From a virus: a stretch of 64,000 bases of DNA. The DNA lies in IMG/VR virus record IMGVR_UViG_3300044701_002547, positions 41,676 through 105,675 of that record. One strand, written 5' to 3'. Below the pieces are notes generated by a model that saw only the letters and a list, made by a program, of their open reading frames with translations, did not search any database and had not been told where the DNA came from. Shown piece by piece: positions 1-64,000 of the stretch; within the stretch, counting starts at the first letter, position 1; each line of letters opens with the position of its first letter. The position numbers and the translations under genes were made by a program.

Positions 1-2448
1 CATATCTCTGTGGATAAGATTGATAATATGCTGAAACAGATTAAAAAGCATCTAAAAGAAGATGGAATCTGTTCCTTTGGTATATCTAAAATTCCTCATG
101 AAGTTGTAATTGATGACCAATTATACATTCTTCATCAATCAGTTTTTCCTCCAATCTGGTGGAAGAATAAACTTATTCAAAATGGATTTGAAATTTTAGA
201 TAATGGGCGCAATGATGAAAATTATTTTGGTTATATTTTTAATAATGTAATTAGAACAGATTGTCAGGAAAGTTCTTGTTATTTTTGTTGTAGAATACAA
301 AAAACTCAACAAAAATATAATTCTTCTGATTTGACTGAACTTCTTCATAATTACATTAATCAACCAGAGAACGCAGAACACAACTTTGATTTAGCAGTTT
401 ATTATCATGACATCGGACAGACTGCTACAGCAGTTTCTTATTATCTCCGTGCGGCAGAAAGAACAGATGATGACCTTCTTAAGTATGAGTGTCTGATTCG
501 TGGTGCTATGTGCTTTGATTCGCAGGGTACTCGCAACTTTACTGTGAAAGGTTTTCTTCTACACGCTCTTGCGATTTGTCCCAAAAGACCAGAAGCTTAT
601 TATCTGATGAGTAAGTTTTATGAAAAGGAAAATAAAGATGGAAGTTGGAATGAATCTTTCACAATTTCTTCTATAGGATTGAAAGTTGCTGATTTAAATC
701 CATCACCACTGAGAACAGTCGTGAATTATCCTGGGGAATATGCGCTTCTTTTTCAGAAAGCAATCAGCAGTTGGTGGTGTGGGTTGTGTGAAGAATCAAG
801 AGATTTACTTTTAGATCTTCTTAAGAATTATCAGATGGCAGATACTTTCCAACAAAAAGCTATTGATAATCTTAAAAAAATGAATGTTGAAATAGATTTA
901 AATCAGTTATTTAAAAACAAACTTCCTATGAACATCAATAATAAAAAAATCTCAACTGAAGATTTTGATTGGGGAGTATTATCTGATGAGGAAAAAAATA
1001 TCATTGGGAAAGAAATATTTCAAGATCATATCTATGATAGATTTTTTTCAGTAAAAGAAAATGACATTGTAATGGACATTGGTGCAAATGTTGGAGCATT
1101 TTCTTATTCAGTATTAAATAAAAATCCAAAACATATTTACTGTATAGAACCTTCTGTCAATTTAATTGACACTATCAAAAATAATTTAAGTGGATTTCCC
1201 GTAACTATTATTGATTCTTCAGTTTCTAGTGAAACTTGTGATTTCAAAGAACCTACTGAAAATGATTACATTCATTTTCATCAAGGATTTTATAAATCAA
1301 AAACCTTTAAAGACATTCTTAGGGAAAATAATATTAATCACATAGATTTTCTAAAAATTGACTGTGAAGGTGGAGAATATGATGTATTTACTGAAGAAAA
1401 TAAAAATTTTCTCTTGAATAATGTTAAGTACATCGCAGGTGAGTGGCATTTTACCAGTAATGGTAATTCTATGGAAAAATTTAGAAATTTTATAAATCTT
1501 TATTTAAAGGATCATAATAATTATAAAGTGTTTGAACTGAGTGGTAGAGAAATAACTGATATAATCTTCAATGAAGACTTTCTTGTACCATTTGAACAAT
1601 GGTATAATGAATATGGTCATGCACAGTTTATGATTTATATTGAAAATAATATCGAAGATAAAAAAAAAAGTATTCCGGTGATTGGAACGGCGGTTGTAAA
1701 TAATTGTTATTGGATAAAACGTCTTTTAGAAAGCGTTGATTATCCAGTTGATAATTTTGTTATTATTAATAATAATGGAAGAGGTCAGCTTGATGAAGAA
1801 TTAAATAACTTAACCAAGATCACCCACAAATATATTAAAAATATTAAAGTTTGTCATATGCCAGCAAACATTGGATGTGGTGGTGCTTGGAATTTAATTA
1901 TTAAATCTTATATGATGGCACCTTATTGGATTATTGTGAGTGATGATGTTGCTTTTTGCCCTGGATTCTTAGAGGAAATGGTTTCCGTTGCCGAATCTGA
2001 TTCTGAGATTGGAATAATTCACGGACACGCTGGAGACTTTGGTGTGGGTAGTTGGGATGTATTCTTAATGAGGGATCATGTCGTTCAAAAGTTTGGATTG
2101 TTTGATGAGAATTTATATCCTGCTTATTGTGAAGACTCTGATTACATAATGAGATTTCAACATCATTCCATTAAAAAAGTAATGTCCCTGAACTCAAATT
2201 ATTATCACGGGCACGGGGATAAGACTGAATATTATAAAGAGGGATGTCAAACACAAAAAAGTGAACCAGAACTTAAAGAAAAATTAGATCATTCAAATAA
2301 TTTAAATATAGAATATCTGACAGAAAAATGGGGACCTGGTTGGAGAATGTGTAGCCCTGAAGATTTACCATTTAAAGGAAAGGAACATTCAATTTCAGAA
2401 ACAACATATGATTTAAGTTTTGTAAGAAGAAAACATCTAGGATTTTAA
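1..2448 (+). CDS. Multidomain protein, 5'-truncated: TPR-like region + FkbM-type methyltransferase + glycosyltransferase-like C-terminus
   Basis: Frame is open from base 1. TPR-like helices (AVSYYLRAAE...PKRPEAYY); FkbM motifs DIGANVG and LKIDCEGGEY; C-terminal GT-like NIGCGGAWN, DDVAF, FDENLYPAYCEDSDY. Confidence 0.7.
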   Translation, partial: HISVDKIDNMLKQIKKHLKEDGICSFGISKIPHEVVIDDQLYILHQSVFPPIWWKNKLIQNGFEILDNGRNDENYFGYIFNNVIRTDCQESSCYFCCRIQKTQQKYNSSDLTELLHNYINQPENAEHNFDLAVYYHDIGQTATAVSYYLRAAERTDDDLLKYECLIRGAMCFDSQGTRNFTVKGFLLHALAICPKRPEAYYLMSKFYEKENKDGSWNESFTISSIGLKVADLNPSPLRTVVNYPGEYALLFQKAISSWWCGLCEESRDLLLDLLKNYQMADTFQQKAIDNLKKMNVEIDLNQLFKNKLPMNINNKKISTEDFDWGVLSDEEKNIIGKEIFQDHIYDRFFSVKENDIVMDIGANVGAFSYSVLNKNPKHIYCIEPSVNLIDTIKNNLSGFPVTIIDSSVSSETCDFKEPTENDYIHFHQGFYKSKTFKDILRENNINHIDFLKIDCEGGEYDVFTEENKNFLLNNVKYIAGEWHFTSNGNSMEKFRNFINLYLKDHNNYKVFELSGREITDIIFNEDFLVPFEQWYNEYGHAQFMIYIENNIEDKKKSIPVIGTAVVNNCYWIKRLLESVDYPVDNFVIINNNGRGQLDEELNNLTKITHKYIKNIKVCHMPANIGCGGAWNLIIKSYMMAPYWIIVSDDVAFCPGFLEEMVSVAESDSEIGIIHGHAGDFGVGSWDVFLMRDHVVQKFGLFDENLYPAYCEDSDYIMRFQHHSIKKVMSLNSNYYHGHGDKTEYYKEGCQTQKSEPELKEKLDHSNNLNIEYLTEKWGPGWRMCSPEDLPFKGKEHSISETTYDLSFVRRKHLGF

Positions 2449-2449
2449 A

Positions 2450-3868
2450 ATGAATAATTTAATTAATTTTCCTGTCATAAATTGTGTGACACTAGAACAA
2501 TCTAGTCATAGGCATCAAATTATTTCACAACAAGTTGAAAAATATAATTTAAATATTAAATTTTGCTATGCTTATGATGGTGTAAATAATTCTTTAAGTG
2601 ATATCTCTGATGTTTCTAGTCCTTTTTTGGGTGAGATGAATCGAGGTGAAATCTGTGCGGTTATATCTCACCTTAGGGCTATATCTGAATGGTATACAAA
2701 TACGGATGAGGAGTATGGATTTTTTTGTGAGGATGATGTTTTACTAGAACTAAATGAAAAATGGAATTTCACATGGGATGATTTTATTAATCATTTACCT
2801 TCTAATTGGGGAATCATACAACTTTCTTTAATCAGAAACTTTGAAACCGAAACTTCTGATAGTGCAGATAGGTTTATGAAGTTTCATTCGTATGTATGGG
2901 ATAATTGGTCAGCTTGTTCTTACATTGTTTCAAGAAGATATGCAAAACAACTTATTGATTTTCACTGTAAAGGGGAAAATATATTTGATTTAAATCTACC
3001 ATATTATCCTAATACAGTTCCTTTTATTGAAAATGTTTTGTTTAATGCAGACAATAAAGAAACAGTATATACTCTTCCATTGTTTGTAGAAAATACGGAG
3101 ATTGCGTCCTCTTTTTATCCTAAGTTTATTGAATCAAATCTTAAGGATAATCAGAAATATTCTTCACATTTAGTTCGTGATTGGTGGGAAAAATATGGAA
3201 AATCTAAATCGGTAGAATGGTTTTTCAGTGAAGATTCGGAAGATCAAGAAGAAACAAACTTTTTATTAGTCAATCCTGGATATGTAAAAACCAGAGGGAC
3301 TTGTTGGATTGTTGATAATTTTTATGAGAATCCAGATCAGATGAGAGAATTTGCTTTAAAACAAGACTATCTTGAAGGTGGTCTTGGAAGAGGATTCATT
3401 GGTAGAAGAACTCACCAGCAATTTTTATTTCCAGGTTTAAAGGAAAGATTTGAAGAAATAATGGGTAAAAAAGTTACGGGATGGGAAGGATATGATATGA
3501 ATGGTAGATTCCAGGTTGCTTGGGCTGGAGAACCTTTAGTATGGCATTGTGATAATCAACAATGGGGTGGAATGTTATATCTAACTCCAAATGCTCCTTA
3601 TCAATGTGGAACAACTTTATATGCTCATAAACAAACTAGAGCAAGAACTTTTCATGATGAAGGATGGGATGCTGCTTGGAAAGATATTCCTGGAGATCCA
3701 CATTTAGATGGAACTCCTTGGGAACCTGTAGATGTTCTTGGAAATGTCTATAATCGTCTTGTTATTTTTGATGCTAGTGCCATTCATTCTGCTTCAGAGT
3801 ATTTTGGTACGGTGATGGAGAATGCGAGATTGTGGCAGATGTTCTTTTTTGATGCTGAACCCGATTGA
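2450..3868 (+). CDS. GT25-like glycosyltransferase fused to a 2OG-Fe(II) oxygenase-like domain
   Basis: N-terminal GEICAVISHL...FCEDD...SACSYIVSR (GT25-like); C-terminal VDNFY, WHCD, YNRLVIFD...HSA (HxD...H oxygenase). Confidence 0.7.
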   Translation: MNNLINFPVINCVTLEQSSHRHQIISQQVEKYNLNIKFCYAYDGVNNSLSDISDVSSPFLGEMNRGEICAVISHLRAISEWYTNTDEEYGFFCEDDVLLELNEKWNFTWDDFINHLPSNWGIIQLSLIRNFETETSDSADRFMKFHSYVWDNWSACSYIVSRRYAKQLIDFHCKGENIFDLNLPYYPNTVPFIENVLFNADNKETVYTLPLFVENTEIASSFYPKFIESNLKDNQKYSSHLVRDWWEKYGKSKSVEWFFSEDSEDQEETNFLLVNPGYVKTRGTCWIVDNFYENPDQMREFALKQDYLEGGLGRGFIGRRTHQQFLFPGLKERFEEIMGKKVTGWEGYDMNGRFQVAWAGEPLVWHCDNQQWGGMLYLTPNAPYQCGTTLYAHKQTRARTFHDEGWDAAWKDIPGDPHLDGTPWEPVDVLGNVYNRLVIFDASAIHSASEYFGTVMENARLWQMFFFDAEPD

Positions 3869-3893
3869 CAGAATCATATAATTCTCTTATAAT
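3865..3893 (+). promoter_or_regulatory. Consensus sigma70 promoter
   Basis: TTGACA-17bp-TATAAT. Confidence 0.85.
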
Positions 3894-3898
3894 ATCAA

Positions 3899-3999
3899 AG
3901 TCTTCAACTTCTTTGTATCTTTGAGAATGAAGACCTTCTCTGTGGTGGGAGAAGTGAAATGGTGGTATAATAAGGGGAGAGAAATCTCCTCTTTTTTCT
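3899..3999 (+). ncRNA. Candidate ~100-nt small RNA
   Basis: Lies between a consensus promoter and an intrinsic terminator; hairpins GTCTTCA/TGAAGAC and CTTCTC/GAGAAG; no convincing ORF. Confidence 0.5.
3973..3999 (+). terminator. Intrinsic terminator
   Basis: AGGGGAGA-GAAA-TCTCCTCT followed by a T tract. Confidence 0.75.
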
Positions 4000-4029
4000 T
4001 ATATAAATTAATATAAAATAACATAAACT

Positions 4030-4266
4030 ATGAACTTTACTGTATATTCAAAATCAGAGTGCCCTTATTGCTATAAAGTCAAACAAGTATTGGAATTGAC
4101 AGGAAGCAACTTTGTGGTGTATAATTTAGGAGAAGATTTTACTAGAGAAGAATTCACAACAGAATTCGGACCTAACGCAACATTTCCTCAAGTTCTTTGT
4201 GAAGACAAGAAACTTGGGGGTTGTATAGATACAATTAAATTTTTGAAAGAAAAACAAATTGTCTAA
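4030..4266 (+). CDS. Glutaredoxin
   Basis: CPYC active site, TFPQV, GG motif. Confidence 0.9.
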   Translation: MNFTVYSKSECPYCYKVKQVLELTGSNFVVYNLGEDFTREEFTTEFGPNATFPQVLCEDKKLGGCIDTIKFLKEKQIV

Positions 4267-4471
4267 AGTAAAGATAAATAATAATGACCACAGAAATCGT
4301 GGCATTGAAGTTCTATTATATGGAGGAAACAGAAAGCAAACCTATCCTTTCCATATCATTTTTGAGAAGATGGTATGCTTTCTAAATCGGGAAGTTACCA
4401 TTTATTTTGAATTTTCTTTTTCATTAAGGAAAAAAATAGTTTCCCGGAGAAAAAAAGATGTTAGCAGTTAG
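4259..4471 (+). CDS. Hypothetical protein
   Basis: ORF overlapping both neighbours in an operon. Confidence 0.5.
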   Translation: MSKVKINNNDHRNRGIEVLLYGGNRKQTYPFHIIFEKMVCFLNREVTIYFEFSFSLRKKIVSRRKKDVSS

Positions 4472-4688
4472 TTTAGTTTTCGGTTCATTTTTAATTGTTT
4501 TATTTTTTATTCTTGGGATTGTGCTTGGATGGGTTTCTAGAGAATATATGATGGAGCATCAAGACAAACCAAAACTACACCCAGAGTTTTTTGATCAACA
4601 TGGTAATGTAATTCCTGATGAAGTGGTTGCCGTAACCTTTCAAGAAGGATTGTTTGACGATTATGATGATGAAGATGAAGAAGAATAA
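4458..4688 (+). CDS. Small membrane protein
   Basis: N-terminal TM helix, HPEFFDxxGN motif, acidic tail. Confidence 0.7.
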   Translation: MLAVSLVFGSFLIVLFFILGIVLGWVSREYMMEHQDKPKLHPEFFDQHGNVIPDEVVAVTFQEGLFDDYDDEDEEE

Positions 4689-4729
4689 TATTATAAATTA
4701 ACTTATAGAAAACTTTATTTTTAATTTTT

Positions 4730-5353
4730 ATGACTACAAAACCGACTGTGACTAAAAAATCACCAACTACGAAGATTTTAAAAACAACTACACCAAAAAC
4801 AAAGGCAGCAGTTGAAACAATTCCAGATCTCCCCACAAATCCTTTTGTGTTTGAAATTTTGAACGCTGTCTGTAAGCAAAGAAGCAATGCTAAAAAAGTA
4901 GAGGCTCTCAGAAAATATGACCATCCTTGTCTAAAAACACTTTTTATTTGGAATTTTGATGAAAGTATTATTTCTATGCTTCCAGTAGGGGATGTTCCTT
5001 ATGCAAGCGTTGGGGAACAAAATTCTTTCAGTGGAACTGTTAGTGAGAAGATTACTGATGCCGTTTCTAAAATGGAAGAAATAGGTAGCAATTCTCTTGG
5101 ATCTCAGGATCAGGGACGTTCTTCAATTCGTAAAGAGTATCAAAAATTTTATAATTTTGTAAAAGGTGGCAATGATGGTCTGAGTTCTCTTCGTAGAGAA
5201 ACAATGTTCATTAATATTCTACAAGGACTTCATCCACTTGAAGCAGAAATTCTAATTCTTGTTAAAGACAAGAAACTGCAAACAAAATATAAGATTACAA
5301 AAGAAATTATTGTTGAAGCATACCCTGACGTTCAGTGGGGGGGACGATCATAA
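4730..5353 (+). CDS. Conserved T4-like phage hypothetical protein
   Basis: 207-aa ORF with RRETMFINILQGLHPLEAEIL motif. Confidence 0.7.
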   Translation: MTTKPTVTKKSPTTKILKTTTPKTKAAVETIPDLPTNPFVFEILNAVCKQRSNAKKVEALRKYDHPCLKTLFIWNFDESIISMLPVGDVPYASVGEQNSFSGTVSEKITDAVSKMEEIGSNSLGSQDQGRSSIRKEYQKFYNFVKGGNDGLSSLRRETMFINILQGLHPLEAEILILVKDKKLQTKYKITKEIIVEAYPDVQWGGRS

Positions 5354-5374
5354 CTATAGTTTGGAGTTTAGATA

Positions 5375-5731
5375 ATGAGAAATAAAACACAAGAAACGTC
5401 TGAAAAGACTTTAAAAGAAGAAAACCATATGGAATTTTGGACACCAGCGGAAAAAGAATCCTGTAAGTCACGCTACGGTTGTGAAATAATGGTTGAAAAT
5501 GGTTCTTATGCTGAAGTCTGTACCAAAGAAGCTCCAAATGATGCTTACATTATCAAATACATGGTAGATGATAAGATTTGTTTTGATCTTACAAGAGGAA
5601 CAAGAACTCGTTTGTTTGATATGTACTGGGATAAGTTTCGTGATAATCTGAAGAGTATTAGTTGGGGTTATGGTAAGCATAATCCTAAGACTTGGGGATA
5701 TAAATCTCCCGAAAAGAAAAAGCGAAAGTGA
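5375..5731 (+). CDS. Hypothetical protein
   Basis: 118-aa ORF in the operon. Confidence 0.65.
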   Translation: MRNKTQETSEKTLKEENHMEFWTPAEKESCKSRYGCEIMVENGSYAEVCTKEAPNDAYIIKYMVDDKICFDLTRGTRTRLFDMYWDKFRDNLKSISWGYGKHNPKTWGYKSPEKKKRK

Positions 5732-5813
5732 TTTCCCATATGGGGTAAAAAATTTTCGGGGTAAAAATTCCCTATTAAGATTTTTCAAAAAAGTAGCGAG
5801 ATGATACAATTTA

Positions 5814-5849
5814 GTATCTATTGCTACTTTTTTTATGTTGTGATAGAAT
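5814..5849 (+). promoter_or_regulatory. NtcA-type box overlapping the -35 of a sigma70 promoter
   Basis: GTA-TCTATTGC-TAC (GTA-N8-TAC) at 5814-5827; TTGCTA(5821)-17-TAGAAT(5844) with extended TG. Confidence 0.55.
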
Positions 5850-5860
5850 ATATACTATAA

Positions 5861-5953
5861 CGTTCATCCTACGGGACGGAAGTAAGCCGACGCGGAACGG
5901 ATCGTTCATTCGCTATTCGCAAATAGCGAACGCAAACGCCGACTGAAGGAACG
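5861..5953 (+). ncRNA. Tandem glutamine riboswitch (glnA-like + Downstream-peptide-like aptamers)
   Basis: Two CGTTCA...GGAACG units (5861-5899 containing CGGAAGTAAG; 5903-5953 containing CGCAAACGCCGACTGAAGGAACG) upstream of a YRG-motif peptide. Confidence 0.8.
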
Positions 5954-5984
5954 CTCTTTAACCTAAAAACTAAGGAGAACCCTA

Positions 5985-6116
5985 ATGTCACAAGTCGTAT
6001 ATCGTGGTGTTTCTTATGACACCGAAGTTCGTCGCCAGCAACAGCAGGCACAACAGCAACCCCAACAGTATAATGAGACTTATCGTGGGGTTAAGTTTGT
6101 AAAGGAGGTGAAGTGA
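5985..6116 (+). CDS. DUF4278-like peptide, 43 aa, Gln-rich
   Basis: AAGGAG SD; MSQVVYRGVSYDTEVRRQQQQAQQQPQQYNETYRGVKFVKEVK has two YRGV motifs; absent from the ORF track. Confidence 0.8.
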   Translation: MSQVVYRGVSYDTEVRRQQQQAQQQPQQYNETYRGVKFVKEVK

Positions 6117-6214
6117 TGAAAAAACTCAACTTCCTGCAACTTATCAAAGAACAAAAACAAAAAGAAGAGCGTCGTCATTTAGCACAATTAGCACAACTAA
6201 TCGGAGCAAAATAA
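6116..6214 (+). CDS. 32-aa peptide
   Basis: TGATG coupling and AGGAGG SD; MKKLNFLQLIKEQKQKEERRHLAQLAQLIGAK. Confidence 0.55.
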   Translation: MKKLNFLQLIKEQKQKEERRHLAQLAQLIGAK

Positions 6215-6300
6215 TGGCAAATCTCATAGTCTCAATGAGTGCTGGAATCGCTCTTTTGACTATTATTTTATCAATGTATATTCAGTGGCTTTATAAGTGA
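6214..6300 (+). CDS. 28-aa membrane peptide
   Basis: TAATG coupling; hydrophobic MANLIVSMSAGIALLTIILSMYIQWLYK. Confidence 0.45.
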   Translation: MANLIVSMSAGIALLTIILSMYIQWLYK

Positions 6301-6312
6301 TATTTTTTCCAA

Positions 6313-6349
6313 AGAGAGGATTGACAAGTCCTCTCTTTTTTTGTATAAT
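6313..6349 (+). promoter_or_regulatory. Terminator hairpin overlapping a consensus sigma70 promoter
   Basis: AGAGAGGA...TCCTCTCT + T tract; TTGACA(6321)-17-TATAAT(6344). Confidence 0.8.
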
Positions 6350-6680
6350 CAAAACAGAATATTAATCTAAATGGATAAGGACAAACTTAAATTAATTATT
6401 CGGAATATGGAACTGCTCTTGGACGCACTCAAGGCAGAAGTATATCCAGATACTCAGCAATATAAGTATGATGATATTCGTCCAGAAGAAGTTGATTATG
6501 ATGAGGTTTTTAACTAATGTCGGTAAGAGCAAAAAAACTTATAAAATTGCTTGGAAGATTAATTAAGCAAGATCACTTATATTCCGATGAACAATTAAAG
6601 GAAATGAAATCACAGTTGCGAATTATTAAGGAAGAATTTGCAGAACTAGAAGTAAAAACATCAAAAGGATTTGGTAAAAA

Positions 6681-7436
6681 ATGAAACCAATTAAAGCAAA
6701 AGACCTTCTTGAACTGGATCGTCATATGAAAGTTGTAATGATTCGTCAGACACAACTTCCTCAGACTCTTGTTTATCAGGCGGGTAAGAACGATTATTCG
6801 GAAGATCCCATTCACACCAAAATGACTCCTGGTGAAAAAGATTGTGGTAAATGGGTAATTGAACAACTTCTCGCAAATGAAAGAGGTCATTGGGGACCGC
6901 TGGAGCATCCTGCCATCTCTCTGGACTGTGTTGGATTCGTTCATAATGTGATTGTTCAGGCAAGAACTCACCGTGTTGGAGTATCCTTTGATGTTCAGTC
7001 TCAGCGTTATACTGGTCGTCGCGTATTGAAGGTTGCTAAGGGAGAACTGAAACCAGAAGAGGTTTATTATGTGCGCCCAGAAGGTCTCTACCTGGACCGT
7101 AAAGGGCACAAGTACGAATGGACAAGGGAAGATTATGAAAGGCAGTTAAAGTTCTGTCTGGCGGCATCTGAGAGGTATGCTGAGGGTTACGAACAGCGTG
7201 GTATGGCAGAGGAACATCTTCGTGACTACCTTCCTCAGAACATTCGTCAAAACTTTGTGGTCTCATTCTCTCTTCGTGCCGCACTGCACTTCTTAGACCT
7301 GAGAGCAAAACTGGATGCTCAAGTAGAGATTCAGGCACTTTGCGAAGGTATGGTCCCTGTAATGAAAGAATGGGTTCCTGAAATCTTCAGTTACTATGAA
7401 GAAAAGCGTCTGCACAAGGCACGTCTGAGTCCCTGA
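6681..7436 (+). CDS. thyX: Flavin-dependent thymidylate synthase
   Basis: HWGPLEH and QARTHRVGVSFDVQSQRY ThyX motif; AQVEIQ. Confidence 0.92.
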   Translation: MKPIKAKDLLELDRHMKVVMIRQTQLPQTLVYQAGKNDYSEDPIHTKMTPGEKDCGKWVIEQLLANERGHWGPLEHPAISLDCVGFVHNVIVQARTHRVGVSFDVQSQRYTGRRVLKVAKGELKPEEVYYVRPEGLYLDRKGHKYEWTREDYERQLKFCLAASERYAEGYEQRGMAEEHLRDYLPQNIRQNFVVSFSLRAALHFLDLRAKLDAQVEIQALCEGMVPVMKEWVPEIFSYYEEKRLHKARLSP

Positions 7437-7466
7437 TCTAAATAATCTTACATATTATTAAAACTT

Positions 7467-7709
7467 ATGGCAATATATCCAATTATTCATAAAGAAACTG
7501 GCGAAAAGAAAGTCGTTGAAATGAGTGTTAACGACATTATGCAGTGGTATAAAGACAATCCTGAATGGAAAAGAGATTGGTCTGAGGGGTGTGCTACTCC
7601 CGGTGAAGTGGGAGATTGGCGCAATAAATTAATTTCTAAGCATCCTTCATGGAATCAGGTATTGGACAATGCAAGTAAAGCACCAAAATCAACTGTAAAA
7701 AAACTCTAA
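7467..7709 (+). CDS. Conserved hypothetical protein upstream of phoH
   Basis: 80-aa ORF after a CTAAATA late-promoter-like motif. Confidence 0.7.
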   Translation: MAIYPIIHKETGEKKVVEMSVNDIMQWYKDNPEWKRDWSEGCATPGEVGDWRNKLISKHPSWNQVLDNASKAPKSTVKKL

Positions 7710-7710
7710 T

Positions 7711-8463
7711 ATGGCAAGAAGAAAAAGAGCAGAGCAACCAATCGGGGTTGGTCTTACAACTCGTCAAATGAAGCGTAAAAAACCGTTAAGTGCTGAATAT
7801 CTAGTAGATATTGACCCACTTACCGAAAATCAAAAGAAACTTTTTAATTCTTATGCCGCCCAAAAGCACTTGGTTGCCTATGGGTGTGCCGGTACGGGTA
7901 AAACTTTTATCACTCTTTATAATGCTCTTCGTGAGGTTTTGGATGAAAGAACACCCTACGAAAAAATCTATCTTGTTCGTTCTTTAGTTGCCACAAGAGA
8001 AATTGGATTTCTTCCCGGTTCTTATGATGATAAGTCGGACATTTACCAGATTCCTTATAAGAATATGGTGAAGTATATGTTCCAACTTTCAAGTGATGCC
8101 GAATTTGAGATGCTTTATGGCAATCTCAAGGCACAGGAAACCATTAAGTTCTGGAGCACTTCATTCCTCAGAGGAACCACTCTCGATAATTCTATTATTA
8201 TTGTGGATGAGTTTCAAAATATGTCATATCACGAACTAGATTCTATTATCACTCGTGTTGGTGAGAACTCAAAGATTATGTTCTGTGGAGATGCGTCTCA
8301 GAGCGACCTTCAGAAAACAAATGAGCGTAATGGAATCGTTGATTTTATGACCGTATTGCGTAAAATGCCATCATTTGATATAATCGAATTTGGTGTAGAT
8401 GATATTGTTCGTTCTGGACTTGTCAAAGAATACATTATTGCAAAACTAGAAGCAGGTTTTTAA
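7711..8463 (+). CDS. phoH: PhoH-family ATPase
   Basis: GCAGTGKT, LRGTTL, IIVDEFQN, GDASQSD, IVRSGLV. Confidence 0.95.
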   Translation: MARRKRAEQPIGVGLTTRQMKRKKPLSAEYLVDIDPLTENQKKLFNSYAAQKHLVAYGCAGTGKTFITLYNALREVLDERTPYEKIYLVRSLVATREIGFLPGSYDDKSDIYQIPYKNMVKYMFQLSSDAEFEMLYGNLKAQETIKFWSTSFLRGTTLDNSIIIVDEFQNMSYHELDSIITRVGENSKIMFCGDASQSDLQKTNERNGIVDFMTVLRKMPSFDIIEFGVDDIVRSGLVKEYIIAKLEAGF

Positions 8464-9140
8464 TGTTTAATCATCTTGATAATGTACTTCCTCAACTTGA
8501 AAGAGAAACAATTGATGGAGTCCGATATTATTCCGTACCCGATGAAGACCAACTACTCAAGTTGGTCTCTATCACTTCCGTAACCAGTCATTTTAATAAG
8601 GAAATCTTTGTTAAGTGGAGAAAAAAGGTCGGCACAGAAGAGGCTGACCGTATCACCAAAGCAGCAACAAGTCGTGGAACAGACCTACATACTTTAGTTG
8701 AGAACTATCTTTATAATAGGGACCTTCCTCCTGTTCAACCCATATCAGATTTTCTTTTTAAGATTGCTAAATCTAATCTGAATAGGATTGATAATATCTA
8801 CTGTCTGGAAGGAGCTCTATATAGTAAACAACTTGGTGTTGCCGGTACTACTGACTGTATTGCCGAGTTTGATGGAGAACTTGCCATCATAGACTTTAAG
8901 ACTTCTAAAAAACCAAAACCAAGAGATTGGATTGAGAATTATTTCGTTCAGGCTATGTTCTATGGAATGGCACTTTACGAGATGACAGATATTAAAGTTA
9001 AAAAACTTGTAATTATTATGGCGTGTGAAAATGGTGAATGTGTTGTTTATGAAGAAAGAGACCTGAACAAATATATGAAGCTTGTTGTGGAATATATTAA
9101 AAAGTTTGTGAATGATAAACTTGAACTAATGTCTGCTTGA
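8463..9140 (+). CDS. PD-(D/E)XK exonuclease
   Basis: RGTDLH, AGTTDCIAE, IIDFKTS, YFVQ; usual position after phoH. Confidence 0.85.
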   Translation: MFNHLDNVLPQLERETIDGVRYYSVPDEDQLLKLVSITSVTSHFNKEIFVKWRKKVGTEEADRITKAATSRGTDLHTLVENYLYNRDLPPVQPISDFLFKIAKSNLNRIDNIYCLEGALYSKQLGVAGTTDCIAEFDGELAIIDFKTSKKPKPRDWIENYFVQAMFYGMALYEMTDIKVKKLVIIMACENGECVVYEERDLNKYMKLVVEYIKKFVNDKLELMSA

Positions 9141-9165
9141 CTAAACTATTATTTTATCTTATAAT
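9137..9165 (+). promoter_or_regulatory. Sigma70 promoter
   Basis: TTGACT-17-TATAAT. Confidence 0.7.
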
Positions 9166-9186
9166 ACATATTATTAATGTTAAATT

Positions 9187-9501
9187 ATGGCAAATATATT
9201 AGAGACATTTCTAGAAATTAATATAGAATCTATGGAACAAACGGAAACGAACAAAGAATTAGAAAAAGCAATAGAAGATAAGTTTCTTACTCCTTCCAAG
9301 TTTGCTTTAGAAATTGAAAAAATAGTTGCGGAAGAAAACTGCAATTATATTGATGCTATTTGTCATTATTGTGAAATCAACGGTATTGATGTAGAATCGG
9401 TTACTAAACTAGTCTCCAAACCTCTCAAAGAAAGATTAAAGTATGATGCGATTAGTCTTAACTTTATGAAGAAAACTTCCCGTGCTCGTTTGCCTATCTG
9501 A
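9187..9501 (+). CDS. gp33: Late transcription coactivator gp33
   Basis: FALEIEKIV...YIDAICHYCE...LKERLKYDA; synteny 33-59-32. Confidence 0.85.
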   Translation: MANILETFLEINIESMEQTETNKELEKAIEDKFLTPSKFALEIEKIVAEENCNYIDAICHYCEINGIDVESVTKLVSKPLKERLKYDAISLNFMKKTSRARLPI

Positions 9502-10088
9502 TGTCACCTTTTGAAACTTATCAAGCATATTTGGGAATTAAGAATCATTTCACCAATCCCAAATATGATTACTTTAAATATAAAAAAACAAGAGCAACAC
9601 TTACATCATTTAACAAACGCAAAGACCGATATTTTTTCGAGAAAACCAGTCGTAAGTATTCCGATAAAGAAATAGTAGATTTTTTAGTATCAAACTTTAT
9701 AGTAGCAGATAATCCCCAAAGCATATGGATTGGCGAAATTATCAATTCTGGAGAAAGAAACTACCAGGAATGGATGAAAAGACAGCAGAGTTTGAGTTAC
9801 TTGTTCAAGGAGCAATCAACCGAATTGTTCTCGGAAGTAAAATTAGAAGATGCTCTGAACTGCTCCAAAGGGCATCCACCAATTCTAAAAAAATTCCTGA
9901 GCGGGAAGATTTGTATTGAAACTTTGGTAATTTATGATATAATATTCCTGTTCGGGAATAAGTTTGACAGGAAACTTCTGGACCCGGTGTGGGAAACCGT
10001 AAGTTTAAAAATTAAAAAGTATATGCCGTTTCTAAATATTGATGTGTTTCAGTACAAGCGAATTTTGAGGGATATTGTAAATGAGTAG
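9501..10088 (+). CDS. gp59: Helicase loader gp59
   Basis: YLGIKNHF...YDYFKY...FNKRKDRYFFEK; synteny. Confidence 0.85.
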   Translation: MSPFETYQAYLGIKNHFTNPKYDYFKYKKTRATLTSFNKRKDRYFFEKTSRKYSDKEIVDFLVSNFIVADNPQSIWIGEIINSGERNYQEWMKRQQSLSYLFKEQSTELFSEVKLEDALNCSKGHPPILKKFLSGKICIETLVIYDIIFLFGNKFDRKLLDPVWETVSLKIKKYMPFLNIDVFQYKRILRDIVNE

Positions 10089-10410
10089 TTTTTTTGATTC
10101 TGAACTTATTCAGGAAGAACTAAAAGAAATTCACGAACTTCAGGAGTTTATATACAAAAGTATTTTAACTTTTGGTATGATGCCCCGAGAAGACAAACTG
10201 GAACACATTGAAAAAATGACACGACTGCTTGAAAAGCAGCGAATTATGTACACCAGACTTTCTCTTTCTGACGACCCAGAAGCGGTAGAAATGAAAGAAA
10301 ACCTAAGAAAGTCAGTTGCTCTGATGGGATTTCCACCAGAGACTGATATGAGCATTCTTTTTGGTAGTATGACAAAAACTATTGAATCACTTAAAAAGTA
10401 TCTTGACTGA
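10081..10410 (+). CDS. DUF1825-like protein (cyanobacteria-like)
   Basis: FFDSELIQEE N-terminus; RLSLSDD. Confidence 0.6.
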   Translation: MSSFFDSELIQEELKEIHELQEFIYKSILTFGMMPREDKLEHIEKMTRLLEKQRIMYTRLSLSDDPEAVEMKENLRKSVALMGFPPETDMSILFGSMTKTIESLKKYLD

Positions 10411-10431
10411 TAAGTGATTTTTTGTTATAAT
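10403..10431 (+). promoter_or_regulatory. Sigma70 promoter of gene 32
   Basis: TTGACT-17-TATAAT. Confidence 0.75.
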
Positions 10432-10475
10432 ATCTAAGTAAATCTCCCGAATCCAAACTATCCGAGGTATCTAAA

Positions 10476-11393
10476 ATGGGTTTTGCCGACCTTAAAAAAC
10501 AATCTAAACTTGGTTCTCTCACCGAAAAACTGGTGAAAGAAGTTGAAAAAATGAATAATAATACATCATCTGGCGATGATCGTGTGTGGAAACTTGATTG
10601 CGACAAATCTGGTAATGGTTACGCAGTCATTCGCTTTCTGCCTGCTCCCGATGGTGAAGATCTGCCCTTTGTGAAACTTTATAGCCACGCCTTTCAAGGT
10701 CCTGGCGGTTGGTATATTGAAAATTCTTTGACCACTATGGGGCAAAAAGATCCCGTTTCGGAAATGAATACCGAACTGTGGAACAATGGAACTGATGCAG
10801 GTAAAGAACTGGCACGTAAGCAGAAGCGCAAACTGACTTACATTAGCAATATTTACGTTGTGAAGGATCCTGCTAATCCTGAGAACGAAGGTAAAGTCTT
10901 CTTGTTCAAGTTTGGTAAAAAAATCTTTGATAAACTCACTGCTGCAATGCAACCTGAGTTTGAAGATGAGGAAGCAATTGACCCCTTTGACTTCTGGAAG
11001 GGTGCTAACTTCAAACTGAAGGCAAAGAATGTTGCTGGTTATCGTAACTATGATTCCAGCGAGTTTGCGAATCCTTCTGCTCTCCTAGACAACGATGATG
11101 AACTGGAATCAGTCTGGAAAAAGCAATATTCTCTTGCTGAACTCGTCGCTGCCGATCAGTTCAAAACCTATGACGAACTGAAAAAGCGTCTTGGTTATGT
11201 TCTGGGTTCTAAAGGTTCTTCCCGTGTGGATGAAGAAGTTGAGAGTGAGGACAACACCCGTGGTTCTGCTCCCGACCTTGATGACGAACTCCGCAGCGAA
11301 CTTAATAATTTGAAACCGACTCGTCGTGCTCCCGTTGAGGATGATGATGACGATGCGCTTTCATACTTCGCAAAGTTGGCATCTGACGACTGA
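10476..11393 (+). CDS. gp32: Single-stranded DNA binding protein gp32
   Basis: GNGYAVIRFLP, WYIENS, FGKKIFDK, NYDSSEF; acidic C-terminus. Confidence 0.95.
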   Translation: MGFADLKKQSKLGSLTEKLVKEVEKMNNNTSSGDDRVWKLDCDKSGNGYAVIRFLPAPDGEDLPFVKLYSHAFQGPGGWYIENSLTTMGQKDPVSEMNTELWNNGTDAGKELARKQKRKLTYISNIYVVKDPANPENEGKVFLFKFGKKIFDKLTAAMQPEFEDEEAIDPFDFWKGANFKLKAKNVAGYRNYDSSEFANPSALLDNDDELESVWKKQYSLAELVAADQFKTYDELKKRLGYVLGSKGSSRVDEEVESEDNTRGSAPDLDDELRSELNNLKPTRRAPVEDDDDDALSYFAKLASDD

Positions 11394-11409
11394 TTCTGTG
11401 CTATAATAC

Positions 11410-11438
11410 GGGGGAGGTCAAGGGTCTCCCCTTTTTTT
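11410..11438 (+). terminator. Intrinsic terminator after gene 32
   Basis: GGGGAG(G/A)-loop-TCTCCCC followed by a T tract. Confidence 0.7.
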
Positions 11439-12026
11439 ATGAAATCTGATTACTACATTGACCGAATTACAAAAAAACAGGCAGAAGAACTTCTACTGAC
11501 CTATCACTATCTCAAAGATATTTCAAAGGATTTTAAGTCTGGGTATAATTATGGACTTTTTAAGAAGAATGATTTCTCTCCTTTAAATATTGGACAATTG
11601 CTTGGGGCAATAATTTTCACGGGTCTCCCTGTTCCAGAAATTGCCAAAGGCGCTTTTGGTCTAGAACGAAATGAACAACAAGGACTTTTTGAACTTTCGC
11701 GTCTCTGCATCCACCCAGACATACAATCTGGTGAGCATAATATCACTTCTTGGTTTGTTTCAAGAGCGATTAGACAGTTACGGAAGGATACTGAAGTTAA
11801 AGCAATTATCTCTTACGCTGATAGTGATTTTCATTCTGGCACAATCTATCGCGCTTGTAATTTCCAATATTGCGGACTCTCAGACCCAAAAAAAGACTTC
11901 TACTTTGCAGACGGAACTAAACACTCTAGAGGCAAAGTTAAAGGTGCTGCAGGAGAATGGAAAGAACGCTCCCGCAAACACCGATATGTAATGGTCTTTG
12001 ATAAGTCTTTAAATCTCTTATGGTGA
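11439..12026 (+). CDS. Mom-like DNA modification protein (GNAT fold)
   Basis: ELSRL, SWFVSRA, IISYAD, HSGTIYRACNFQYCG resemble phage Mu Mom. Confidence 0.75.
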   Translation: MKSDYYIDRITKKQAEELLLTYHYLKDISKDFKSGYNYGLFKKNDFSPLNIGQLLGAIIFTGLPVPEIAKGAFGLERNEQQGLFELSRLCIHPDIQSGEHNITSWFVSRAIRQLRKDTEVKAIISYADSDFHSGTIYRACNFQYCGLSDPKKDFYFADGTKHSRGKVKGAAGEWKERSRKHRYVMVFDKSLNLLW

Positions 12027-12665
12027 GGTAACTCTGGTATTCTCGGTCTTAATAGTCTTATTATCTACATATTGCGATGACTTACCATAAGTCATTTCTC
12101 TTCTAGTATCAAGAAGAACTTGTTGTAAATATCTTGGTTTTAGGACGTAAATACCTCTTTTTTCATTGTTCTTACGAACTTCATATTCGTAATTAGTTAT
12201 TCCATTAACAGGATTGAGTGTAGTAATAATATTATCTGGATTTGGAATTGTAAAATCAGAATCCACAACTTTACCAGCGGGAAGAATTAAACGATCTTGC
12301 GAATCTTTGACTTCTGTAGTTTCATAATGGTGAATTGCATTCAAATCTTCACCATAAATTTCTTCCGCATAATCATAAATTTGTCTATCAGAAAGGGGCC
12401 ATTGATCTCTTACATTTGTAATTCCAGCAGTTACTAATACAACCCAATCATACTGAACACTTCCGTAAAGTTCTTCTGCAACAAGTTCTGGACGTGATCC
12501 ATCGGGAATTTGATACTTATCAAAGATAGTGAATACATTTTGTAAGTCATCACGAAGTTTAACTCTACGAAATAGATTTTTTACAAGTAAATAATCACTT
12601 GAAGACTTTCTATTCGATAAGAATGATTGATACTCTAAGTTTGGAAGTTCTCTGAAATAGCTCAT
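12018..12665 (-). CDS. gp53: Baseplate wedge protein gp53
   Basis: YFRELPN, RPELVAEELYG (LysM-like), WPLS, IHHYET, YEYE. Confidence 0.85.
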   Translation of the reverse strand: MSYFRELPNLEYQSFLSNRKSSSDYLLVKNLFRRVKLRDDLQNVFTIFDKYQIPDGSRPELVAEELYGSVQYDWVVLVTAGITNVRDQWPLSDRQIYDYAEEIYGEDLNAIHHYETTEVKDSQDRLILPAGKVVDSDFTIPNPDNIITTLNPVNGITNYEYEVRKNNEKRGIYVLKPRYLQQVLLDTRREMTYGKSSQYVDNKTIKTENTRVTSP

Positions 12666-13546
12666 TAGAATCCTGTTCCCTCTGCGCCTATTCCTGTATC
12701 GTAATCCTCAGCATATATTGGGCTGAGTTCTTTAAAAGTAAGACTTAAAACTATATTTACTGGTGCTCCATCAGAATAAGTTGCGTAAGTTCCAGAACCA
12801 GTATAATTAACTCCTACTCCAGTAAGAGCACAAATTTTAAATCTATTTAGATATGGATGACGATTTCCTCCACTCATATATTCAAGTCGGAATACATCAG
12901 GTGCCTTTAAGAATAATCCACTACCAGTTCCTACTCCTTGTCTTTTTGCAGCACTATATTTTTTAAATTTTCTAATGATTTGTTTGACTACTTGTGCTTC
13001 TTTTTGTGAGCGAGGGACCATATCAAATGCAAATGAAAATGGCTGTCTTAAAGAAACACCTGAAAAAATTAATTCAATATTCGAGTTAGTGACTGCTCCT
13101 GCGTATCTTGAAAGAGTTTTATCAATAGATGTATTTCCTCCAAATAATATGTTAGTTCCTAGTTTTATTCCTAAAGCAGTATAAAATTTTTGAGCTGATC
13201 CACCAGTAAGTTCATCAAGTGCTGTGTTTGCAGTGTTTTTTATTGCGTTTATATCTAAACTTCCTAAATTTTGTAATAAACCTGCTGTTCCTGCTTCTAA
13301 TGGATTTAAAGAACTTTCTCCCCATCCAGTAGCATTCGTATCCTTTATGTCTTCAGGAATAGGAAGTATAAAATAATCCAATTCTTTCTTTACATCTCTA
13401 GGATCTCCTGCTGTTGGTGCTGCAAGAGGAGTGGGACTATTTTGGACAGGTGAAAATCCTGGAGCTTTATATTCAAGCGCAGTAATCTTTAAATAATCAT
13501 CAGAAGAATCAAGCTTAGTAAGTGGATATCTTAACAGTTCTGCCAT
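12665..13546 (-). CDS. gp48: Baseplate tail-tube cap gp48
   Basis: ELIFSGVSLRQPFSFAFDMVPRSQKEA; synteny with 53/2/4. Confidence 0.8.
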   Translation of the reverse strand: MAELLRYPLTKLDSSDDYLKITALEYKAPGFSPVQNSPTPLAAPTAGDPRDVKKELDYFILPIPEDIKDTNATGWGESSLNPLEAGTAGLLQNLGSLDINAIKNTANTALDELTGGSAQKFYTALGIKLGTNILFGGNTSIDKTLSRYAGAVTNSNIELIFSGVSLRQPFSFAFDMVPRSQKEAQVVKQIIRKFKKYSAAKRQGVGTGSGLFLKAPDVFRLEYMSGGNRHPYLNRFKICALTGVGVNYTGSGTYATYSDGAPVNIVLSLTFKELSPIYAEDYDTGIGAEGTGF

Positions 13547-13554
13547 TTACTTTT

Positions 13555-13935
13555 TTAACTATTTAGACGAATATTTCCAAAAGGTAGTTTTCTTAAATCG
13601 CTGAGCTCTTCTTGATAAACCTCATACATTCCTCCAGCAACTTCATCCCAAGTATATTGCCTTTCTTCTCCCCAATGATAATTAAATCCTCTAAATCCCC
13701 ACTTATATACATTCGTAACGGCAACTAGGGGGTTTTGATCGTATCTTGTATTTGGAGTCTTAGCATTATAAACAAAAATGTAAAATGCTCCTGCTCTTGG
13801 GGGGTCTTTAGTTTCTCTAAGAATGCCCATTAGTTCAAGCATTATATCATCCGCTCTTTCAGTTCCATTCAGTTCTTTTACGAGTCTTGCTACTCGATTT
13901 CTTTTTGATTTTTGTTGAAGAGTCTTTCTTGGCAT
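13555..13935 (-). CDS. DNA end protector gp2-like
   Basis: YIFVYNAKT...YDQNPLV...GFNYHW. Confidence 0.6.
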   Translation of the reverse strand: MPRKTLQQKSKRNRVARLVKELNGTERADDIMLELMGILRETKDPPRAGAFYIFVYNAKTPNTRYDQNPLVAVTNVYKWGFRGFNYHWGEERQYTWDEVAGGMYEVYQEELSDLRKLPFGNIRLNS

Positions 13936-14378
13936 TACTTGATACCGAGTTCGTTTTCCGTAATTACCTTAAATTCGTATCCACGATCAGCACACCACTC
14001 TCTTGCTGCTTCCCACTTGGATTGATTTTTGGCATATTCATAGACCTCACTGATATATTGCTTAGTTTGTCTCTTTGGTTTTGGTGGAGGAATTGTTTGT
14101 CTTTTTGGTTTAATCTCAATCATATACTTTTTAATTGCTCCACTACTTTCTTTCACCTTAATTAGAAAGTCGGGAAAATAACGATGAGGTTTTCCGTCTA
14201 GTGGAGATTTATACCAAACAAACATTTCTTCATTGGACCATTCTAAAATGTTTTCATTTGTATCACAATATTTCATAAATTTACGTTCCCAACTTGATCT
14301 ATAGTATATTTCACAGGGATTTCCTTTATATTTTTTTGGAAATTTTGGTGAGTATTTCCCTTGCAAAAATTTTTTCAT
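13935..14378 (-). CDS. gp4: Head completion nuclease gp4
   Basis: KYKGN...YRSSWE, HRYFPDF, IEIKP, NQSKWEAA. Confidence 0.9.
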   Translation of the reverse strand: MKKFLQGKYSPKFPKKYKGNPCEIYYRSSWERKFMKYCDTNENILEWSNEEMFVWYKSPLDGKPHRYFPDFLIKVKESSGAIKKYMIEIKPKRQTIPPPKPKRQTKQYISEVYEYAKNQSKWEAAREWCADRGYEFKVITENELGIK

Positions 14379-15034
14379 TTATTTTTATCCCATTTCCATT
14401 GCCCCTTTATTCTTCCAAGCACAAAATCTTGTCCCGGACTTTCAATAGATCTTTTATTAATTTTTCCATTATTCCACCACTTTGTTCCTTTTGATAAACC
14501 CAATTTATCATTTGGGGGCCTTATTCCTTTTTCTTTTAAAGTTTGTGATATTTGTTTGCGTTGTTTTTGTCCTTCTTCTGTTTGATAGTAATTTAATCTA
14601 TCTATTGATTTTAATTTTTTATATTCTTCTGTATGTTTTTTTCCAGTCCAAAAATTTCCGTATAATTTTTTATACTCTTTTAATCTTTCACCTTTTGGAT
14701 CAGGTGCAGATTTTCCTTTATTTTTTAAACTTATTTTATTTTTAGTTTCTTCCGTATGATTAAATCCCAGTAAGCCTTCTCCACCTAATGTTTGATTATA
14801 TTCTGGGTTAATTTTGCTAATCCAAAATTTTTCTCTTTCTAATAAATTATCCCAATCTTTACATTCTTCTATTTTTTCAATATAAAAATTTTCTTCTCCA
14901 TATTTTACTATTGCTTTTGCTATTCCACAATTTAAATGTTTTTTATGTTCATTAAATCTTTTATTTAATGATCTAGATGTTATTCCTATATATTTTTTAT
15001 TATTGATTTTATTAATTATTTGATATACAAACAT
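14375..15034 (-). mobile_element. Free-standing GIY-YIG homing endonuclease (Seg-like, NUMOD3 repeats)
   Basis: VYQI...KYIGIT, RFNEH, EKFWI, YN, HTEETK/HTEEYK; AT-rich; own TATAAATA late promoter at 15059-15066 (-). Confidence 0.85.
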
Positions 15035-15039
15035 TATTT

Positions 15040-15093
15040 TTATGTTAGGTCTCCCTTATATTTATAATTTAACTTTCCGTTGTAAGAAGACAT
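15040..15093 (-). pseudogene. Relic 5' end of gene 4
   Basis: MSSYNGKLNYKYKGDLT* resembles the gp4 N-terminus (M.Y.GK...KYKGD.T). Confidence 0.5.
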
Positions 15094-15133
15094 CTAAATA
15101 ACTGTAGCATAATACTCATATAAGGTATTTAGA

Positions 15134-15949
15134 GTGTCGACAATAAGACCCAGAAAAATATCTACTTTCAGATCACTCTTTGGAAATCTAGCACAAACAT
15201 CTCATTATCAAGTAATTTTTGGAGGACTACCTGTTCCCTTGACAAATTATTTGATACGCAGGTCAGTAACTTTACCATTTGTTGCTGAAAATGCGGGTCT
15301 GCTTTGTTTCAATGCATCTCTTCCAACAGCATCCTTTGCCACTAAAAATGTTGATGGAAACTTCACTGGAGTTAGTGAAAAATTTGCTACTGCCAGAATG
15401 TATGATGAAATTGGATTGGATTTTTATGTTGATAGTAATTATCAACAAATGAAGTTTTTAGAATCTTGGATGGAATTCATTGCAAGTGGTTCTCATAATC
15501 CACTTGGAAGTAGTTTGCCGCCAGTCAATCAGGCAAATGCAAACTACTTTATGAGAATGCAATATCCAGAAACTTATAAGTGTAGTTTCACTAGAATTTT
15601 AAAATTTGATAGAGATTATAATCAAGAAATAGAATACAGGTTTATAGGTCTTTGGCCTTATGCTATGAGCGCACCTACAATTTCTTATCAATCATCTGAG
15701 ATTATGAAAGTTTCTGCGACATTTAAATTTGATCGTTACATTGCAGGAAGAGCACTCAGCATCAACACTTTTATAGGTGATGATAATAACAAGCAATCAA
15801 CTCAAACTGGAGATGTAACAACATCTAGACTGATTCCAGTTCGTGGTAACAGTGGTGTTGTTTTTTATGACGCTAATATAGATACGAGAACAACTGCTGA
15901 AGTTAATAGAAGATTCTTTGATGCTCAAGGACGCCCAGTTATCAACTAA
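15134..15949 (+). CDS. Tail-tube initiator, gp54/gp19-like
   Basis: ASLP, FYVD...FLESW, YPETYK, GLWP, ATFKF; CTAAATA upstream. Confidence 0.6.
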   Translation: MSTIRPRKISTFRSLFGNLAQTSHYQVIFGGLPVPLTNYLIRRSVTLPFVAENAGLLCFNASLPTASFATKNVDGNFTGVSEKFATARMYDEIGLDFYVDSNYQQMKFLESWMEFIASGSHNPLGSSLPPVNQANANYFMRMQYPETYKCSFTRILKFDRDYNQEIEYRFIGLWPYAMSAPTISYQSSEIMKVSATFKFDRYIAGRALSINTFIGDDNNKQSTQTGDVTTSRLIPVRGNSGVVFYDANIDTRTTAEVNRRFFDAQGRPVIN

Positions 15950-15977
15950 ATAAATTTACTGAAGTTTTTAGGTTATT

Positions 15978-16697
15978 ATGCCTTTACCAACAATTGCAAC
16001 ACCAACTTATGAGTTGGAAATTCCTTCATTAAAGAAGAAAATTAAATACAGACCTTTTCTAGTTAAAGAAGAAAAGATTCTGATTATTGCGATGGAGAGT
16101 GAAGATCCAAAGCAAATTGCAGACGCATTAAAAACTGTAATTGGAAATTGCATTCTAACTCGCGGAATTAAAGTTGATCAATTATCAATCTTTGATATTG
16201 AATATCTCTTTCTAAACATTCGTGGAAAATCAGTCGGTGAAGATGTTGATGTTCTTTTAACTTGTCCAGACGATGGAACAACACAAGTTCCTGCAACAAT
16301 TAATCTAGATGAGATTAAAGTAGTTGTAAAATCAGAACATTCGAGAGATATTAAACTTGATGAAAGTTTAACTTTAAGAATGAAATATCCTTCAATGCAA
16401 GAATTCGTTAAGAATAATTTCTCAAACGAAGATAATAGTGGAATTCAAGATACTTTTAATATGATTGCTTCTTGTATTGAACAAATTTATAGTGAAGAAG
16501 AATCTTGGGCGGCGGCAGATTCTACCAAAAAAGAATTAAATGAGTTTCTAGAACAACTGACTTCTCAACAATTTAAAGAAGTTGAAAAGTTCTTTGAAAC
16601 GATGCCTAAACTTTCTCATACTGTTAAAGTTAAGAATCCAAATACTGGCGTCGAAAGTGAAGTTGTACTTGAGGGTTTAACATCTTTTTTCGCCTAG
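15978..16697 (+). CDS. gp26: Baseplate hub assembly protein gp26
   Basis: MPLP..ATPTYEL, YRPFLVKEEKILI, FDIEYLFLNIRGKSVGE, LEGLTSFF. Confidence 0.9.
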   Translation: MPLPTIATPTYELEIPSLKKKIKYRPFLVKEEKILIIAMESEDPKQIADALKTVIGNCILTRGIKVDQLSIFDIEYLFLNIRGKSVGEDVDVLLTCPDDGTTQVPATINLDEIKVVVKSEHSRDIKLDESLTLRMKYPSMQEFVKNNFSNEDNSGIQDTFNMIASCIEQIYSEEESWAAADSTKKELNEFLEQLTSQQFKEVEKFFETMPKLSHTVKVKNPNTGVESEVVLEGLTSFFA

Positions 16698-16699
16698 GA

Positions 16700-16873
16700 A
16701 TGGCGCACGAAGATCTTGCGTCATATTATAAAACTAACTTTGCTCTCATTCAGCATCATAAATATTCATTAACAGAGTTAGAAAATATGATCCCTTGGGA
16801 GCGCGAAATTTATATTACTTTACTCCAACAGTATATCGAAGAAGAAAACCTGAAGAATTCACCGAATGGCTAA
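16700..16873 (+). CDS. gp51: Baseplate hub assembly protein gp51-like (57 aa)
   Basis: YYKTNFALIQHHKYSLTELENMIPWEREIY; absent from the ORF track. Confidence 0.8.
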   Translation: MAHEDLASYYKTNFALIQHHKYSLTELENMIPWEREIYITLLQQYIEEENLKNSPNG

Positions 16874-18143
16874 CGGAACTCCTACAAGTAGTATTGAACT
16901 GATAGGTCTTCAAAGTCAGGTAGAAGGAGTTCGTTCGGAACTTGTTTCAACTAATAACGGTCTTATAGGAATTGCAAATTTAATTCGCACTGACGGTGCC
17001 CAAGATCAGCAAAGACTTTTAGATGAAAGAAGAGATCAACAACTTTTATCTGAAAGAAAAATTAGAATGGGTCAAGAAGAAGCACTTGAAAGGCAAGTAT
17101 CTGCTTCTTTTGTAGAACCTGTAAATAAATTAGAAAGAAATTTAAGTTCTACTTTTGGTAATATTCAAAAAGCTTTAAATTTTTTGTTTGTTGGTGCTGT
17201 TAGTGGAGTATTCTTAAAAGGTTTAGGTAAAGCAGTTGATTTAGGTAAAAGTACTCTTGCTGGAGTTGGAAGTCTTTTAACAAATATTTTTGGTGCGATA
17301 GGATCTGGACTAGGAACTATTAAAAATGGTTTTGGGTCAGTTTTAAAGTCTATTGGTGGGGTTGTGGATGATATATCAAAGGGAATATTATCTCTTGCTA
17401 AATCTCCATTTAAAGCTATTGCTGATGCTTTTAGTAAATTATTAGGAAAAGGAACCCCAACGCCAACACCTACTCCAACTCCGAGACCAACAACTACTTC
17501 ACCTGGAGGTGGTGGTGCTTTAAGGTCTCTACAAAGATTTTTGGGACCAATAACACGACTTGCTTCTGGATTTGGTGCAGTTTCTTCTGCTATGGAGGGG
17601 GATTATGTTGGTGCTGGAGTATATGGCGCTGCTGCATTATTACCAAATCCACTTACAGGTTCGGCAGCTTTAGCATATAGTTTTTTTGGAGATCAAATAA
17701 AAGAAGGGTTGTCTAATATTACAAATCAATTTGGAAATTTTGATTTTCAAGGTTTATCTATTCCAAATCTTTTTGGAATGAATGATGGAGAAACTAATTT
17801 AGATGCCTCAAGTGCTTCTGCAGGTTCTGCAGGAGAAGTGGCAGCTCCTGTTACAAGCACAACAACTTCTGCAGCACAACCAGCAGGACCACAACGACTT
17901 CAAGTAATTCCATTTAGATCCGACCAATCTCAAGTTCAAACTCCACCAGCACAGCAAAGGAACTTACAACCTCCCGCAGAACCTGCTCCAGATGTTGTCT
18001 ATCTTCAAAGTGGCAATCAACAAGAATCTACAGTTGCTTCTAGTGGAGGTGGAACTTTAACTGATGTTCCATTAATTCCTTCTGCAAATCCTGATAATTT
18101 TTACACATTATATGCTCAACTAAATTATAATGTGGTGATATAA
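16866..18143 (+). CDS. Putative tape-measure/baseplate hub-associated protein
   Basis: Coiled-coil N-terminus, Gly/Ala amphipathic repeats, Pro/Thr linker; follows 26/51. Confidence 0.45.
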   Translation: MANGTPTSSIELIGLQSQVEGVRSELVSTNNGLIGIANLIRTDGAQDQQRLLDERRDQQLLSERKIRMGQEEALERQVSASFVEPVNKLERNLSSTFGNIQKALNFLFVGAVSGVFLKGLGKAVDLGKSTLAGVGSLLTNIFGAIGSGLGTIKNGFGSVLKSIGGVVDDISKGILSLAKSPFKAIADAFSKLLGKGTPTPTPTPTPRPTTTSPGGGGALRSLQRFLGPITRLASGFGAVSSAMEGDYVGAGVYGAAALLPNPLTGSAALAYSFFGDQIKEGLSNITNQFGNFDFQGLSIPNLFGMNDGETNLDASSASAGSAGEVAAPVTSTTTSAAQPAGPQRLQVIPFRSDQSQVQTPPAQQRNLQPPAEPAPDVVYLQSGNQQESTVASSGGGTLTDVPLIPSANPDNFYTLYAQLNYNVVI

Positions 18144-18144
18144 A

Positions 18145-20169
18145 ATGGCAATAAAACCTACAATTTCTCTCAAAGGTTTAAGATCTTCAGCAGCACAGAC
18201 AGGGAAAACTGCTAAATCAATACAGTCTTCTTTAACTTCCAATATAAAGCAAAAAACAAATTTATATTCAAGTATTAAAACTATTAAAAAAAGAAGAGAA
18301 GAGAGAGATCGAAGAAATATTTTACAAACTCAATTACTAGCACCCACTCTTGTCAGAGCAAGAAGGGGTCCAAAATCTTTAGCGACAACAACTCAACAAG
18401 GATTGAGTATTGGTGATAGATTGATGGGATTTTTAAAGTATGCAACTGCAGGATGGCTTTTGAGTAATATACCAACCTGGTCTGCACTAGGAAATCAACT
18501 TGTTAGAAGACTTAAAACTGCTGGAAGTATTTTAAGTAATTATGGTGATGAGACTCTAAAAGTATTAACGGGAATTACCAATGTTTTTGGCGCAGCTCTT
18601 ACTAATATTTCGAGTTTTGATTTCTTAGATAGTTCTTCAAGATTAAAAAATTCATTTGAAAATTTAATGACAAATGTTGATGATTTGGGAAAAGGAATTA
18701 TAGATGCATTTAATGTAATTCTTCAACCTTTTACTGATATTCCTCCACTTGGTTCAGATCAATTAGAAAGAGAAAGACAACAACAAGAACAGGATAGTGG
18801 AACAGGACAACCCCAACCACCATCTGGAACTCGTGGAGGAAATTCTGATTTTTGGACTTTGGTTGCAGTTGTCTCTAGGGAAGATAGTGATCCTCAAGGG
18901 CAAGCAGACGTAGCACAATCAATTTATAATCGTGTAGCATCTGGTGCTTATGGATCTAAAAATATTCGACAACTTATTTTAAGAGAAAGTCAATATCAAC
19001 CAACTTGGGAACGTCCAAAACCAAGAAGTGATAGAAAACAAATACCAAATCCAGAATGGTATGAAATTACTGACGCAGAATCTGCAGCAAAAGCAACTGG
19101 ATTTTCTGTCTCAACTATAAAGGGAGTTGCTAACAATATTACAAATCCAACATTACAAAAAGAAGCAGTAAAATTTGTTGGTGGAAGGACAGATTTTAAA
19201 GCTTCAAATAATCGATTTTCTGGATCAATTCAAAGAAAAGCAGGTGATAATAATTTTGGATGGCAGTATGGATATAGTGGAACAACAGTTGGGCAAATTC
19301 CAAATTTAGGTTTAACACCGCCATCAACATCTCCACCTCCAGCAAGACCTGTCCCATCATCTAATTTTGCTCCAGTTTCTGGAGATAGCGGTTCTTCTAT
19401 GGGAAGAAGACCTGCAAGAGTTCCTTTTAGTCCATTTAAACCTAATTCAGGTGCTGTTATAACTTCTGTTATGGGATTGAGGAAGGGAAAGCCTCACACC
19501 GGATATGATTTAGCATCCCCTTCAGGAACTCCACTTTATGCATATTTTTCTGGTATTGTTACACATGAAAATCGTGCTCCTGGAAGAGGTCCCGATCACG
19601 GAGCTGGGTATGGGTATTGGATTATATGGAAAGATGATGTTTATGGATCATATCATTTCTTTGGTCACATGTTAAAGCCTGCTGAAGTTAAAAAAGGTCA
19701 AAGATTTAATCAGGGAGCATTGTTAGGATATGTTGGAAGTACTGGAAGATCTACTGGACCTCATTTACACTGGGAGATCTCAAAAGATGCTCCAGATTCA
19801 ATGGGAAATTTTAAAACTCGTGAAGATATTCCAACCTGGTTAAAAAATCACCCAATTAAGAAAACTCCAACCCAAGTAACACCTCAATCAAGACCATCAG
19901 TTCCATTAGTTCCTACTCCAGCAGCAACTACTACTCAAGAAGAACAGCAAGCACAAATAGATAGTTCTTATAGAGAAGGTCTTGCGGAAGGAATAACGCA
20001 AGAAAGACAAGGAAGAAAAGTAGTTGTAATTGATGATAGAAGTTCTCCCATCATACAACAAGTTGTGTCAGGTGGCGGTGGTGATGGCATTACATTTTCA
20101 ATTAATGAATCTGCCTTGTTAAATAATTTTATAAAAAATAAACTTCTCTTAGATTTAAATTACGTCTAA
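18145..20169 (+). CDS. Virion-associated lysin: cell-wall hydrolase-like domain + M23 peptidase
   Basis: VAQSIYNRV...QYQP; M23 motifs HTGYD, GYG, VGSTGRSTGPHLHWE. Confidence 0.75.
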   Translation: MAIKPTISLKGLRSSAAQTGKTAKSIQSSLTSNIKQKTNLYSSIKTIKKRREERDRRNILQTQLLAPTLVRARRGPKSLATTTQQGLSIGDRLMGFLKYATAGWLLSNIPTWSALGNQLVRRLKTAGSILSNYGDETLKVLTGITNVFGAALTNISSFDFLDSSSRLKNSFENLMTNVDDLGKGIIDAFNVILQPFTDIPPLGSDQLERERQQQEQDSGTGQPQPPSGTRGGNSDFWTLVAVVSREDSDPQGQADVAQSIYNRVASGAYGSKNIRQLILRESQYQPTWERPKPRSDRKQIPNPEWYEITDAESAAKATGFSVSTIKGVANNITNPTLQKEAVKFVGGRTDFKASNNRFSGSIQRKAGDNNFGWQYGYSGTTVGQIPNLGLTPPSTSPPPARPVPSSNFAPVSGDSGSSMGRRPARVPFSPFKPNSGAVITSVMGLRKGKPHTGYDLASPSGTPLYAYFSGIVTHENRAPGRGPDHGAGYGYWIIWKDDVYGSYHFFGHMLKPAEVKKGQRFNQGALLGYVGSTGRSTGPHLHWEISKDAPDSMGNFKTREDIPTWLKNHPIKKTPTQVTPQSRPSVPLVPTPAATTTQEEQQAQIDSSYREGLAEGITQERQGRKVVVIDDRSSPIIQQVVSGGGGDGITFSINESALLNNFIKNKLLLDLNYV

Positions 20170-21494
20170 TGTCAATTAAACAGTCAATATTTGAAGAAAT
20201 TACGATTGAATCAAATGATCAGTCAAGAACTGTAGATATTACATCAGGTTCTGTGATGATTGATTATTATGAGGATATATTCTCACCAACCATCACTGCA
20301 AAAATCAGAGTTATTAATACGGGTAATACAGTTGTCGGTGCAGATAGTAAAGATAATCAATTACAAGCAATTTACACTGGTCTTCCTTTAAGAGGAGGAG
20401 AGAGAGTTGGAATGAAAATTGCTGGAAATAGAGAGGGAAATCCAGGACTAGATTTTTCATTTGATCCTAAGACTTATTTGTATGTTTCTAGCATAAGTGA
20501 TGTAATTGCCGAGAACAACAAAGAAAGTTTTACTCTTCATTTAGTGTCTAGGGAAGCAATCACAAATGAGACAACTAGAGTTGCTAAAAAATATGCAAAC
20601 TTACCAATTAATGAATCCGTAAATAAAATTCTTACAGATGTATTGAGAGCAAATAAAATTGGTACATTAGATCAAACATCAAATAATTATTCTTTCATTG
20701 GTAATCTTAGAAAACCATTTACTGTTCTAACTTGGTTAGCTTCAAAAGGTGTTCCAGAAAAATCGGGAAGTGGCACGGCGGGGTTTTTCTTTTATCAGAC
20801 AGTTGATGGATTTCAATTTAGATCAATTGATTTATTAACTCAACAACCAAAAAAAGAGACCTTTACATATAGTGAAGCAACTGAAACTTATGATGCTGAA
20901 GGTCAGAGAACGAATAATGACTTTAAAATTTTAAATTATACGATACAAAAAAATCAAAATTTAATTGAAAAACTAAGATTAGGAACATATTCAAATGTCA
21001 GATATTTTTTCAATCCATTAACAGGATCTATTACTGAACCAGGCAAAGTTACATTCAAGTATAGTGATTATGCAGACAATACAAACAATCTTGGAAAAGA
21101 ATTAATTAATTTACCTAAAATTTCTGATAATGCTGGGAAAACTTTAGGAGATTGTCCGACGAGAATTATTACAGGAGTTCTTGATGTTGGAACAATGCAA
21201 CCGGGAATTTCTACAAGCACAAATGCAGATCCAACAGAATACCAATCGCAAGTATTGATGAGATACAATAATATGTTTATGCAAACTTTGAATGTGATGG
21301 TTCCTTCAAATACAAATCTGAGAGCTGGTGATGTAATTGAATGTCTATTTCCTAAGATTTCAAGAGCATCTGCTAGAGAATATGATGAGGATCAAAGTGG
21401 TCTATATATGATTAAAGAGTTATGTCATCATTTTGATGCTACTCGTTCTTATACCTCTTTAAAATTAATTAGAGATACTTTTGGTAGAAAATAA
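20169..21494 (+). CDS. Baseplate hub protein (gp27-like, putative)
   Basis: YYEDIFSP, FFFYQTVDGFQFRSID, SGLYMIKELCHHF; directly upstream of gp5. Confidence 0.55.
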   Translation: MSIKQSIFEEITIESNDQSRTVDITSGSVMIDYYEDIFSPTITAKIRVINTGNTVVGADSKDNQLQAIYTGLPLRGGERVGMKIAGNREGNPGLDFSFDPKTYLYVSSISDVIAENNKESFTLHLVSREAITNETTRVAKKYANLPINESVNKILTDVLRANKIGTLDQTSNNYSFIGNLRKPFTVLTWLASKGVPEKSGSGTAGFFFYQTVDGFQFRSIDLLTQQPKKETFTYSEATETYDAEGQRTNNDFKILNYTIQKNQNLIEKLRLGTYSNVRYFFNPLTGSITEPGKVTFKYSDYADNTNNLGKELINLPKISDNAGKTLGDCPTRIITGVLDVGTMQPGISTSTNADPTEYQSQVLMRYNNMFMQTLNVMVPSNTNLRAGDVIECLFPKISRASAREYDEDQSGLYMIKELCHHFDATRSYTSLKLIRDTFGRK

Positions 21495-21500
21495 ACAAAT

Positions 21501-23522
21501 ATGTTAGACCAATCATTACTTCAAAGTCATTTTATAGGTAGGGATGGTTTCCGTTGGTGGTTGGGGCAAATTCCTCCTGTTGAAGTGTGGCAAGAACAAG
21601 CAGATAAAAATGGTTGGGGTCTTAGAGTTAAGGTTAGAATTCTTGGTTATCATTCTCTTGACCCTAATGATTTGAGTGATGAAGAATTACCTTGGGCTCA
21701 GGTAATGTTGCCAACAACTGCTGGATCTGGTGGTGCTTTTTATGGCACAAATCCAAAAGTAAGACAAGGTGATATGGTAATTGGGTTCTTTATGGATGGT
21801 GATAATGCCCAAATTCCTGTCATTATGGGTGTATTGGGAAAGACGGATACTTGGGGAGATTTAAATTATCAAAATCCATTTACACCTTTTACTGGATATA
21901 CTAAAAATATACCAAAACCAGATTTATCTATGAGAGGATTACCTACAGGGACTCCTACAAATGAAGGTACTATCACTTCAGGAGGAGTACCTCCGGCAAT
22001 TGATCCTAATAAAGGACAAACAGCATCGAGTGCAGTAGGAACAAAAGTTGTATTGGCAAATACTTGTGAGAACACAACTCAACCAGTAATTAAATCGGAA
22101 ATTGATAATTTACTTAAATGGATTCAAGATAAACAGGCAAAAATTGGCGAATATAATTTAAAAGTTAGAAATACTGCTGAAGTTATTAAAGGTGCTTTGG
22201 GTTGGGTAATCAATGAGATGTTTAAAAGGTTAGAATTATTTCTAGTGGGTGATGAAAAAAAACCTGGAATCATACCAAGAGGAATACAAGCTTTATATAT
22301 TGCAGTTTATGGAGCAACATACGCTGCTACTCAAAATCCAGCAATTGCACACGAAGCAGGATGTAGGGCAGAAAATGCCTGTATTGTTCCAGTCCAAATA
22401 CTTGAAAAGGCGATTATTTGCATTAAAAATGCAGTTGTGGATGGGTTAGCAGGATTTATAGTAGAAATTCTAAACTCACTTATTCAAAATGTAAAATCTT
22501 TTGTAACATGTGCCGCAGAACAATTTATTGGTGTAATGTTAAACGCAGTTGTAGATCAAGTTTCTGCTGGTTTAACTTCTGCCCTAGATGGAATTCTTAG
22601 TATTTTGGGAGTTGCTTTTAATGTTGCTAGTTTCTTACGAGGAGGATTAACTGGTTTATTCGGATCTCTTGATTGTGGGCAAAGTAATACAAAATGTGAC
22701 GGAACAAAAGAATGGATTATTGGTGTTGGCCCAAAAAATCCTCAAAGTACTAATCTTCAAAATATTATGGATGCAGTTAATAATGTATCATCTCTTGTGG
22801 AATCAACGGTTCAAGGAGTATCTGGAGTATCACAAAGTTTTCAAAATTCTGTAGATTCAATCAATTCGGCTGTGGATATTTTGAATGGAAATTCTTCTCT
22901 AGAATTTGGGGGAGACATTAATTCTTGCTATACTGGAACTCCAACAAGTTGTGGTCCTCCAACTCTTAAGATTTTTGGTGGGGGTGGTATAAATGGCGCT
23001 GCTGCTCCAATTTTTGGATCTATAATTCAAAGTACATCTTTATATCAGAACGTTTTCCAAACAACTAGTATTATTGGAGCTACTATTACAAATGCAGGTT
23101 CAGGTTATCGTTTCCCACCATTTGTTGAAATCACAGACAATTGTGGATTAGGATACGGAGCAAAGGCAAGATCTGTAATTAATGATAAGGGAGAACTTGA
23201 GGCGATTTATATTGTATCTCCTGGAATTGGTTATCCAATTGGAGATCAAGAACCTAGTGGAGTTACGGATACTGTAATTCAATCTTCTGGTCTTAATTAC
23301 TCTGAAGGTGATACGGCAACTGATGATTTTGGAAATGAATATGATTTAACTATTGAAGATGGGCGTATTATATCTGCTAGACCAATAAATAGTGTTGAAA
23401 TTACAGATCTTCCTAGAATTACTGTAAATTCTGAAACAGGATTCGGTGCTGTTATAAGTCCAGTGTTTGGTCCTATTTTCCTAGGAACTAAAATTCAAAC
23501 ACAAATAGATTGTCCAATATAA
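21501..23522 (+). CDS. gp5: gp5-like baseplate spike protein, N-terminal OB-fold part
   Basis: RVKVRILGYH, LPWAQV, VIGFFMDGDNAQIPVIMG; no T4-lysozyme motif recognised. Confidence 0.75.
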   Translation: MLDQSLLQSHFIGRDGFRWWLGQIPPVEVWQEQADKNGWGLRVKVRILGYHSLDPNDLSDEELPWAQVMLPTTAGSGGAFYGTNPKVRQGDMVIGFFMDGDNAQIPVIMGVLGKTDTWGDLNYQNPFTPFTGYTKNIPKPDLSMRGLPTGTPTNEGTITSGGVPPAIDPNKGQTASSAVGTKVVLANTCENTTQPVIKSEIDNLLKWIQDKQAKIGEYNLKVRNTAEVIKGALGWVINEMFKRLELFLVGDEKKPGIIPRGIQALYIAVYGATYAATQNPAIAHEAGCRAENACIVPVQILEKAIICIKNAVVDGLAGFIVEILNSLIQNVKSFVTCAAEQFIGVMLNAVVDQVSAGLTSALDGILSILGVAFNVASFLRGGLTGLFGSLDCGQSNTKCDGTKEWIIGVGPKNPQSTNLQNIMDAVNNVSSLVESTVQGVSGVSQSFQNSVDSINSAVDILNGNSSLEFGGDINSCYTGTPTSCGPPTLKIFGGGGINGAAAPIFGSIIQSTSLYQNVFQTTSIIGATITNAGSGYRFPPFVEITDNCGLGYGAKARSVINDKGELEAIYIVSPGIGYPIGDQEPSGVTDTVIQSSGLNYSEGDTATDDFGNEYDLTIEDGRIISARPINSVEITDLPRITVNSETGFGAVISPVFGPIFLGTKIQTQIDCPI

Positions 23523-23528
23523 TTTAAA

Positions 23529-24101
23529 ATGGCAGATATCGCACTAAAATTAAATTATGAAGCTAAGGACTTTATTAGCGTTGGTCCAAATTTCGTAATT
23601 ACAACTAATGATCCTCGACCAAACGCAGATTCATCATCAATTTTTAACATATATTCTTTTACCAAAGAAAATAATCAACATCTTCAAACTTTTAATGAGT
23701 CTGGATCTTATAAGATTTTAAATGACAGAGGTATTGAAATTTCTGCGGGTAAAAAAGGATCTGAAGGTGATGTAGATATTTGTATTACGGGTCAGGGTGG
23801 AGATATTACAATTACAGCAACAAGTACTGGTGCAGTCAAGATAAGAGCACATACTGTAATGATAGAAGCTGGAGAAGATTTAGATCTAAAAGCAGGTAGA
23901 AATGTTAATATAAATGCGGGATCTGGAAGAATTAAATTAGAGGCTGACAAAATAGATGAAATTGCGATAAATGGTAATGCAGTTACTAATAATTTCCTTG
24001 TGAGGGCATTTTCTTTGGCACATAATTATGATGCAGTATCTCAAATAGCACAAGGTCAAGATTTACTTTCATCAATACTAGGATCTGTAGGAGTAATCTA
24101 A
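23529..24101 (+). CDS. Spike beta-helix-like protein (gp5 C-terminal-like)
   Basis: Repetitive beta strands GDITITA..GAVKIRA..IEAGEDLDLKAGRNVNINAG. Confidence 0.5.
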   Translation: MADIALKLNYEAKDFISVGPNFVITTNDPRPNADSSSIFNIYSFTKENNQHLQTFNESGSYKILNDRGIEISAGKKGSEGDVDICITGQGGDITITATSTGAVKIRAHTVMIEAGEDLDLKAGRNVNINAGSGRIKLEADKIDEIAINGNAVTNNFLVRAFSLAHNYDAVSQIAQGQDLLSSILGSVGVI

Positions 24102-24973
24102 TGGGACTTATTTCACTTGTATTAAAATTTTTAGGGTTCCCAGATTTTCCCGAAAAAGGAAAAAAAACCTTTAATTCCACTGAAACTACTTTTGGTAGTA
24201 ATGTAATTATTTCAGGAGAAACCGTTCAGCAAAGTAATTCTGTAACATTAAGAGAAAAATTACTTTGTGGTAACTTATGGATGCTTAAAAATCCATTTGA
24301 TCTAAAACCAGTAATTCCAAATATTTTTGGTTCTTTTGGAATTATTGCTGGATGGTCTGGAGTCTTTGTAACTGGAATCACACAAACTCTTGGAACAGTT
24401 TTTGAAATTGGATCATCTATAAAAACAGGTGCCTTAGATGTGGATTATTCTGCAATAACTAATAATTTTGCAGGATTAAAGGCTGACGTAGTTCCAGAGC
24501 ATTTTACTGTTACTCCATCGGATGATTTAACCTCTCCAAAGGGGAATTTAAATGGGTTTTGGTCATTTAATGGATTTAAAATATCAACAGATCCAGATGC
24601 AACATCAGATATTCGTTTAAAAAAGAATATTGAGAGATTTGAAAATGGTCTGGATATTGTTTTGGATTTAAAACCAGTTCGTTTTGATTGGAGAGAAGAT
24701 AAGTGCCCTTCTTCATTTTTACAAGAATTCAGAGAACCTGATGATGAATATGGTTATCCTGGAAAAGTTAAAAGACAATATGGACTTATCGCACAAGAAG
24801 TTGAGGAAATCGCTCCTGATCTTGTCGGTGAAAGAAAGATGTATGATGAAAATTATAAGTTAATTCGCTATGAAAAACTTGTTCCTATTTTAATCTCAGC
24901 AGTTCAGGAACAACAAAAACAAATTGAAGAACTCCAAAAACAGATTAATGATCTAAATCAACAAAATAAATAA
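24101..24973 (+). CDS. Tail-associated protein with intramolecular chaperone (peptidase S74) domain
   Basis: SDIRLKKNI, GLIAQEVE, YEKLVPILISAVQE plus coiled coil. Confidence 0.8.
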   Translation: MGLISLVLKFLGFPDFPEKGKKTFNSTETTFGSNVIISGETVQQSNSVTLREKLLCGNLWMLKNPFDLKPVIPNIFGSFGIIAGWSGVFVTGITQTLGTVFEIGSSIKTGALDVDYSAITNNFAGLKADVVPEHFTVTPSDDLTSPKGNLNGFWSFNGFKISTDPDATSDIRLKKNIERFENGLDIVLDLKPVRFDWREDKCPSSFLQEFREPDDEYGYPGKVKRQYGLIAQEVEEIAPDLVGERKMYDENYKLIRYEKLVPILISAVQEQQKQIEELQKQINDLNQQNK

Positions 24974-24997
24974 AGAACAAAGAGAGATTGAATAAAA

Positions 24998-26917
24998 ATG
25001 ATTGATGAAAATTTGAGAAGTGATGTTCTTAAAATTCTTGAAGACGAACAGAATCAACTAATTGGGGCCTTAGAATCTCAAACTAATTTAACTGTTCCCG
25101 AAACAATTACAGTTGTTGAAACAGAACAAAATTCTGATGGAACTTTAACTGAAAAGGTTACGGAACAACCTAGTAATTATATCAACGAAGGAGTTGATTC
25201 AGAACTTAGATCTAAGTTCGCTAATGAAGCAGAAACTCTTCAAGCATTCTGTAAAATCATAGATGATGAAATTATTTCTTTGAATAATCAAATTAATGTA
25301 AAAAAAGAACAAATTGTTATTTTATCTGACGAAGCAGCAACTGGTAATTGTTGGCCAGGAATTGCCTACAGTGGTGGTATTTTTAGTTTTCTGGGAACAT
25401 TTTATGGAACTAATGTTACTGTAAAGGAAGAGGTTGAAAATCTTCGTATATATCCAAATGTCGCAGGACCTACAGCAAGATATGATATACTTAATCCCTT
25501 TGAACCAGACTCTGTAAATAATCTTACTCCTGAATATTCTGGATATGGATATCGAAATTTGCAAGATCCTAATTTCTATAAAAATAAAGATAGGACATTA
25601 ACTGGAAATAAAGTTGATGGTAGTGGAGATAATATAGGAAATGGTAGATTTGATATATCAGAAACTCAATCTGATCATAATGCAAGAGTTATAAGTGTAT
25701 TTCGTACTTATAGTGGCGCTACTAATCCTGCCAGATGCGTTGGAATTGGAACTAGTATTCGAGTTTTATACAACGAAATTATTGATCTAAGAAAGCAAAG
25801 AGATTCTTTAAGAGAAGATTTAAACACAATCAAAGAAAATAAAAGCGAAAAAGAACTTGCTGCTTGGGGATCTAAAAGAATTGATAATCAAATTGTAGCA
25901 AGAGAAACAAAGAATCTAGGAGCAATTGCCTCAGTTAAAAATTATAATACTGATGTAACAATAAATGCTGATGCTACTGTTTTATATCTAGATGTTGGAG
26001 ATCCTGATTCATATTCGGGTATTGGAACAATTTGGTATGATAGAAGTGGATATGGAAATAATGCAACGATATATCCAATAGGTACTTCTATTTCTTATAG
26101 TATTTCTGATGGCAATTACTTTACATTTAATGCAATTGATCAATATGTACAAACTGGAATTAAAACAACAAATCAAGCTAATGTTTTGGGTGTAGGAACA
26201 ACCTGGACAATGGAAACCTGGTTTAAGGTTAATGGAGGTCCATCCAGTATCTTTAATTCAGTTGTATCTGCTGCTGGCACAGTTAGACCTATTTCTGGCA
26301 TTATTACTGGTATTACAACCACAAGTATTGCTGTAGGTCAAAATGTTGTGGGATTATCGACTATTGTTTCTGTTGGAACAACGGTAACTGCAATTGGAAT
26401 CGGAAGTGTTTATATCAGCCCCAAATCTCTCAATAATGATACAGTTTCATCAACTTTTAGTTTTGGAAATTACTTGAATTATGCAAACACAATTGTAGAT
26501 GTAAATTCAACTTCTACAAGCACTAATATGCTGGGAGTTTCTTATGGACAAAGTGGAATATTCTCTGGGATTTCTAAAAACAGATTAATCTATACTGTTT
26601 CTTCTGGAGCTGCAACTACAACTCTTGTTGGATCTGCAATTACAAATGGTGCTTGGTATCACGGTGTTGTTGTAAGAAACGGAACAAATAATACCAAACT
26701 CTATGTCAATGGTGTTGGAGTTGCTACTTATTCTGGGGATGTTGCTTTGGGAACCGCAAGTACAACTACAACTAAGATTGCTGCCTGGACTGATGAAAAC
26801 ATTTACTCTAATATATCAGTATCGGTCGTAAAAGTGTATCAGAGATCTTATACGGATGATGAGGTCAAGAACAAATTTGACGCTTCCAGAGGCAGATATG
26901 GGATCATTGGGACTTGA
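24998..26917 (+). CDS. Virion structural protein with LamG/ConA-like domain
   Basis: LYLDVGDPDSYSG.GTIWYDRSG, WTMETWF, WYHGVVVR, KLYVNG. Confidence 0.7.
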   Translation: MIDENLRSDVLKILEDEQNQLIGALESQTNLTVPETITVVETEQNSDGTLTEKVTEQPSNYINEGVDSELRSKFANEAETLQAFCKIIDDEIISLNNQINVKKEQIVILSDEAATGNCWPGIAYSGGIFSFLGTFYGTNVTVKEEVENLRIYPNVAGPTARYDILNPFEPDSVNNLTPEYSGYGYRNLQDPNFYKNKDRTLTGNKVDGSGDNIGNGRFDISETQSDHNARVISVFRTYSGATNPARCVGIGTSIRVLYNEIIDLRKQRDSLREDLNTIKENKSEKELAAWGSKRIDNQIVARETKNLGAIASVKNYNTDVTINADATVLYLDVGDPDSYSGIGTIWYDRSGYGNNATIYPIGTSISYSISDGNYFTFNAIDQYVQTGIKTTNQANVLGVGTTWTMETWFKVNGGPSSIFNSVVSAAGTVRPISGIITGITTTSIAVGQNVVGLSTIVSVGTTVTAIGIGSVYISPKSLNNDTVSSTFSFGNYLNYANTIVDVNSTSTSTNMLGVSYGQSGIFSGISKNRLIYTVSSGAATTTLVGSAITNGAWYHGVVVRNGTNNTKLYVNGVGVATYSGDVALGTASTTTTKIAAWTDENIYSNISVSVVKVYQRSYTDDEVKNKFDASRGRYGIIGT

Positions 26918-26944
26918 CACCCGCCCCGGGGTGCTCTATAATAC

Positions 26945-27169
26945 GTGGGTAATCAACAAAACCACCTAATGAGTATCACACAAGAAACTGTACAAGGCAT
27001 TGTAATTGACGTATGCACTAAGTCCTTCTTGCTTCTCAGCGATCAAGGAAGTACCAAAGAGGTCAATTGTGAAACCACCGAGCAGTTTATGAATGTGTTG
27101 GAAGTTGTGACTGCCAATCTTGAACCTGACCAAATCCAATATGCAGACCTTGCAGTTTATGGGCAGTGA
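26945..27169 (+). CDS. Hypothetical protein (probable start 26969)
   Basis: ORF downstream of a TTGACA...TATAAT promoter. Confidence 0.6.
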   Translation: MGNQQNHLMSITQETVQGIVIDVCTKSFLLLSDQGSTKEVNCETTEQFMNVLEVVTANLEPDQIQYADLAVYGQ

Positions 27170-27193
27170 TGCTATACTATAAATAACGAAAAA

Positions 27194-27367
27194 ATGGAAG
27201 TTTTCACCGTGGAAGAATTTCAAGAACGTTTTGACGAACTGATTGAGAGAGTTGAAAACGGAGAGAGTTTAGGTATAATTGGTGAAGATGGGCGGACAGC
27301 AGTTATGATGCCTGCGGATGAGCAACTCATACGAATATACACTGAGTTGAACAACGAAGCACCCTGA
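27194..27367 (+). CDS. Phd/YefM antitoxin-like small protein
   Basis: MEVFTVEEFQERFDELIERVENGESLGII...AVMMP; TATAAATA at 27178-27185. Confidence 0.55.
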   Translation: MEVFTVEEFQERFDELIERVENGESLGIIGEDGRTAVMMPADEQLIRIYTELNNEAP

Positions 27368-27382
27368 TTCTCGGGGTTTTAT

Positions 27383-27454
27383 GGGACTGTCGCCTATTGG
27401 TTAAGGCCCACTGCTTATAACGGTGTGAACTGTGTTCAATTCACAGCAGTCCTA
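27383..27454 (+). tRNA. tRNA-Ile(UAU)
   Basis: Acceptor GGGACTG/CAGTCCT; anticodon arm CACTG-CTTATAA-CGGTG; TTCAATT T-loop. Confidence 0.85.
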
Positions 27455-27458
27455 CCTT

Positions 27459-27531
27459 GCTGGTTTAGCAATCTGGCGAATGCAATCGACTCATAATCGA
27501 TGGGAGGCGAGTTCGATCCTCGCAACCAGCA
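27459..27531 (+). tRNA. tRNA with CAU anticodon (Met or Ile2)
   Basis: GCTGGTT/AACCAGC; ATCGA-CTCATAA-TCGAT; TTCGATC. Confidence 0.85.
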
Positions 27532-27532
27532 C

Positions 27533-27561
27533 TTGACCACTACAACTCTATGAGTTATAAT
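27533..27561 (+). promoter_or_regulatory. Sigma70 promoter for tRNA-Leu
   Basis: TTGACC-17-TATAAT. Confidence 0.7.
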
Positions 27562-27571
27562 GGTCTCACAA

Positions 27572-27852
27572 GCGAGTATGGTGGAATCGGTAGACACACC
27601 AGACTTATGAAAATTGAGCCTCATTTAGGAAACTTTATGAGTGTAATTCCTCAAATTCGGTGAAACCTGTAAAATGGCAATACCGAGCCAAGCATCGTAA
27701 GATGAAGGTGTAGAGACTAGACGGGGAACACCTAAACCGAAAGGTATGGTGAAGGTATAGTCCAGACCACAAACCGAAAGGGTAGTGAAAACTATAGTGG
27801 TAAGAAAATCTGTTGGGCATTGCCCGTGGGAGTTCAAGTCTCCCTACTCGCA
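27572..27852 (+). tRNA. trnL: tRNA-Leu(UAA), exons 27572-27606 and 27805-27852
   Basis: GCGAGTA/TACTCGC acceptor; spliced loop CTT^AAAA; long variable arm GGGCATTGCCC. Confidence 0.9.
27607..27804 (+). ncRNA. Group I intron (trnL/IC3-like), 198 nt, no ORF
   Basis: IGS TTGAGCC; P AAATTCGGTGAAACC; Q AATACCGAGCC; R GTGTAGAGACTAGA; S GAAGGTATAGTCC; P7 GACTA/TAGTC; terminal G. Confidence 0.9.
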
Positions 27853-27887
27853 TTAAAATAAATATAAGATGTCGGGCACAAAACCCT

Positions 27888-28199
27888 ATGTCTTTTAAGT
27901 ACAGAATCAGTCACGCATACTGTTGGTACAATAATGGTAGTATGATTGTGAAAATGTACTTCATCAACGAGATTCCCTTTACCTTTGATGAGCTCCCAGA
28001 CGGGCACTTATACGACCAAGAACTCTGTAGAACAGCAGACAAATATAGAGCTTTTGAACCAGAAGACTTATATAAAAACTCGTTCTATCTTATAGACGAA
28101 GAGGCACATCCTTGCTTGTTCCCAATGGACCTAGAAAACCCAGAGGATATGCCACCAGATGTAGAATATCTTTTTGATGAGGAAGATTTGACCAGCTAA
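27888..28199 (+). CDS. Hypothetical protein
   Basis: MSFKYRIS... ORF after an ATAAATA motif. Confidence 0.65.
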   Translation: MSFKYRISHAYCWYNNGSMIVKMYFINEIPFTFDELPDGHLYDQELCRTADKYRAFEPEDLYKNSFYLIDEEAHPCLFPMDLENPEDMPPDVEYLFDEEDLTS

Positions 28200-28234
28200 A
28201 TAAAAGATAGCAATAATTTAGAAGTCATAATACG

Positions 28235-31200
28235 ATGCCTCTGAATAAATTAGACAATTTTATTAAGAATACCGAAGGTCGTATTCTTTATGTAAATCCA
28301 AACGACCTTGATTCTACTGATGGTATTGAAAATCAAGGCAATTCTCTTGCTCGTCCATTTAAAACGATTCAGAGAGCACTTTTAGAAGCGGCAAGATTTT
28401 CATATGTACGGGGAAATAATAACGACCTCGTAGAAAAGACGACAATTCTTCTTTTTCCTGGAGAACATCTAGTAGATAACCGCCCAGGATGGGCAATTTA
28501 CGATAATTCTGGAGCAAAAGCAGTTAGTAGATCGGGGTCAGAATCTGTTGCGTCTTCAGTATTTTCTCTTGGTTTAGAATCTAATTTTGATTTAAACCAA
28601 GAAGATAACATTCTTTATAAGTTCAATAGTTACTATGGTGGTGTTGTAGTACCAAGAGGAACTTCAATTGTTGGTCTAGATCTTAGAAAAACAAAAATTC
28701 GTCCAAAATATATTCCAAATCCAACTGATGATAATGTAGATAATTCTGCAATTTTTAGAATTACTGGTGCTTGTTATTTCTGGCAATTCTCCATGTTTGA
28801 TGGGGACTCAAGTGGATTGGTTTATACAAACCCCGATAATTTTGGTGGAGTTTATTTATCAACACCTAACTTTTCTCACCACAAACTAACTTGCTTTGAG
28901 TTTTGTGATGGTGTAAATGAAGTAAGTTCTTATGGTCTCACAGACCTTGATATGTATTATAGTAAGGTCTCTAATGCTTATAATGCATATCGTGAAATTC
29001 GTGAAAAATTTCCATCTGATTCTGATGGATTTGCAAAGAGAAATCCAGAATGGGAAATTGTAGGAGCTTTTGCTTCAGATCCACTCGAAATTTCTAACAT
29101 TATTTCTGGAAATGGTTTTGTAGCAAGTGCTGTTGTGACCGTGACAACTACACAAGAGCACGGTTTAAATGAAGGAACTCCGATCAAAATTAAAGGAGTT
29201 GGTGATGGCACTGGTCTAACGGACAACTATAATATTTCAACTACTGTTCAAAATATTCTGAGTCCAACTTCATTCACTTATCTTTTACCTGCACTAGAAT
29301 CATATGTAACAATTTCAGCAAGTCCAAGTTTTTCTGGCGCAACAGTTACTGTAGAAACTGATACTGTATCAGGTGCTTCTCCGTATATCTTTAACTGCTC
29401 TCTTCGTTCAGTTTGGGGTATGAATGGACTTCATGCTGATGGAAGTAAGGCATCTGGTTTTAGAAGTACCGTTGTAGCACAATTCACGGCAGTTTCTCTA
29501 CAAAAAGATGATCGAGCATTTGCAAAATACGATAAACCATCGAGAACCTATCAGTCCGTAAATTATAGTACAGTTTATGGTGCTGCTTTATCGGAAGGAT
29601 CCTCTCAAACAGATGAAAGTAAAGTCTATCATTTAGATTCCGATGCAATTTATCGACAAGGGTGGGAATCTTCGCATATTAAGATTTCAAATGATGCATT
29701 TATTCAGGTAGTTTCTGTATTTGCGATTGGATTTAATAAGCATTTTGATGCTCAAACTGGTGGCGATGCTTCAATTACAAACTCTAACTCTAACTTTGGA
29801 CAGATTTCTCTAAGTTCTTCTGGATTTAAAAAAGAATCATTTGAAAAAGATAATAGAGCATTTATTACATCTATTATTCCCCCAAGAGCAATTACTGGAG
29901 TAGAAGAAGAAATTGATTGGGTATCTTTAGATGTTGGATTAACAACTTCAATAGGAGTTACGAAAGGAATTTCAAATCATTTATATCTTTTTGGATTTAC
30001 TTCTCCAGATAATCCACCATCATCAATTACACAAGGATATAGAATTGGTGCGAAATTAAATGATAAATTGCATTTGATTGGACTAGGAGTAACTTACTCA
30101 GCTTCCATCTATATGTGTGATAATGAAATCAGTATATCTGGTTTTACCACCGCTCTTGGAAGTACAAGTTCTGTTAAAACATATACTGTAATTTCTGGTC
30201 CTACTGCAAATTCTTTTAATGTTGGATCTAACAGTGGTATTTTAACTGGAGAAAAAGTTAAAATCATAAGTGATGATGGTGATTTGCCCGAGAATATTGA
30301 AGCACATCAAACATACTATGCAATTAAAGATAGTAGTAATGCAATTAAATTAGCATCTTCATATACAAACGCACTTCAAAATCAAGAAATTGATGTTTAT
30401 GGTGGAACAAATCTAAAAATCTTGAGTCGTGTTTCCGATAAAGATGTTAGAGAACTTGGATCTCCAATTCAATATGATGCTGAATATGGTAATTGGTTTA
30501 TTCACGTCAATTCTGGAAATGAAATTTATAATGCATTTGCTGCTGGTGGCGTTGAAACTTATGGAGAAACAACTGACGTTGCTTTTGTAAAGAGAATTTC
30601 TGACGAAAGAAGTCTAGATGAAAAACTCTATAAGTTTAGAGTTGTAATTCCGAAAGAACTATCAAACTCAAAAGATCCAGAATCTGGATTTATTCTTCAA
30701 GAAAGCAGCACTACTGGATCTAGAAGTAGTGTAGATTTTACGAGAACAAGTATTGGAAGAACTGATTATGATTACAATAAAAATCCAAGATTCATTTCAA
30801 CTTGCACTGAAAGTTCTGGTACAGTTACAGTAATTTCTGAGCTCCCTCATAATATCCAAGTGGGTGAAACTGTTATTATTAGAAATGTTAAGAGCTCTAC
30901 AAATTCAACTGGAACTTTCAATTCTGGATATAATGGTTCATTTGAAGTCACTGGAGTTACAGATGTAAATACCTTCAGTTACTCGACCAATAACTTAGTT
31001 ACAGGCGCTACTCAAACGACAGGAACTTTTACGAGTAATACAAGCGTAAGAGATGAAAATCTTCCAAGATTTGAACGAAATGATTGGAAAGCAAATCTAT
31101 TTGTTTATCGTAATGAAGTAATTTCTCCTTATATTCAAGATAAGCAAGATGGAATTTATCATCTGTATGTTTTAAATGCAAATAATCAGGTCACTGAAGA

Positions 31201-33634
31201 ATTTACAAGTCTAAAATTTGGACAACTTCCTGCTGATCTTTATCCTCAATTAGATCGTGATAATGTAAATGATAATCCAAGATCAGCAAAAACTTATGCA
31301 AAGCGTGCTCCAATTGGTGATGTTGTAACAAATGATCTGAAAAAAAGTATTACTAGAGAAACATCTGACTTAATACTCAAAGAAATTGGAATTGGACTCT
31401 CAATTTCTTCCTTTAATTCTGGAACTAGTACAATAAATTTCTCAAGATTCCACGGATTATCTGGTATTGTAACTGGATCCGTAACACCAGGTTCTACATA
31501 TAATCCAGGAACTTATTATGGGGTCAAACTTTTAAACGGTTCTCAAACTGGAACATGGAATGGAGCAACCGCAAATGTTGTTGTGTCTGGTGCTGGAAAT
31601 TCCATCACTTCTGTAAATATTATGAGTCCTGGATCTGGATATAGTGCTACTGCATTATATTTTGATCAAAGTAGAATTGGTGTTGGGGATAGTGCTGCAA
31701 GATATACAATCACCACAGTGGGAATTTCTACAAATATTGGTGATGTCGTACAAGTTACTGGAACTGGAACTACCTCTGATGGATATTATCGTATATCATC
31801 TGTTCCATCTTCAACTTCTGTTGCAATTGCTAGAACAAGTGGAGATCCCACAATTCTTTCGGGACAGTATGCTTTTGTTGTAGGTCCCTCTATACAAATT
31901 ACATCCTCAAATTATACTTCGGCAACAGGAATCACAACATTTATAACTTCTTCTGCACATGGATTGTTAGTTGGAAATAAATTTAGAATCATAGATTCAA
32001 GTAATAACAATCTTGGTGACTATGTTGTAAAAGACAGACAAAGTGTAACCTCATTTACGGCAGTTACAAACCAATCAATTTCTGCAGTAAATGGTTATGT
32101 TCTTAAGCACGGTCTATCCTCAAATGGTGGGGTTTCTGATGTAACAGGAGAAAATCTTGGTAGTCGCGGCGTTTCATTTTATGATGGAAGAGCATTTAAA
32201 CTTAATGCTAGTGTGACATCTACCGCAACAACAATCTTTATCAGTAATATTGTTGGTATTGCAACGGCGCAAAGATTACCTCTTGGATCTTATATTCAGA
32301 TTGATAATGAGATTATGAGAGTTACCAGTGATAATAATTCCACTCAAGCAACTGTAGAACGTGGTATTTTTGGAACTGTTTCAGAGGCTCATGATAATGA
32401 TTCCTTAGTTCGTAAAATTGATCCAGTCGCAATTGAATTCCGCAGACCTTCAATTATTCGCGCATCAGGTCATACTTTTGAATATCTTGGATATGGTCCT
32501 GGTAACTATTCAACTGGATTACCTCAAGTTCAAGTTAAGACATTATCAGAAGCAGAACAATTCTTCTCACAAGCTCAGGAAAGATCTGCTGGAGTTGTTG
32601 TCTATACTGGTATGAATAATAATGGCGATTTCTTTAATGGAAACACCAAAACTATTGCAGCAAGTGGAGAAGTTGTTTCTTATGATATTCCAACTCCAAC
32701 TGTAACTGGTGAAAATTCTAAAAAACTAAGTTCTGTATTTGATGAAGTTACTATTAAAGATAGACTTCTCGTTGAGGGTGGAGTATCTGGAACAGTTCTT
32801 TCTCAATTTGACGGACCAGTTACTTTCAATAAAGAAATTAAATTAAAAGCTGCTGGAGTTTTTAGTGCTGGATTAAAAGTTACAAATAATACTCCATCAA
32901 CATCAACAACCACTGGTTCATTAATTGTATCTGGTGGAGTTGGAATTGGTGGAAGATTAAATGTTGGTGGAGCAGTTGATTTTGATTCAACTCTAAATGT
33001 AGATGGTGCGGCAACTTTCCAAAATAGTGTAACATTTAACAGTTCTATTGTAGTAGATTCAAACTTAAGATTCAATGATAATGATCATTTGTATCTTGGG
33101 AATGGAAATGATTTAGACATTTATCACGATGGATCAAACAGTTATATTAAAGATTCTGGAACTGCTAGTTTAATTCTACAATCCAATCTCTTAGAAATTA
33201 GAAATGCTGCTGGAACAGAAACTCTTGCTACATTCACAGAAAATAGTGCCGTAAGTCTTTATTTTGATAATTCAGTTAAATTATCTACAAAATCTGCTGG
33301 TATTGATATAACAGGACAACTTGATGTAACTGGAGATATCACTGCTTTCTATACTTCTGATCAAAGATTAAAGGATAACATCGCTCCTATTCCCAATGCA
33401 CTAGATAAAGTATTATCCTTAAGTGGTAATACTTTTGATTGGAATGATAAATCTGGAAAAGAAGGAACAGAAGTTGGTGTCATTGCACAAGAAGTTCAAG
33501 CAGTTCTTCCTGAAGTGGTAATTGAAAGAGATAATGGATATCTTGCAGTCCAATATGAAAAACTTGTTCCCCTCTTAATTGAAGCGATTAAAGAACTTAA
33601 AGAAGAAATTAACGAACTTAAAGGAGTTAATTGA
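28235..33634 (+). CDS. Long tail fibre/virion protein with C-terminal S74 chaperone
   Basis: 1799 aa; PFKTIQRAL N-terminus; fibre repeats; SDQRLKDNI...GVIAQEV...YEKLVPLLIEAIKEL. Confidence 0.85.
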   Translation: MPLNKLDNFIKNTEGRILYVNPNDLDSTDGIENQGNSLARPFKTIQRALLEAARFSYVRGNNNDLVEKTTILLFPGEHLVDNRPGWAIYDNSGAKAVSRSGSESVASSVFSLGLESNFDLNQEDNILYKFNSYYGGVVVPRGTSIVGLDLRKTKIRPKYIPNPTDDNVDNSAIFRITGACYFWQFSMFDGDSSGLVYTNPDNFGGVYLSTPNFSHHKLTCFEFCDGVNEVSSYGLTDLDMYYSKVSNAYNAYREIREKFPSDSDGFAKRNPEWEIVGAFASDPLEISNIISGNGFVASAVVTVTTTQEHGLNEGTPIKIKGVGDGTGLTDNYNISTTVQNILSPTSFTYLLPALESYVTISASPSFSGATVTVETDTVSGASPYIFNCSLRSVWGMNGLHADGSKASGFRSTVVAQFTAVSLQKDDRAFAKYDKPSRTYQSVNYSTVYGAALSEGSSQTDESKVYHLDSDAIYRQGWESSHIKISNDAFIQVVSVFAIGFNKHFDAQTGGDASITNSNSNFGQISLSSSGFKKESFEKDNRAFITSIIPPRAITGVEEEIDWVSLDVGLTTSIGVTKGISNHLYLFGFTSPDNPPSSITQGYRIGAKLNDKLHLIGLGVTYSASIYMCDNEISISGFTTALGSTSSVKTYTVISGPTANSFNVGSNSGILTGEKVKIISDDGDLPENIEAHQTYYAIKDSSNAIKLASSYTNALQNQEIDVYGGTNLKILSRVSDKDVRELGSPIQYDAEYGNWFIHVNSGNEIYNAFAAGGVETYGETTDVAFVKRISDERSLDEKLYKFRVVIPKELSNSKDPESGFILQESSTTGSRSSVDFTRTSIGRTDYDYNKNPRFISTCTESSGTVTVISELPHNIQVGETVIIRNVKSSTNSTGTFNSGYNGSFEVTGVTDVNTFSYSTNNLVTGATQTTGTFTSNTSVRDENLPRFERNDWKANLFVYRNEVISPYIQDKQDGIYHLYVLNANNQVTEEFTSLKFGQLPADLYPQLDRDNVNDNPRSAKTYAKRAPIGDVVTNDLKKSITRETSDLILKEIGIGLSISSFNSGTSTINFSRFHGLSGIVTGSVTPGSTYNPGTYYGVKLLNGSQTGTWNGATANVVVSGAGNSITSVNIMSPGSGYSATALYFDQSRIGVGDSAARYTITTVGISTNIGDVVQVTGTGTTSDGYYRISSVPSSTSVAIARTSGDPTILSGQYAFVVGPSIQITSSNYTSATGITTFITSSAHGLLVGNKFRIIDSSNNNLGDYVVKDRQSVTSFTAVTNQSISAVNGYVLKHGLSSNGGVSDVTGENLGSRGVSFYDGRAFKLNASVTSTATTIFISNIVGIATAQRLPLGSYIQIDNEIMRVTSDNNSTQATVERGIFGTVSEAHDNDSLVRKIDPVAIEFRRPSIIRASGHTFEYLGYGPGNYSTGLPQVQVKTLSEAEQFFSQAQERSAGVVVYTGMNNNGDFFNGNTKTIAASGEVVSYDIPTPTVTGENSKKLSSVFDEVTIKDRLLVEGGVSGTVLSQFDGPVTFNKEIKLKAAGVFSAGLKVTNNTPSTSTTTGSLIVSGGVGIGGRLNVGGAVDFDSTLNVDGAATFQNSVTFNSSIVVDSNLRFNDNDHLYLGNGNDLDIYHDGSNSYIKDSGTASLILQSNLLEIRNAAGTETLATFTENSAVSLYFDNSVKLSTKSAGIDITGQLDVTGDITAFYTSDQRLKDNIAPIPNALDKVLSLSGNTFDWNDKSGKEGTEVGVIAQEVQAVLPEVVIERDNGYLAVQYEKLVPLLIEAIKELKEEINELKGVN

Positions 33635-34671
33635 AGATGGCATTACAAGCATCTGGTCCGATTTCTTTTTCTCAAATTGCAAATGAATTTGGAACACCAC
33701 CTGGAATAAATTTAGGTGCTTATAGAGTAAGTCAAAATGTGGGGTCTTTAAGTAATCTTGCATTAGATAACGCAGTAAATGCTTCTGGAATTGTTACTGC
33801 TTTAATACCCCAATCAGGTGCTATTAAGTTTAGTGATTTTTATAATAAAAAATTGAATGTTATTGTTGATTTGTTTTCAGTTCCAGATTATTCTCAAAGA
33901 CTTGTTGCAAGATCTAGATATCCAAATAATTCTATTCCTATAATTCCTTCGGGTGCAGTAAAAAGTAATCCATCTAGTACATCGGGGACTAGAATAATTA
34001 TCAATGTCAATAAAATTATTGGATCCTCTAAAAATAATATTAATCAAGTTGCCGTAAGAACTGGATCTTGGGATACTAATACTCAATTAGAGATGCAAAT
34101 TGGTCAAAATGCACAGATTTATGGTGCTGGTGGAAATGGTGGTGCAGGAGGATCTAACTCTCAAGCAGGACAACCTGGAGGTTCTGGAACTAGTGCATTG
34201 GGAATTGATTATCCAGTTACTGTAGTAAATAGAGGATATATTCAAGCAGGTGGTGGTGGAGGTGGTGGGGGTAGTTGGATTAATAGAACCACTAGAACTG
34301 GATCTTTCACTCGAAATAGAAGGGAAAGAAGATCTGGTGGTAATGGTGGTGGAGGAGGAGCTGGATTCCCTCTTGGAACTGGAGGACCTGGCGGATCTGG
34401 ATCCGCTAATAACGGAAATCCTGGATCTTCAGGAACACTTAGAACTGGCGGCCCCGGTGGGACAAACGGTGGAACTGGTGGTGCAGGTGGAGGAGGAGGA
34501 GCTGGTGGACGTTCAGGAACTGCAGGTGCTGCAGGCAATGCAGCAGGAGGTGCCGCTGGTGGTGGTGGAAGAGCAATTATCATTTATAATAATGGAACTG
34601 GTACAACTATTAGAAATGTTGGTGCCGGAACTATTATTGGAAGTACGATTATCAATACAATCCCACAATAA
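33631..34671 (+). CDS. Glycine-rich adhesin (T2/T6 gp38-like)
   Basis: Polyglycine motifs (GAGGNGGAGG, GGGGGGGG) separated by variable loops; follows the autocleaving fibre. Confidence 0.65.
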   Translation: MKMALQASGPISFSQIANEFGTPPGINLGAYRVSQNVGSLSNLALDNAVNASGIVTALIPQSGAIKFSDFYNKKLNVIVDLFSVPDYSQRLVARSRYPNNSIPIIPSGAVKSNPSSTSGTRIIINVNKIIGSSKNNINQVAVRTGSWDTNTQLEMQIGQNAQIYGAGGNGGAGGSNSQAGQPGGSGTSALGIDYPVTVVNRGYIQAGGGGGGGGSWINRTTRTGSFTRNRRERRSGGNGGGGGAGFPLGTGGPGGSGSANNGNPGSSGTLRTGGPGGTNGGTGGAGGGGGAGGRSGTAGAAGNAAGGAAGGGGRAIIIYNNGTGTTIRNVGAGTIIGSTIINTIPQ

Positions 34672-34696
34672 TAAATAACTAAAAATACTATAAGAA

Positions 34697-36433
34697 ATGG
34701 CAAATAATTATAGAAAGTCATTTAATTTTAGAAGTGGCGTTCAGGTTGATAATGATAATTTTATTGTAGATCCAAATGGATTAGTCGGAATTGGTACTTC
34801 TATTCCGACTGAATTTTTTGATCTTCGTGGAAATGCAAAAATTGTTGGATTAGTTACGGCAAATAATCTAGCAGTATCTGGAGTCTCCACATTTTATAAT
34901 GATGTAAAAGTAGGAACAGGAATTACATTTAACCCTTCTACTGGGGCAGTTAATGCGACAACATTTTATGGAAGTGCTGGAGGTCTTACAGGATTTTATG
35001 CTGTTGCAATTGATGGATGGTACATAGACATTCCCAACTCTGGAATTTTTACAACATTTAAAGTTGGTATAGGAACTACTTTTCCTCAGTATTCTTTGCA
35101 GATTGGAGAGGATCCTATAACTGGGACTGGATTTTCTGTAGATGAATTGACAGGTAACGTATATACTACTGGAATTATTACTGCAAACTCTTTTGTTGGA
35201 GTTGGAACAGGATTAACTGACCTAAATGCGTCGAATATTTCTTCGGGAACAATAAGTTCGGAAAGATTACCAGTTCTTCCTAATGCTAAAATTCCAGATA
35301 ATTTCCAAGTTGCTGGAATTATTACTGCCCTAGGTTCATTTAATGGAACTCTAGTTGGGATTGCATCTACAGCAAGAGATTTAACTTCTAATGCTACAAT
35401 TAATATAGAAGCAGCAACTGTTGGAGTTTCTACAATTTCCACAAGACTTAGAACAAGTGGGTCAGTTGGAGTGAATACAGATGTACCTTATGCTGCTGTT
35501 CACGTTGTAGGATCATCGAGCACTACATTACATCTTACTGCAGATACAACTAATATTACTTTAGGTAGAAGTTTAAGTCCGACGGGAAATACTGGAGGTC
35601 TTAGATTTGGTAATACGAATGGATTATATCCTTCAAGCACAACTAGGTCTTTAGACATTATTAACTATGATACTGGAAATTTAAATTATTATTTACATTA
35701 TGGAGTCTCTGGAGTTGGAACTGGCAATTTCAATTGGATATATGCTCCAGATTCAACAAATGCATTGATGACCTTGACCTATGGTGGAAGACTTGGTATA
35801 GGTATTACAAATCCAACACATAGTCTTGAAGTAAATGGATCTGCACAAGTTACATCTTTAAATGTTAGTGGAAGTGTTTATGCAACTGGTGTAGGAGCTA
35901 CTGTAACTGTAAGAGATCTTTATATTTTAGATGGTCAAAATGGTGTAGTAGATGCTGACGGATCTTCTTTGTTTGATTTACCATTAAACTTTACCTCTGG
36001 AATTTCAACATTCTATGATCTTAAAGTAACTAATTTGGGACTTTTTGAACAAAAAATTGGTATTGGAAATATAAATCCATTAGAACCTTTACACATTGGT
36101 GGTGATTATTTAATTGATCCAGAAGATGCTGTAGTTATTAATTCTTCTGGAATTGGAATTGGAACAACGGCACTTAGATATGGAGCAGGAATTGAAGGAA
36201 TTAGTGTAACAGCATTATTTGGTTCAGTTGGAGTAGGAACAACTAATCCAGATAATCCAAGTGATCCAGCTGGAACAAGAGTACGTGTAGATGGAGATGT
36301 GGCAATTAGAGCTGGAGATCTTTATGTTGGTGTCAGTACGGCAAGGGGTGTAATATTAACATCTCCAAACGGAACAAAATATCGATTAACTGTCTCTAAT
36401 ACTGGAACTTTAAGTACTGTTTTAGTGCCATAA
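34697..36433 (+). CDS. Tail fibre protein
   Basis: Repeated VGIGT..P fibre motifs; C-terminal LTSPNGTKYRLTVSNTG. Confidence 0.75.
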   Translation: MANNYRKSFNFRSGVQVDNDNFIVDPNGLVGIGTSIPTEFFDLRGNAKIVGLVTANNLAVSGVSTFYNDVKVGTGITFNPSTGAVNATTFYGSAGGLTGFYAVAIDGWYIDIPNSGIFTTFKVGIGTTFPQYSLQIGEDPITGTGFSVDELTGNVYTTGIITANSFVGVGTGLTDLNASNISSGTISSERLPVLPNAKIPDNFQVAGIITALGSFNGTLVGIASTARDLTSNATINIEAATVGVSTISTRLRTSGSVGVNTDVPYAAVHVVGSSSTTLHLTADTTNITLGRSLSPTGNTGGLRFGNTNGLYPSSTTRSLDIINYDTGNLNYYLHYGVSGVGTGNFNWIYAPDSTNALMTLTYGGRLGIGITNPTHSLEVNGSAQVTSLNVSGSVYATGVGATVTVRDLYILDGQNGVVDADGSSLFDLPLNFTSGISTFYDLKVTNLGLFEQKIGIGNINPLEPLHIGGDYLIDPEDAVVINSSGIGIGTTALRYGAGIEGISVTALFGSVGVGTTNPDNPSDPAGTRVRVDGDVAIRAGDLYVGVSTARGVILTSPNGTKYRLTVSNTGTLSTVLVP

Positions 36434-36515
36434 CAACCACTTTCCAAACTGGCACACAGGGGGTCGCAAGACCCCTTTTTTGCTGCTATAATACTTTCAT
36501 ATTCAGCAGAGAACC

Positions 36516-37742
36516 GTGATTCAACTCCGTCCTCACCAACAGACTGCTCTGGATGCCCTCGCTCAGCATTCTAAGGGTATCTGTGTGTTCCCGACTGGTG
36601 GTGGTAAGACCAACGTGGGAATCTTCGATGCTATGCGTGAGTTTCAGTCTGACGCCCCTAAGACCGTTGTAGTGGTTGCTCCTCGCATTCTGCTTGCCGA
36701 GCAACTCTCCAGTGAGTATCTGGAGTTCATCACTACCGTTGCTGTGCTTCACGTTCATTCGGGTGAGACGCACCACTATAGCACGACCAAACCCGCAGAG
36801 ATTTACAACTGGTGCCGTCGTGCCTACAAGCATCAACTGATTTTCACCACCTATAACTCTCTGCAGCGTCTGGTTGATGCAGATATTGAGGTGGATACGA
36901 TCTACTTTGATGAGGCACATAATAGCGTTCAGCGTCACTTCTTCCCTGCCGTTGAGCACTTTGCTGCTGAGGCAAAGCGTTGTTATTTCTTCACCGCCAC
37001 GCCCAAGTATTCTGTGACTGTGGGTAAGGCAGGTATGAACGACGCTGATGTGTATGGTCAAATCATCGCTAAGGTTCCTGCTCCTGAACTGGTGGAGGGT
37101 GGTTACATCATTCCCCCTAAGGTCATCACCGCCCCGATGCGCCTCTCTGTGAAGGGTGAGGACATCGCCCAGCGTGACTGTGAGTATCTGCTCCAGATCA
37201 TTCAGGAGAACCCTGTGGATAAGATTCTGGTGTGTGCGAAGGCAACCAAGCACATCATCGGTCTGCTGTCTGAAACTGACTTTGCCCAGCAACTGGAAGA
37301 GGCAGGATACTCTGTGCTTCACATCACCGCAAAGCACGGTGCTTTTATTGACGGTCAGAAAGTCAATCGTGAGGTGTTCTTTGATACGCTGAATGAGTGG
37401 GGCAAGGATGCCGACAAGAAGTTTGTGGTTCTTCATCACAGCATTCTTGCCGAAGGCATCAACATCTCTGCTCTGGAAGCGGTCGTGTTCCTGCGCTCTA
37501 TGGACGTTGTGGGCATCGGGCAGACGGTTGGGCGTACTCTGCGTCTTCACCCCGCTGACGCTGCTGGAATCCGCTCTGGTGCGCTTCAGGCGGGCGCTCT
37601 GGAGTCCTACACCAAGTCCTATGGTCTGGTGGTCTGCCCCGTGTTTGACCGTGCTTCTGCGGGCACTGCGAAGGCAGTCCAGAACGTCGTGGATATCATC
37701 TTTGAGCAGGGTGACGTTGCCGTCAGTGTTGTTAGGAGGTAA
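36516..37742 (+). CDS. Superfamily II (DEAH) helicase
   Basis: LRPHQ, PTGGGKT, DEAH, TATP, LAEGINI, QTVGRTLR. Confidence 0.9.
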   Translation: MIQLRPHQQTALDALAQHSKGICVFPTGGGKTNVGIFDAMREFQSDAPKTVVVVAPRILLAEQLSSEYLEFITTVAVLHVHSGETHHYSTTKPAEIYNWCRRAYKHQLIFTTYNSLQRLVDADIEVDTIYFDEAHNSVQRHFFPAVEHFAAEAKRCYFFTATPKYSVTVGKAGMNDADVYGQIIAKVPAPELVEGGYIIPPKVITAPMRLSVKGEDIAQRDCEYLLQIIQENPVDKILVCAKATKHIIGLLSETDFAQQLEEAGYSVLHITAKHGAFIDGQKVNREVFFDTLNEWGKDADKKFVVLHHSILAEGINISALEAVVFLRSMDVVGIGQTVGRTLRLHPADAAGIRSGALQAGALESYTKSYGLVVCPVFDRASAGTAKAVQNVVDIIFEQGDVAVSVVRR

Positions 37743-37743
37743 G

Positions 37744-38421
37744 ATGACTGAAGAATTAAAAATCTATGCTGAACCAATTACGTCTTTGTATTATGTAAAA
37801 TCTAAAATTCCAAATAAAATATTGAATCTAATAAACGAGGACATTGATTATCTTCTAAACAATAAAGATGAGTTTAAAAAATGGAATCAATATTTGGCTG
37901 GAAATATTTCTGAAGAATATAAATTTTCTGGGAAAAGTTATGAATTATTAGAAGAATTTGTTTTAAAAATCGCTGAAAATTATTTTTATGTTATTGAGGA
38001 TGAAAAATTAAACCCATATAAAAAATATGATCATTTTGATACATTTTTTAACAAAGAAAGGACATATATTCTTGAAAGTTTGTGGGTAAATTTTCAGAAA
38101 AAATATGAATTCAATCCCATTCACTCCCATAGCGGAGATTATTCTTTTGTGATTTGGGTTCGAATACCTTATGATCTTCAAAATGAATTGAATCAGGATA
38201 ATTGTAAGAATTCAAATCAAGCATTCAATTCTTTGTTTTCCTTCTCCTTCACTTCTGCATCTGGAGATATTCAGTCTTTGACATTAGAAATAGATAAAAC
38301 CTGGGAAGGTGTTATAGTAATGTTTCCATCTTGGCTTATGCACACAGTATATCCTTTTTATACTTCAGATGACTATAGAGTCTCTATTGCGGGAAATATA
38401 TACCTAAGAGAAGAAATGTAA
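37744..38421 (+). CDS. 2OG-Fe(II) oxygenase
   Basis: WVN...FNPIHSHSG...MFPSWLMHTVYP...RVSIAGN; real start inferred at MTEELK. Confidence 0.8.
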   Translation: MTEELKIYAEPITSLYYVKSKIPNKILNLINEDIDYLLNNKDEFKKWNQYLAGNISEEYKFSGKSYELLEEFVLKIAENYFYVIEDEKLNPYKKYDHFDTFFNKERTYILESLWVNFQKKYEFNPIHSHSGDYSFVIWVRIPYDLQNELNQDNCKNSNQAFNSLFSFSFTSASGDIQSLTLEIDKTWEGVIVMFPSWLMHTVYPFYTSDDYRVSIAGNIYLREEM

Positions 38422-38424
38422 CAA

Positions 38425-39090
38425 ATGAAAAAAACATATGATGATCAATCAAAAATCTCAATTTTTCCAATATCATTTTTCCAGACAAAAGTGGAAAATA
38501 ATGATGAGATTAAAAAAGATTTGGTTTCTAAAATTCTTAAAGATTCCGAAGACCTTCAAATCCCAGAAGGGTGGTTTACTCATAAACTAAAAACTTCTTT
38601 TTCTGGAGAAAAACCAGGGAAAGAAGTTTTCTTTGGGGAAGATAATACATATCAATCAATTTTAGAACAGAAATACGCAAGATGTTTTGATAGGTTTTTT
38701 GATTATAATTATCAGATTATGATTGATGAAATATGGTATAATTGTTATGCAAAAGATGAATATCAAGAGGAACACGATCACTTGGGGGGACCATTTAATA
38801 ATGTACAGTTTTCCTGCATTCACTTTTTATCCTTTGACAAAACTTCTCATAATCCTCCAGTGTTTTCGGATCCATTGGAACAGGTAAGGAATCTTTCTTT
38901 GGAAATGGAAAGAAATATGTATGATTCTAAATATTCACCACAAATTGAAGAAGGTGATTTTATTATGTTTCCCTCATATCTTCGTCATTCTGTTTTACCA
39001 AAAAATTATAATAGGAAGTATCCAAGAATTACAATAGCTATGAATATAAAAGTTTTACAGTATGGAGAGCAAGGACAAAATGACTATTAA
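38425..39090 (+). CDS. 2OG-Fe(II) oxygenase
   Basis: WYN...QEEHDH...EGDFIMFPSYLRHSV...RITIAMN. Confidence 0.8.
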   Translation: MKKTYDDQSKISIFPISFFQTKVENNDEIKKDLVSKILKDSEDLQIPEGWFTHKLKTSFSGEKPGKEVFFGEDNTYQSILEQKYARCFDRFFDYNYQIMIDEIWYNCYAKDEYQEEHDHLGGPFNNVQFSCIHFLSFDKTSHNPPVFSDPLEQVRNLSLEMERNMYDSKYSPQIEEGDFIMFPSYLRHSVLPKNYNRKYPRITIAMNIKVLQYGEQGQNDY

Positions 39091-39703
39091 TGTTTATGAT
39101 GAATTTTTTTCTGAGGAAGATCACCAGTTTATATTCAACTATTGTGAAAATGCCTCATATTTCTATGGAGAAAAGGATAAGGAATATGATGGCCCATACT
39201 ATGAAAATTATGAAAAAGATCTTGCGAAATATTGTACTGGATTAGTTCATGAAGTTTATTTTTATAGGGATGAACTAAATGAACTTCCTTCATATGAAGA
39301 AGTGTATTTGCCTGGTGGTGGATGTAATAAATTCATAAATCAAAGAAAATTCTTTGATTTATTTACTTTGGCGATAGAAAATAGATTTCCAATCTATAAA
39401 CAAAAAGATGTCACTCGTGTGTACATTAATTGTTTTGCCCCCTTAGAGAACCCATATTTTCATACTGATGGTGATATAGGTACAACATTTTTATATTATC
39501 CAAACAAAAGATGGGAATTGGATGAGGGGGGAGAAACTCAATTTTTTATTGATAATAGCATTTATGGAGTACCACCTATTCCAAACCGCCTAATTTATTT
39601 TGACGCTAATTTACTTCATAGGGCAACTTCTTTTCGTAGCTCTCATAGATTTTCAATTGCCGTCAAGTATCAAATGCATGAAAGTCCCAATTGGAAAGAT
39701 TGA
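39080..39703 (+). CDS. 2OG-Fe(II) oxygenase (prolyl hydroxylase-like)
   Basis: FHTD, GGETQF, PNRLIYFD...HRA...RFSIAVK. Confidence 0.8.
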   Translation: MTINVYDEFFSEEDHQFIFNYCENASYFYGEKDKEYDGPYYENYEKDLAKYCTGLVHEVYFYRDELNELPSYEEVYLPGGGCNKFINQRKFFDLFTLAIENRFPIYKQKDVTRVYINCFAPLENPYFHTDGDIGTTFLYYPNKRWELDEGGETQFFIDNSIYGVPPIPNRLIYFDANLLHRATSFRSSHRFSIAVKYQMHESPNWKD

Positions 39704-39787
39704 CCAAGACACTTTTTAAACTGGCACATAGGAGATTTACAGAACCCAAATATTTTACTATAATACTAAGGTAATCCACAGAAATCC

Positions 39788-39934
39788 ATGAAGTACAACG
39801 TCATCTTCGTCGCTGGTAATCATCGTCTGACTGAAGAAGTTTATGCTAACAATCCTCGTGAGGCACAGGATGTCGTCAAGGCACGAAATCCTAATGCTCG
39901 TATCGTGAATGTGACTGCTGGCAACAGTCGGTAA
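39788..39934 (+). CDS. Small protein, paralog 1 (ARNP motif)
   Basis: MKYNVIFVAG...ARNPNARIVNVTA; first gene of a cassette. Confidence 0.65.
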   Translation: MKYNVIFVAGNHRLTEEVYANNPREAQDVVKARNPNARIVNVTAGNSR

Positions 39935-39945
39935 GAGATTTTCAA

Positions 39946-40089
39946 ATGCGTTGTAAAGTTCAACTCTATGTTGCGGGTAAAGTCTTTGACGAAATCGTTG
40001 AAGCAAAAGATTATCAGGACGCAAAACAAACTGCTCTTGCCCGCAATCCAACAGCAAAAGTAATTAGTGTAACTGCAATTTTCGGATGA
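39946..40089 (+). CDS. Small protein, paralog 2 (ARNP motif)
   Basis: MRCKVQLYVAG...ARNPTAKVISVTA. Confidence 0.65.
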   Translation: MRCKVQLYVAGKVFDEIVEAKDYQDAKQTALARNPTAKVISVTAIFG

Positions 40090-41114
40090 ATATTCAAAAC
40101 GAAAGTCTCTTGAATCCTAAACCAGGAGACCCAAACGGTTATGTGACCAAAGATTTAAAGTGGGCAGCAGTTCCTTGGGGAACTCAGTTTATCGTGATTT
40201 GTAATGGGCAGCAGGTTCATACTGCTAAGACACTCACACTTGCTAAAGAGTACATTAAAAAGAAGGTTCAACAAACTCCAAGAAAAAGAAAGACCACTTC
40301 AAGTCTTGAGTCATATTTAACGGATTCTAAACCTGATTAAATACTAATAGCATAAAAAAAATATGACAGAAGAAACTCAAATTGATAAGTGGAATCGCGG
40401 TCTTACACTCTTTGAAGAAAGTGTATTGAAACCAGATCACGAACTTCGTAATTGCGCTCATAATCAAAAGTGCTATCACGAACTGATGTATATTCGTGAG
40501 AATGTGCTTCAATACCTTAAAACACTGAGAAAATGACTTCCACTTATGTTTATCTGCTAATCTTTGTTTGTATAACGTACTTGATTGCAACGGACGAAAG
40601 TATTGCAAAGGCAGTTTATTTGAGTTCTCAACTTGCAAAATTTCAGTTTGAGAAGTTTAAGTGGTGGATTCGCTACTCTCCAGATAATCCTATTGTTCGT
40701 TATTTAATGTGGAGACGAGCATATAAACTTGCAAAAGAATTGAGAGACGAGTTAGAATCAAATGCTAAATAACCCAATATGGAGACTACATATGCTCTCT
40801 ACTCAATACCGATTAAGACTTGAAGAAATCTGTAGTCGTATTGCCAAGCACGAAGCAGTCGGTCTGGAAGATATGATCTGGGCGGAAAAACTTGCAAAAG
40901 CAAATCAAACTGCAGCAAAGTTTCTTCGTCAGGCAAGAAGAAAAGCAGAAAATCCTGATATGCAAGAAGGAGATTTAGATGATTTCCTAAACCAACTTGA
41001 TATTGGTGGATTGGGGCACGAAAGATTTGGTAAAACTGGATTTGATAGTGTTGATGAGATTGTAGATTGGTTCAGCAGAGATGATGAGGATGGAGACTGG
41101 AGGAGAAGAGACTG

Positions 41115-41351
41115 ATGCAAGCAGTATTGTATTCTAAAGAAAAATGTCTGGAATGTGATAGAGCAAGATCACTTCTGGAAAGTTTAAATATTTCTCATTT
41201 AGAGTATAAACTTGGAAGAGATTATAATGAGAAACAATTCTATGCTGAGTTTGGAGACCACGCAGAGTTTCCTCAGGTAGCGATTGACTATAAGCATATT
41301 GGAAGTCTTAAGGAGACGCTTCAGTATCTTAAAGAAAAGCAACTTATATGA
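41115..41351 (+). CDS. Second glutaredoxin-like protein
   Basis: CLEC and FPQV; similar to 4030-4266. Confidence 0.8.
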   Translation: MQAVLYSKEKCLECDRARSLLESLNISHLEYKLGRDYNEKQFYAEFGDHAEFPQVAIDYKHIGSLKETLQYLKEKQLI

Positions 41352-44300
41352 CTTGACGAATAGCAAAAAGCACTCTATAATATCCGCATATACATTTTGA
41401 TTATGGAATACAAACCCTATAGTGTGGAATGGAATCGGCGGAGGTATCTTGCCGAAGCAATTCAACAATACTTTGATACTGATGCTTCTGTAGATATTGT
41501 CCTAGACGATATTGTGAGTGTTCTTGAAGAGAATGTAGAATATCATAAGAGTCGTGCAGAAAGATTTCAAGAAGTATTGGATGGTTTGAAATCTCTTCCA
41601 TACTAATAAGATGTGTTAAGAATTCCACACAGAACTCCTACATAATGCTAGAATAATGAGGTCATAAAAATGAGCGAAAATTCTTTGTTATGATATTCTT
41701 TGTGCGTGGAGGTATTATGCACAATTTAATTTCTTACAATCAACTTGCTTCTTGGAACCACTTAGATCAAACAATAGATAAATTCATTGAGGAAACTGAA
41801 ATTATTAACGATTACTATCAGTGTTTAATTGAGTGTAGTGATAATCAAGCAGAGTGTAAACGAATTTGTAAAGCAATATTGTCCTCCTAGACCAGTTTAG
41901 AAACCGTCCATCGACCCTTGACTTTCCCAGTCAGGGGTCTTATAGTATGTTCATTGATCCCGCAAAACCTGCATTATGTATTCCGCAAAAGTTACATTGA
42001 AGTATGATTCCGTTTGGGAACATAAAGGTGGCATCTACGATGATGAGATTCTTCCAGAGGAACACTATACTTTTCAGGTTCCTGCCGAAGACCTCAATGC
42101 CATTCAACTCTTTCAACTCTTTGAGAAGTTCTGTTATGCTATGGGACATAATGCTGATGGTATTGCCAAGGGTGCCGCATATGTCGCATTCAACGAAATG
42201 CGTACTGTAGAAGCGATGCGTAAGACTGCCGAAGAGTATGACCTGATTCTGGCAGAGGATTATCACAAAAAACTTGTAGAGTATGATGCTCAACAGGATA
42301 AAGATATTAAAGAACTGGAAGCAGAAGTTCGTGACCTTAAGGCAAAACTCTCCCGTCTTGAGAATCTTGATAATCCTCAATATACTGATGAGGAAATGGA
42401 TGCGATGAGTGCTGAATATATTGCCTGGAATAGTCTTATTCCTGGTAGTTATGCTGCTGTTGAAAATGGATGTAAGTGTCCTGTGATGGATAATGAAGAA
42501 ATGCCAGACGATAAAAAATGGGTAAATGGTGATTGTCCTCTTCACGGTAAAGTAAAATGAAACCAAACACATATGTAATTCTTGAGCGAGCAGTAGAAGA
42601 AGGAGCACTTCTCGGATATCGCCGTGCTTTCAAACACGTTGAAAATCCATCCGAGGGTGCTATAGTAGATGCGATCACAGAGGCAGTAATGCTCTCAGTG
42701 AGTGAAGTGTTTATGTTCTCTGATGTTTCTACTGGAGATAGTTATCAATGAATGATATACATTATGGTTGGGTTGTGAATACTCATTATGACTGGATGAA
42801 TATGCTCGTCAAAATGAAAGAAAAGAAACCACATCGTTTTGAGGAGTTTCAGTATTCCAACGGCACTATTTACCACTACATAGATAGAATTCAACAAGAA
42901 CAGAACTTATATGACTGAGAGAGCATCGGAATTTATGAAATGTATCTGGGATGCCCGACAGATGGGAGCAGATACTGAAGAGAAACTTGTTGCATTTATT
43001 CTACGTTTAGCATCAGGACAAATCAAAAATTATACAGCACAAAATGATTTGATTGTGTTGGACCAAAAAGATATGATTGAACTTGCAAACGAAATTGAGA
43101 GCCTAAAATGAAACTCATTACATTCAAACATCGTGAAGATTTTGGGAACGAATACTATGTTCAGATTCTTCACAATAAACGCTGGGCACTTCTTCAAGCA
43201 TCTGTAAGTTGGAATGATTATCCATCTTGGCCTTATATTCAAATCAAATCAGGAACTGGTAGTACCTTGAGTATTCTGTTCTGGGCATATAAGTTTGGAT
43301 TTGATATTGGAGTGATTGAACGCACTTGGAATTGGAACCGTGATGAAGAAGATGAAACCACTACCTGATAAACTACAACTTGATATTATGTGGGCAGTCG
43401 CCACAAGTACCAGTATTGAAACTGGCATAAGACCCCACTACGGGTTCGCAAAGATGCTGTATGATGAACTCAACGACATTCAACCACCAGTAGGACTTGG
43501 AAATGAGAAAGGTCACAGTCAAACCTAAAAGCAGCAAGGCAAAGAACCGCCTTTTCAACATTATGGAAAACAATCCTGTCTGTACTGTGGAACAGGAATG
43601 TGATGGTGATTTGTTCCTTGTTTCTGAAAATCGTAAGTACAGTTTCTGGGTCAGTATTCGTACTGGAAGTAATCGTTTCGGTGACAAAACCTGTAAAGAT
43701 TGGGAGATTATTGAGGAGGCAAACTAATGAGATTTCGTAACATAGAGTTCCGTTGGAGCACCTGTAACAAAAAGTATGAACTTATCCGTTGGTATAAGGC
43801 AGAAGTAGATGGTTGTGAGGAGAGAGAGTATTGTTATGTCGTTGCTTTCTTTGATAAAGAAAAAGAATATTACTCTATGAGAACCATAAGTGATAGATTC
43901 TTTGAGGATAAAGATGCCTTTGTAGTAGGTAAGTATGGTCTGGAGTTTCTAAATGCAATCTTTGAGATTGAAAGAATTGAAGAGGAACTGAAATAGGACA
44001 CTTGAGAAACCGTCACAAGGGCACTTGAAAACAGTTGCTTTTTCTGTTATGATACTTTTATAGATAAAAAACAAATGACGATTTTTAGATACAAAAAAGA
44101 CCAAAACCTTTATCTTCTTTACGAACAGATGAGACCCTGTTATAATCTTGTAGCAGTTCCTTATTTTCCAAATCAAGGAGTTCTTGCTAAAAGTAAGAGG
44201 AATATTTCTATGGAAGATTTTATTGTGGTTGCTGAACGATGACTGACGAAGAATGGGAAACCGCACTCAAAAGTATGAATGAGGGTGTGAAAAAGTGGGT

Positions 44301-47300
44301 GGATGAAGAAATTGATAAAATCAAGTATAATATCATCAAAGACATTATTAATGAGGAAGTGAAATGACCTATAAGTGCCCAAGATGTATTGAAAGAGGAC
44401 AAACTTGGAGTGGTGATGCTCCCAAGTGTGGTTTTGACGAGGACGGAAACTTCCTTGAAAACAACTGGAACTGTGCTACACTAAATGCTCTTCGTGAGAT
44501 GGGAGAGGAAGGTAGAGTGTGGTGTGACGAACAGAATGTGACGATTATAAAAAGAGATGATGTTGGGCACGGTATTCTGTCTTGGTATAAAAGTCGTGGA
44601 GCAACTGATGACTTTCGTAATGGATGGTTTGAGAAAGGAACACTTAAGTATGCCCAAGAACTTCTTGGTGATATTGAACCTGATTTAGGAGATTGGTGAT
44701 GACTAAAGAAATTGAACTGCTAAAACAAGAAATCAAAATGCTTCAAAGTAAGTTGGAGTTTTTGGAAGAGATTGAAACACATAAATCTCAACCAAGAATG
44801 ACCCTTGAAAATACTGTTGAGGGTGAGATTGTCTCTTATAATGATGAGATTTATTATCGTCTGGAATATCCAACTGCTGTTATTTGGTATAAGAGAAAAG
44901 GAAATATTGCTGTTAATGCTAGTGGTGTGAAGTTGGTATGTGTTACTGACTTGGAAACTCATCGTCTTCTTGAAGGACTTTGGTTTAATGAGGTAAAACA
45001 CGGAAAGTATCCTGATGAAGTAGAATGTCCTGATGAACCAGAGTATTATGATGAAGTAGAATGGGATGAGAAAGATAATCCAAAACCTATGGATGATGTT
45101 GTGAATAGATTGGTGAAAAAATACCAAGCACAAAAACTCTGGAATAGGGTAAGAGATGAACTTGGATATTCTATTGATTTGTGTGATGAGATTGTGGATT
45201 TGGTGGAGGACTGGTTGCCGAAAGAACAATCTGCTGCTGGGTCACAAAATGTAGATACTGAATTACTTGTAGATGGTTTCAATCACGCAATACAAAAAAT
45301 GAAGGAGATGCTACGATGACTAAACAATATCCAATACAAGACTGGGAGTTTGTTGAAGACATAGAAAATGCCTTCAATGAATGGTTTTATGGAAATCATA
45401 CTGAATGGACTTGGACTGTTGAATGGTTTGCGGGAGACTGTTCTATTGAAGACCCAAAGACCCGTGAAGACCTGATGAGAAAATGGGTGTATGCTGCGTT
45501 TTATGAGGGTTTTATGCGAGGAAAGTATGCTAAAATAGAAGACCAAGTAGGATTGACGAACAATGACTGAGAGAACCGACGACTGGCGCACAATCTTTGG
45601 AGACCTCACAGATGCTGGAGTTTATGAGATGTGTGAAATCAACGCATATAAATTAGCATCACACCTTGAGGAACTCTACCTGAAAATTGCCGAACTGGAG
45701 GCAAAGGTAAATGAGAATTGAAATTACTTATACACCACATCCAACAAAAGGATACACGGCAACAATCTGGGATGGTCCTGATGGAATTGATGAAGACAGT
45801 TTCGTTTGTCGTAGTCTTGGAGAATGTTTTGAGCAGATTGTAATGTGGAGAACACTTAACGCACAACAATACAAAGATGACTGAAGAATACGGGCACATT
45901 CCAGATGGGTTTATACTCAATCCAGAAGAAATCCAAGAACTCCGCAAACAAAAACACGAACTGACTGAATACGGCAAAGAGAAACTGAGGAAACTTATGA
46001 ACCACGAAGAAATGCTTGAAGAGGCAGCACGAAGAGAGAGAAGTAATCGTGTGCTTCAACGATATAATGACTTCTACAATCTGGAATGTGCTGGACTACC
46101 TCACGGAACACCAATCACCCCAGAACAACAACAAGCAATCACATTAGATTGTATGATTGCTGCTCTGCGGTGTGAGAACCTCAACCGTGAATATAATGAG
46201 ATTGCGATTGCTGATATTGAGGACTTGATTGAAGGACTTTATCAACAAGGTAAAGATTATCTCCAAAGAGTAAAAGAATTCAAAGATAGTGCGGAGGGTG
46301 TAGCATAATGTTATCACCCGCAGATAGAATTGTAGAAGCAACTTTAGCATATACTCTCCGTCCAAAAGGAAATGATAGGGAGAAAGTAATTGCTGCTGCT
46401 CTGGAGTTTGTAATTCACGAGTACCAAGATTATCGTGAGTTTGGATGTGGTGAGAGGGTTATTTCCTGTGCTGATTTATGGGAACTAATTGATGAACTGA
46501 GGGACACGGAGACACTTGAAGAACTGGCACAAGACCCCTCCACAGGGGCACCAGATGCCTTATAATACATAAGAACACACAGAACTCCAATGACTTTTCA
46601 ACCTTACAATGTAGTTCCTGGAACTCAAATTGTTCATAGTACCACTGATGTTTATGAACTCACCGATGAGGCAGAAGGAATGATTTATCGGGTAGAACTC
46701 CAAGCAGATAATGTAGGAGTTTATATCAAATCTGGGGAGCGAGGAATTGAAGAAGGTTCTAAAAACATCAGCGAAGATATGTCTATCGCAAACAAAGAAC
46801 TTGCGATTGTTGTTGCTCGTCGTATTCTTGAACTTTATCAGGCAAACTGAAATGAACCTCACAACCCGACAACTGAATATTCTTTCCATTTCTCTTACTA
46901 TGTTTTATGATGAGGTTGCGAAAGACGGAAGTAGTGCTAAAATGAAACAGGACATTAAGGAACTTCACAAACTGGTGAATGATGAGTTTGCTAAATCTTT
47001 TGCTAATTCACAATGAACGAACTACAAAATGTTGATGAACTCTTCTTGGATAATGTGAGCGTTCATTATGAAGTAATGGGAGATGATGCCGTTTGGTTCT
47101 CATTTACACATCCAAACGGTCAAATAGATCATTTCAACATCGTTCGCAAAGGTAAGAAACTTTCAACACTTTATAGTTGTAATACTGGAAATGTGAATGG
47201 TATGAATGTAGAAGAACCTACGATTGTTCCAGAGCATCGTTATTGAGGACACCTGATGACCTACGACCAACTCTATGATTATGTGGTGAAGTATGTTGCT

Positions 47301-47691
47301 TCTCCTCATACTACCATCACAGAACACGACCATCGCCGCACTTGTCTAATTCTTAGTGCATTTATGGAGTTTATCCTTGACTGTCAAGAGGAAGGTGTGG
47401 ATGCGAATACTATTGACATCACTGACTTTATACACAAAAAACTTGATGTGATTGAAGGAAAATGAGATTACCAAAATGGGTTATATCAATTCTGAATGGA
47501 TTTGATAGCATCTATATTGCCATTATGTTCCGTTTGGATTATAATGACAACATAGACCGTTGTGCCTTCTTTGAGGAACTCAATTATGGTTGGTGTCAGA
47601 TGCAAGATGAATACTCAATGTCTCAACCAAACTTTGACCCATATAATCTGTCGGGTAGAGACCCTTATTATTCTTATGTGATGAGTAAGAA

Positions 47692-48039
47692 ATGAACCTA
47701 CCAACATTCATAAACAAGTGGATAATCGGATTTAAACCGATTAAGTACTCAAGTTTCTGGTGGTGGTATCGTTTGATGTCTCACGAAGGATTTCGGTTTG
47801 ATGATTATCATATCTGGGGAGAGTTTTGGCACTCTCTGAATGGTGGATGGTTGGATATGAACTATCAATGGGAGTTTGAAAAGTTCTGGGGTAAAGGTGC
47901 CAAACCTGAAAGAATTGTATTACCTGCAAAGGACTTTGATGCACTTGTAGAACGCTTGAATGAACCGCCAGATCCTGCTATAATGGAAAGGTTCAGAGAA
48001 ATACTAAACAAAAAAGCACCTTGGGATGTAGAAGAATGA
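47692..48039 (+). CDS. Hypothetical protein with DUF1778/TacA-like C-terminal segment
   Basis: RIVLPAKDFDALVERLNEPPDP...APW. Confidence 0.45.
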   Translation: MNLPTFINKWIIGFKPIKYSSFWWWYRLMSHEGFRFDDYHIWGEFWHSLNGGWLDMNYQWEFEKFWGKGAKPERIVLPAKDFDALVERLNEPPDPAIMERFREILNKKAPWDVEE

Positions 48040-50622
48040 AACAAACAATCAAAAACTTATGGGAAAGATTTGTAATTCATAAGTATGTCTTTGCTGGACT
48101 TCAATGGGGAAATAATACTTCTTTTGGGTATAATGAAAATTGGAAAAGAATGGAGTATTGGGAAACCAAATATAAAGAACTTGGATATGTTCCTGTAAGT
48201 TATGATGTTTGGGTTTCTTGTAGTCAATATCAATCAAAATTGAGGATGAAAAATGAGCAAAATTGATTATTACCGTACTGTACTGTCTGGTATTGTGATT
48301 GGTGTGGTGTTGATTAGTGGATTTTATATCTTCACGACAGAAGATAAACCACCAACACCAGAATCAAACTTCACGGTGGTTGATAAGTATAAAGGATGTG
48401 ATGTGATACGCTGGAATCATAATCAATTTGCCGAATACAAATACTTTTTATACTGTGATAAAAAATGACCGAAGAACAAAAAGCACTATTGGAAATGGTC
48501 GCAGAAGAACTTGGTGGTAAGTTAGAATATTGGGTTTGTGCCGACAAGTTTAATAGTTCTCGAAAAATTATAATTGAATATGATTTCCAAAGAAAAGGCA
48601 CAAATCTATCATAATATATGGTCTTGTGCATATCGAAGAAGGTACAACGCAAAAATGAAATGTGATTGGAACTCATATGATAGAGAACAAGAAACTATCC
48701 TAATGTGTTTGAACATGAAGAATGCCAAGTGGTGGAAATTTGAGAGTGAGAAATGACTGAGACCTTTACACAAACGTCAAATATGCCCTATAATAGGCAT
48801 AGATACAAATTAGTCTATGAGAACCAAAAATCTATAATCTTTGAAGATTATGAAGACGTACAACTTGCGTGGTTTCAAACTGCTTCACAATTTCTAAGTC
48901 ACATTGAAGTTTTAGACAAACCAACAAAATCAAAAGGATTTAAGTAATGCTTAGCAGACCTCTTTTAGGAACCGATAAAAAGAAAACCAAATTAAGTTGG
49001 TTGGAGTATATCTGGTTTTCTTGTATCATTCAAGGATGGTATAATTGCTGGTATGCTTTTAAGAATTGGGGCGACTTGATGGGCAATAACTATCAAGAAT
49101 ATGCACTTCTTATATCTGACGACCCATTAGAGCAATGTGCTATTTATTTTTGGGATAGTTTGGAAGACGACATTTATCCTAAAGAGTTTCTTGAAAGTCT
49201 GATGCAAATGGCAGATGATGTGGAAACTGGTAAAGTTAAGACATATCCAATGGACGAAGTTATGGATAGAGTGAAAAACCTTGTGGGTGATATGATTGAT
49301 GATGTAAATTTGAATGAGGAATTAAATGAAGATGACGACTGTTGAAGAGTTCCCTTACGACCAATTCCCCTGGAAGTTGGTTTATAAGGATGGGAAAGAA
49401 GTACGGAAGTGTTATTTTGAGTGTGAATCACACCGCAAAAAACACATTGAACGTTATGGATTAAAAAAGAAAGATATTAAACTCAGCTACAAATTTGAGG
49501 TAAAAGAATGACTGAAAGAACTTACAAAGATAAAAACAACAATGATTGGTATTGGGAGGAAACTCCAGAAACTATCGAGGCACTCAAACAACTCCATCAA
49601 ACTGTAAAGGAAGTAAATGAACGAAAGGAAACTAATTGACGACTGCTTTTTTATTGAACAAAAGAAATGGGGAACTTGGGACTCTTATGATAAAGAAGGA
49701 AAGTGTATTATCACATCTCTCACTGAAAACGAATGTATCAATGCTACCCGTTTTTATCTTAAAGGACGGCAGGAGGGTTTCACTGAATCCAGATCTTATG
49801 AAGGTGAAGTAGGTGGAAAACTCTGAGTTTCCTTATCATACTTTAGATCCTACTACTCCTTGGTATGAGTTTCTTCAGTATTGTGAAATCTGCCATCAGT
49901 TGAATGTTCCAAGACAACCATCTGTTGGTAGGTTTTATGCTTATCGTCGTTATTTAAAAGAAGTTGGAGTATTGTAATGACTAGTACTAATTGGTTTCAA
50001 AAAAAGTGGGGATATTCAGAAGTTCCTACTGATATTTTGTTCAGGAAAATAGAAGAACTTGAGCAAAAAATTGTAAAGTTGGAAGAAGAGAATATTGAAA
50101 CCACTAATACTCTCTATGAGATTATGAATTCGGTTGATGCTGTGGATGCTCGTATAGATATTCTTGCAGAGCACTGTAGGATTTCTGGAGATGTATGACG
50201 ATTTAGATACCTTTGAAAAAGCATTATCACACTTTGGAACAAGAGTAGATGTTATATGTGCTATGGAAATGGGAGGCAAAATAAATGCTGAAATTGCTTA
50301 TCAAAATATTAAGCTTGAACTCAAAGAACTCAAAAAAGCAAGAAAAAAATATAAAAAGGATCTGTAGTAAGTGTGGTGAGGAAAAACCACTTGACAAAGA
50401 ATACTATCAGGTTATAAAATCATTTAGAGAAGGATTTAGTTTTTATTGTAATGAGTGCAACAAACCAAAAGGAAGAGATTGATTCTCTTAGATTTACAAA
50501 GAACGAAGACGGTTCTTTTTCAGTGGAATGGGACCCACAAGACCCGAAATGGAGTTTCCTTAACAACTTGACTTCAAAGGAAATCCAGATTATAATGGCA
50601 CAAGCAATTCAAGAATTTACCA

Positions 50623-51153
50623 ATGGCATTTGATTACAAAGAATACTCTTTGAATAAATTGGAAGAATGGTTGCACGATTGCTTGAGTGCAGCAGAAGCA
50701 TCGCCACAGGAAATTTACGATAAAATCAAAGAAGTAGTCCGAGAAGAATACTATTACTACAAAAATGGTGCTTCTAGGACGAATGAACTTCTCCAACTTC
50801 TGAATGGAACCGTACAGTTTCATATTGATCCAGCAGGAAATCAAGTTCAATGTTCTGTTGAAGATACCTCAGAATATTGTAAAGGTGCCTGGAATAGTTT
50901 TTGGGAGAATGAAGAAGTAAAAGATGATGGTATGCGTCCTTGGGGACATAGTGATATGGAATATCTTATAGCAAATAACAAGGATAAAGTAGTCAAATGG
51001 CAACTTCCAGTAGAATTGGATGATACGAATGATGAGTATTTTGTATGTTTCCCAGATGACTTGTTAGAAGCAGCAAATCTTAAGAAAGGTGATGCGGTAG
51101 AGTGGGTGGATCGAGGAGATGGAAGTTATTTACTTAAAAAGGTGGAAAATTAA
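50623..51153 (+). CDS. Protein with C-terminal AbrB/MazE-like domain
   Basis: FVCFPDDLLEAANLKKGDAVEWVDRGDGSYLLKK. Confidence 0.6.
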   Translation: MAFDYKEYSLNKLEEWLHDCLSAAEASPQEIYDKIKEVVREEYYYYKNGASRTNELLQLLNGTVQFHIDPAGNQVQCSVEDTSEYCKGAWNSFWENEEVKDDGMRPWGHSDMEYLIANNKDKVVKWQLPVELDDTNDEYFVCFPDDLLEAANLKKGDAVEWVDRGDGSYLLKKVEN

Positions 51154-52077
51154 TTATGGCATTATCACAATCTGTTGAAGAATCACTGAAAGAAGCAGAG
51201 GCATCTTTGCGTAATGCACTGGCATATGCTGCACGTCAAGAACGTCCAATGGTGTGTAGTGTGATTGCGGATATTATCTCACGTATTGAATCATTACAAA
51301 CAACTGACAGTCTCCTAGATAAATTGGAAAACCGCAAACCAGGAGATGCTGGTTTCTTTGGAACAATGTTTGGAGAATAAACAATGACTGAAGAAAAACC
51401 AGTAGTAAGTTCAGAAGAATTACAAAAACCAAATAATCTTGGCAAGGCACTACAAGAATGGTGGGATTCTGACGCTTGCAAACAACTTCAGAAAGAAAAT
51501 GAAGAAGCAAAGCAACGAGCAGTAGGAAAGTATTTTATGCTTTCTGAATCTGACAAACTTGATATGGTTCAAGCAATCTGTTATATTATGTGCAAGGCAG
51601 AAAGTGAAGGAACTTCTCATAGGGGACTTCAGGATGCTTTAGGAATCTATCCTGCAGGATTCTGGGTGGATCATCTTATGGAGGTTCATAATTCCCTTTG
51701 GTCTTACTATCACGACCAAAAGAAAGAAAAAGAACTAAAAGATGATTTGGATGCTTTAGAAAAATTTACAGAAAACAAAAGAGATTATTAAGTTTCTACA
51801 TAATAGTAAAGGATTTGTGTTAGAATCCTAACATTCTAATTAATAGCGATGACACTTTCTAAAACAAGCACAGACTATCTTACTAGAGAAGAATGGAACG
51901 AACTGAATGCTTTAAGAGAGGCAATTAATTACGATCCAAGTCAGGTTTGTCCTCAAAAAATGGAAAAATTTACCGAACTGTTTGTAAGGTCACTATATGG
52001 TAAAGGTGACTCTGTATCCTCACAAACAGAACCAACAAATTATTAAAATAAATACTACAACTAATTTTATAAGTCCT

Positions 52078-52290
52078 ATGGACAATATCGACCAACATAT
52101 TGAAAAAGATAAGCAAGTTCTCGATGATCCCACTATCTCTCCGCAGACACGTCGGCACACTGCAGAAGAATTAGAAGCACTCAAGGCATATAAAGAACAT
52201 CATCCAGAAGATACACACGATCCAACACCTCTTGAACTGTACTGTGATTCACATCCTGATGCATTGGAATGTAGATTTTACGAAGACTGA
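52078..52290 (+). CDS. cp12: Calvin cycle inhibitor CP12
   Basis: C-terminal LELYCDSHPDALECRFYED signature; ATAAATA upstream. Confidence 0.88.
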   Translation: MDNIDQHIEKDKQVLDDPTISPQTRRHTAEELEALKAYKEHHPEDTHDPTPLELYCDSHPDALECRFYED

Positions 52291-52369
52291 GGACACTTTA
52301 ACAACTGGCACACAGGGGGTTCTCAGGGCACTGGGGACCCCTTATAATATGAATAATTCAATTCAAACC

Positions 52370-52969
52370 ATGTATCCCTCAATTCTTATTGAAGTTGTTA
52401 AGTATTTGAACTCAATCTCCATTGATATTACCGAAAGTCATGAAGACGGACGAGTGAATAGTATTGGTGATGAGCAAACAATCATCAATCTTCTCATCAA
52501 AAAGTATGGTGATAATATTGAAATTCCCAAAGCAAGGAGTTGGTGGGATGTAAAAGTATTTGGATATCCTCTCAATATCAAATCTTCCAAGTATGGATCT
52601 GCTGCTGATAACTTCTCTTCAAAAGCAGCAGTTCTATATGCTCTTACCAATCTTCCAGAAGAAAAAGTAAAAGTAACTTCGTGGAAGAAGTTTCAAGACG
52701 CTCTTCTCAATCACAGTTCTGAAGATAATCATCGGGATTATCATATCTTTTCCCTGAATAAGCAAACCAATCAGGTTCATCTTTCTTCATTGAAGACTCT
52801 CAGTAAGATTACTCCTAATGGCAATAATCTCCCATTTCAAATCAAGTGGCGTGATAACATTCAACCCGTTCAACGTACTCATAGACAAGCATATGAATTT
52901 CTGGTAGAATGCTACAAGGAGTCTGTTCGACGTAAAATTAGTGCCCACGATGGTTTTGAAGAACTTTGA
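52370..52969 (+). CDS. Putative restriction endonuclease-like nuclease
   Basis: E...WWDVKVFGYPLNIKSS (PD-(D/E)XK-like); overlaps the downstream MTase. Confidence 0.55.
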   Translation: MYPSILIEVVKYLNSISIDITESHEDGRVNSIGDEQTIINLLIKKYGDNIEIPKARSWWDVKVFGYPLNIKSSKYGSAADNFSSKAAVLYALTNLPEEKVKVTSWKKFQDALLNHSSEDNHRDYHIFSLNKQTNQVHLSSLKTLSKITPNGNNLPFQIKWRDNIQPVQRTHRQAYEFLVECYKESVRRKISAHDGFEEL

Positions 52970-53756
52970 TCTACATCTAGGAGATTGTCTAGAGATAATG
53001 GATGAGATTCCAGACGAATCCATTGATTTTATTTGCTGTGATCCACCATACGGAACTACTTCTATCAAGTGGGATTCCGTGTTAGATTTCAATAAGATGT
53101 GGGAGCAGTATGGAAGAATCATCAAACCTAAAGGTATGATCTGTTTGTTTGGTTCTCAACCATTCTCAGCACAACTTATTTGTTCTAAGATTGACTGGTT
53201 CAAGTATGAATTGGTCTGGAACAAAAACAAGTGTGGTTCTCCTGGTCTTGCAAAGTATAGACCTATGAAGACACACGAAAATATTCTTTTGTTTGCAAAG
53301 AATGCTGGTGGTACATATAATCCACAGATGGAGAAAGGCGAACCATACTCCCGCACCAGTAAGAATCCAGAAGGATATGTTGGTCGCAAAAACGATCACG
53401 GATATGGTATGAAACCACGCAAATCGTTTAGTAATGAAGGAACGCGGTATCCAAAATCTATTTTGAATATTTCCCGCGATTTCAGCGCCCAACAGCAGGT
53501 TCATCCAACTCAGAAACCAGTTCCTCTGCTGGAATGGTTAGTGAAAACTTATTCCGATGAAGAAGAGATTATTCTTGACAATTGTATGGGATCGGGTTCT
53601 ACTGGAGTTGCTGCTGTCAAGTTGAATCGCAGATTTATTGGAATTGAATCTGATCCAGAGTATTATCAGATCGCAAAAGAAAGAATTGAGTCTGCTGTGC
53701 CAGTTGAAGAACTGGCACAGTTCCCCCAGAATCCCCTGCTGGATGCCCTATACTAA
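52950..53756 (+). CDS. DNA methyltransferase, N4/N6 beta class
   Basis: GDCLE, DPPY, HPTQKP, ILDNCMGSGSTG. Confidence 0.9.
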   Translation: MVLKNFDLHLGDCLEIMDEIPDESIDFICCDPPYGTTSIKWDSVLDFNKMWEQYGRIIKPKGMICLFGSQPFSAQLICSKIDWFKYELVWNKNKCGSPGLAKYRPMKTHENILLFAKNAGGTYNPQMEKGEPYSRTSKNPEGYVGRKNDHGYGMKPRKSFSNEGTRYPKSILNISRDFSAQQQVHPTQKPVPLLEWLVKTYSDEEEIILDNCMGSGSTGVAAVKLNRRFIGIESDPEYYQIAKERIESAVPVEELAQFPQNPLLDALY

Positions 53757-53779
53757 CAAGGTAATCAACGAAACGCCTC

Positions 53780-54208
53780 ATGGCAACCCGCTCTCGCATT
53801 GGTCTTGAACTCTCTGACGGTTCTGTGCTCTCCGCTTATCATCATTGGGATGGTTATCCCGAATGGTTGGGACGCATTCTGAACACTCATTACAACAGCA
53901 AAGATGCTGCTGCCGAACTGATTGACGGTGGTGATATGTCTTGCTGCTGGACTGATGAAATTTGGGACGCAAAACGCGATGAGAATGATGATTGCATCGT
54001 GAAGAAGTACGGTCCAATGTATTACTCCCAAAGGGGCGAAGAATGCCCTCCTCGCCTTGATAACAACATCGGTGAATACCTTTGTGATGGTGAAGAGTAT
54101 GCCTATCTCTTCCGCAATGGTGAATGGGTGTGCTACAATATGAATCAGTTTGAGGATAGCAAACTCCCCGAAATCGTTGAAATCCCCAAAGGAGCACTCG
54201 CAGTATGA
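53780..54208 (+). CDS. Conserved phage hypothetical protein
   Basis: MATRSRIG...YHHWDGYP...EEYAYLF. Confidence 0.7.
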   Translation: MATRSRIGLELSDGSVLSAYHHWDGYPEWLGRILNTHYNSKDAAAELIDGGDMSCCWTDEIWDAKRDENDDCIVKKYGPMYYSQRGEECPPRLDNNIGEYLCDGEEYAYLFRNGEWVCYNMNQFEDSKLPEIVEIPKGALAV

Positions 54209-54429
54209 TTAACTTCATTTCTGGAACCATCTTTGGTATTATTGTTGCAACGATTGGATTCACTCCAGTTGCTGGTGCCCTAGATGGTATGATGCTCAAC
54301 CTACAGAAAACTACTGTAGAAATGAATGCCCCGAAACTGCCTCCCCCCTAGGACAGTTCAATAACTGGCACACAGGGCATCCCAGACGCCTCTGGATGCC
54401 CTATAATACTTTCATACGCAACGAACCCG

Positions 54430-54885
54430 ATGACTTCTGCTTTTCTCACCAAGGACTTCAGTGACTTCTGTGCTCAACGTGATGCCCAGAATACCATCCA
54501 ACTGAATGTTGTTAAGTATTGCTGGCAGTTGTGTGAAGCACTGCGTCAGAACTACATTGACTACAGCATCAAATCTCATCAGCGTTCCCTTGAGCGTGGT
54601 GAGAGCGTTGATTATCACAATGCCTGCATCACCGACCTGAAGAATGGTAAGTGTGATTATGACTTCACCTTTGAGTCTGGTAAGAAATATCACAAAATCA
54701 TTATGAATGCCAATGGTTCGCGCTCGGTTCATGCTTTTGTGGATAAGAAGACTGGTGAGGTTTATAAGTCTGCCAGTTGGAAATCTCCTGCCAAAGGTGT
54801 TCGTTATGACCTTCGCATCATTGAGCAGCGTGAATGGTTGTTTGAGAATGCCGATTGGGCGGGTTCTTACCTCTACGCTAAGTGA
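54430..54885 (+). CDS. Conserved phage hypothetical protein
   Basis: SVHAFVDKKTGEVYKSASWKSPAKGVRY. Confidence 0.7.
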   Translation: MTSAFLTKDFSDFCAQRDAQNTIQLNVVKYCWQLCEALRQNYIDYSIKSHQRSLERGESVDYHNACITDLKNGKCDYDFTFESGKKYHKIIMNANGSRSVHAFVDKKTGEVYKSASWKSPAKGVRYDLRIIEQREWLFENADWAGSYLYAK

Positions 54886-54949
54886 TTATGACTGCTAAAG
54901 ACAAACTTATCTTTATTTCTTCGTTCATTTGGTTTTTGCACTGGGGTCA

Positions 54950-55426
54950 ATGTCTTACATCACGTATTCTGGATATGGTTATTCTAAACTCCTCTGTGAG
55001 GATGTTGCCACTTGGTTTTTGAATAAGTTTCTGCCCCGCCATAAGATTGATGTGGAGATTCTACATCGTGGTTTGAGAAGAGAGGGTGCTTATGGTTATT
55101 GTGATGTTTCAGGAGAAACTCAACGCCCCCGTGAGTTTCTGATTGAAATGAATACTCATATGGATGAAGAGTTGTATATAAAAACTCTTTTACACGAACT
55201 GACTCACCTGCGGCAGTGGGTGGTAGGTTCTCTGCGACTTCGCTACGGAAAAATGTGTTATAATAAAGAATCTGTGGAAGATACGGATTATTGGGATCAA
55301 CCGCACGAAATAGAGGCGCTGGAACAAGAAGAAACACTATATCTGGAGTATATGAGAGAAAAGCACGGTGTTGATTTAGATGATACAATTACCATTACCT
55401 TTACAAGACCAAGACATTTGCTATGA
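54950..55426 (+). CDS. HEXXH metallopeptidase-like protein
   Basis: TLLHELTHLRQ...YWDQPHEIEA. Confidence 0.7.
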   Translation: MSYITYSGYGYSKLLCEDVATWFLNKFLPRHKIDVEILHRGLRREGAYGYCDVSGETQRPREFLIEMNTHMDEELYIKTLLHELTHLRQWVVGSLRLRYGKMCYNKESVEDTDYWDQPHEIEALEQEETLYLEYMREKHGVDLDDTITITFTRPRHLL

Positions 55427-55992
55427 CATTAGACAGTGGAAAACTGATGTATTCGGAAGGTAACAACGATGAGTGTTACACGCCAAATTACGGGGTAACT
55501 CCCATTCTGAAGTATATTCCCAAAGATGTGACCGTCTGGTGTCCATTTGATACGATGGACAGTGAGTTTGTCAAGCAAATCTCAAAGCAAAATGAGGTTG
55601 TATTCACTCATATTAAGTATGGACAGGACTTTTTCACCTACCAACCATCTAAATGGGATGTAATTGTATCCAATCCACCATTCACAAACAAGCGTAAGTT
55701 CTTTGAGCGAGCACTATCATTCAACAAACCATTTGCTCTGATTATGACTAACACCTGGTTGAATGACAGTGCTCCAAAGCAACTCTTCAAGGACAAGGAT
55801 CTGCAACTGCTGATGTTTGATAAACGTATGAAGTTTCATAGCCCTGATGGTCGCCCGAATGATAAGATCACATTCAGCAGCAGTTACTATTGCTGGAACT
55901 TTCTACCAAAACAAATCATTATGGAAGAACTGACTGTGCCACCTTCCAAACTGGCACAACGGTCTCCAAGCGAGGCGGTTTTGCCATTATAA
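55423..55992 (+). CDS. Putative DNA adenine methyltransferase
   Basis: DECYTP, VWCPFD, QDFF, SNPPF. Confidence 0.75.
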   Translation: MTLDSGKLMYSEGNNDECYTPNYGVTPILKYIPKDVTVWCPFDTMDSEFVKQISKQNEVVFTHIKYGQDFFTYQPSKWDVIVSNPPFTNKRKFFERALSFNKPFALIMTNTWLNDSAPKQLFKDKDLQLLMFDKRMKFHSPDGRPNDKITFSSSYYCWNFLPKQIIMEELTVPPSKLAQRSPSEAVLPL

Positions 55993-56022
55993 TTACAAGG
56001 TAATCAACGGACACCACCCCAG

Positions 56023-58769
56023 ATGCTTCCTTCTTACAGTGCCATTTCCTTTCATTCTAAAGAGGAGCACCAAGCGGCACTTTATGATGCCTGCCTGATG
56101 ATTGTCAACACCTACAACGGTTCTGATATGTTGGATGGTTATTCTGTTGATGATGTGACTGCTTATGGTTTTATGAAGTTTGCCCGCAATGTTCTCAATC
56201 AAATTGCCGAAGGTAACTGAAATGATGACTCAAACTGAGCAACAACTTGATGAGTTTTATGATTATGTTTTCTCCTTCTATGGTGAAGGTGGCATCTATC
56301 CAATGGGTGCAACTCTTCCTCTGATTCAAAAAGCAACAAACGACATTATCCAGATTCTTCAAATTAAGAATGAAGAGTTCTGTGGTGATAGTATTGACCG
56401 CGAACTGGTCCGCGATCTGCTGATTTCTAAGTACAATCTTGTGTTCCCCCGTAACTGAAATGGCACTTTCCAACAACACAATCATCAAACTGTCTGAAGC
56501 ACTGTCCAAGGATGTTGCCGATTACATTATGGATCAACCTGAGTTCTTTGATCTGATGGTGCAGTTGATTCCTGAAGCGATTACTGCTAAACTGGGTAAT
56601 GTAGATGATCGAGTCGCTGCTGAATTGTCGATGTGTATTTCCGAACGTCTTGTATTGAAAGGAGTTTGAAATGAAAAAACTATTTGCTCTTCTGCTTCTT
56701 CTTCCTCTTCCTGTATTTGCTGGTGGTCCGCCGTTTCGGTATCAAACAACCTGTTACCTGCAAGCAAATCAAGAGTATCTGATTGATGACTGTGTGGTGA
56801 TTGAAACTCGTGAGAATAATGGAGCACTTCGAACTCGCAATATTTTCTCCAATCGTTTTGGTCTGACAATCAAGTCCCGCTTTGATGAGAAGAAAGGGTT
56901 TGTAACCTGGGATTCTCACAATCAGTTTGAATACAAATGGGAATATAAAGTTGGACAAATTACTGGTGCTGGCGGCACGACGGCATACACTTATGTAATG
57001 CCTGGTCTTCTTCTTCAAAATGTATCTTGGGATTAAAAATGACACAACCAAACTCCAATCTTAAAATTAATGAAGTGCAAGTAAGTCTGAATGTGCACGA
57101 AATTGGTACAATTCTATCTGCCCTGCAAGAACTTAACCTGGCACAGGAAAATAGAATTGCACGGGAATATGGAAGTGTTCCTGCGCTCTATAATAAGTTC
57201 TATTCTCTCTTTGAACATATGGATACTTCACAGACTGGAATTCGCTACGACCTTACACCTTCTTTCTAAAAATGCCAGAAACTCTTACTTCCTTATGGTA
57301 TCAGTACTATCATATCATTCAGCAGGATGCTCCTGAACTGATCGATGAGTATTTGGAAAGCACTGCTGCTCGTCTTGAACTTCCTGTTGATTATTTGATT
57401 TCTGAATTCTTATGAATAATGATATTAAGATTCTACTTGCTCTGGAACAACTGGAGAGCGTGATGAAACTGGTTGAGGGTAATCAGTGGGAAATCTTCAT
57501 ATCCCGTCATTTGATTCCTGTTCGCTGTGAGTTGAGACGCCAGTTGACTTGTACGCAGCACTCTGTTAAAATAAAGAAGTAATTTACACAACACGATGAA
57601 ATATCTGTACATTGTTGACTATTGGGTTCCATTTCCCTCTTCCGAATATGGAGGTTTGATTAATCTAATTGCCGAGTCTGACACGGAAGCATTTGAGATT
57701 CTTTCTTCCGAAGAACAATTTGACGAACGTTATACTGAGCGGATTATGGAGCGAGTTGTCAATGCTCAACGATTTGAACTTGTAGAAGATTTTCAGTCTG
57801 GAATTTTGGAGGCATTTACCACATGACACAACTGTATCGTATTGAAGAATTATTTACGAATGATTGGGAATTAGTCGATCCATCTGCATCAAAACTGACT
57901 AAAGAACAGTGTGATGCTCGTCTTGAATCTTTGATTGCTCAAGGTGTCAATCCAAACTATCTCCGCGCAGTTCCTGATGTTGATTGACTTTCCACATTCT
58001 GCTCCCGAAGGATATTCCTATGAATTTGAAGATCATAATACTCGGGTAGTTGCTATATGGTTGCGTCATCACTGCACCTATAGCTTCGCTGAAGGGAAAA
58101 CTGTTAGATCCATCTGGGGATTTTATTCTTCAAAGAAAAGAGAATACTATGCACCCATCAACTCCTCTAAGTGTGGAGATAAAGTAAGTATCGACAATAC
58201 CACACCGTACTCTGCAATGCAAATCAAACGAACACCATTAGAATCTGCATTTGTATGACCTACTCTCCACAAGTCAATGACTACGTAAAATGGACTGATT
58301 ATGTGGAAGGGTGGGTGTATTTCAAGTGCAGCGACTACATTACGATTGAAGCCTGGGTTCGACCAAAAGATATTGAGAACTATCAAGCCTGTTCTCTACA
58401 TCGCAATGATCGTTTATTAGTTCTCTGTTACAATCATCAGTGGAATCAACTTCATAAGGTAGGATATCGAACTGATAAACATTCTACAGAAATTATCAAG
58501 AAAGAAGCATAAGTATGAAAAAAGGAAAAATGCTCTGGCGCTGGTGGGCGAAGTCATTAGGACAAAAAGCAAGCAACAAAGACTGTGAAGCAGATAAGGT
58601 TGCACTCATTCGCACGATTATCTTTGCCACTTACTTAATCACAAATGCATTTATTGTTGCAGGTGTAATTCGACATTGGAATGATTCAAATGAAGTACCA
58701 AGTACATTATGTCAAGCAGAAAAAGAAAAAATCATCGAAGCAAATCGCAGGCAATTTCCTTACGATTGA
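56023..58769 (+). other. Array of small hypothetical genes
   Basis: Co-oriented coupled short ORFs after the 55935 element. Confidence 0.7.
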
Positions 58770-58905
58770 AGATGCGATTTGGTATGAGAATCAAATCAAA
58801 TCACAACAGGGGCATATAAACGTTGAAATCATACCAGTTCTATAGAGCGTCAGGATAAGATGAATACTCCAATGGCATAAATATTTCTAAAATTTAGAAA
58901 TTCAA

Positions 58906-59667
58906 ATGGAAGCAAAAAACGTTAGAGAACTAATGGGAGCCTATGCTTCCATTTATGAAGAAAAAGGTAAAAAGAGTGACTGTGTAGATAAAGAAGACAA
59001 AGGTGCTCATAATTGCGCTAAGAAAGTCTGCCACGAACAGTTTGGTGAAGGAACTTGTATTTTCGGTCAGCATTCTGTTCCTGATAGTAATGGTTTTGTA
59101 AGTCACTATGATGTAATCTTCGAACACGGTATTGAGAAGAATGTTCCTGTAAGTGAGATGGAAGTTCTCATCAGTGAATCCCATATGAAAGAAGGTCATC
59201 GTTATGAAGGAGAACAACTGGATGAATTCCTTGGATCGGGAGCAGCAACTATGGTTGATCAAGCAACCAAAGCAGTTCAAGGAGGTCTTCAGAAATTAGG
59301 AGTGCCAATTAACAGAACTGTAAAACCACCGACTACTCAAGAACAACAAAAGAAAAGAATTCAACAAAATCAGGATGTAGATCTCTTTGATATTATCAAG
59401 GGTCATTTACTTGATGAAGGTTATGCTGATTCCGAAGAAGCAGCACTCAAGATTATGACTTCAATGAGTGAGTCTTGGAAGGAAAGCATTATTGAACAAT
59501 CTGCCATTGGTGCAAGAGCTGCTAAAGTAGTTGATGATCAGAGACAAGGATATCACGGAGACTCTGATGCAATCAATAAATTAAGAGATGATCTTTCTAG
59601 ATCAATGGGAAGATTGAAAAAAGGTCAAGGACCTGTAGTTACTCCTGGCGGTCTTCCTGGAGTCTGA
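58906..59667 (+). CDS. Late-expressed hypothetical protein (possible head-internal protein)
   Basis: ATAAATA upstream; Glu-rich DLFDIIKGHLLDEGYA segment; terminator downstream. Confidence 0.5.
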   Translation: MEAKNVRELMGAYASIYEEKGKKSDCVDKEDKGAHNCAKKVCHEQFGEGTCIFGQHSVPDSNGFVSHYDVIFEHGIEKNVPVSEMEVLISESHMKEGHRYEGEQLDEFLGSGAATMVDQATKAVQGGLQKLGVPINRTVKPPTTQEQQKKRIQQNQDVDLFDIIKGHLLDEGYADSEEAALKIMTSMSESWKESIIEQSAIGARAAKVVDDQRQGYHGDSDAINKLRDDLSRSMGRLKKGQGPVVTPGGLPGV

Positions 59668-59688
59668 TTTTACTTTTCATAATTCTCC

Positions 59689-59716
59689 AGAGGGTCTTCA
59701 CCGACTCTCTTTTTTT
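59689..59716 (+). terminator. Intrinsic terminator
   Basis: AGAGGGTC-loop-GACTCTCT followed by a T tract. Confidence 0.7.
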
Positions 59717-59717
59717 A

Positions 59718-60455
59718 TTATCCAAAGAACCAGTAATATCCTCTCCAACTAAACCGACCAGGATTCTTAAGACTCTTCACAATACCTGTACCTTTTCCTT
59801 TTTCACTTAATTCACGCACTGCTGCTGCTATACTTTCGAACCGAACTTCAATTAGTTCGGTTTTTTTATTGACACCGAATACTGATTTCTTTTTACTCTT
59901 CTCTTCCATAATCTGCCATTTATGACCATATGCTGTTCCACCAGTTCTAGCAGCAAGTAGTATGTTAGCATTTCTACCAGGATCGCCAGTAATCTCTTTT
60001 GCTGCTATTCTTGCATTCTCATAATCAGTACAGATACCAGTCACTAAGTTCTTACTTCTAATCTTGAGTCCGCAGTGCTTACCATTTCCCCTGTTTTCTT
60101 CTGTTAGAGAACCCCAAGATTTGTATTCCGATTTAAGTTTAATTATTTTGGGTTCAGGTTTAGGTATGGGTATAGGAGTTACATTCTCAATTAGTTCATT
60201 ATATTCAGGTTGATGTTGATCTATCCAATATAATTCTTTATCATTCAATAAACGTTCATCACATTCATCTATCTCTTTAATCATAAAGTTATTATTACCA
60301 TACTTTCTCATCGCACGGTGTAATGGTTTTGAAGACATTTTCAGTGCTTCTTGTATGTGTTGCTGCCACTGTTTGTTCATTCCCTGAGTGGTCTGCCCAA
60401 CGTATTTGTGCCCGTTTTGTTTATTGAGAATGAGATAGATGATTCCTTGTGCCAT
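59718..60455 (-). mobile_element. GIY-YIG homing endonuclease with NUMOD1-like tail
   Basis: GIIYLI...KYVGQT, AMRKYG, ELYWI, EYN; FESIAAA...GYYW. Confidence 0.8.
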
Positions 60456-60640
60456 GTTTATAATAGACTATTCTCTGTATCTATAACACATAACACTTAA
60501 AATATAATAGATAATGTTATGTTTTATAGGGGTAGTGATTTTGGATACAATTAGAGTAATATTTGAAAAAATATATGTTAGTAAATTATAACATTCTCAA
60601 TAAATTATGTTAATGAGAATCAATTAGGTATATTGTTGAG

Positions 60641-60700
60641 AAATGCTTCTGATACCTTGTAAATGCTTGTAAATGCTTCTGATACCTTGTAAATGCTTGT
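60641..60700. repeat. Perfect 30-bp tandem repeat x2
   Basis: AAATGCTTCTGATACCTTGTAAATGCTTGT twice, with 10-bp sub-periodicity. Confidence 0.9.
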
Positions 60701-60719
60701 AGTTCTTGTGACCTAAGCG

Positions 60720-60827
60720 AGCGTACCATAAGACTCGCAGTTTGTCAAGCCACACCGCCGCCCCAGATCCCCAGTCCCACACAGAAGACTCATAATACTT
60801 GACAGACTTATGAGTTCGTGGTAGAAT
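60720..60827. promoter_or_regulatory. Divergent sigma70 promoter pair
   Basis: Minus: TTGACA-17-TACGCT (60748-60720); plus: TTGACA-17-TAGAAT (60799-60827). Confidence 0.65.
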
Positions 60828-61100
60828 CTAGACGAGATACACATAAAACGCAACATCTAGTCTAGAATATCAGCATAAACACACAATTCTAGACGAGATC
60901 GCATATATACTCACATAATCTCGACTAGACATGCAGCATCTAGTACTTGCATCTAGTCGAGATTTGTGCTACACTTCTAGTTCAATCACATCTCGACGAG
61001 CTTATGTACGACGATTACGATCTCGACTATACATACTGCAATGATCATTCTTATGATCTAGACGAGTATTATACACTAGATACACAAGATCTAGATGAGG
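60827..61100. repeat. Array 1 of 11-bp palindromes TCT(A/C)GNC(G/T)AGA
   Basis: Copies near 60827, 60856, 60888, 60919, 60952, 60991, 61021, 61057, 61090. Confidence 0.8.
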
Positions 61101-61156
61101 ATTATGCACGAGATTCACATGATTACGAATCGCTTGCATATCGTCACTACGCATGA
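61004..61156 (+). CDS. Asp/Tyr-rich acidic peptide
   Basis: MYDDYDLDY...; promoter TTGCAT-17-TACACT at 60947-60975. Confidence 0.5.
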   Translation: MYDDYDLDYTYCNDHSYDLDEYYTLDTQDLDEDYARDSHDYESLAYRHYA

Positions 61157-61186
61157 TATAATAATCATACACACACCACAAGACCC

Positions 61187-61336
61187 ATGATCGCACAGAA
61201 ACGCCGAGTATTGGTAACACTGGAGATTGAGTGTTATGATGATCTAAATGTAGAAGATTTAGATTGGAAAGAAATATTAGAACTCGAAGGGGACGAGGAA
61301 GTGCATTCTACTGTCAAAGAGTTCGATCCGTTCTAA
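61187..61336 (+). CDS. Small acidic protein
   Basis: MIAQKRRVLVTLEIECYDDLNVEDLDW...; TTGCAT-17-TATAAT upstream. Confidence 0.6.
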   Translation: MIAQKRRVLVTLEIECYDDLNVEDLDWKEILELEGDEEVHSTVKEFDPF

Positions 61337-62203
61337 GAATGTGACAGTTCTCGAAGTGGCACACACCCCCTTGATATCCTGATCAGGGGGTGTTATGTTG
61401 TGTCAGTACTGAGGAATTCGCCGTGACTGAAGTTAAAGTTCGGGTCGAAACTAACGATGGTTGTGTTACCTTTTGGTATGAGAAGTCCAGAGGTAAGAAC
61501 CCCACCGAAGTTGTCTGCAATCGTGTCACAAACCAGCTGATGGGTTTGAATATCAAACAGGTGAGTGTGACAGTTGCCTAAGTGTCACAAAGGGGGTTGC
61601 ATAGGACCCTAGGACCTGATACATTACATTCGTCGCTGAGATTCCCAATGATTTTCGCCATCTCCAAACTCAACAACTGCACCTATACTCTGGATGCAAA
61701 CAATCAGCGGGTTCTGATGTATGCTCCGCTGCTGCCTGATGGATCCTATGAGACTGCAGGATCTGCCTATGATTGGGTGGAGTGGGACCGTCTGGATGAT
61801 GATATCCTGGAAGAGGCAGATCGGATTCATAAACTGCTGCTGGCGGAGGTGTGACACTCTAAGAACTGGCACAGGGGTGGTTGCGCTTCTGCCGCCACCC
61901 TGTTATTCTACATTCATACCAAACAAATCCAATGACTACCTTTCTCACCAAAGCACAGCGCCAGATCTTGATTGATTGGTATATTGACTGCCTGATTGAA
62001 ACTGAGTCTGAGTTTGTTGATGGAAGTGAAGAAGCAGAGCGTCAAAGTTTGGCGTCGATGAATAACTCTTACTTCTATGAGTATGTTCAGGAGATGATGC
62101 CTAACTGTATGCAAGATCTTGCAAAAATGAAATAGGGTGTGACACTCTGAGAACTGGCACAGACCCCCTTGTGCCCCGCCTGAATCCCTGTTATCTTAGT
62201 TTC

Positions 62204-62283
62204 AGGTTGAGGGGGGCAATAAGACCACCCCGCTGCCGCCCTACGGGTCCACTGGGCATTCGCCTGGCAGCAAACCTCAACCT
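62204..62283 (+). ncRNA. Candidate structured 5' leader RNA
   Basis: AGGTTGAGG/CCTCAACCT closing stem encloses GGGG/CCCC and a GCTGCC/GGCAGC multibranch. Confidence 0.55.
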
Positions 62284-62312
62284 TTCCAACATTCTTTCCC
62301 GAGACCCTACCG

Positions 62313-62729
62313 ATGAGCGTTACCTTGACCGTGAACTACAAAGAAGTCTTCGCTGCTCAAACTGTAGAAAAGATTGATGAATTGCTGGAAGACAACTATG
62401 CCATCGATGACATTCTGGAGTTCATTGATGCTCGTAATGAGGAGGATTTCGTTGCCTTCTATGAAGAGTACGTGACTCAAGGTGAGAATCTGGGTTATGA
62501 TGTTGTGGATGCATTCGTAGAGTATCACGGGATTTCTTACGTAGAGCACACTGGAGATGCCTATCGTGGGCATTATGATTCGGGTGCTGACTTTGCCGAA
62601 GAATACTATAGTGATGTCTATGGTGATGTTCCTTCGTTCCTTGTTGTAGATTGGGAAGCAACTTGGAATCAGAGTCTCTATTATGACTTTGATTTCGTAG
62701 ATGGTTATGTGTTCAGTAGTAGTTTCTAG
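62313..62729 (+). CDS. ArdA-like antirestriction (DNA mimic) protein
   Basis: Highly acidic; AYRGHYDSGADFAEEYY...VVDWEATW...DGYVF resembles the ArdA C-terminal domain. Confidence 0.65.
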   Translation: MSVTLTVNYKEVFAAQTVEKIDELLEDNYAIDDILEFIDARNEEDFVAFYEEYVTQGENLGYDVVDAFVEYHGISYVEHTGDAYRGHYDSGADFAEEYYSDVYGDVPSFLVVDWEATWNQSLYYDFDFVDGYVFSSSF

Positions 62730-62870
62730 TCTAGATCTACACACTATCATACAGATCTCGTCGAGACCTACACACATCTCGACGAGATCATCACATCATC
62801 ATACATCAATCTAGTGCATATGTCAACTAGATACACACATCTAGATCATCACATATACATCTAGATTGCA
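62725..62870. repeat. Array 2 of the 11-bp palindromes
   Basis: TCTAGTCTAGA 62725, TCTCGTCGAGA 62756, TCTCGACGAGA 62777; half-sites at 62810, 62840, 62860. Confidence 0.75.
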
Positions 62871-63208
62871 TATATAATACAACATATATGATGTGCGAGA
62901 GTTCATCCTATCTCTGGTAAACAAAATAGGACATAATACATACGTGACGAGTAAGAATAAAAAAATACAGGACGATTCCTGATAGAATAATTTATTTTAA
63001 TTCTATCACTTAGGAATCATATTATTGTGCCTAAGATTCTTATAATAACTCTAAGAGCTTATATTATTATCTTCAACGGGAACAAACCTAGTCTAATGGG
63101 TATTTTAAATATTGTCAAGCCCCATTGTGCCAGTTCGTATAGTGGCACAAGATCGGTTGAATTCCGATGATCACCTGGTATTGTACATTCGTTCCTGAGG
63201 TTTTGTTT

Positions 63209-63355
63209 ATGTGTGGTCCTGCTTTTGATTATAGTTTCCAAGATTTCCTGAATGATGCCTCCCCCGAAGAATGGGCAGAATGGGAGAACAAAGCTGCCGA
63301 ACTTGAGGTTCCTGTAGATTACTATCTCCAAGAGTTCGTTGCCTGTGCCAGTTGA
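63209..63355 (+). CDS. Small acidic protein
   Basis: MCGPAFDYSF...AAELEVPVDYYLQEF; first gene of a cassette. Confidence 0.6.
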   Translation: MCGPAFDYSFQDFLNDASPEEWAEWENKAAELEVPVDYYLQEFVACAS

Positions 63356-63429
63356 GAGAGTGGCACAAGGGGGGTTGCAATGCCCCCCAGACCCTGATAC
63401 ATTACATTCGTCCCTGAAGGAACCCACCA

Positions 63430-63558
63430 ATGTTTGATGAACTCTGGTCTGAGATTCAAGATGCTCCTGGTGAGATTTTTGACCTGAACATTCCCGAACT
63501 TCGTGATGATGAGAAGTTCGATTTTGATGGTTATCTTGCCGCTGATTATGATTACTGA
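63430..63558 (+). CDS. Small acidic protein
   Basis: MFDELWSEIQDAPGEIFD...; first gene of a cassette. Confidence 0.6.
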   Translation: MFDELWSEIQDAPGEIFDLNIPELRDDEKFDFDGYLAADYDY

Positions 63559-63653
63559 AATCCTTCGTCTTCTTAACAATTTGACTGACGAACAGTTGGA
63601 TTCGTTGGATGAAGAGAAGTTCGCTGAATCTCTGTTCTACATTAACACCGCAA

Positions 63654-63884
63654 ATGAGAACTCTTACACTCCAAGTCACCGAAGTTTCGTTTGATTTTGA
63701 TGATCTTGACTTCACCGAAGAAGATCAACAGCAGGTTGTAGATTCTGTGGTTGGTAATGTCTTTGAGGTGGAAGTTGATGATGCTGATGATGACGAAGCA
63801 ATCGCTGATGCGTTAGTCGAAGAGGTGACTGATTACGCTGGTTGGTGTGTCTTTGGTCTTGATTTCGTTCACATTCTTTCCTGA
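63654..63884 (+). CDS. Highly acidic small protein
   Basis: MRTLTLQVTEVSFDFDD...EVDDADDDEAIAD. Confidence 0.65.
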   Translation: MRTLTLQVTEVSFDFDDLDFTEEDQQQVVDSVVGNVFEVEVDDADDDEAIADALVEEVTDYAGWCVFGLDFVHILS

Positions 63885-64000
63885 ATCATTATGGCACGAA
63901 CTCTTCAACAACTCAAAGAATCTGTTGATCGTTTGATTGAACAACAGGGTGCAGATGCTCCTGTCGCTGCATTTATCTTCACCAGCGAAGATGTATTCGT

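Follow-up and report, generated by a model that had tools for sequence, protein, structure and literature searches.

A 24-bp palindrome in putative early-promoter modules at cassette junctions of T4-like cyanophages

The window analyzed here, 64,000 nucleotides in length, corresponds to positions 41676-105675 of the 105,675-bp (105.7-kb) virus contig IMGVR_UViG_3300044701_002547. Between 36433 and 63367 it carries 14 clear copies and one weak copy of the dyad TGTGMCASTT-N4-AASTGKCACA, all on the + strand and each followed by a -10 element (Table 1). The cargo listed in a preliminary description of this DNA was recovered: a helicase with three 2OG-Fe(II) oxygenases, an endonuclease with an N6/N4 methyltransferase, an acidic protein of an anti-restriction family, and acidic peptides. 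The name "anti-defence regulon" proposed there fits one anti-restriction-family gene and two methyltransferases, but the function of most of the cargo is unassigned.

Table 1. Dyad copies in the window with their promoter elements and genes (window coordinates; gene functions are predicted)
Copy	Span and strand	Dyad	Promoter elements and hairpin	Neighboring genes
Module 1	36433..36492 +	36433-36456	terminator-like hairpin 36458-36477 with T-run; TGn-TATAAT 36487-36492	predicted helicase 36516-37742 and three predicted 2OG-Fe(II) oxygenase genes
Module 2	39705..39764 +	39705-39728	TTTACA-17-TATAAT (39736-39764); without hairpin	48-aa gene at 39788
Weak copy	43406..43465 +	AGTACCAGTATTGAAACTGGCATA; PWM 14-18 bits only	TATGAT at 30 nt	
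Module 3	43994..44053 +	43994-44017	TTGAAA-17-TGtTATGAT	55-aa gene at 44075
Module 4	46508..46566 +	46508-46531	short CCCCT/AGGGG hairpin; TATAAT at 29 nt	upstream ORF reads through dyad (ETLEELA); downstream 86-aa acidic gene at 46590
Module 5	52289..52348 +	52289-52312	strong hairpin (-21.5 kcal/mol); TATAAT	predicted endonuclease (phrog_3978) and N6/N4 DNA methyltransferase, 52349-53756
Module 6	53696..53754 +	53696-53719, perfect palindrome	TATACT at 29 nt	within methyltransferase ORF 3′ end (VPVEELA); predicted cargo 142-aa acidic gene 53780-54208 (phrog_1987)
Module 7	54349..54407 +	54349-54372	strong hairpin (-16.5); TATAAT	predicted cargo DUF7717 gene 54430-54885
Module 8	55935..55993 +	55935-55958	TATAAT at 29 nt	within 3′ end of methylase-like ORF 55423-55992 (VPPSKLA); predicted cargo 65-aa gene at 56023 and series of small genes
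Module 9	61340..61399 +	61340-61363	TTGATA-17-TGtTATGTT; hairpin 61367-61390	52-aa gene 61423-61581
Module 10	61566..61625 +	61566-61589	TTGCAT-17-TACATT	68-aa acidic gene 61648-61854 (phrog_13788)
Module 11	61850..61909 +	61850-61873	TTGCGC-17-TATTCT; strong hairpin	67-aa acidic gene 61932-62135
Module 12	62138..62197 +	62138-62161	TTGTGC-17-TATCTT; 152-nt leader	anti-restriction-family gene 62313-62729 (phrog_36653; 32 D+E vs 4 K+R)
Module 13	63126..63184 +	63126-63149	TTGAAT-type -35; TATTGT	48-aa acidic gene 63209-63355
Module 14	63344..63403 +	63344-63367	TTGCAA-17-TACATT; strong hairpin	42-aa very acidic gene 63430-63558

A pattern search allowing up to 3 mismatches returned 13 dyad matches, where 0.03 were expected. 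When the whole 105,675-bp contig was scanned with a position weight matrix (PWM), 14 dyads scored 24.9-36 bits, besides the weak copy at 43406, and the other 78 kb of the contig (its first 78 kb) contained no copy. Perfect half-sites AASTGKCACA numbered 16 in the whole contig, all of them within dyads (~0.8 expected). The copies, all in one orientation, are thereby confined to the part of the contig with small genes. The 15 copies of the preliminary description, their confinement to the right of 36.4 kb, the perfect copy at 53696 and the extra identity shared by the copies at 61566 and 63344 were thus all found again. Its contrast between a conserved right arm and a degenerating left arm stands for the right arm, in which 8 of 10 positions are invariant; on the left only the outer TGT is degenerate (decayed in 6 of 14 copies), and positions 4-10 are conserved.

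The -10 hexamer, of the TAnnnT type, begins 29 or 30 nt past the dyad in 15/15 copies, the fixed distance described earlier. As had also been described, several promoters have poor -35 boxes: TTGnnn is present in only 8/15 copies, and a TGn extension likewise in 8/15. Most spacers have a GC content of 0.57-0.70, versus 35-40% for the genome. A strong GC-rich hairpin (z ≤ -3.4, shuffle test) was detected in the spacers of 7/15 copies, which is about half and not "most", as had been claimed; these hairpins lie inside the promoter spacer, and only two passed a terminator scan. Start codons lie 58-65 nt past the dyad in 12/15 copies; the module measures ~85 bp, and if transcription starts 7 nt past the -10 box, the dyad spans approximately -66 to -43. 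The overlap with the last codons of the upstream gene was seen again, as upstream ORFs traverse the dyad in a single frame (ETLEELA, VPVEELA, VPPSKLA), with stop codons 34-37 nt beyond it, about at the -10 box.

A comparison across relatives, which had been proposed as a check, showed the dyad and its promoter module, with the same geometry, in >100 IMG/VR contigs. At ≤2 mismatches, dyads were present in 6/6 reference cyanomyoviruses (Syn9, 3; S-PM2, 7; S-SKS1, 8; P-HM2, 6; S-CRM01, 13; P-SSM2, 12), those of Syn9 standing ahead of gp73, gp78, gp79 and gp89/90. Reversed-pattern controls gave 0 matches in the same search of the reference genomes, and T4 and the Pelagibacter T4-like phage HTVC008M contained 0 dyads at the same threshold. 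Occurrence follows host phylum and not phage relatedness, which speaks for a host factor. The palindrome is not private to this contig: T4-like cyanophages have it as a promoter element throughout the clade. It is also very probably the "novel regulatory element" that Doron et al. 2016 (ISME J 10:1437) reportedly described at early genes of T4-like cyanophages (Syn9, P-TIM40), and that is said to differ from a plain sigma-70 promoter and to be abundant and conserved in these phages and in metagenomes. The dyad module, too, lies 5′ of early genes, is not plain sigma-70 and is abundant in cyanophages and metagenomes, a likeness by description and not by logo. To our knowledge, neither the PlmA link nor the role at cassette junctions set out below forms part of that study.

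The link to early expression came from P-HM2, in which the Early (A) genes are PHM2_056-070, 072-074, 135 and 136 (PMC5082946 S2 Table), 20 of 242 genes. Dyad-promoters lie ahead of PHM2_060, 061, 064, 066, 068 and 135, all Early (A), and no unit of the published Early (A) cluster lacks such a gene at its head; counted as sites genome-wide, 4/6 head Early (A) units and 2/6 head Mid (B) genes. Because Early (A) units of P-HM2 are preceded by it, the dyad was taken to be an early-promoter element of T4-like cyanophages. By extension from this relative, the genes of the contig studied would belong to the early class, in agreement with the early regulon first suggested.

Our reading, to which we assign a probability of about 70%, is that the copies are upstream dyads of early-promoter modules that T4-like cyanophages keep at a fixed length and that double as homology patches for cassette exchange. 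Such a module consists of the dyad, a GC-rich spacer, the -10 box 29-30 nt past the dyad, a short leader and a start codon ~60 nt past the dyad, with the spacer often holding the terminator hairpin of the preceding gene and sometimes a TTGnnn -35. Just after DNA entry, unmodified host RNA polymerase with the primary sigma factor would read the -10 box, and a protein bound to the dyad as two protomers would supply the contact missing from the weak or absent -35. With the -35 contact replaced in this way, all marked cassettes would fire together as an early class. We infer that the dyad activates rather than represses.

A possible binder is suggested by CGRE1, a 21-22-nt palindrome of marine picocyanobacteria that begins at -55 to -57 of yfr2 (Lambrecht et al. 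2018, PMC6191309) and that PMM1637 binds and activates, according to pull-down, EMSA and reporter assays and an R50A mutant (PMC6191309). Upstream regions of yfr2 that we extracted from Rfam RF01701 gave AACTGKCAC-N1-2-GTGMCAGTT, and the 9-bp half-site AACTG(G/T)CAC, including the G/T wobble, is common to the phage dyad and to host CGRE1. Both are palindromes located upstream of or overlapping the promoter -35 region, CGRE1 beginning 55-57 nt 5′ of the transcription start and the phage dyad lying at ~ -66 to -43 under the assumption given above. The arrangement differs: with H = GTGMCAGTT, the host site is rc(H)-N1-2-H and the phage site is H-N4-rc(H), and the half-site in the same orientation is ~5 bp (about half a helical turn) farther from the -10 box in yfr2 than in the phage, by our own reading of the -10. 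Because the order of half-sites is swapped, a rigid symmetric dimer could not bind both alike, and PlmA is a candidate and not a demonstrated binder. The host-type arrangement AACTGKCAC-N1-2-GTGMCAGTT was not found in the contig, and five complete host genomes contain essentially no phage-type 24-mer, which implies that the host itself does not use H-N4-rc(H). Screening for GntR domains gave one strong gene in each host genome and none in the contig or the four reference cyanophages examined. The most likely binder is the host's single GntR-family regulator, PlmA (PMM1637), a candidate which, judged from half-site identity, we hold at somewhat less than even odds. No binding protein had been recognized in the preliminary description; host PlmA/PMM1637 is now a testable candidate activator.

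The alternative idea of a recombination anchor was examined in homology blocks shared with related contigs. Modules make up 4.4% of the sequence and contain 125/619 block ends, a 4.6-fold enrichment, versus only 1.4-fold for control gene starts; the related contigs were picked for carrying a perfect dyad, the block ends are not independent events, and a motif conserved at the edge of a module is enough to extend alignments to its border. Many blocks end at 61363 (module 9), and >20 begin exactly at 63344 (module 14). Cassette order is permuted in contigs L101, L077, L117, L123, L048, L079 and L086. Contig L008 lacks the nuclease and methyltransferase cassette of module 5, and its crossover lies inside the module, just past the -10 box. 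Breakpoints of gain and loss in relatives, which had been suggested as a check, therefore include homology breakpoints and one indel junction on the module, in keeping with the anchor reading. Because it is repeated ahead of many small genes, the ~85-bp module probably also serves as a homology patch through which single-gene cassettes enter, leave, replace one another or change order in related phages.

Other explanations were weighed against this reading. The dyad could be bound by a phage protein; this might be an activator delivered with the virion, but a repressor made early or in the middle phase that turns off the early class is more plausible. T4 injects the protein Alt, which favors early promoters, and this provides a precedent. 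A factor with its own geometry would also fit an H-N4-rc(H) arrangement that host genomes do not use, and the copies from 61340 to 63344, whose -35 and TGn -10 boxes are usable, may need no activator. We nevertheless regard a phage binder as unlikely, since the half-site is base for base that of a proven host factor, wobble included, and the phage genomes screened, for the GntR fold only, lack such a domain. In generalist cyanophages early genes are expressed even in resistant strains (PMC6708340), which fits a universal host factor and is still compatible with an injected one. It is improbable that the host RNA polymerase holoenzyme reads the dyad directly, with no extra factor, as if it were an UP element or an alternative contact for sigma: the position at -66 to -43 is that of an UP element and conservation is stronger in the arm nearer the promoter, but UP elements are A/T-rich and lack dyad symmetry, the distal arm too is nearly invariant at positions 4-10 even where there is no divergent promoter, and the half-site is that of a known transcription factor.

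Two further explanations were considered. The perfect copy could fold into a 10-bp stem with a 4-nt loop, and PeSLs have a stem-loop just 5′ of the promoter (PMC4122927), so at the 3′ end of the upstream gene the palindrome might work as a hairpin, in RNA or DNA, that serves as terminator, processing site or transcript-stabilizing stem. Among 133 distinct sites, however, positions 5/20 are complementary in 46% (42% expected if independent) and positions 8/17 in 19% (37% expected). The degenerate arm positions thus do not covary, with compensatory variation absent at both variable stem positions, and this argues that the dyad is a protein site rather than a hairpin. Also against the hairpin are the decay of the outer left arm, the lack of a T-run after the palindrome, a spacing to the -10 box fixed within 1 nt and the presence of a separate GC-rich hairpin as the terminator-like part; we consider it the least credible of the explanations. 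Scarcely more credible is a dedicated site, comparable to integron attC, where cassettes are moved by a site-specific recombinase or a homing endonuclease. Breakpoints do cluster at dyad edges, and a GIY-YIG endonuclease gene (59718-60455) lies in the region, but no integrase was seen in the window, and crossovers vary in position, past the -10 box in L008 and elsewhere at either edge of the dyad or close to the start codon, which fits homologous exchange across an 85-bp repeat. A recombinase site would moreover leave the promoter geometry and the link to early expression unexplained.

The early-promoter module was also compared with known systems. PeSLs (Arbiol et al. 2010; Comeau et al. 2014, PMC4122927) unite promoter and terminator in one composite cassette in T4-like phages and are not reported as frequent in cyanophages (PMC4503421). 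Both kinds of element are short, repeated early-promoter modules with a terminator hairpin, located between small non-essential genes of hyperplastic regions, and at both, relatives differ by indels, replacements and changes of gene order. In a PeSL a stem-loop, free in sequence if pairing is kept, lies 5′ of a near-consensus -35/-10 pair, whereas the dyad module has a sequence-specific palindrome not kept as a stem, a hairpin within the spacer and often no -35; the structure-conserved terminator stem-loop found just upstream in PeSLs has no counterpart here, as the stem does not covary. T4 middle promoters similarly combine a -10 with a specific upstream box that replaces the -35, and host RNA polymerase recognizes them with the help of an adaptor, but the MotA box is a 9-bp, non-palindromic sequence at -30 that requires phage MotA and AsiA and defines the middle and not the early class; cyanophages lack MotA and AsiA (PMC2984593). 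The outer TGTG...CACA bases resemble CRP/FNR-family sites (TGTGA-N6-TCACA; NtcA GTA-N8-TAC), and NtcA-type cyanobacterial promoters likewise place a dyad 5′ of a -10-only promoter. The outer TGTG and CACA of the phage dyad are 16 bp apart and not 8, and its center is at ~ -54 and not -41.5 or -61.5; this spacing (TGTG-N16-CACA versus TGTGA-N6-TCACA) does not match a CRP-type site. IncN CUP repeats, a conserved upstream repeat before genes of the plasmid leading region, may be likened to the module by functional analogy only.

The 24-bp palindrome TGTGMCASTT-N4-AASTGKCACA (the dyad), together with its spacer, -10 box and leader up to the start codon (the module), is very probably the early-promoter element published for T4-like cyanophages (Doron et al., 2016). 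This contig is therefore very probably one more carrier of a known type of element, not of a new kind. At ≤3 mismatches, a pattern search returned 13 matches against 0.03 expected, and a PWM derived from the copies and scanned over the whole contig gave 14 strong copies and one weak copy (43406). All copies lie in one orientation within 36433-63367, no dyad was detected by PWM in the remaining 78 kb, and 16/16 perfect 10-bp half-sites of the contig fall within dyads. The preliminary description, which had reported a repeated palindrome restricted to the region right of 36.4 kb and set at a fixed distance from -10 boxes, is borne out: a -10-like hexamer begins 29 or 30 nt past the dyad in 15/15 copies. 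A TTGnnn -35 box, 7 nt past the dyad with a 17-nt spacer to the -10, is present in 8/15, as is a TGn extended -10. The GC-rich spacer hairpin ascribed to most copies is real and far more stable than shuffles, but was found in 7/15, which is not most; two of these seven spacers passed a terminator scan. The next gene's start codon lies 58-65 nt beyond the dyad in 12/15 copies, and the module is therefore of fixed length. The extra identity of the twin copies at 61566 and 63344 and the nature of the downstream cargo are as described.

As also described, three upstream ORFs continue across the dyad, in one common frame, and end 34-37 nt past it, about at the -10 box, so that the promoter is partly coding sequence (Table). 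Leaders after the -10 boxes fall into two families in the window, AAGGTAATC(A/C)AC behind TATAAT-type promoters (modules 39705, 53696, 55935) and ACATTC(G/A)T behind TTGnnn/TAcatT-type promoters (modules 61566, 61850, 63126, 63344); both also occur in further contigs and in Syn9 (ATAAGAGTCAAAG). An anti-restriction-family gene begins 152 nt past its dyad, as opposed to the usual ~60 nt, and its GC-rich leader may contain a small ORF or a structured 5′ UTR.

Covariation was analyzed in 133 distinct sites, collected with a scan pattern that left both variable arm positions free. Positions 5 and 20 were complementary in 46% of sites (42% expected) and positions 8 and 17 in 19% (37% expected). A hairpin function of the palindrome was rejected, since neither of these two variable arm positions covaried, and the spacing between dyad and -10 box is constant to one nucleotide. 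By these sequence measures, the dyad is a protein site and not a hairpin. Positions 4-10 of the distal arm are nearly invariant in the window even though no leftward promoter exists, which favours the binding of two protomers at a single promoter. A sigma-54 promoter (TGGCAC-N5-TTGC) was rejected because 8 nt separate TGGCAC from TTG and cyanobacteria are not known to possess sigma-54; a CRP-type site was likewise rejected on spacing.

A scan of the whole contig and its relatives, as the preliminary description had proposed, placed the dyad in all six reference cyanomyoviruses and, by exact pattern, in at least 120 IMG/VR contigs. Among the IMG/VR matches listed, many contigs carry 2-5 copies and most have a -10 at the same 29-30 nt on one or both sides of the dyad. 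Reference genomes were counted at ≤2 mismatches, with a reversed-pattern control of 0 in every genome: Syn9, S-PM2 and S-SKS1, which infect marine Synechococcus, contain 3, 7 and 8 copies, P-HM2 and P-SSM2 of Prochlorococcus 6 and 12, and S-CRM01 of freshwater Synechococcus 13. At the same threshold none was found in T4 (host E. coli) or in HTVC008M (NC_020484, host Pelagibacter). HTVC008M is classified in Kyanoviridae beside the cyanophages, whose cyanobacterial members tested each carry 3-13 dyads, yet it is dyad-less; the dyad thus tracks host phylum and not phage relatedness.

Three IMG/VR contigs contain head-to-tail module arrays (Table). The unit is 58 bp, in up to ~6 complete copies, and consists of the dyad, 7 nt, TTGACA, a 17-nt spacer and the -10-like TGTGATAGA, which overlaps the following dyad; no genes lie between units. 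For L044 and L049, whose arrays have a period of 58, a CRISPR reading was rejected, as the units are head-to-tail promoter modules. Stacked promoters are one possible reading of the arrays, and a sink that takes up the dyad-binding protein is another.

The link to early genes was drawn from P-HM2, all 242 genes of which have been clustered by expression time, with PHM2_056-070, 072-074, 135 and 136 forming the Early (A) cluster (Thompson et al., 2016; PMC5082946, S2 Table). Dyad promoters precede PHM2_060, 061, 064, 066, 068 and 135, all Early (A), with two dyads in tandem ahead of PHM2_061 and one palindrome shared by the divergent units of PHM2_064 and 066; at 39292 a promoter stands on both flanks and a single palindrome serves both. 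From these positions, every early transcription unit of P-HM2 begins at a dyad. Genome-wide, 4/6 P-HM2 sites head Early (A) genes, a class accounting for 8% of the genome; dyads also precede PHM2_053 and 189, both of Mid (B), the cluster adjoining Early (A) in S2 Table. In Syn9, dyads precede gp73, gp78, gp79 and gp89/90 in the small-gene block. The early-regulon reading offered in the preliminary description is thereby supported through relatives. Early-gene transcription in Syn9 and P-TIM40 is reported, by the study that described it, to be controlled by a 'novel regulatory element', middle genes reportedly being driven by host-like promoters and these elements reportedly being abundant and conserved among T4-like cyanophages. 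All results agree with this description, including several dyad-less, near-consensus sigma-70 promoters in the small-gene region of the window, candidate 'host-like' middle promoters of cyanophages (Table). Full-text searches found no literature that prints the cyanophage early motif; identity of the dyad with the published one (Doron et al., 2016) is probable.

Breakpoints were compared between 36-64 kb of the window and IMG/VR loci. Of 619 usable homology-block ends, 125 fall inside modules, which make up 4.4% of the sequence, as against a 1.4-fold enrichment in control windows before other gene starts; the compared contigs were chosen for a perfect dyad and are mutually related, so these counts are not independent events. 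Left block ends cluster at the dyad start, and right ends both where the dyad stops and close to the start codon. Beyond a conserved block at 60.6-61.3 kb, single-gene cassettes (labelled A-F) occur in differing orders and subsets in seven contigs. A related locus, L008, follows the module at 52289 through its -10 and then switches to the leader and gene of the module at 53696, whereas the window has an additional endonuclease and methyltransferase cassette with a module on each side. Breakpoints, permuted cassettes and the L008 indel support, through relatives, the recombination-anchor reading of the preliminary description, and are evidence that the module is also the exchange unit of the early region, a role beyond the literature searched. 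PeSLs, the composite promoter/stem-loop cassettes of other T4-like phages, behave similarly at cassette junctions (PMC4122927); in the dyad module, unlike in PeSLs, the upstream palindrome is sequence-specific and not structural, the hairpin lies within the spacer and the -35 is often absent.

Lambrecht et al. (2018; PMC6191309) describe CGRE1, a palindrome of 21-22 nt that begins 55-57 nt ahead of the yfr2 sRNA start, and the GntR-type regulator PMM1637 (PlmA), which was pulled down with CGRE1, shifts it and activates through it. We derived the CGRE1 sequence from the upstream regions of yfr2 genes (Rfam Cyano-1, RF01701) of Prochlorococcus and Synechococcus genomes, which contain AACTG(G/T)CAC-N1-2-GTG(A/C)CAGTT; perfect copies of this type number at most one per genome, adjoin yfr2 and are present in 10/42 genomes (control 0). 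The 9-bp half-site is identical in phage dyad and host CGRE1, wobble included, an identity that goes beyond the literature searched, and each host genome has one strong GntR gene. On this sequence match PlmA is a candidate binder of the dyad, at somewhat under even odds. Simple equivalence with CGRE1 is opposed by the swapped half-site order (phage GTGMCAGTT-N4-AACTGKCAC, host AACTGKCAC-N1-2-GTGMCAGTT), by the exclusivity of the two arrangements, the phage-type 24-mer being all but missing from five complete host genomes and the host type not found in the contig, and by a distance to the -10 that differs by ~5 bp in our own reading of the host promoters. The DNA-binding domains of GntR regulators are flexibly tethered. 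The CGRE1 paper (PMC6191309) cites relatives whose binding sites are direct repeats, and with domains so tethered PlmA could possibly bind the swapped dyad in a different mode.

A factor encoded by the phage itself, whether an activator or a shut-off repressor, is an unlikely binder; no GntR domain is encoded by the contig or four reference cyanophages, and a phage GntR homologue was accordingly dropped. Direct recognition of the dyad by RNA polymerase is less likely than either PlmA or a phage factor. The dyad was rejected as a site of a host regulon, given the near absence of the 24-mer from the five host genomes. A lone host match with 2 mismatches, in Prochlorococcus marinus str. SB, has a perfect right arm AACTGGCACA and a degenerate left arm and lies ~95 nt ahead of a gene for a secreted protein; there is no yfr2 in the vicinity, the -10 spacing does not fit and the match may be chance.

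With a probability of roughly 0.35, T4-like cyanophages would start infection by borrowing PlmA through a rearranged CGRE1 before every early cassette. To our knowledge, PlmA is the one GntR-family regulator of all cyanobacteria and is confined to them, and it is coupled to PII-PipX, the sensor of nitrogen and energy status. PlmA-dependent early expression, largely of anti-defence and takeover genes, would function whichever cyanobacterium is infected and could be adjusted by that host's nitrogen and light status, and the module would let phages trade early cassettes. The question addressed is how these phages, which as far as we know lack the T4 RNA polymerase-reprogramming proteins Alt, ModA/B, MotA and AsiA, launch a near-identical early programme in very different hosts; the half-site identity ties it to a host activator site already purified and assayed. 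Full-text searches found no literature linking PlmA or CGRE1 to cyanophage promoters; if PlmA is the binder, phage takeover would be linked to host nitrogen/energy signalling. As an exchange unit, the module would explain how cyanophages, marine and freshwater alike, shuffle orphan peptides, methyltransferases and anti-restriction genes. In annotation, it flags likely early genes and start codons in uncultured cyanophage contigs.

Table. Positions of features in the window and, where a locus is named, in related sequences
Feature	Position	Remark
Helicase ORF	36516-37742	~350-nt overlap with next ORF, different frames
First oxygenase ORF	37393-38421	oxygenase domain at residues 230-334
ORF crossing dyad	46308-46565	ETLEELA
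ORF crossing dyad	52941-53756	VPVEELA
ORF crossing dyad	55423-55992	VPPSKLA
Endonuclease (phrog_3978) and N6/N4 DNA methyltransferase pair	52349-53756	
Perfect palindrome	53696-53719	
Dyad-less sigma-70 promoter	41353-41381	11/12 consensus matches
Dyad-less sigma-70 promoter	47517-47545	11/12 consensus matches
Dyad-less sigma-70 promoter	48765-48794	11/12 consensus matches
Dyad-less sigma-70 promoter	50391-50420	11/12 consensus matches
Dyad-less sigma-70 promoter	50568-50596	11/12 consensus matches
Dyad-less sigma-70 promoter	60799-60827	11/12 consensus matches
Terminator-like hairpin	59689-59710	
GIY-YIG endonuclease gene	59718-60455	- strand
Terminator-like hairpin	59838-59863	
GC-rich leader	62162-62312	
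Possible small ORF	62171-62377	
Anti-restriction-family gene	62313-62729	
Module array	L044:88-786	
Module array	L049:1110-2862	
Module array	L107:1643-2237	
Lone host match	L214:1501-1524	G001:C1:61119-61142

The window forms the final 64 kb of an IMG/VR viral contig, which is 105,675 bp long and about half complete. Its left part encodes glycosyltransferases and tail-fibre/baseplate-type proteins, and from 36.5 kb rightward a helicase and three 2OG-Fe(II) oxygenases are followed by dozens of small + strand genes. Because its helicase is 52-57% identical to counterparts in several hundred marine Synechococcus and Prochlorococcus myoviruses, the contig is a T4-like cyanomyovirus; it has no close cultured relative, helicase identity to any cultured phage reaching 57% at most and cultured phages matching 52-58 kb by megablast in short patches only. 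The true start of the first oxygenase ORF probably lies much later, given the position of its domain. The endonuclease and methyltransferase pair resembles a restriction-modification-type cassette. The GIY-YIG endonuclease gene, the sole clear minus-strand gene in the region, has terminator-like hairpins nearby and is probably a mobile homing-endonuclease insertion.
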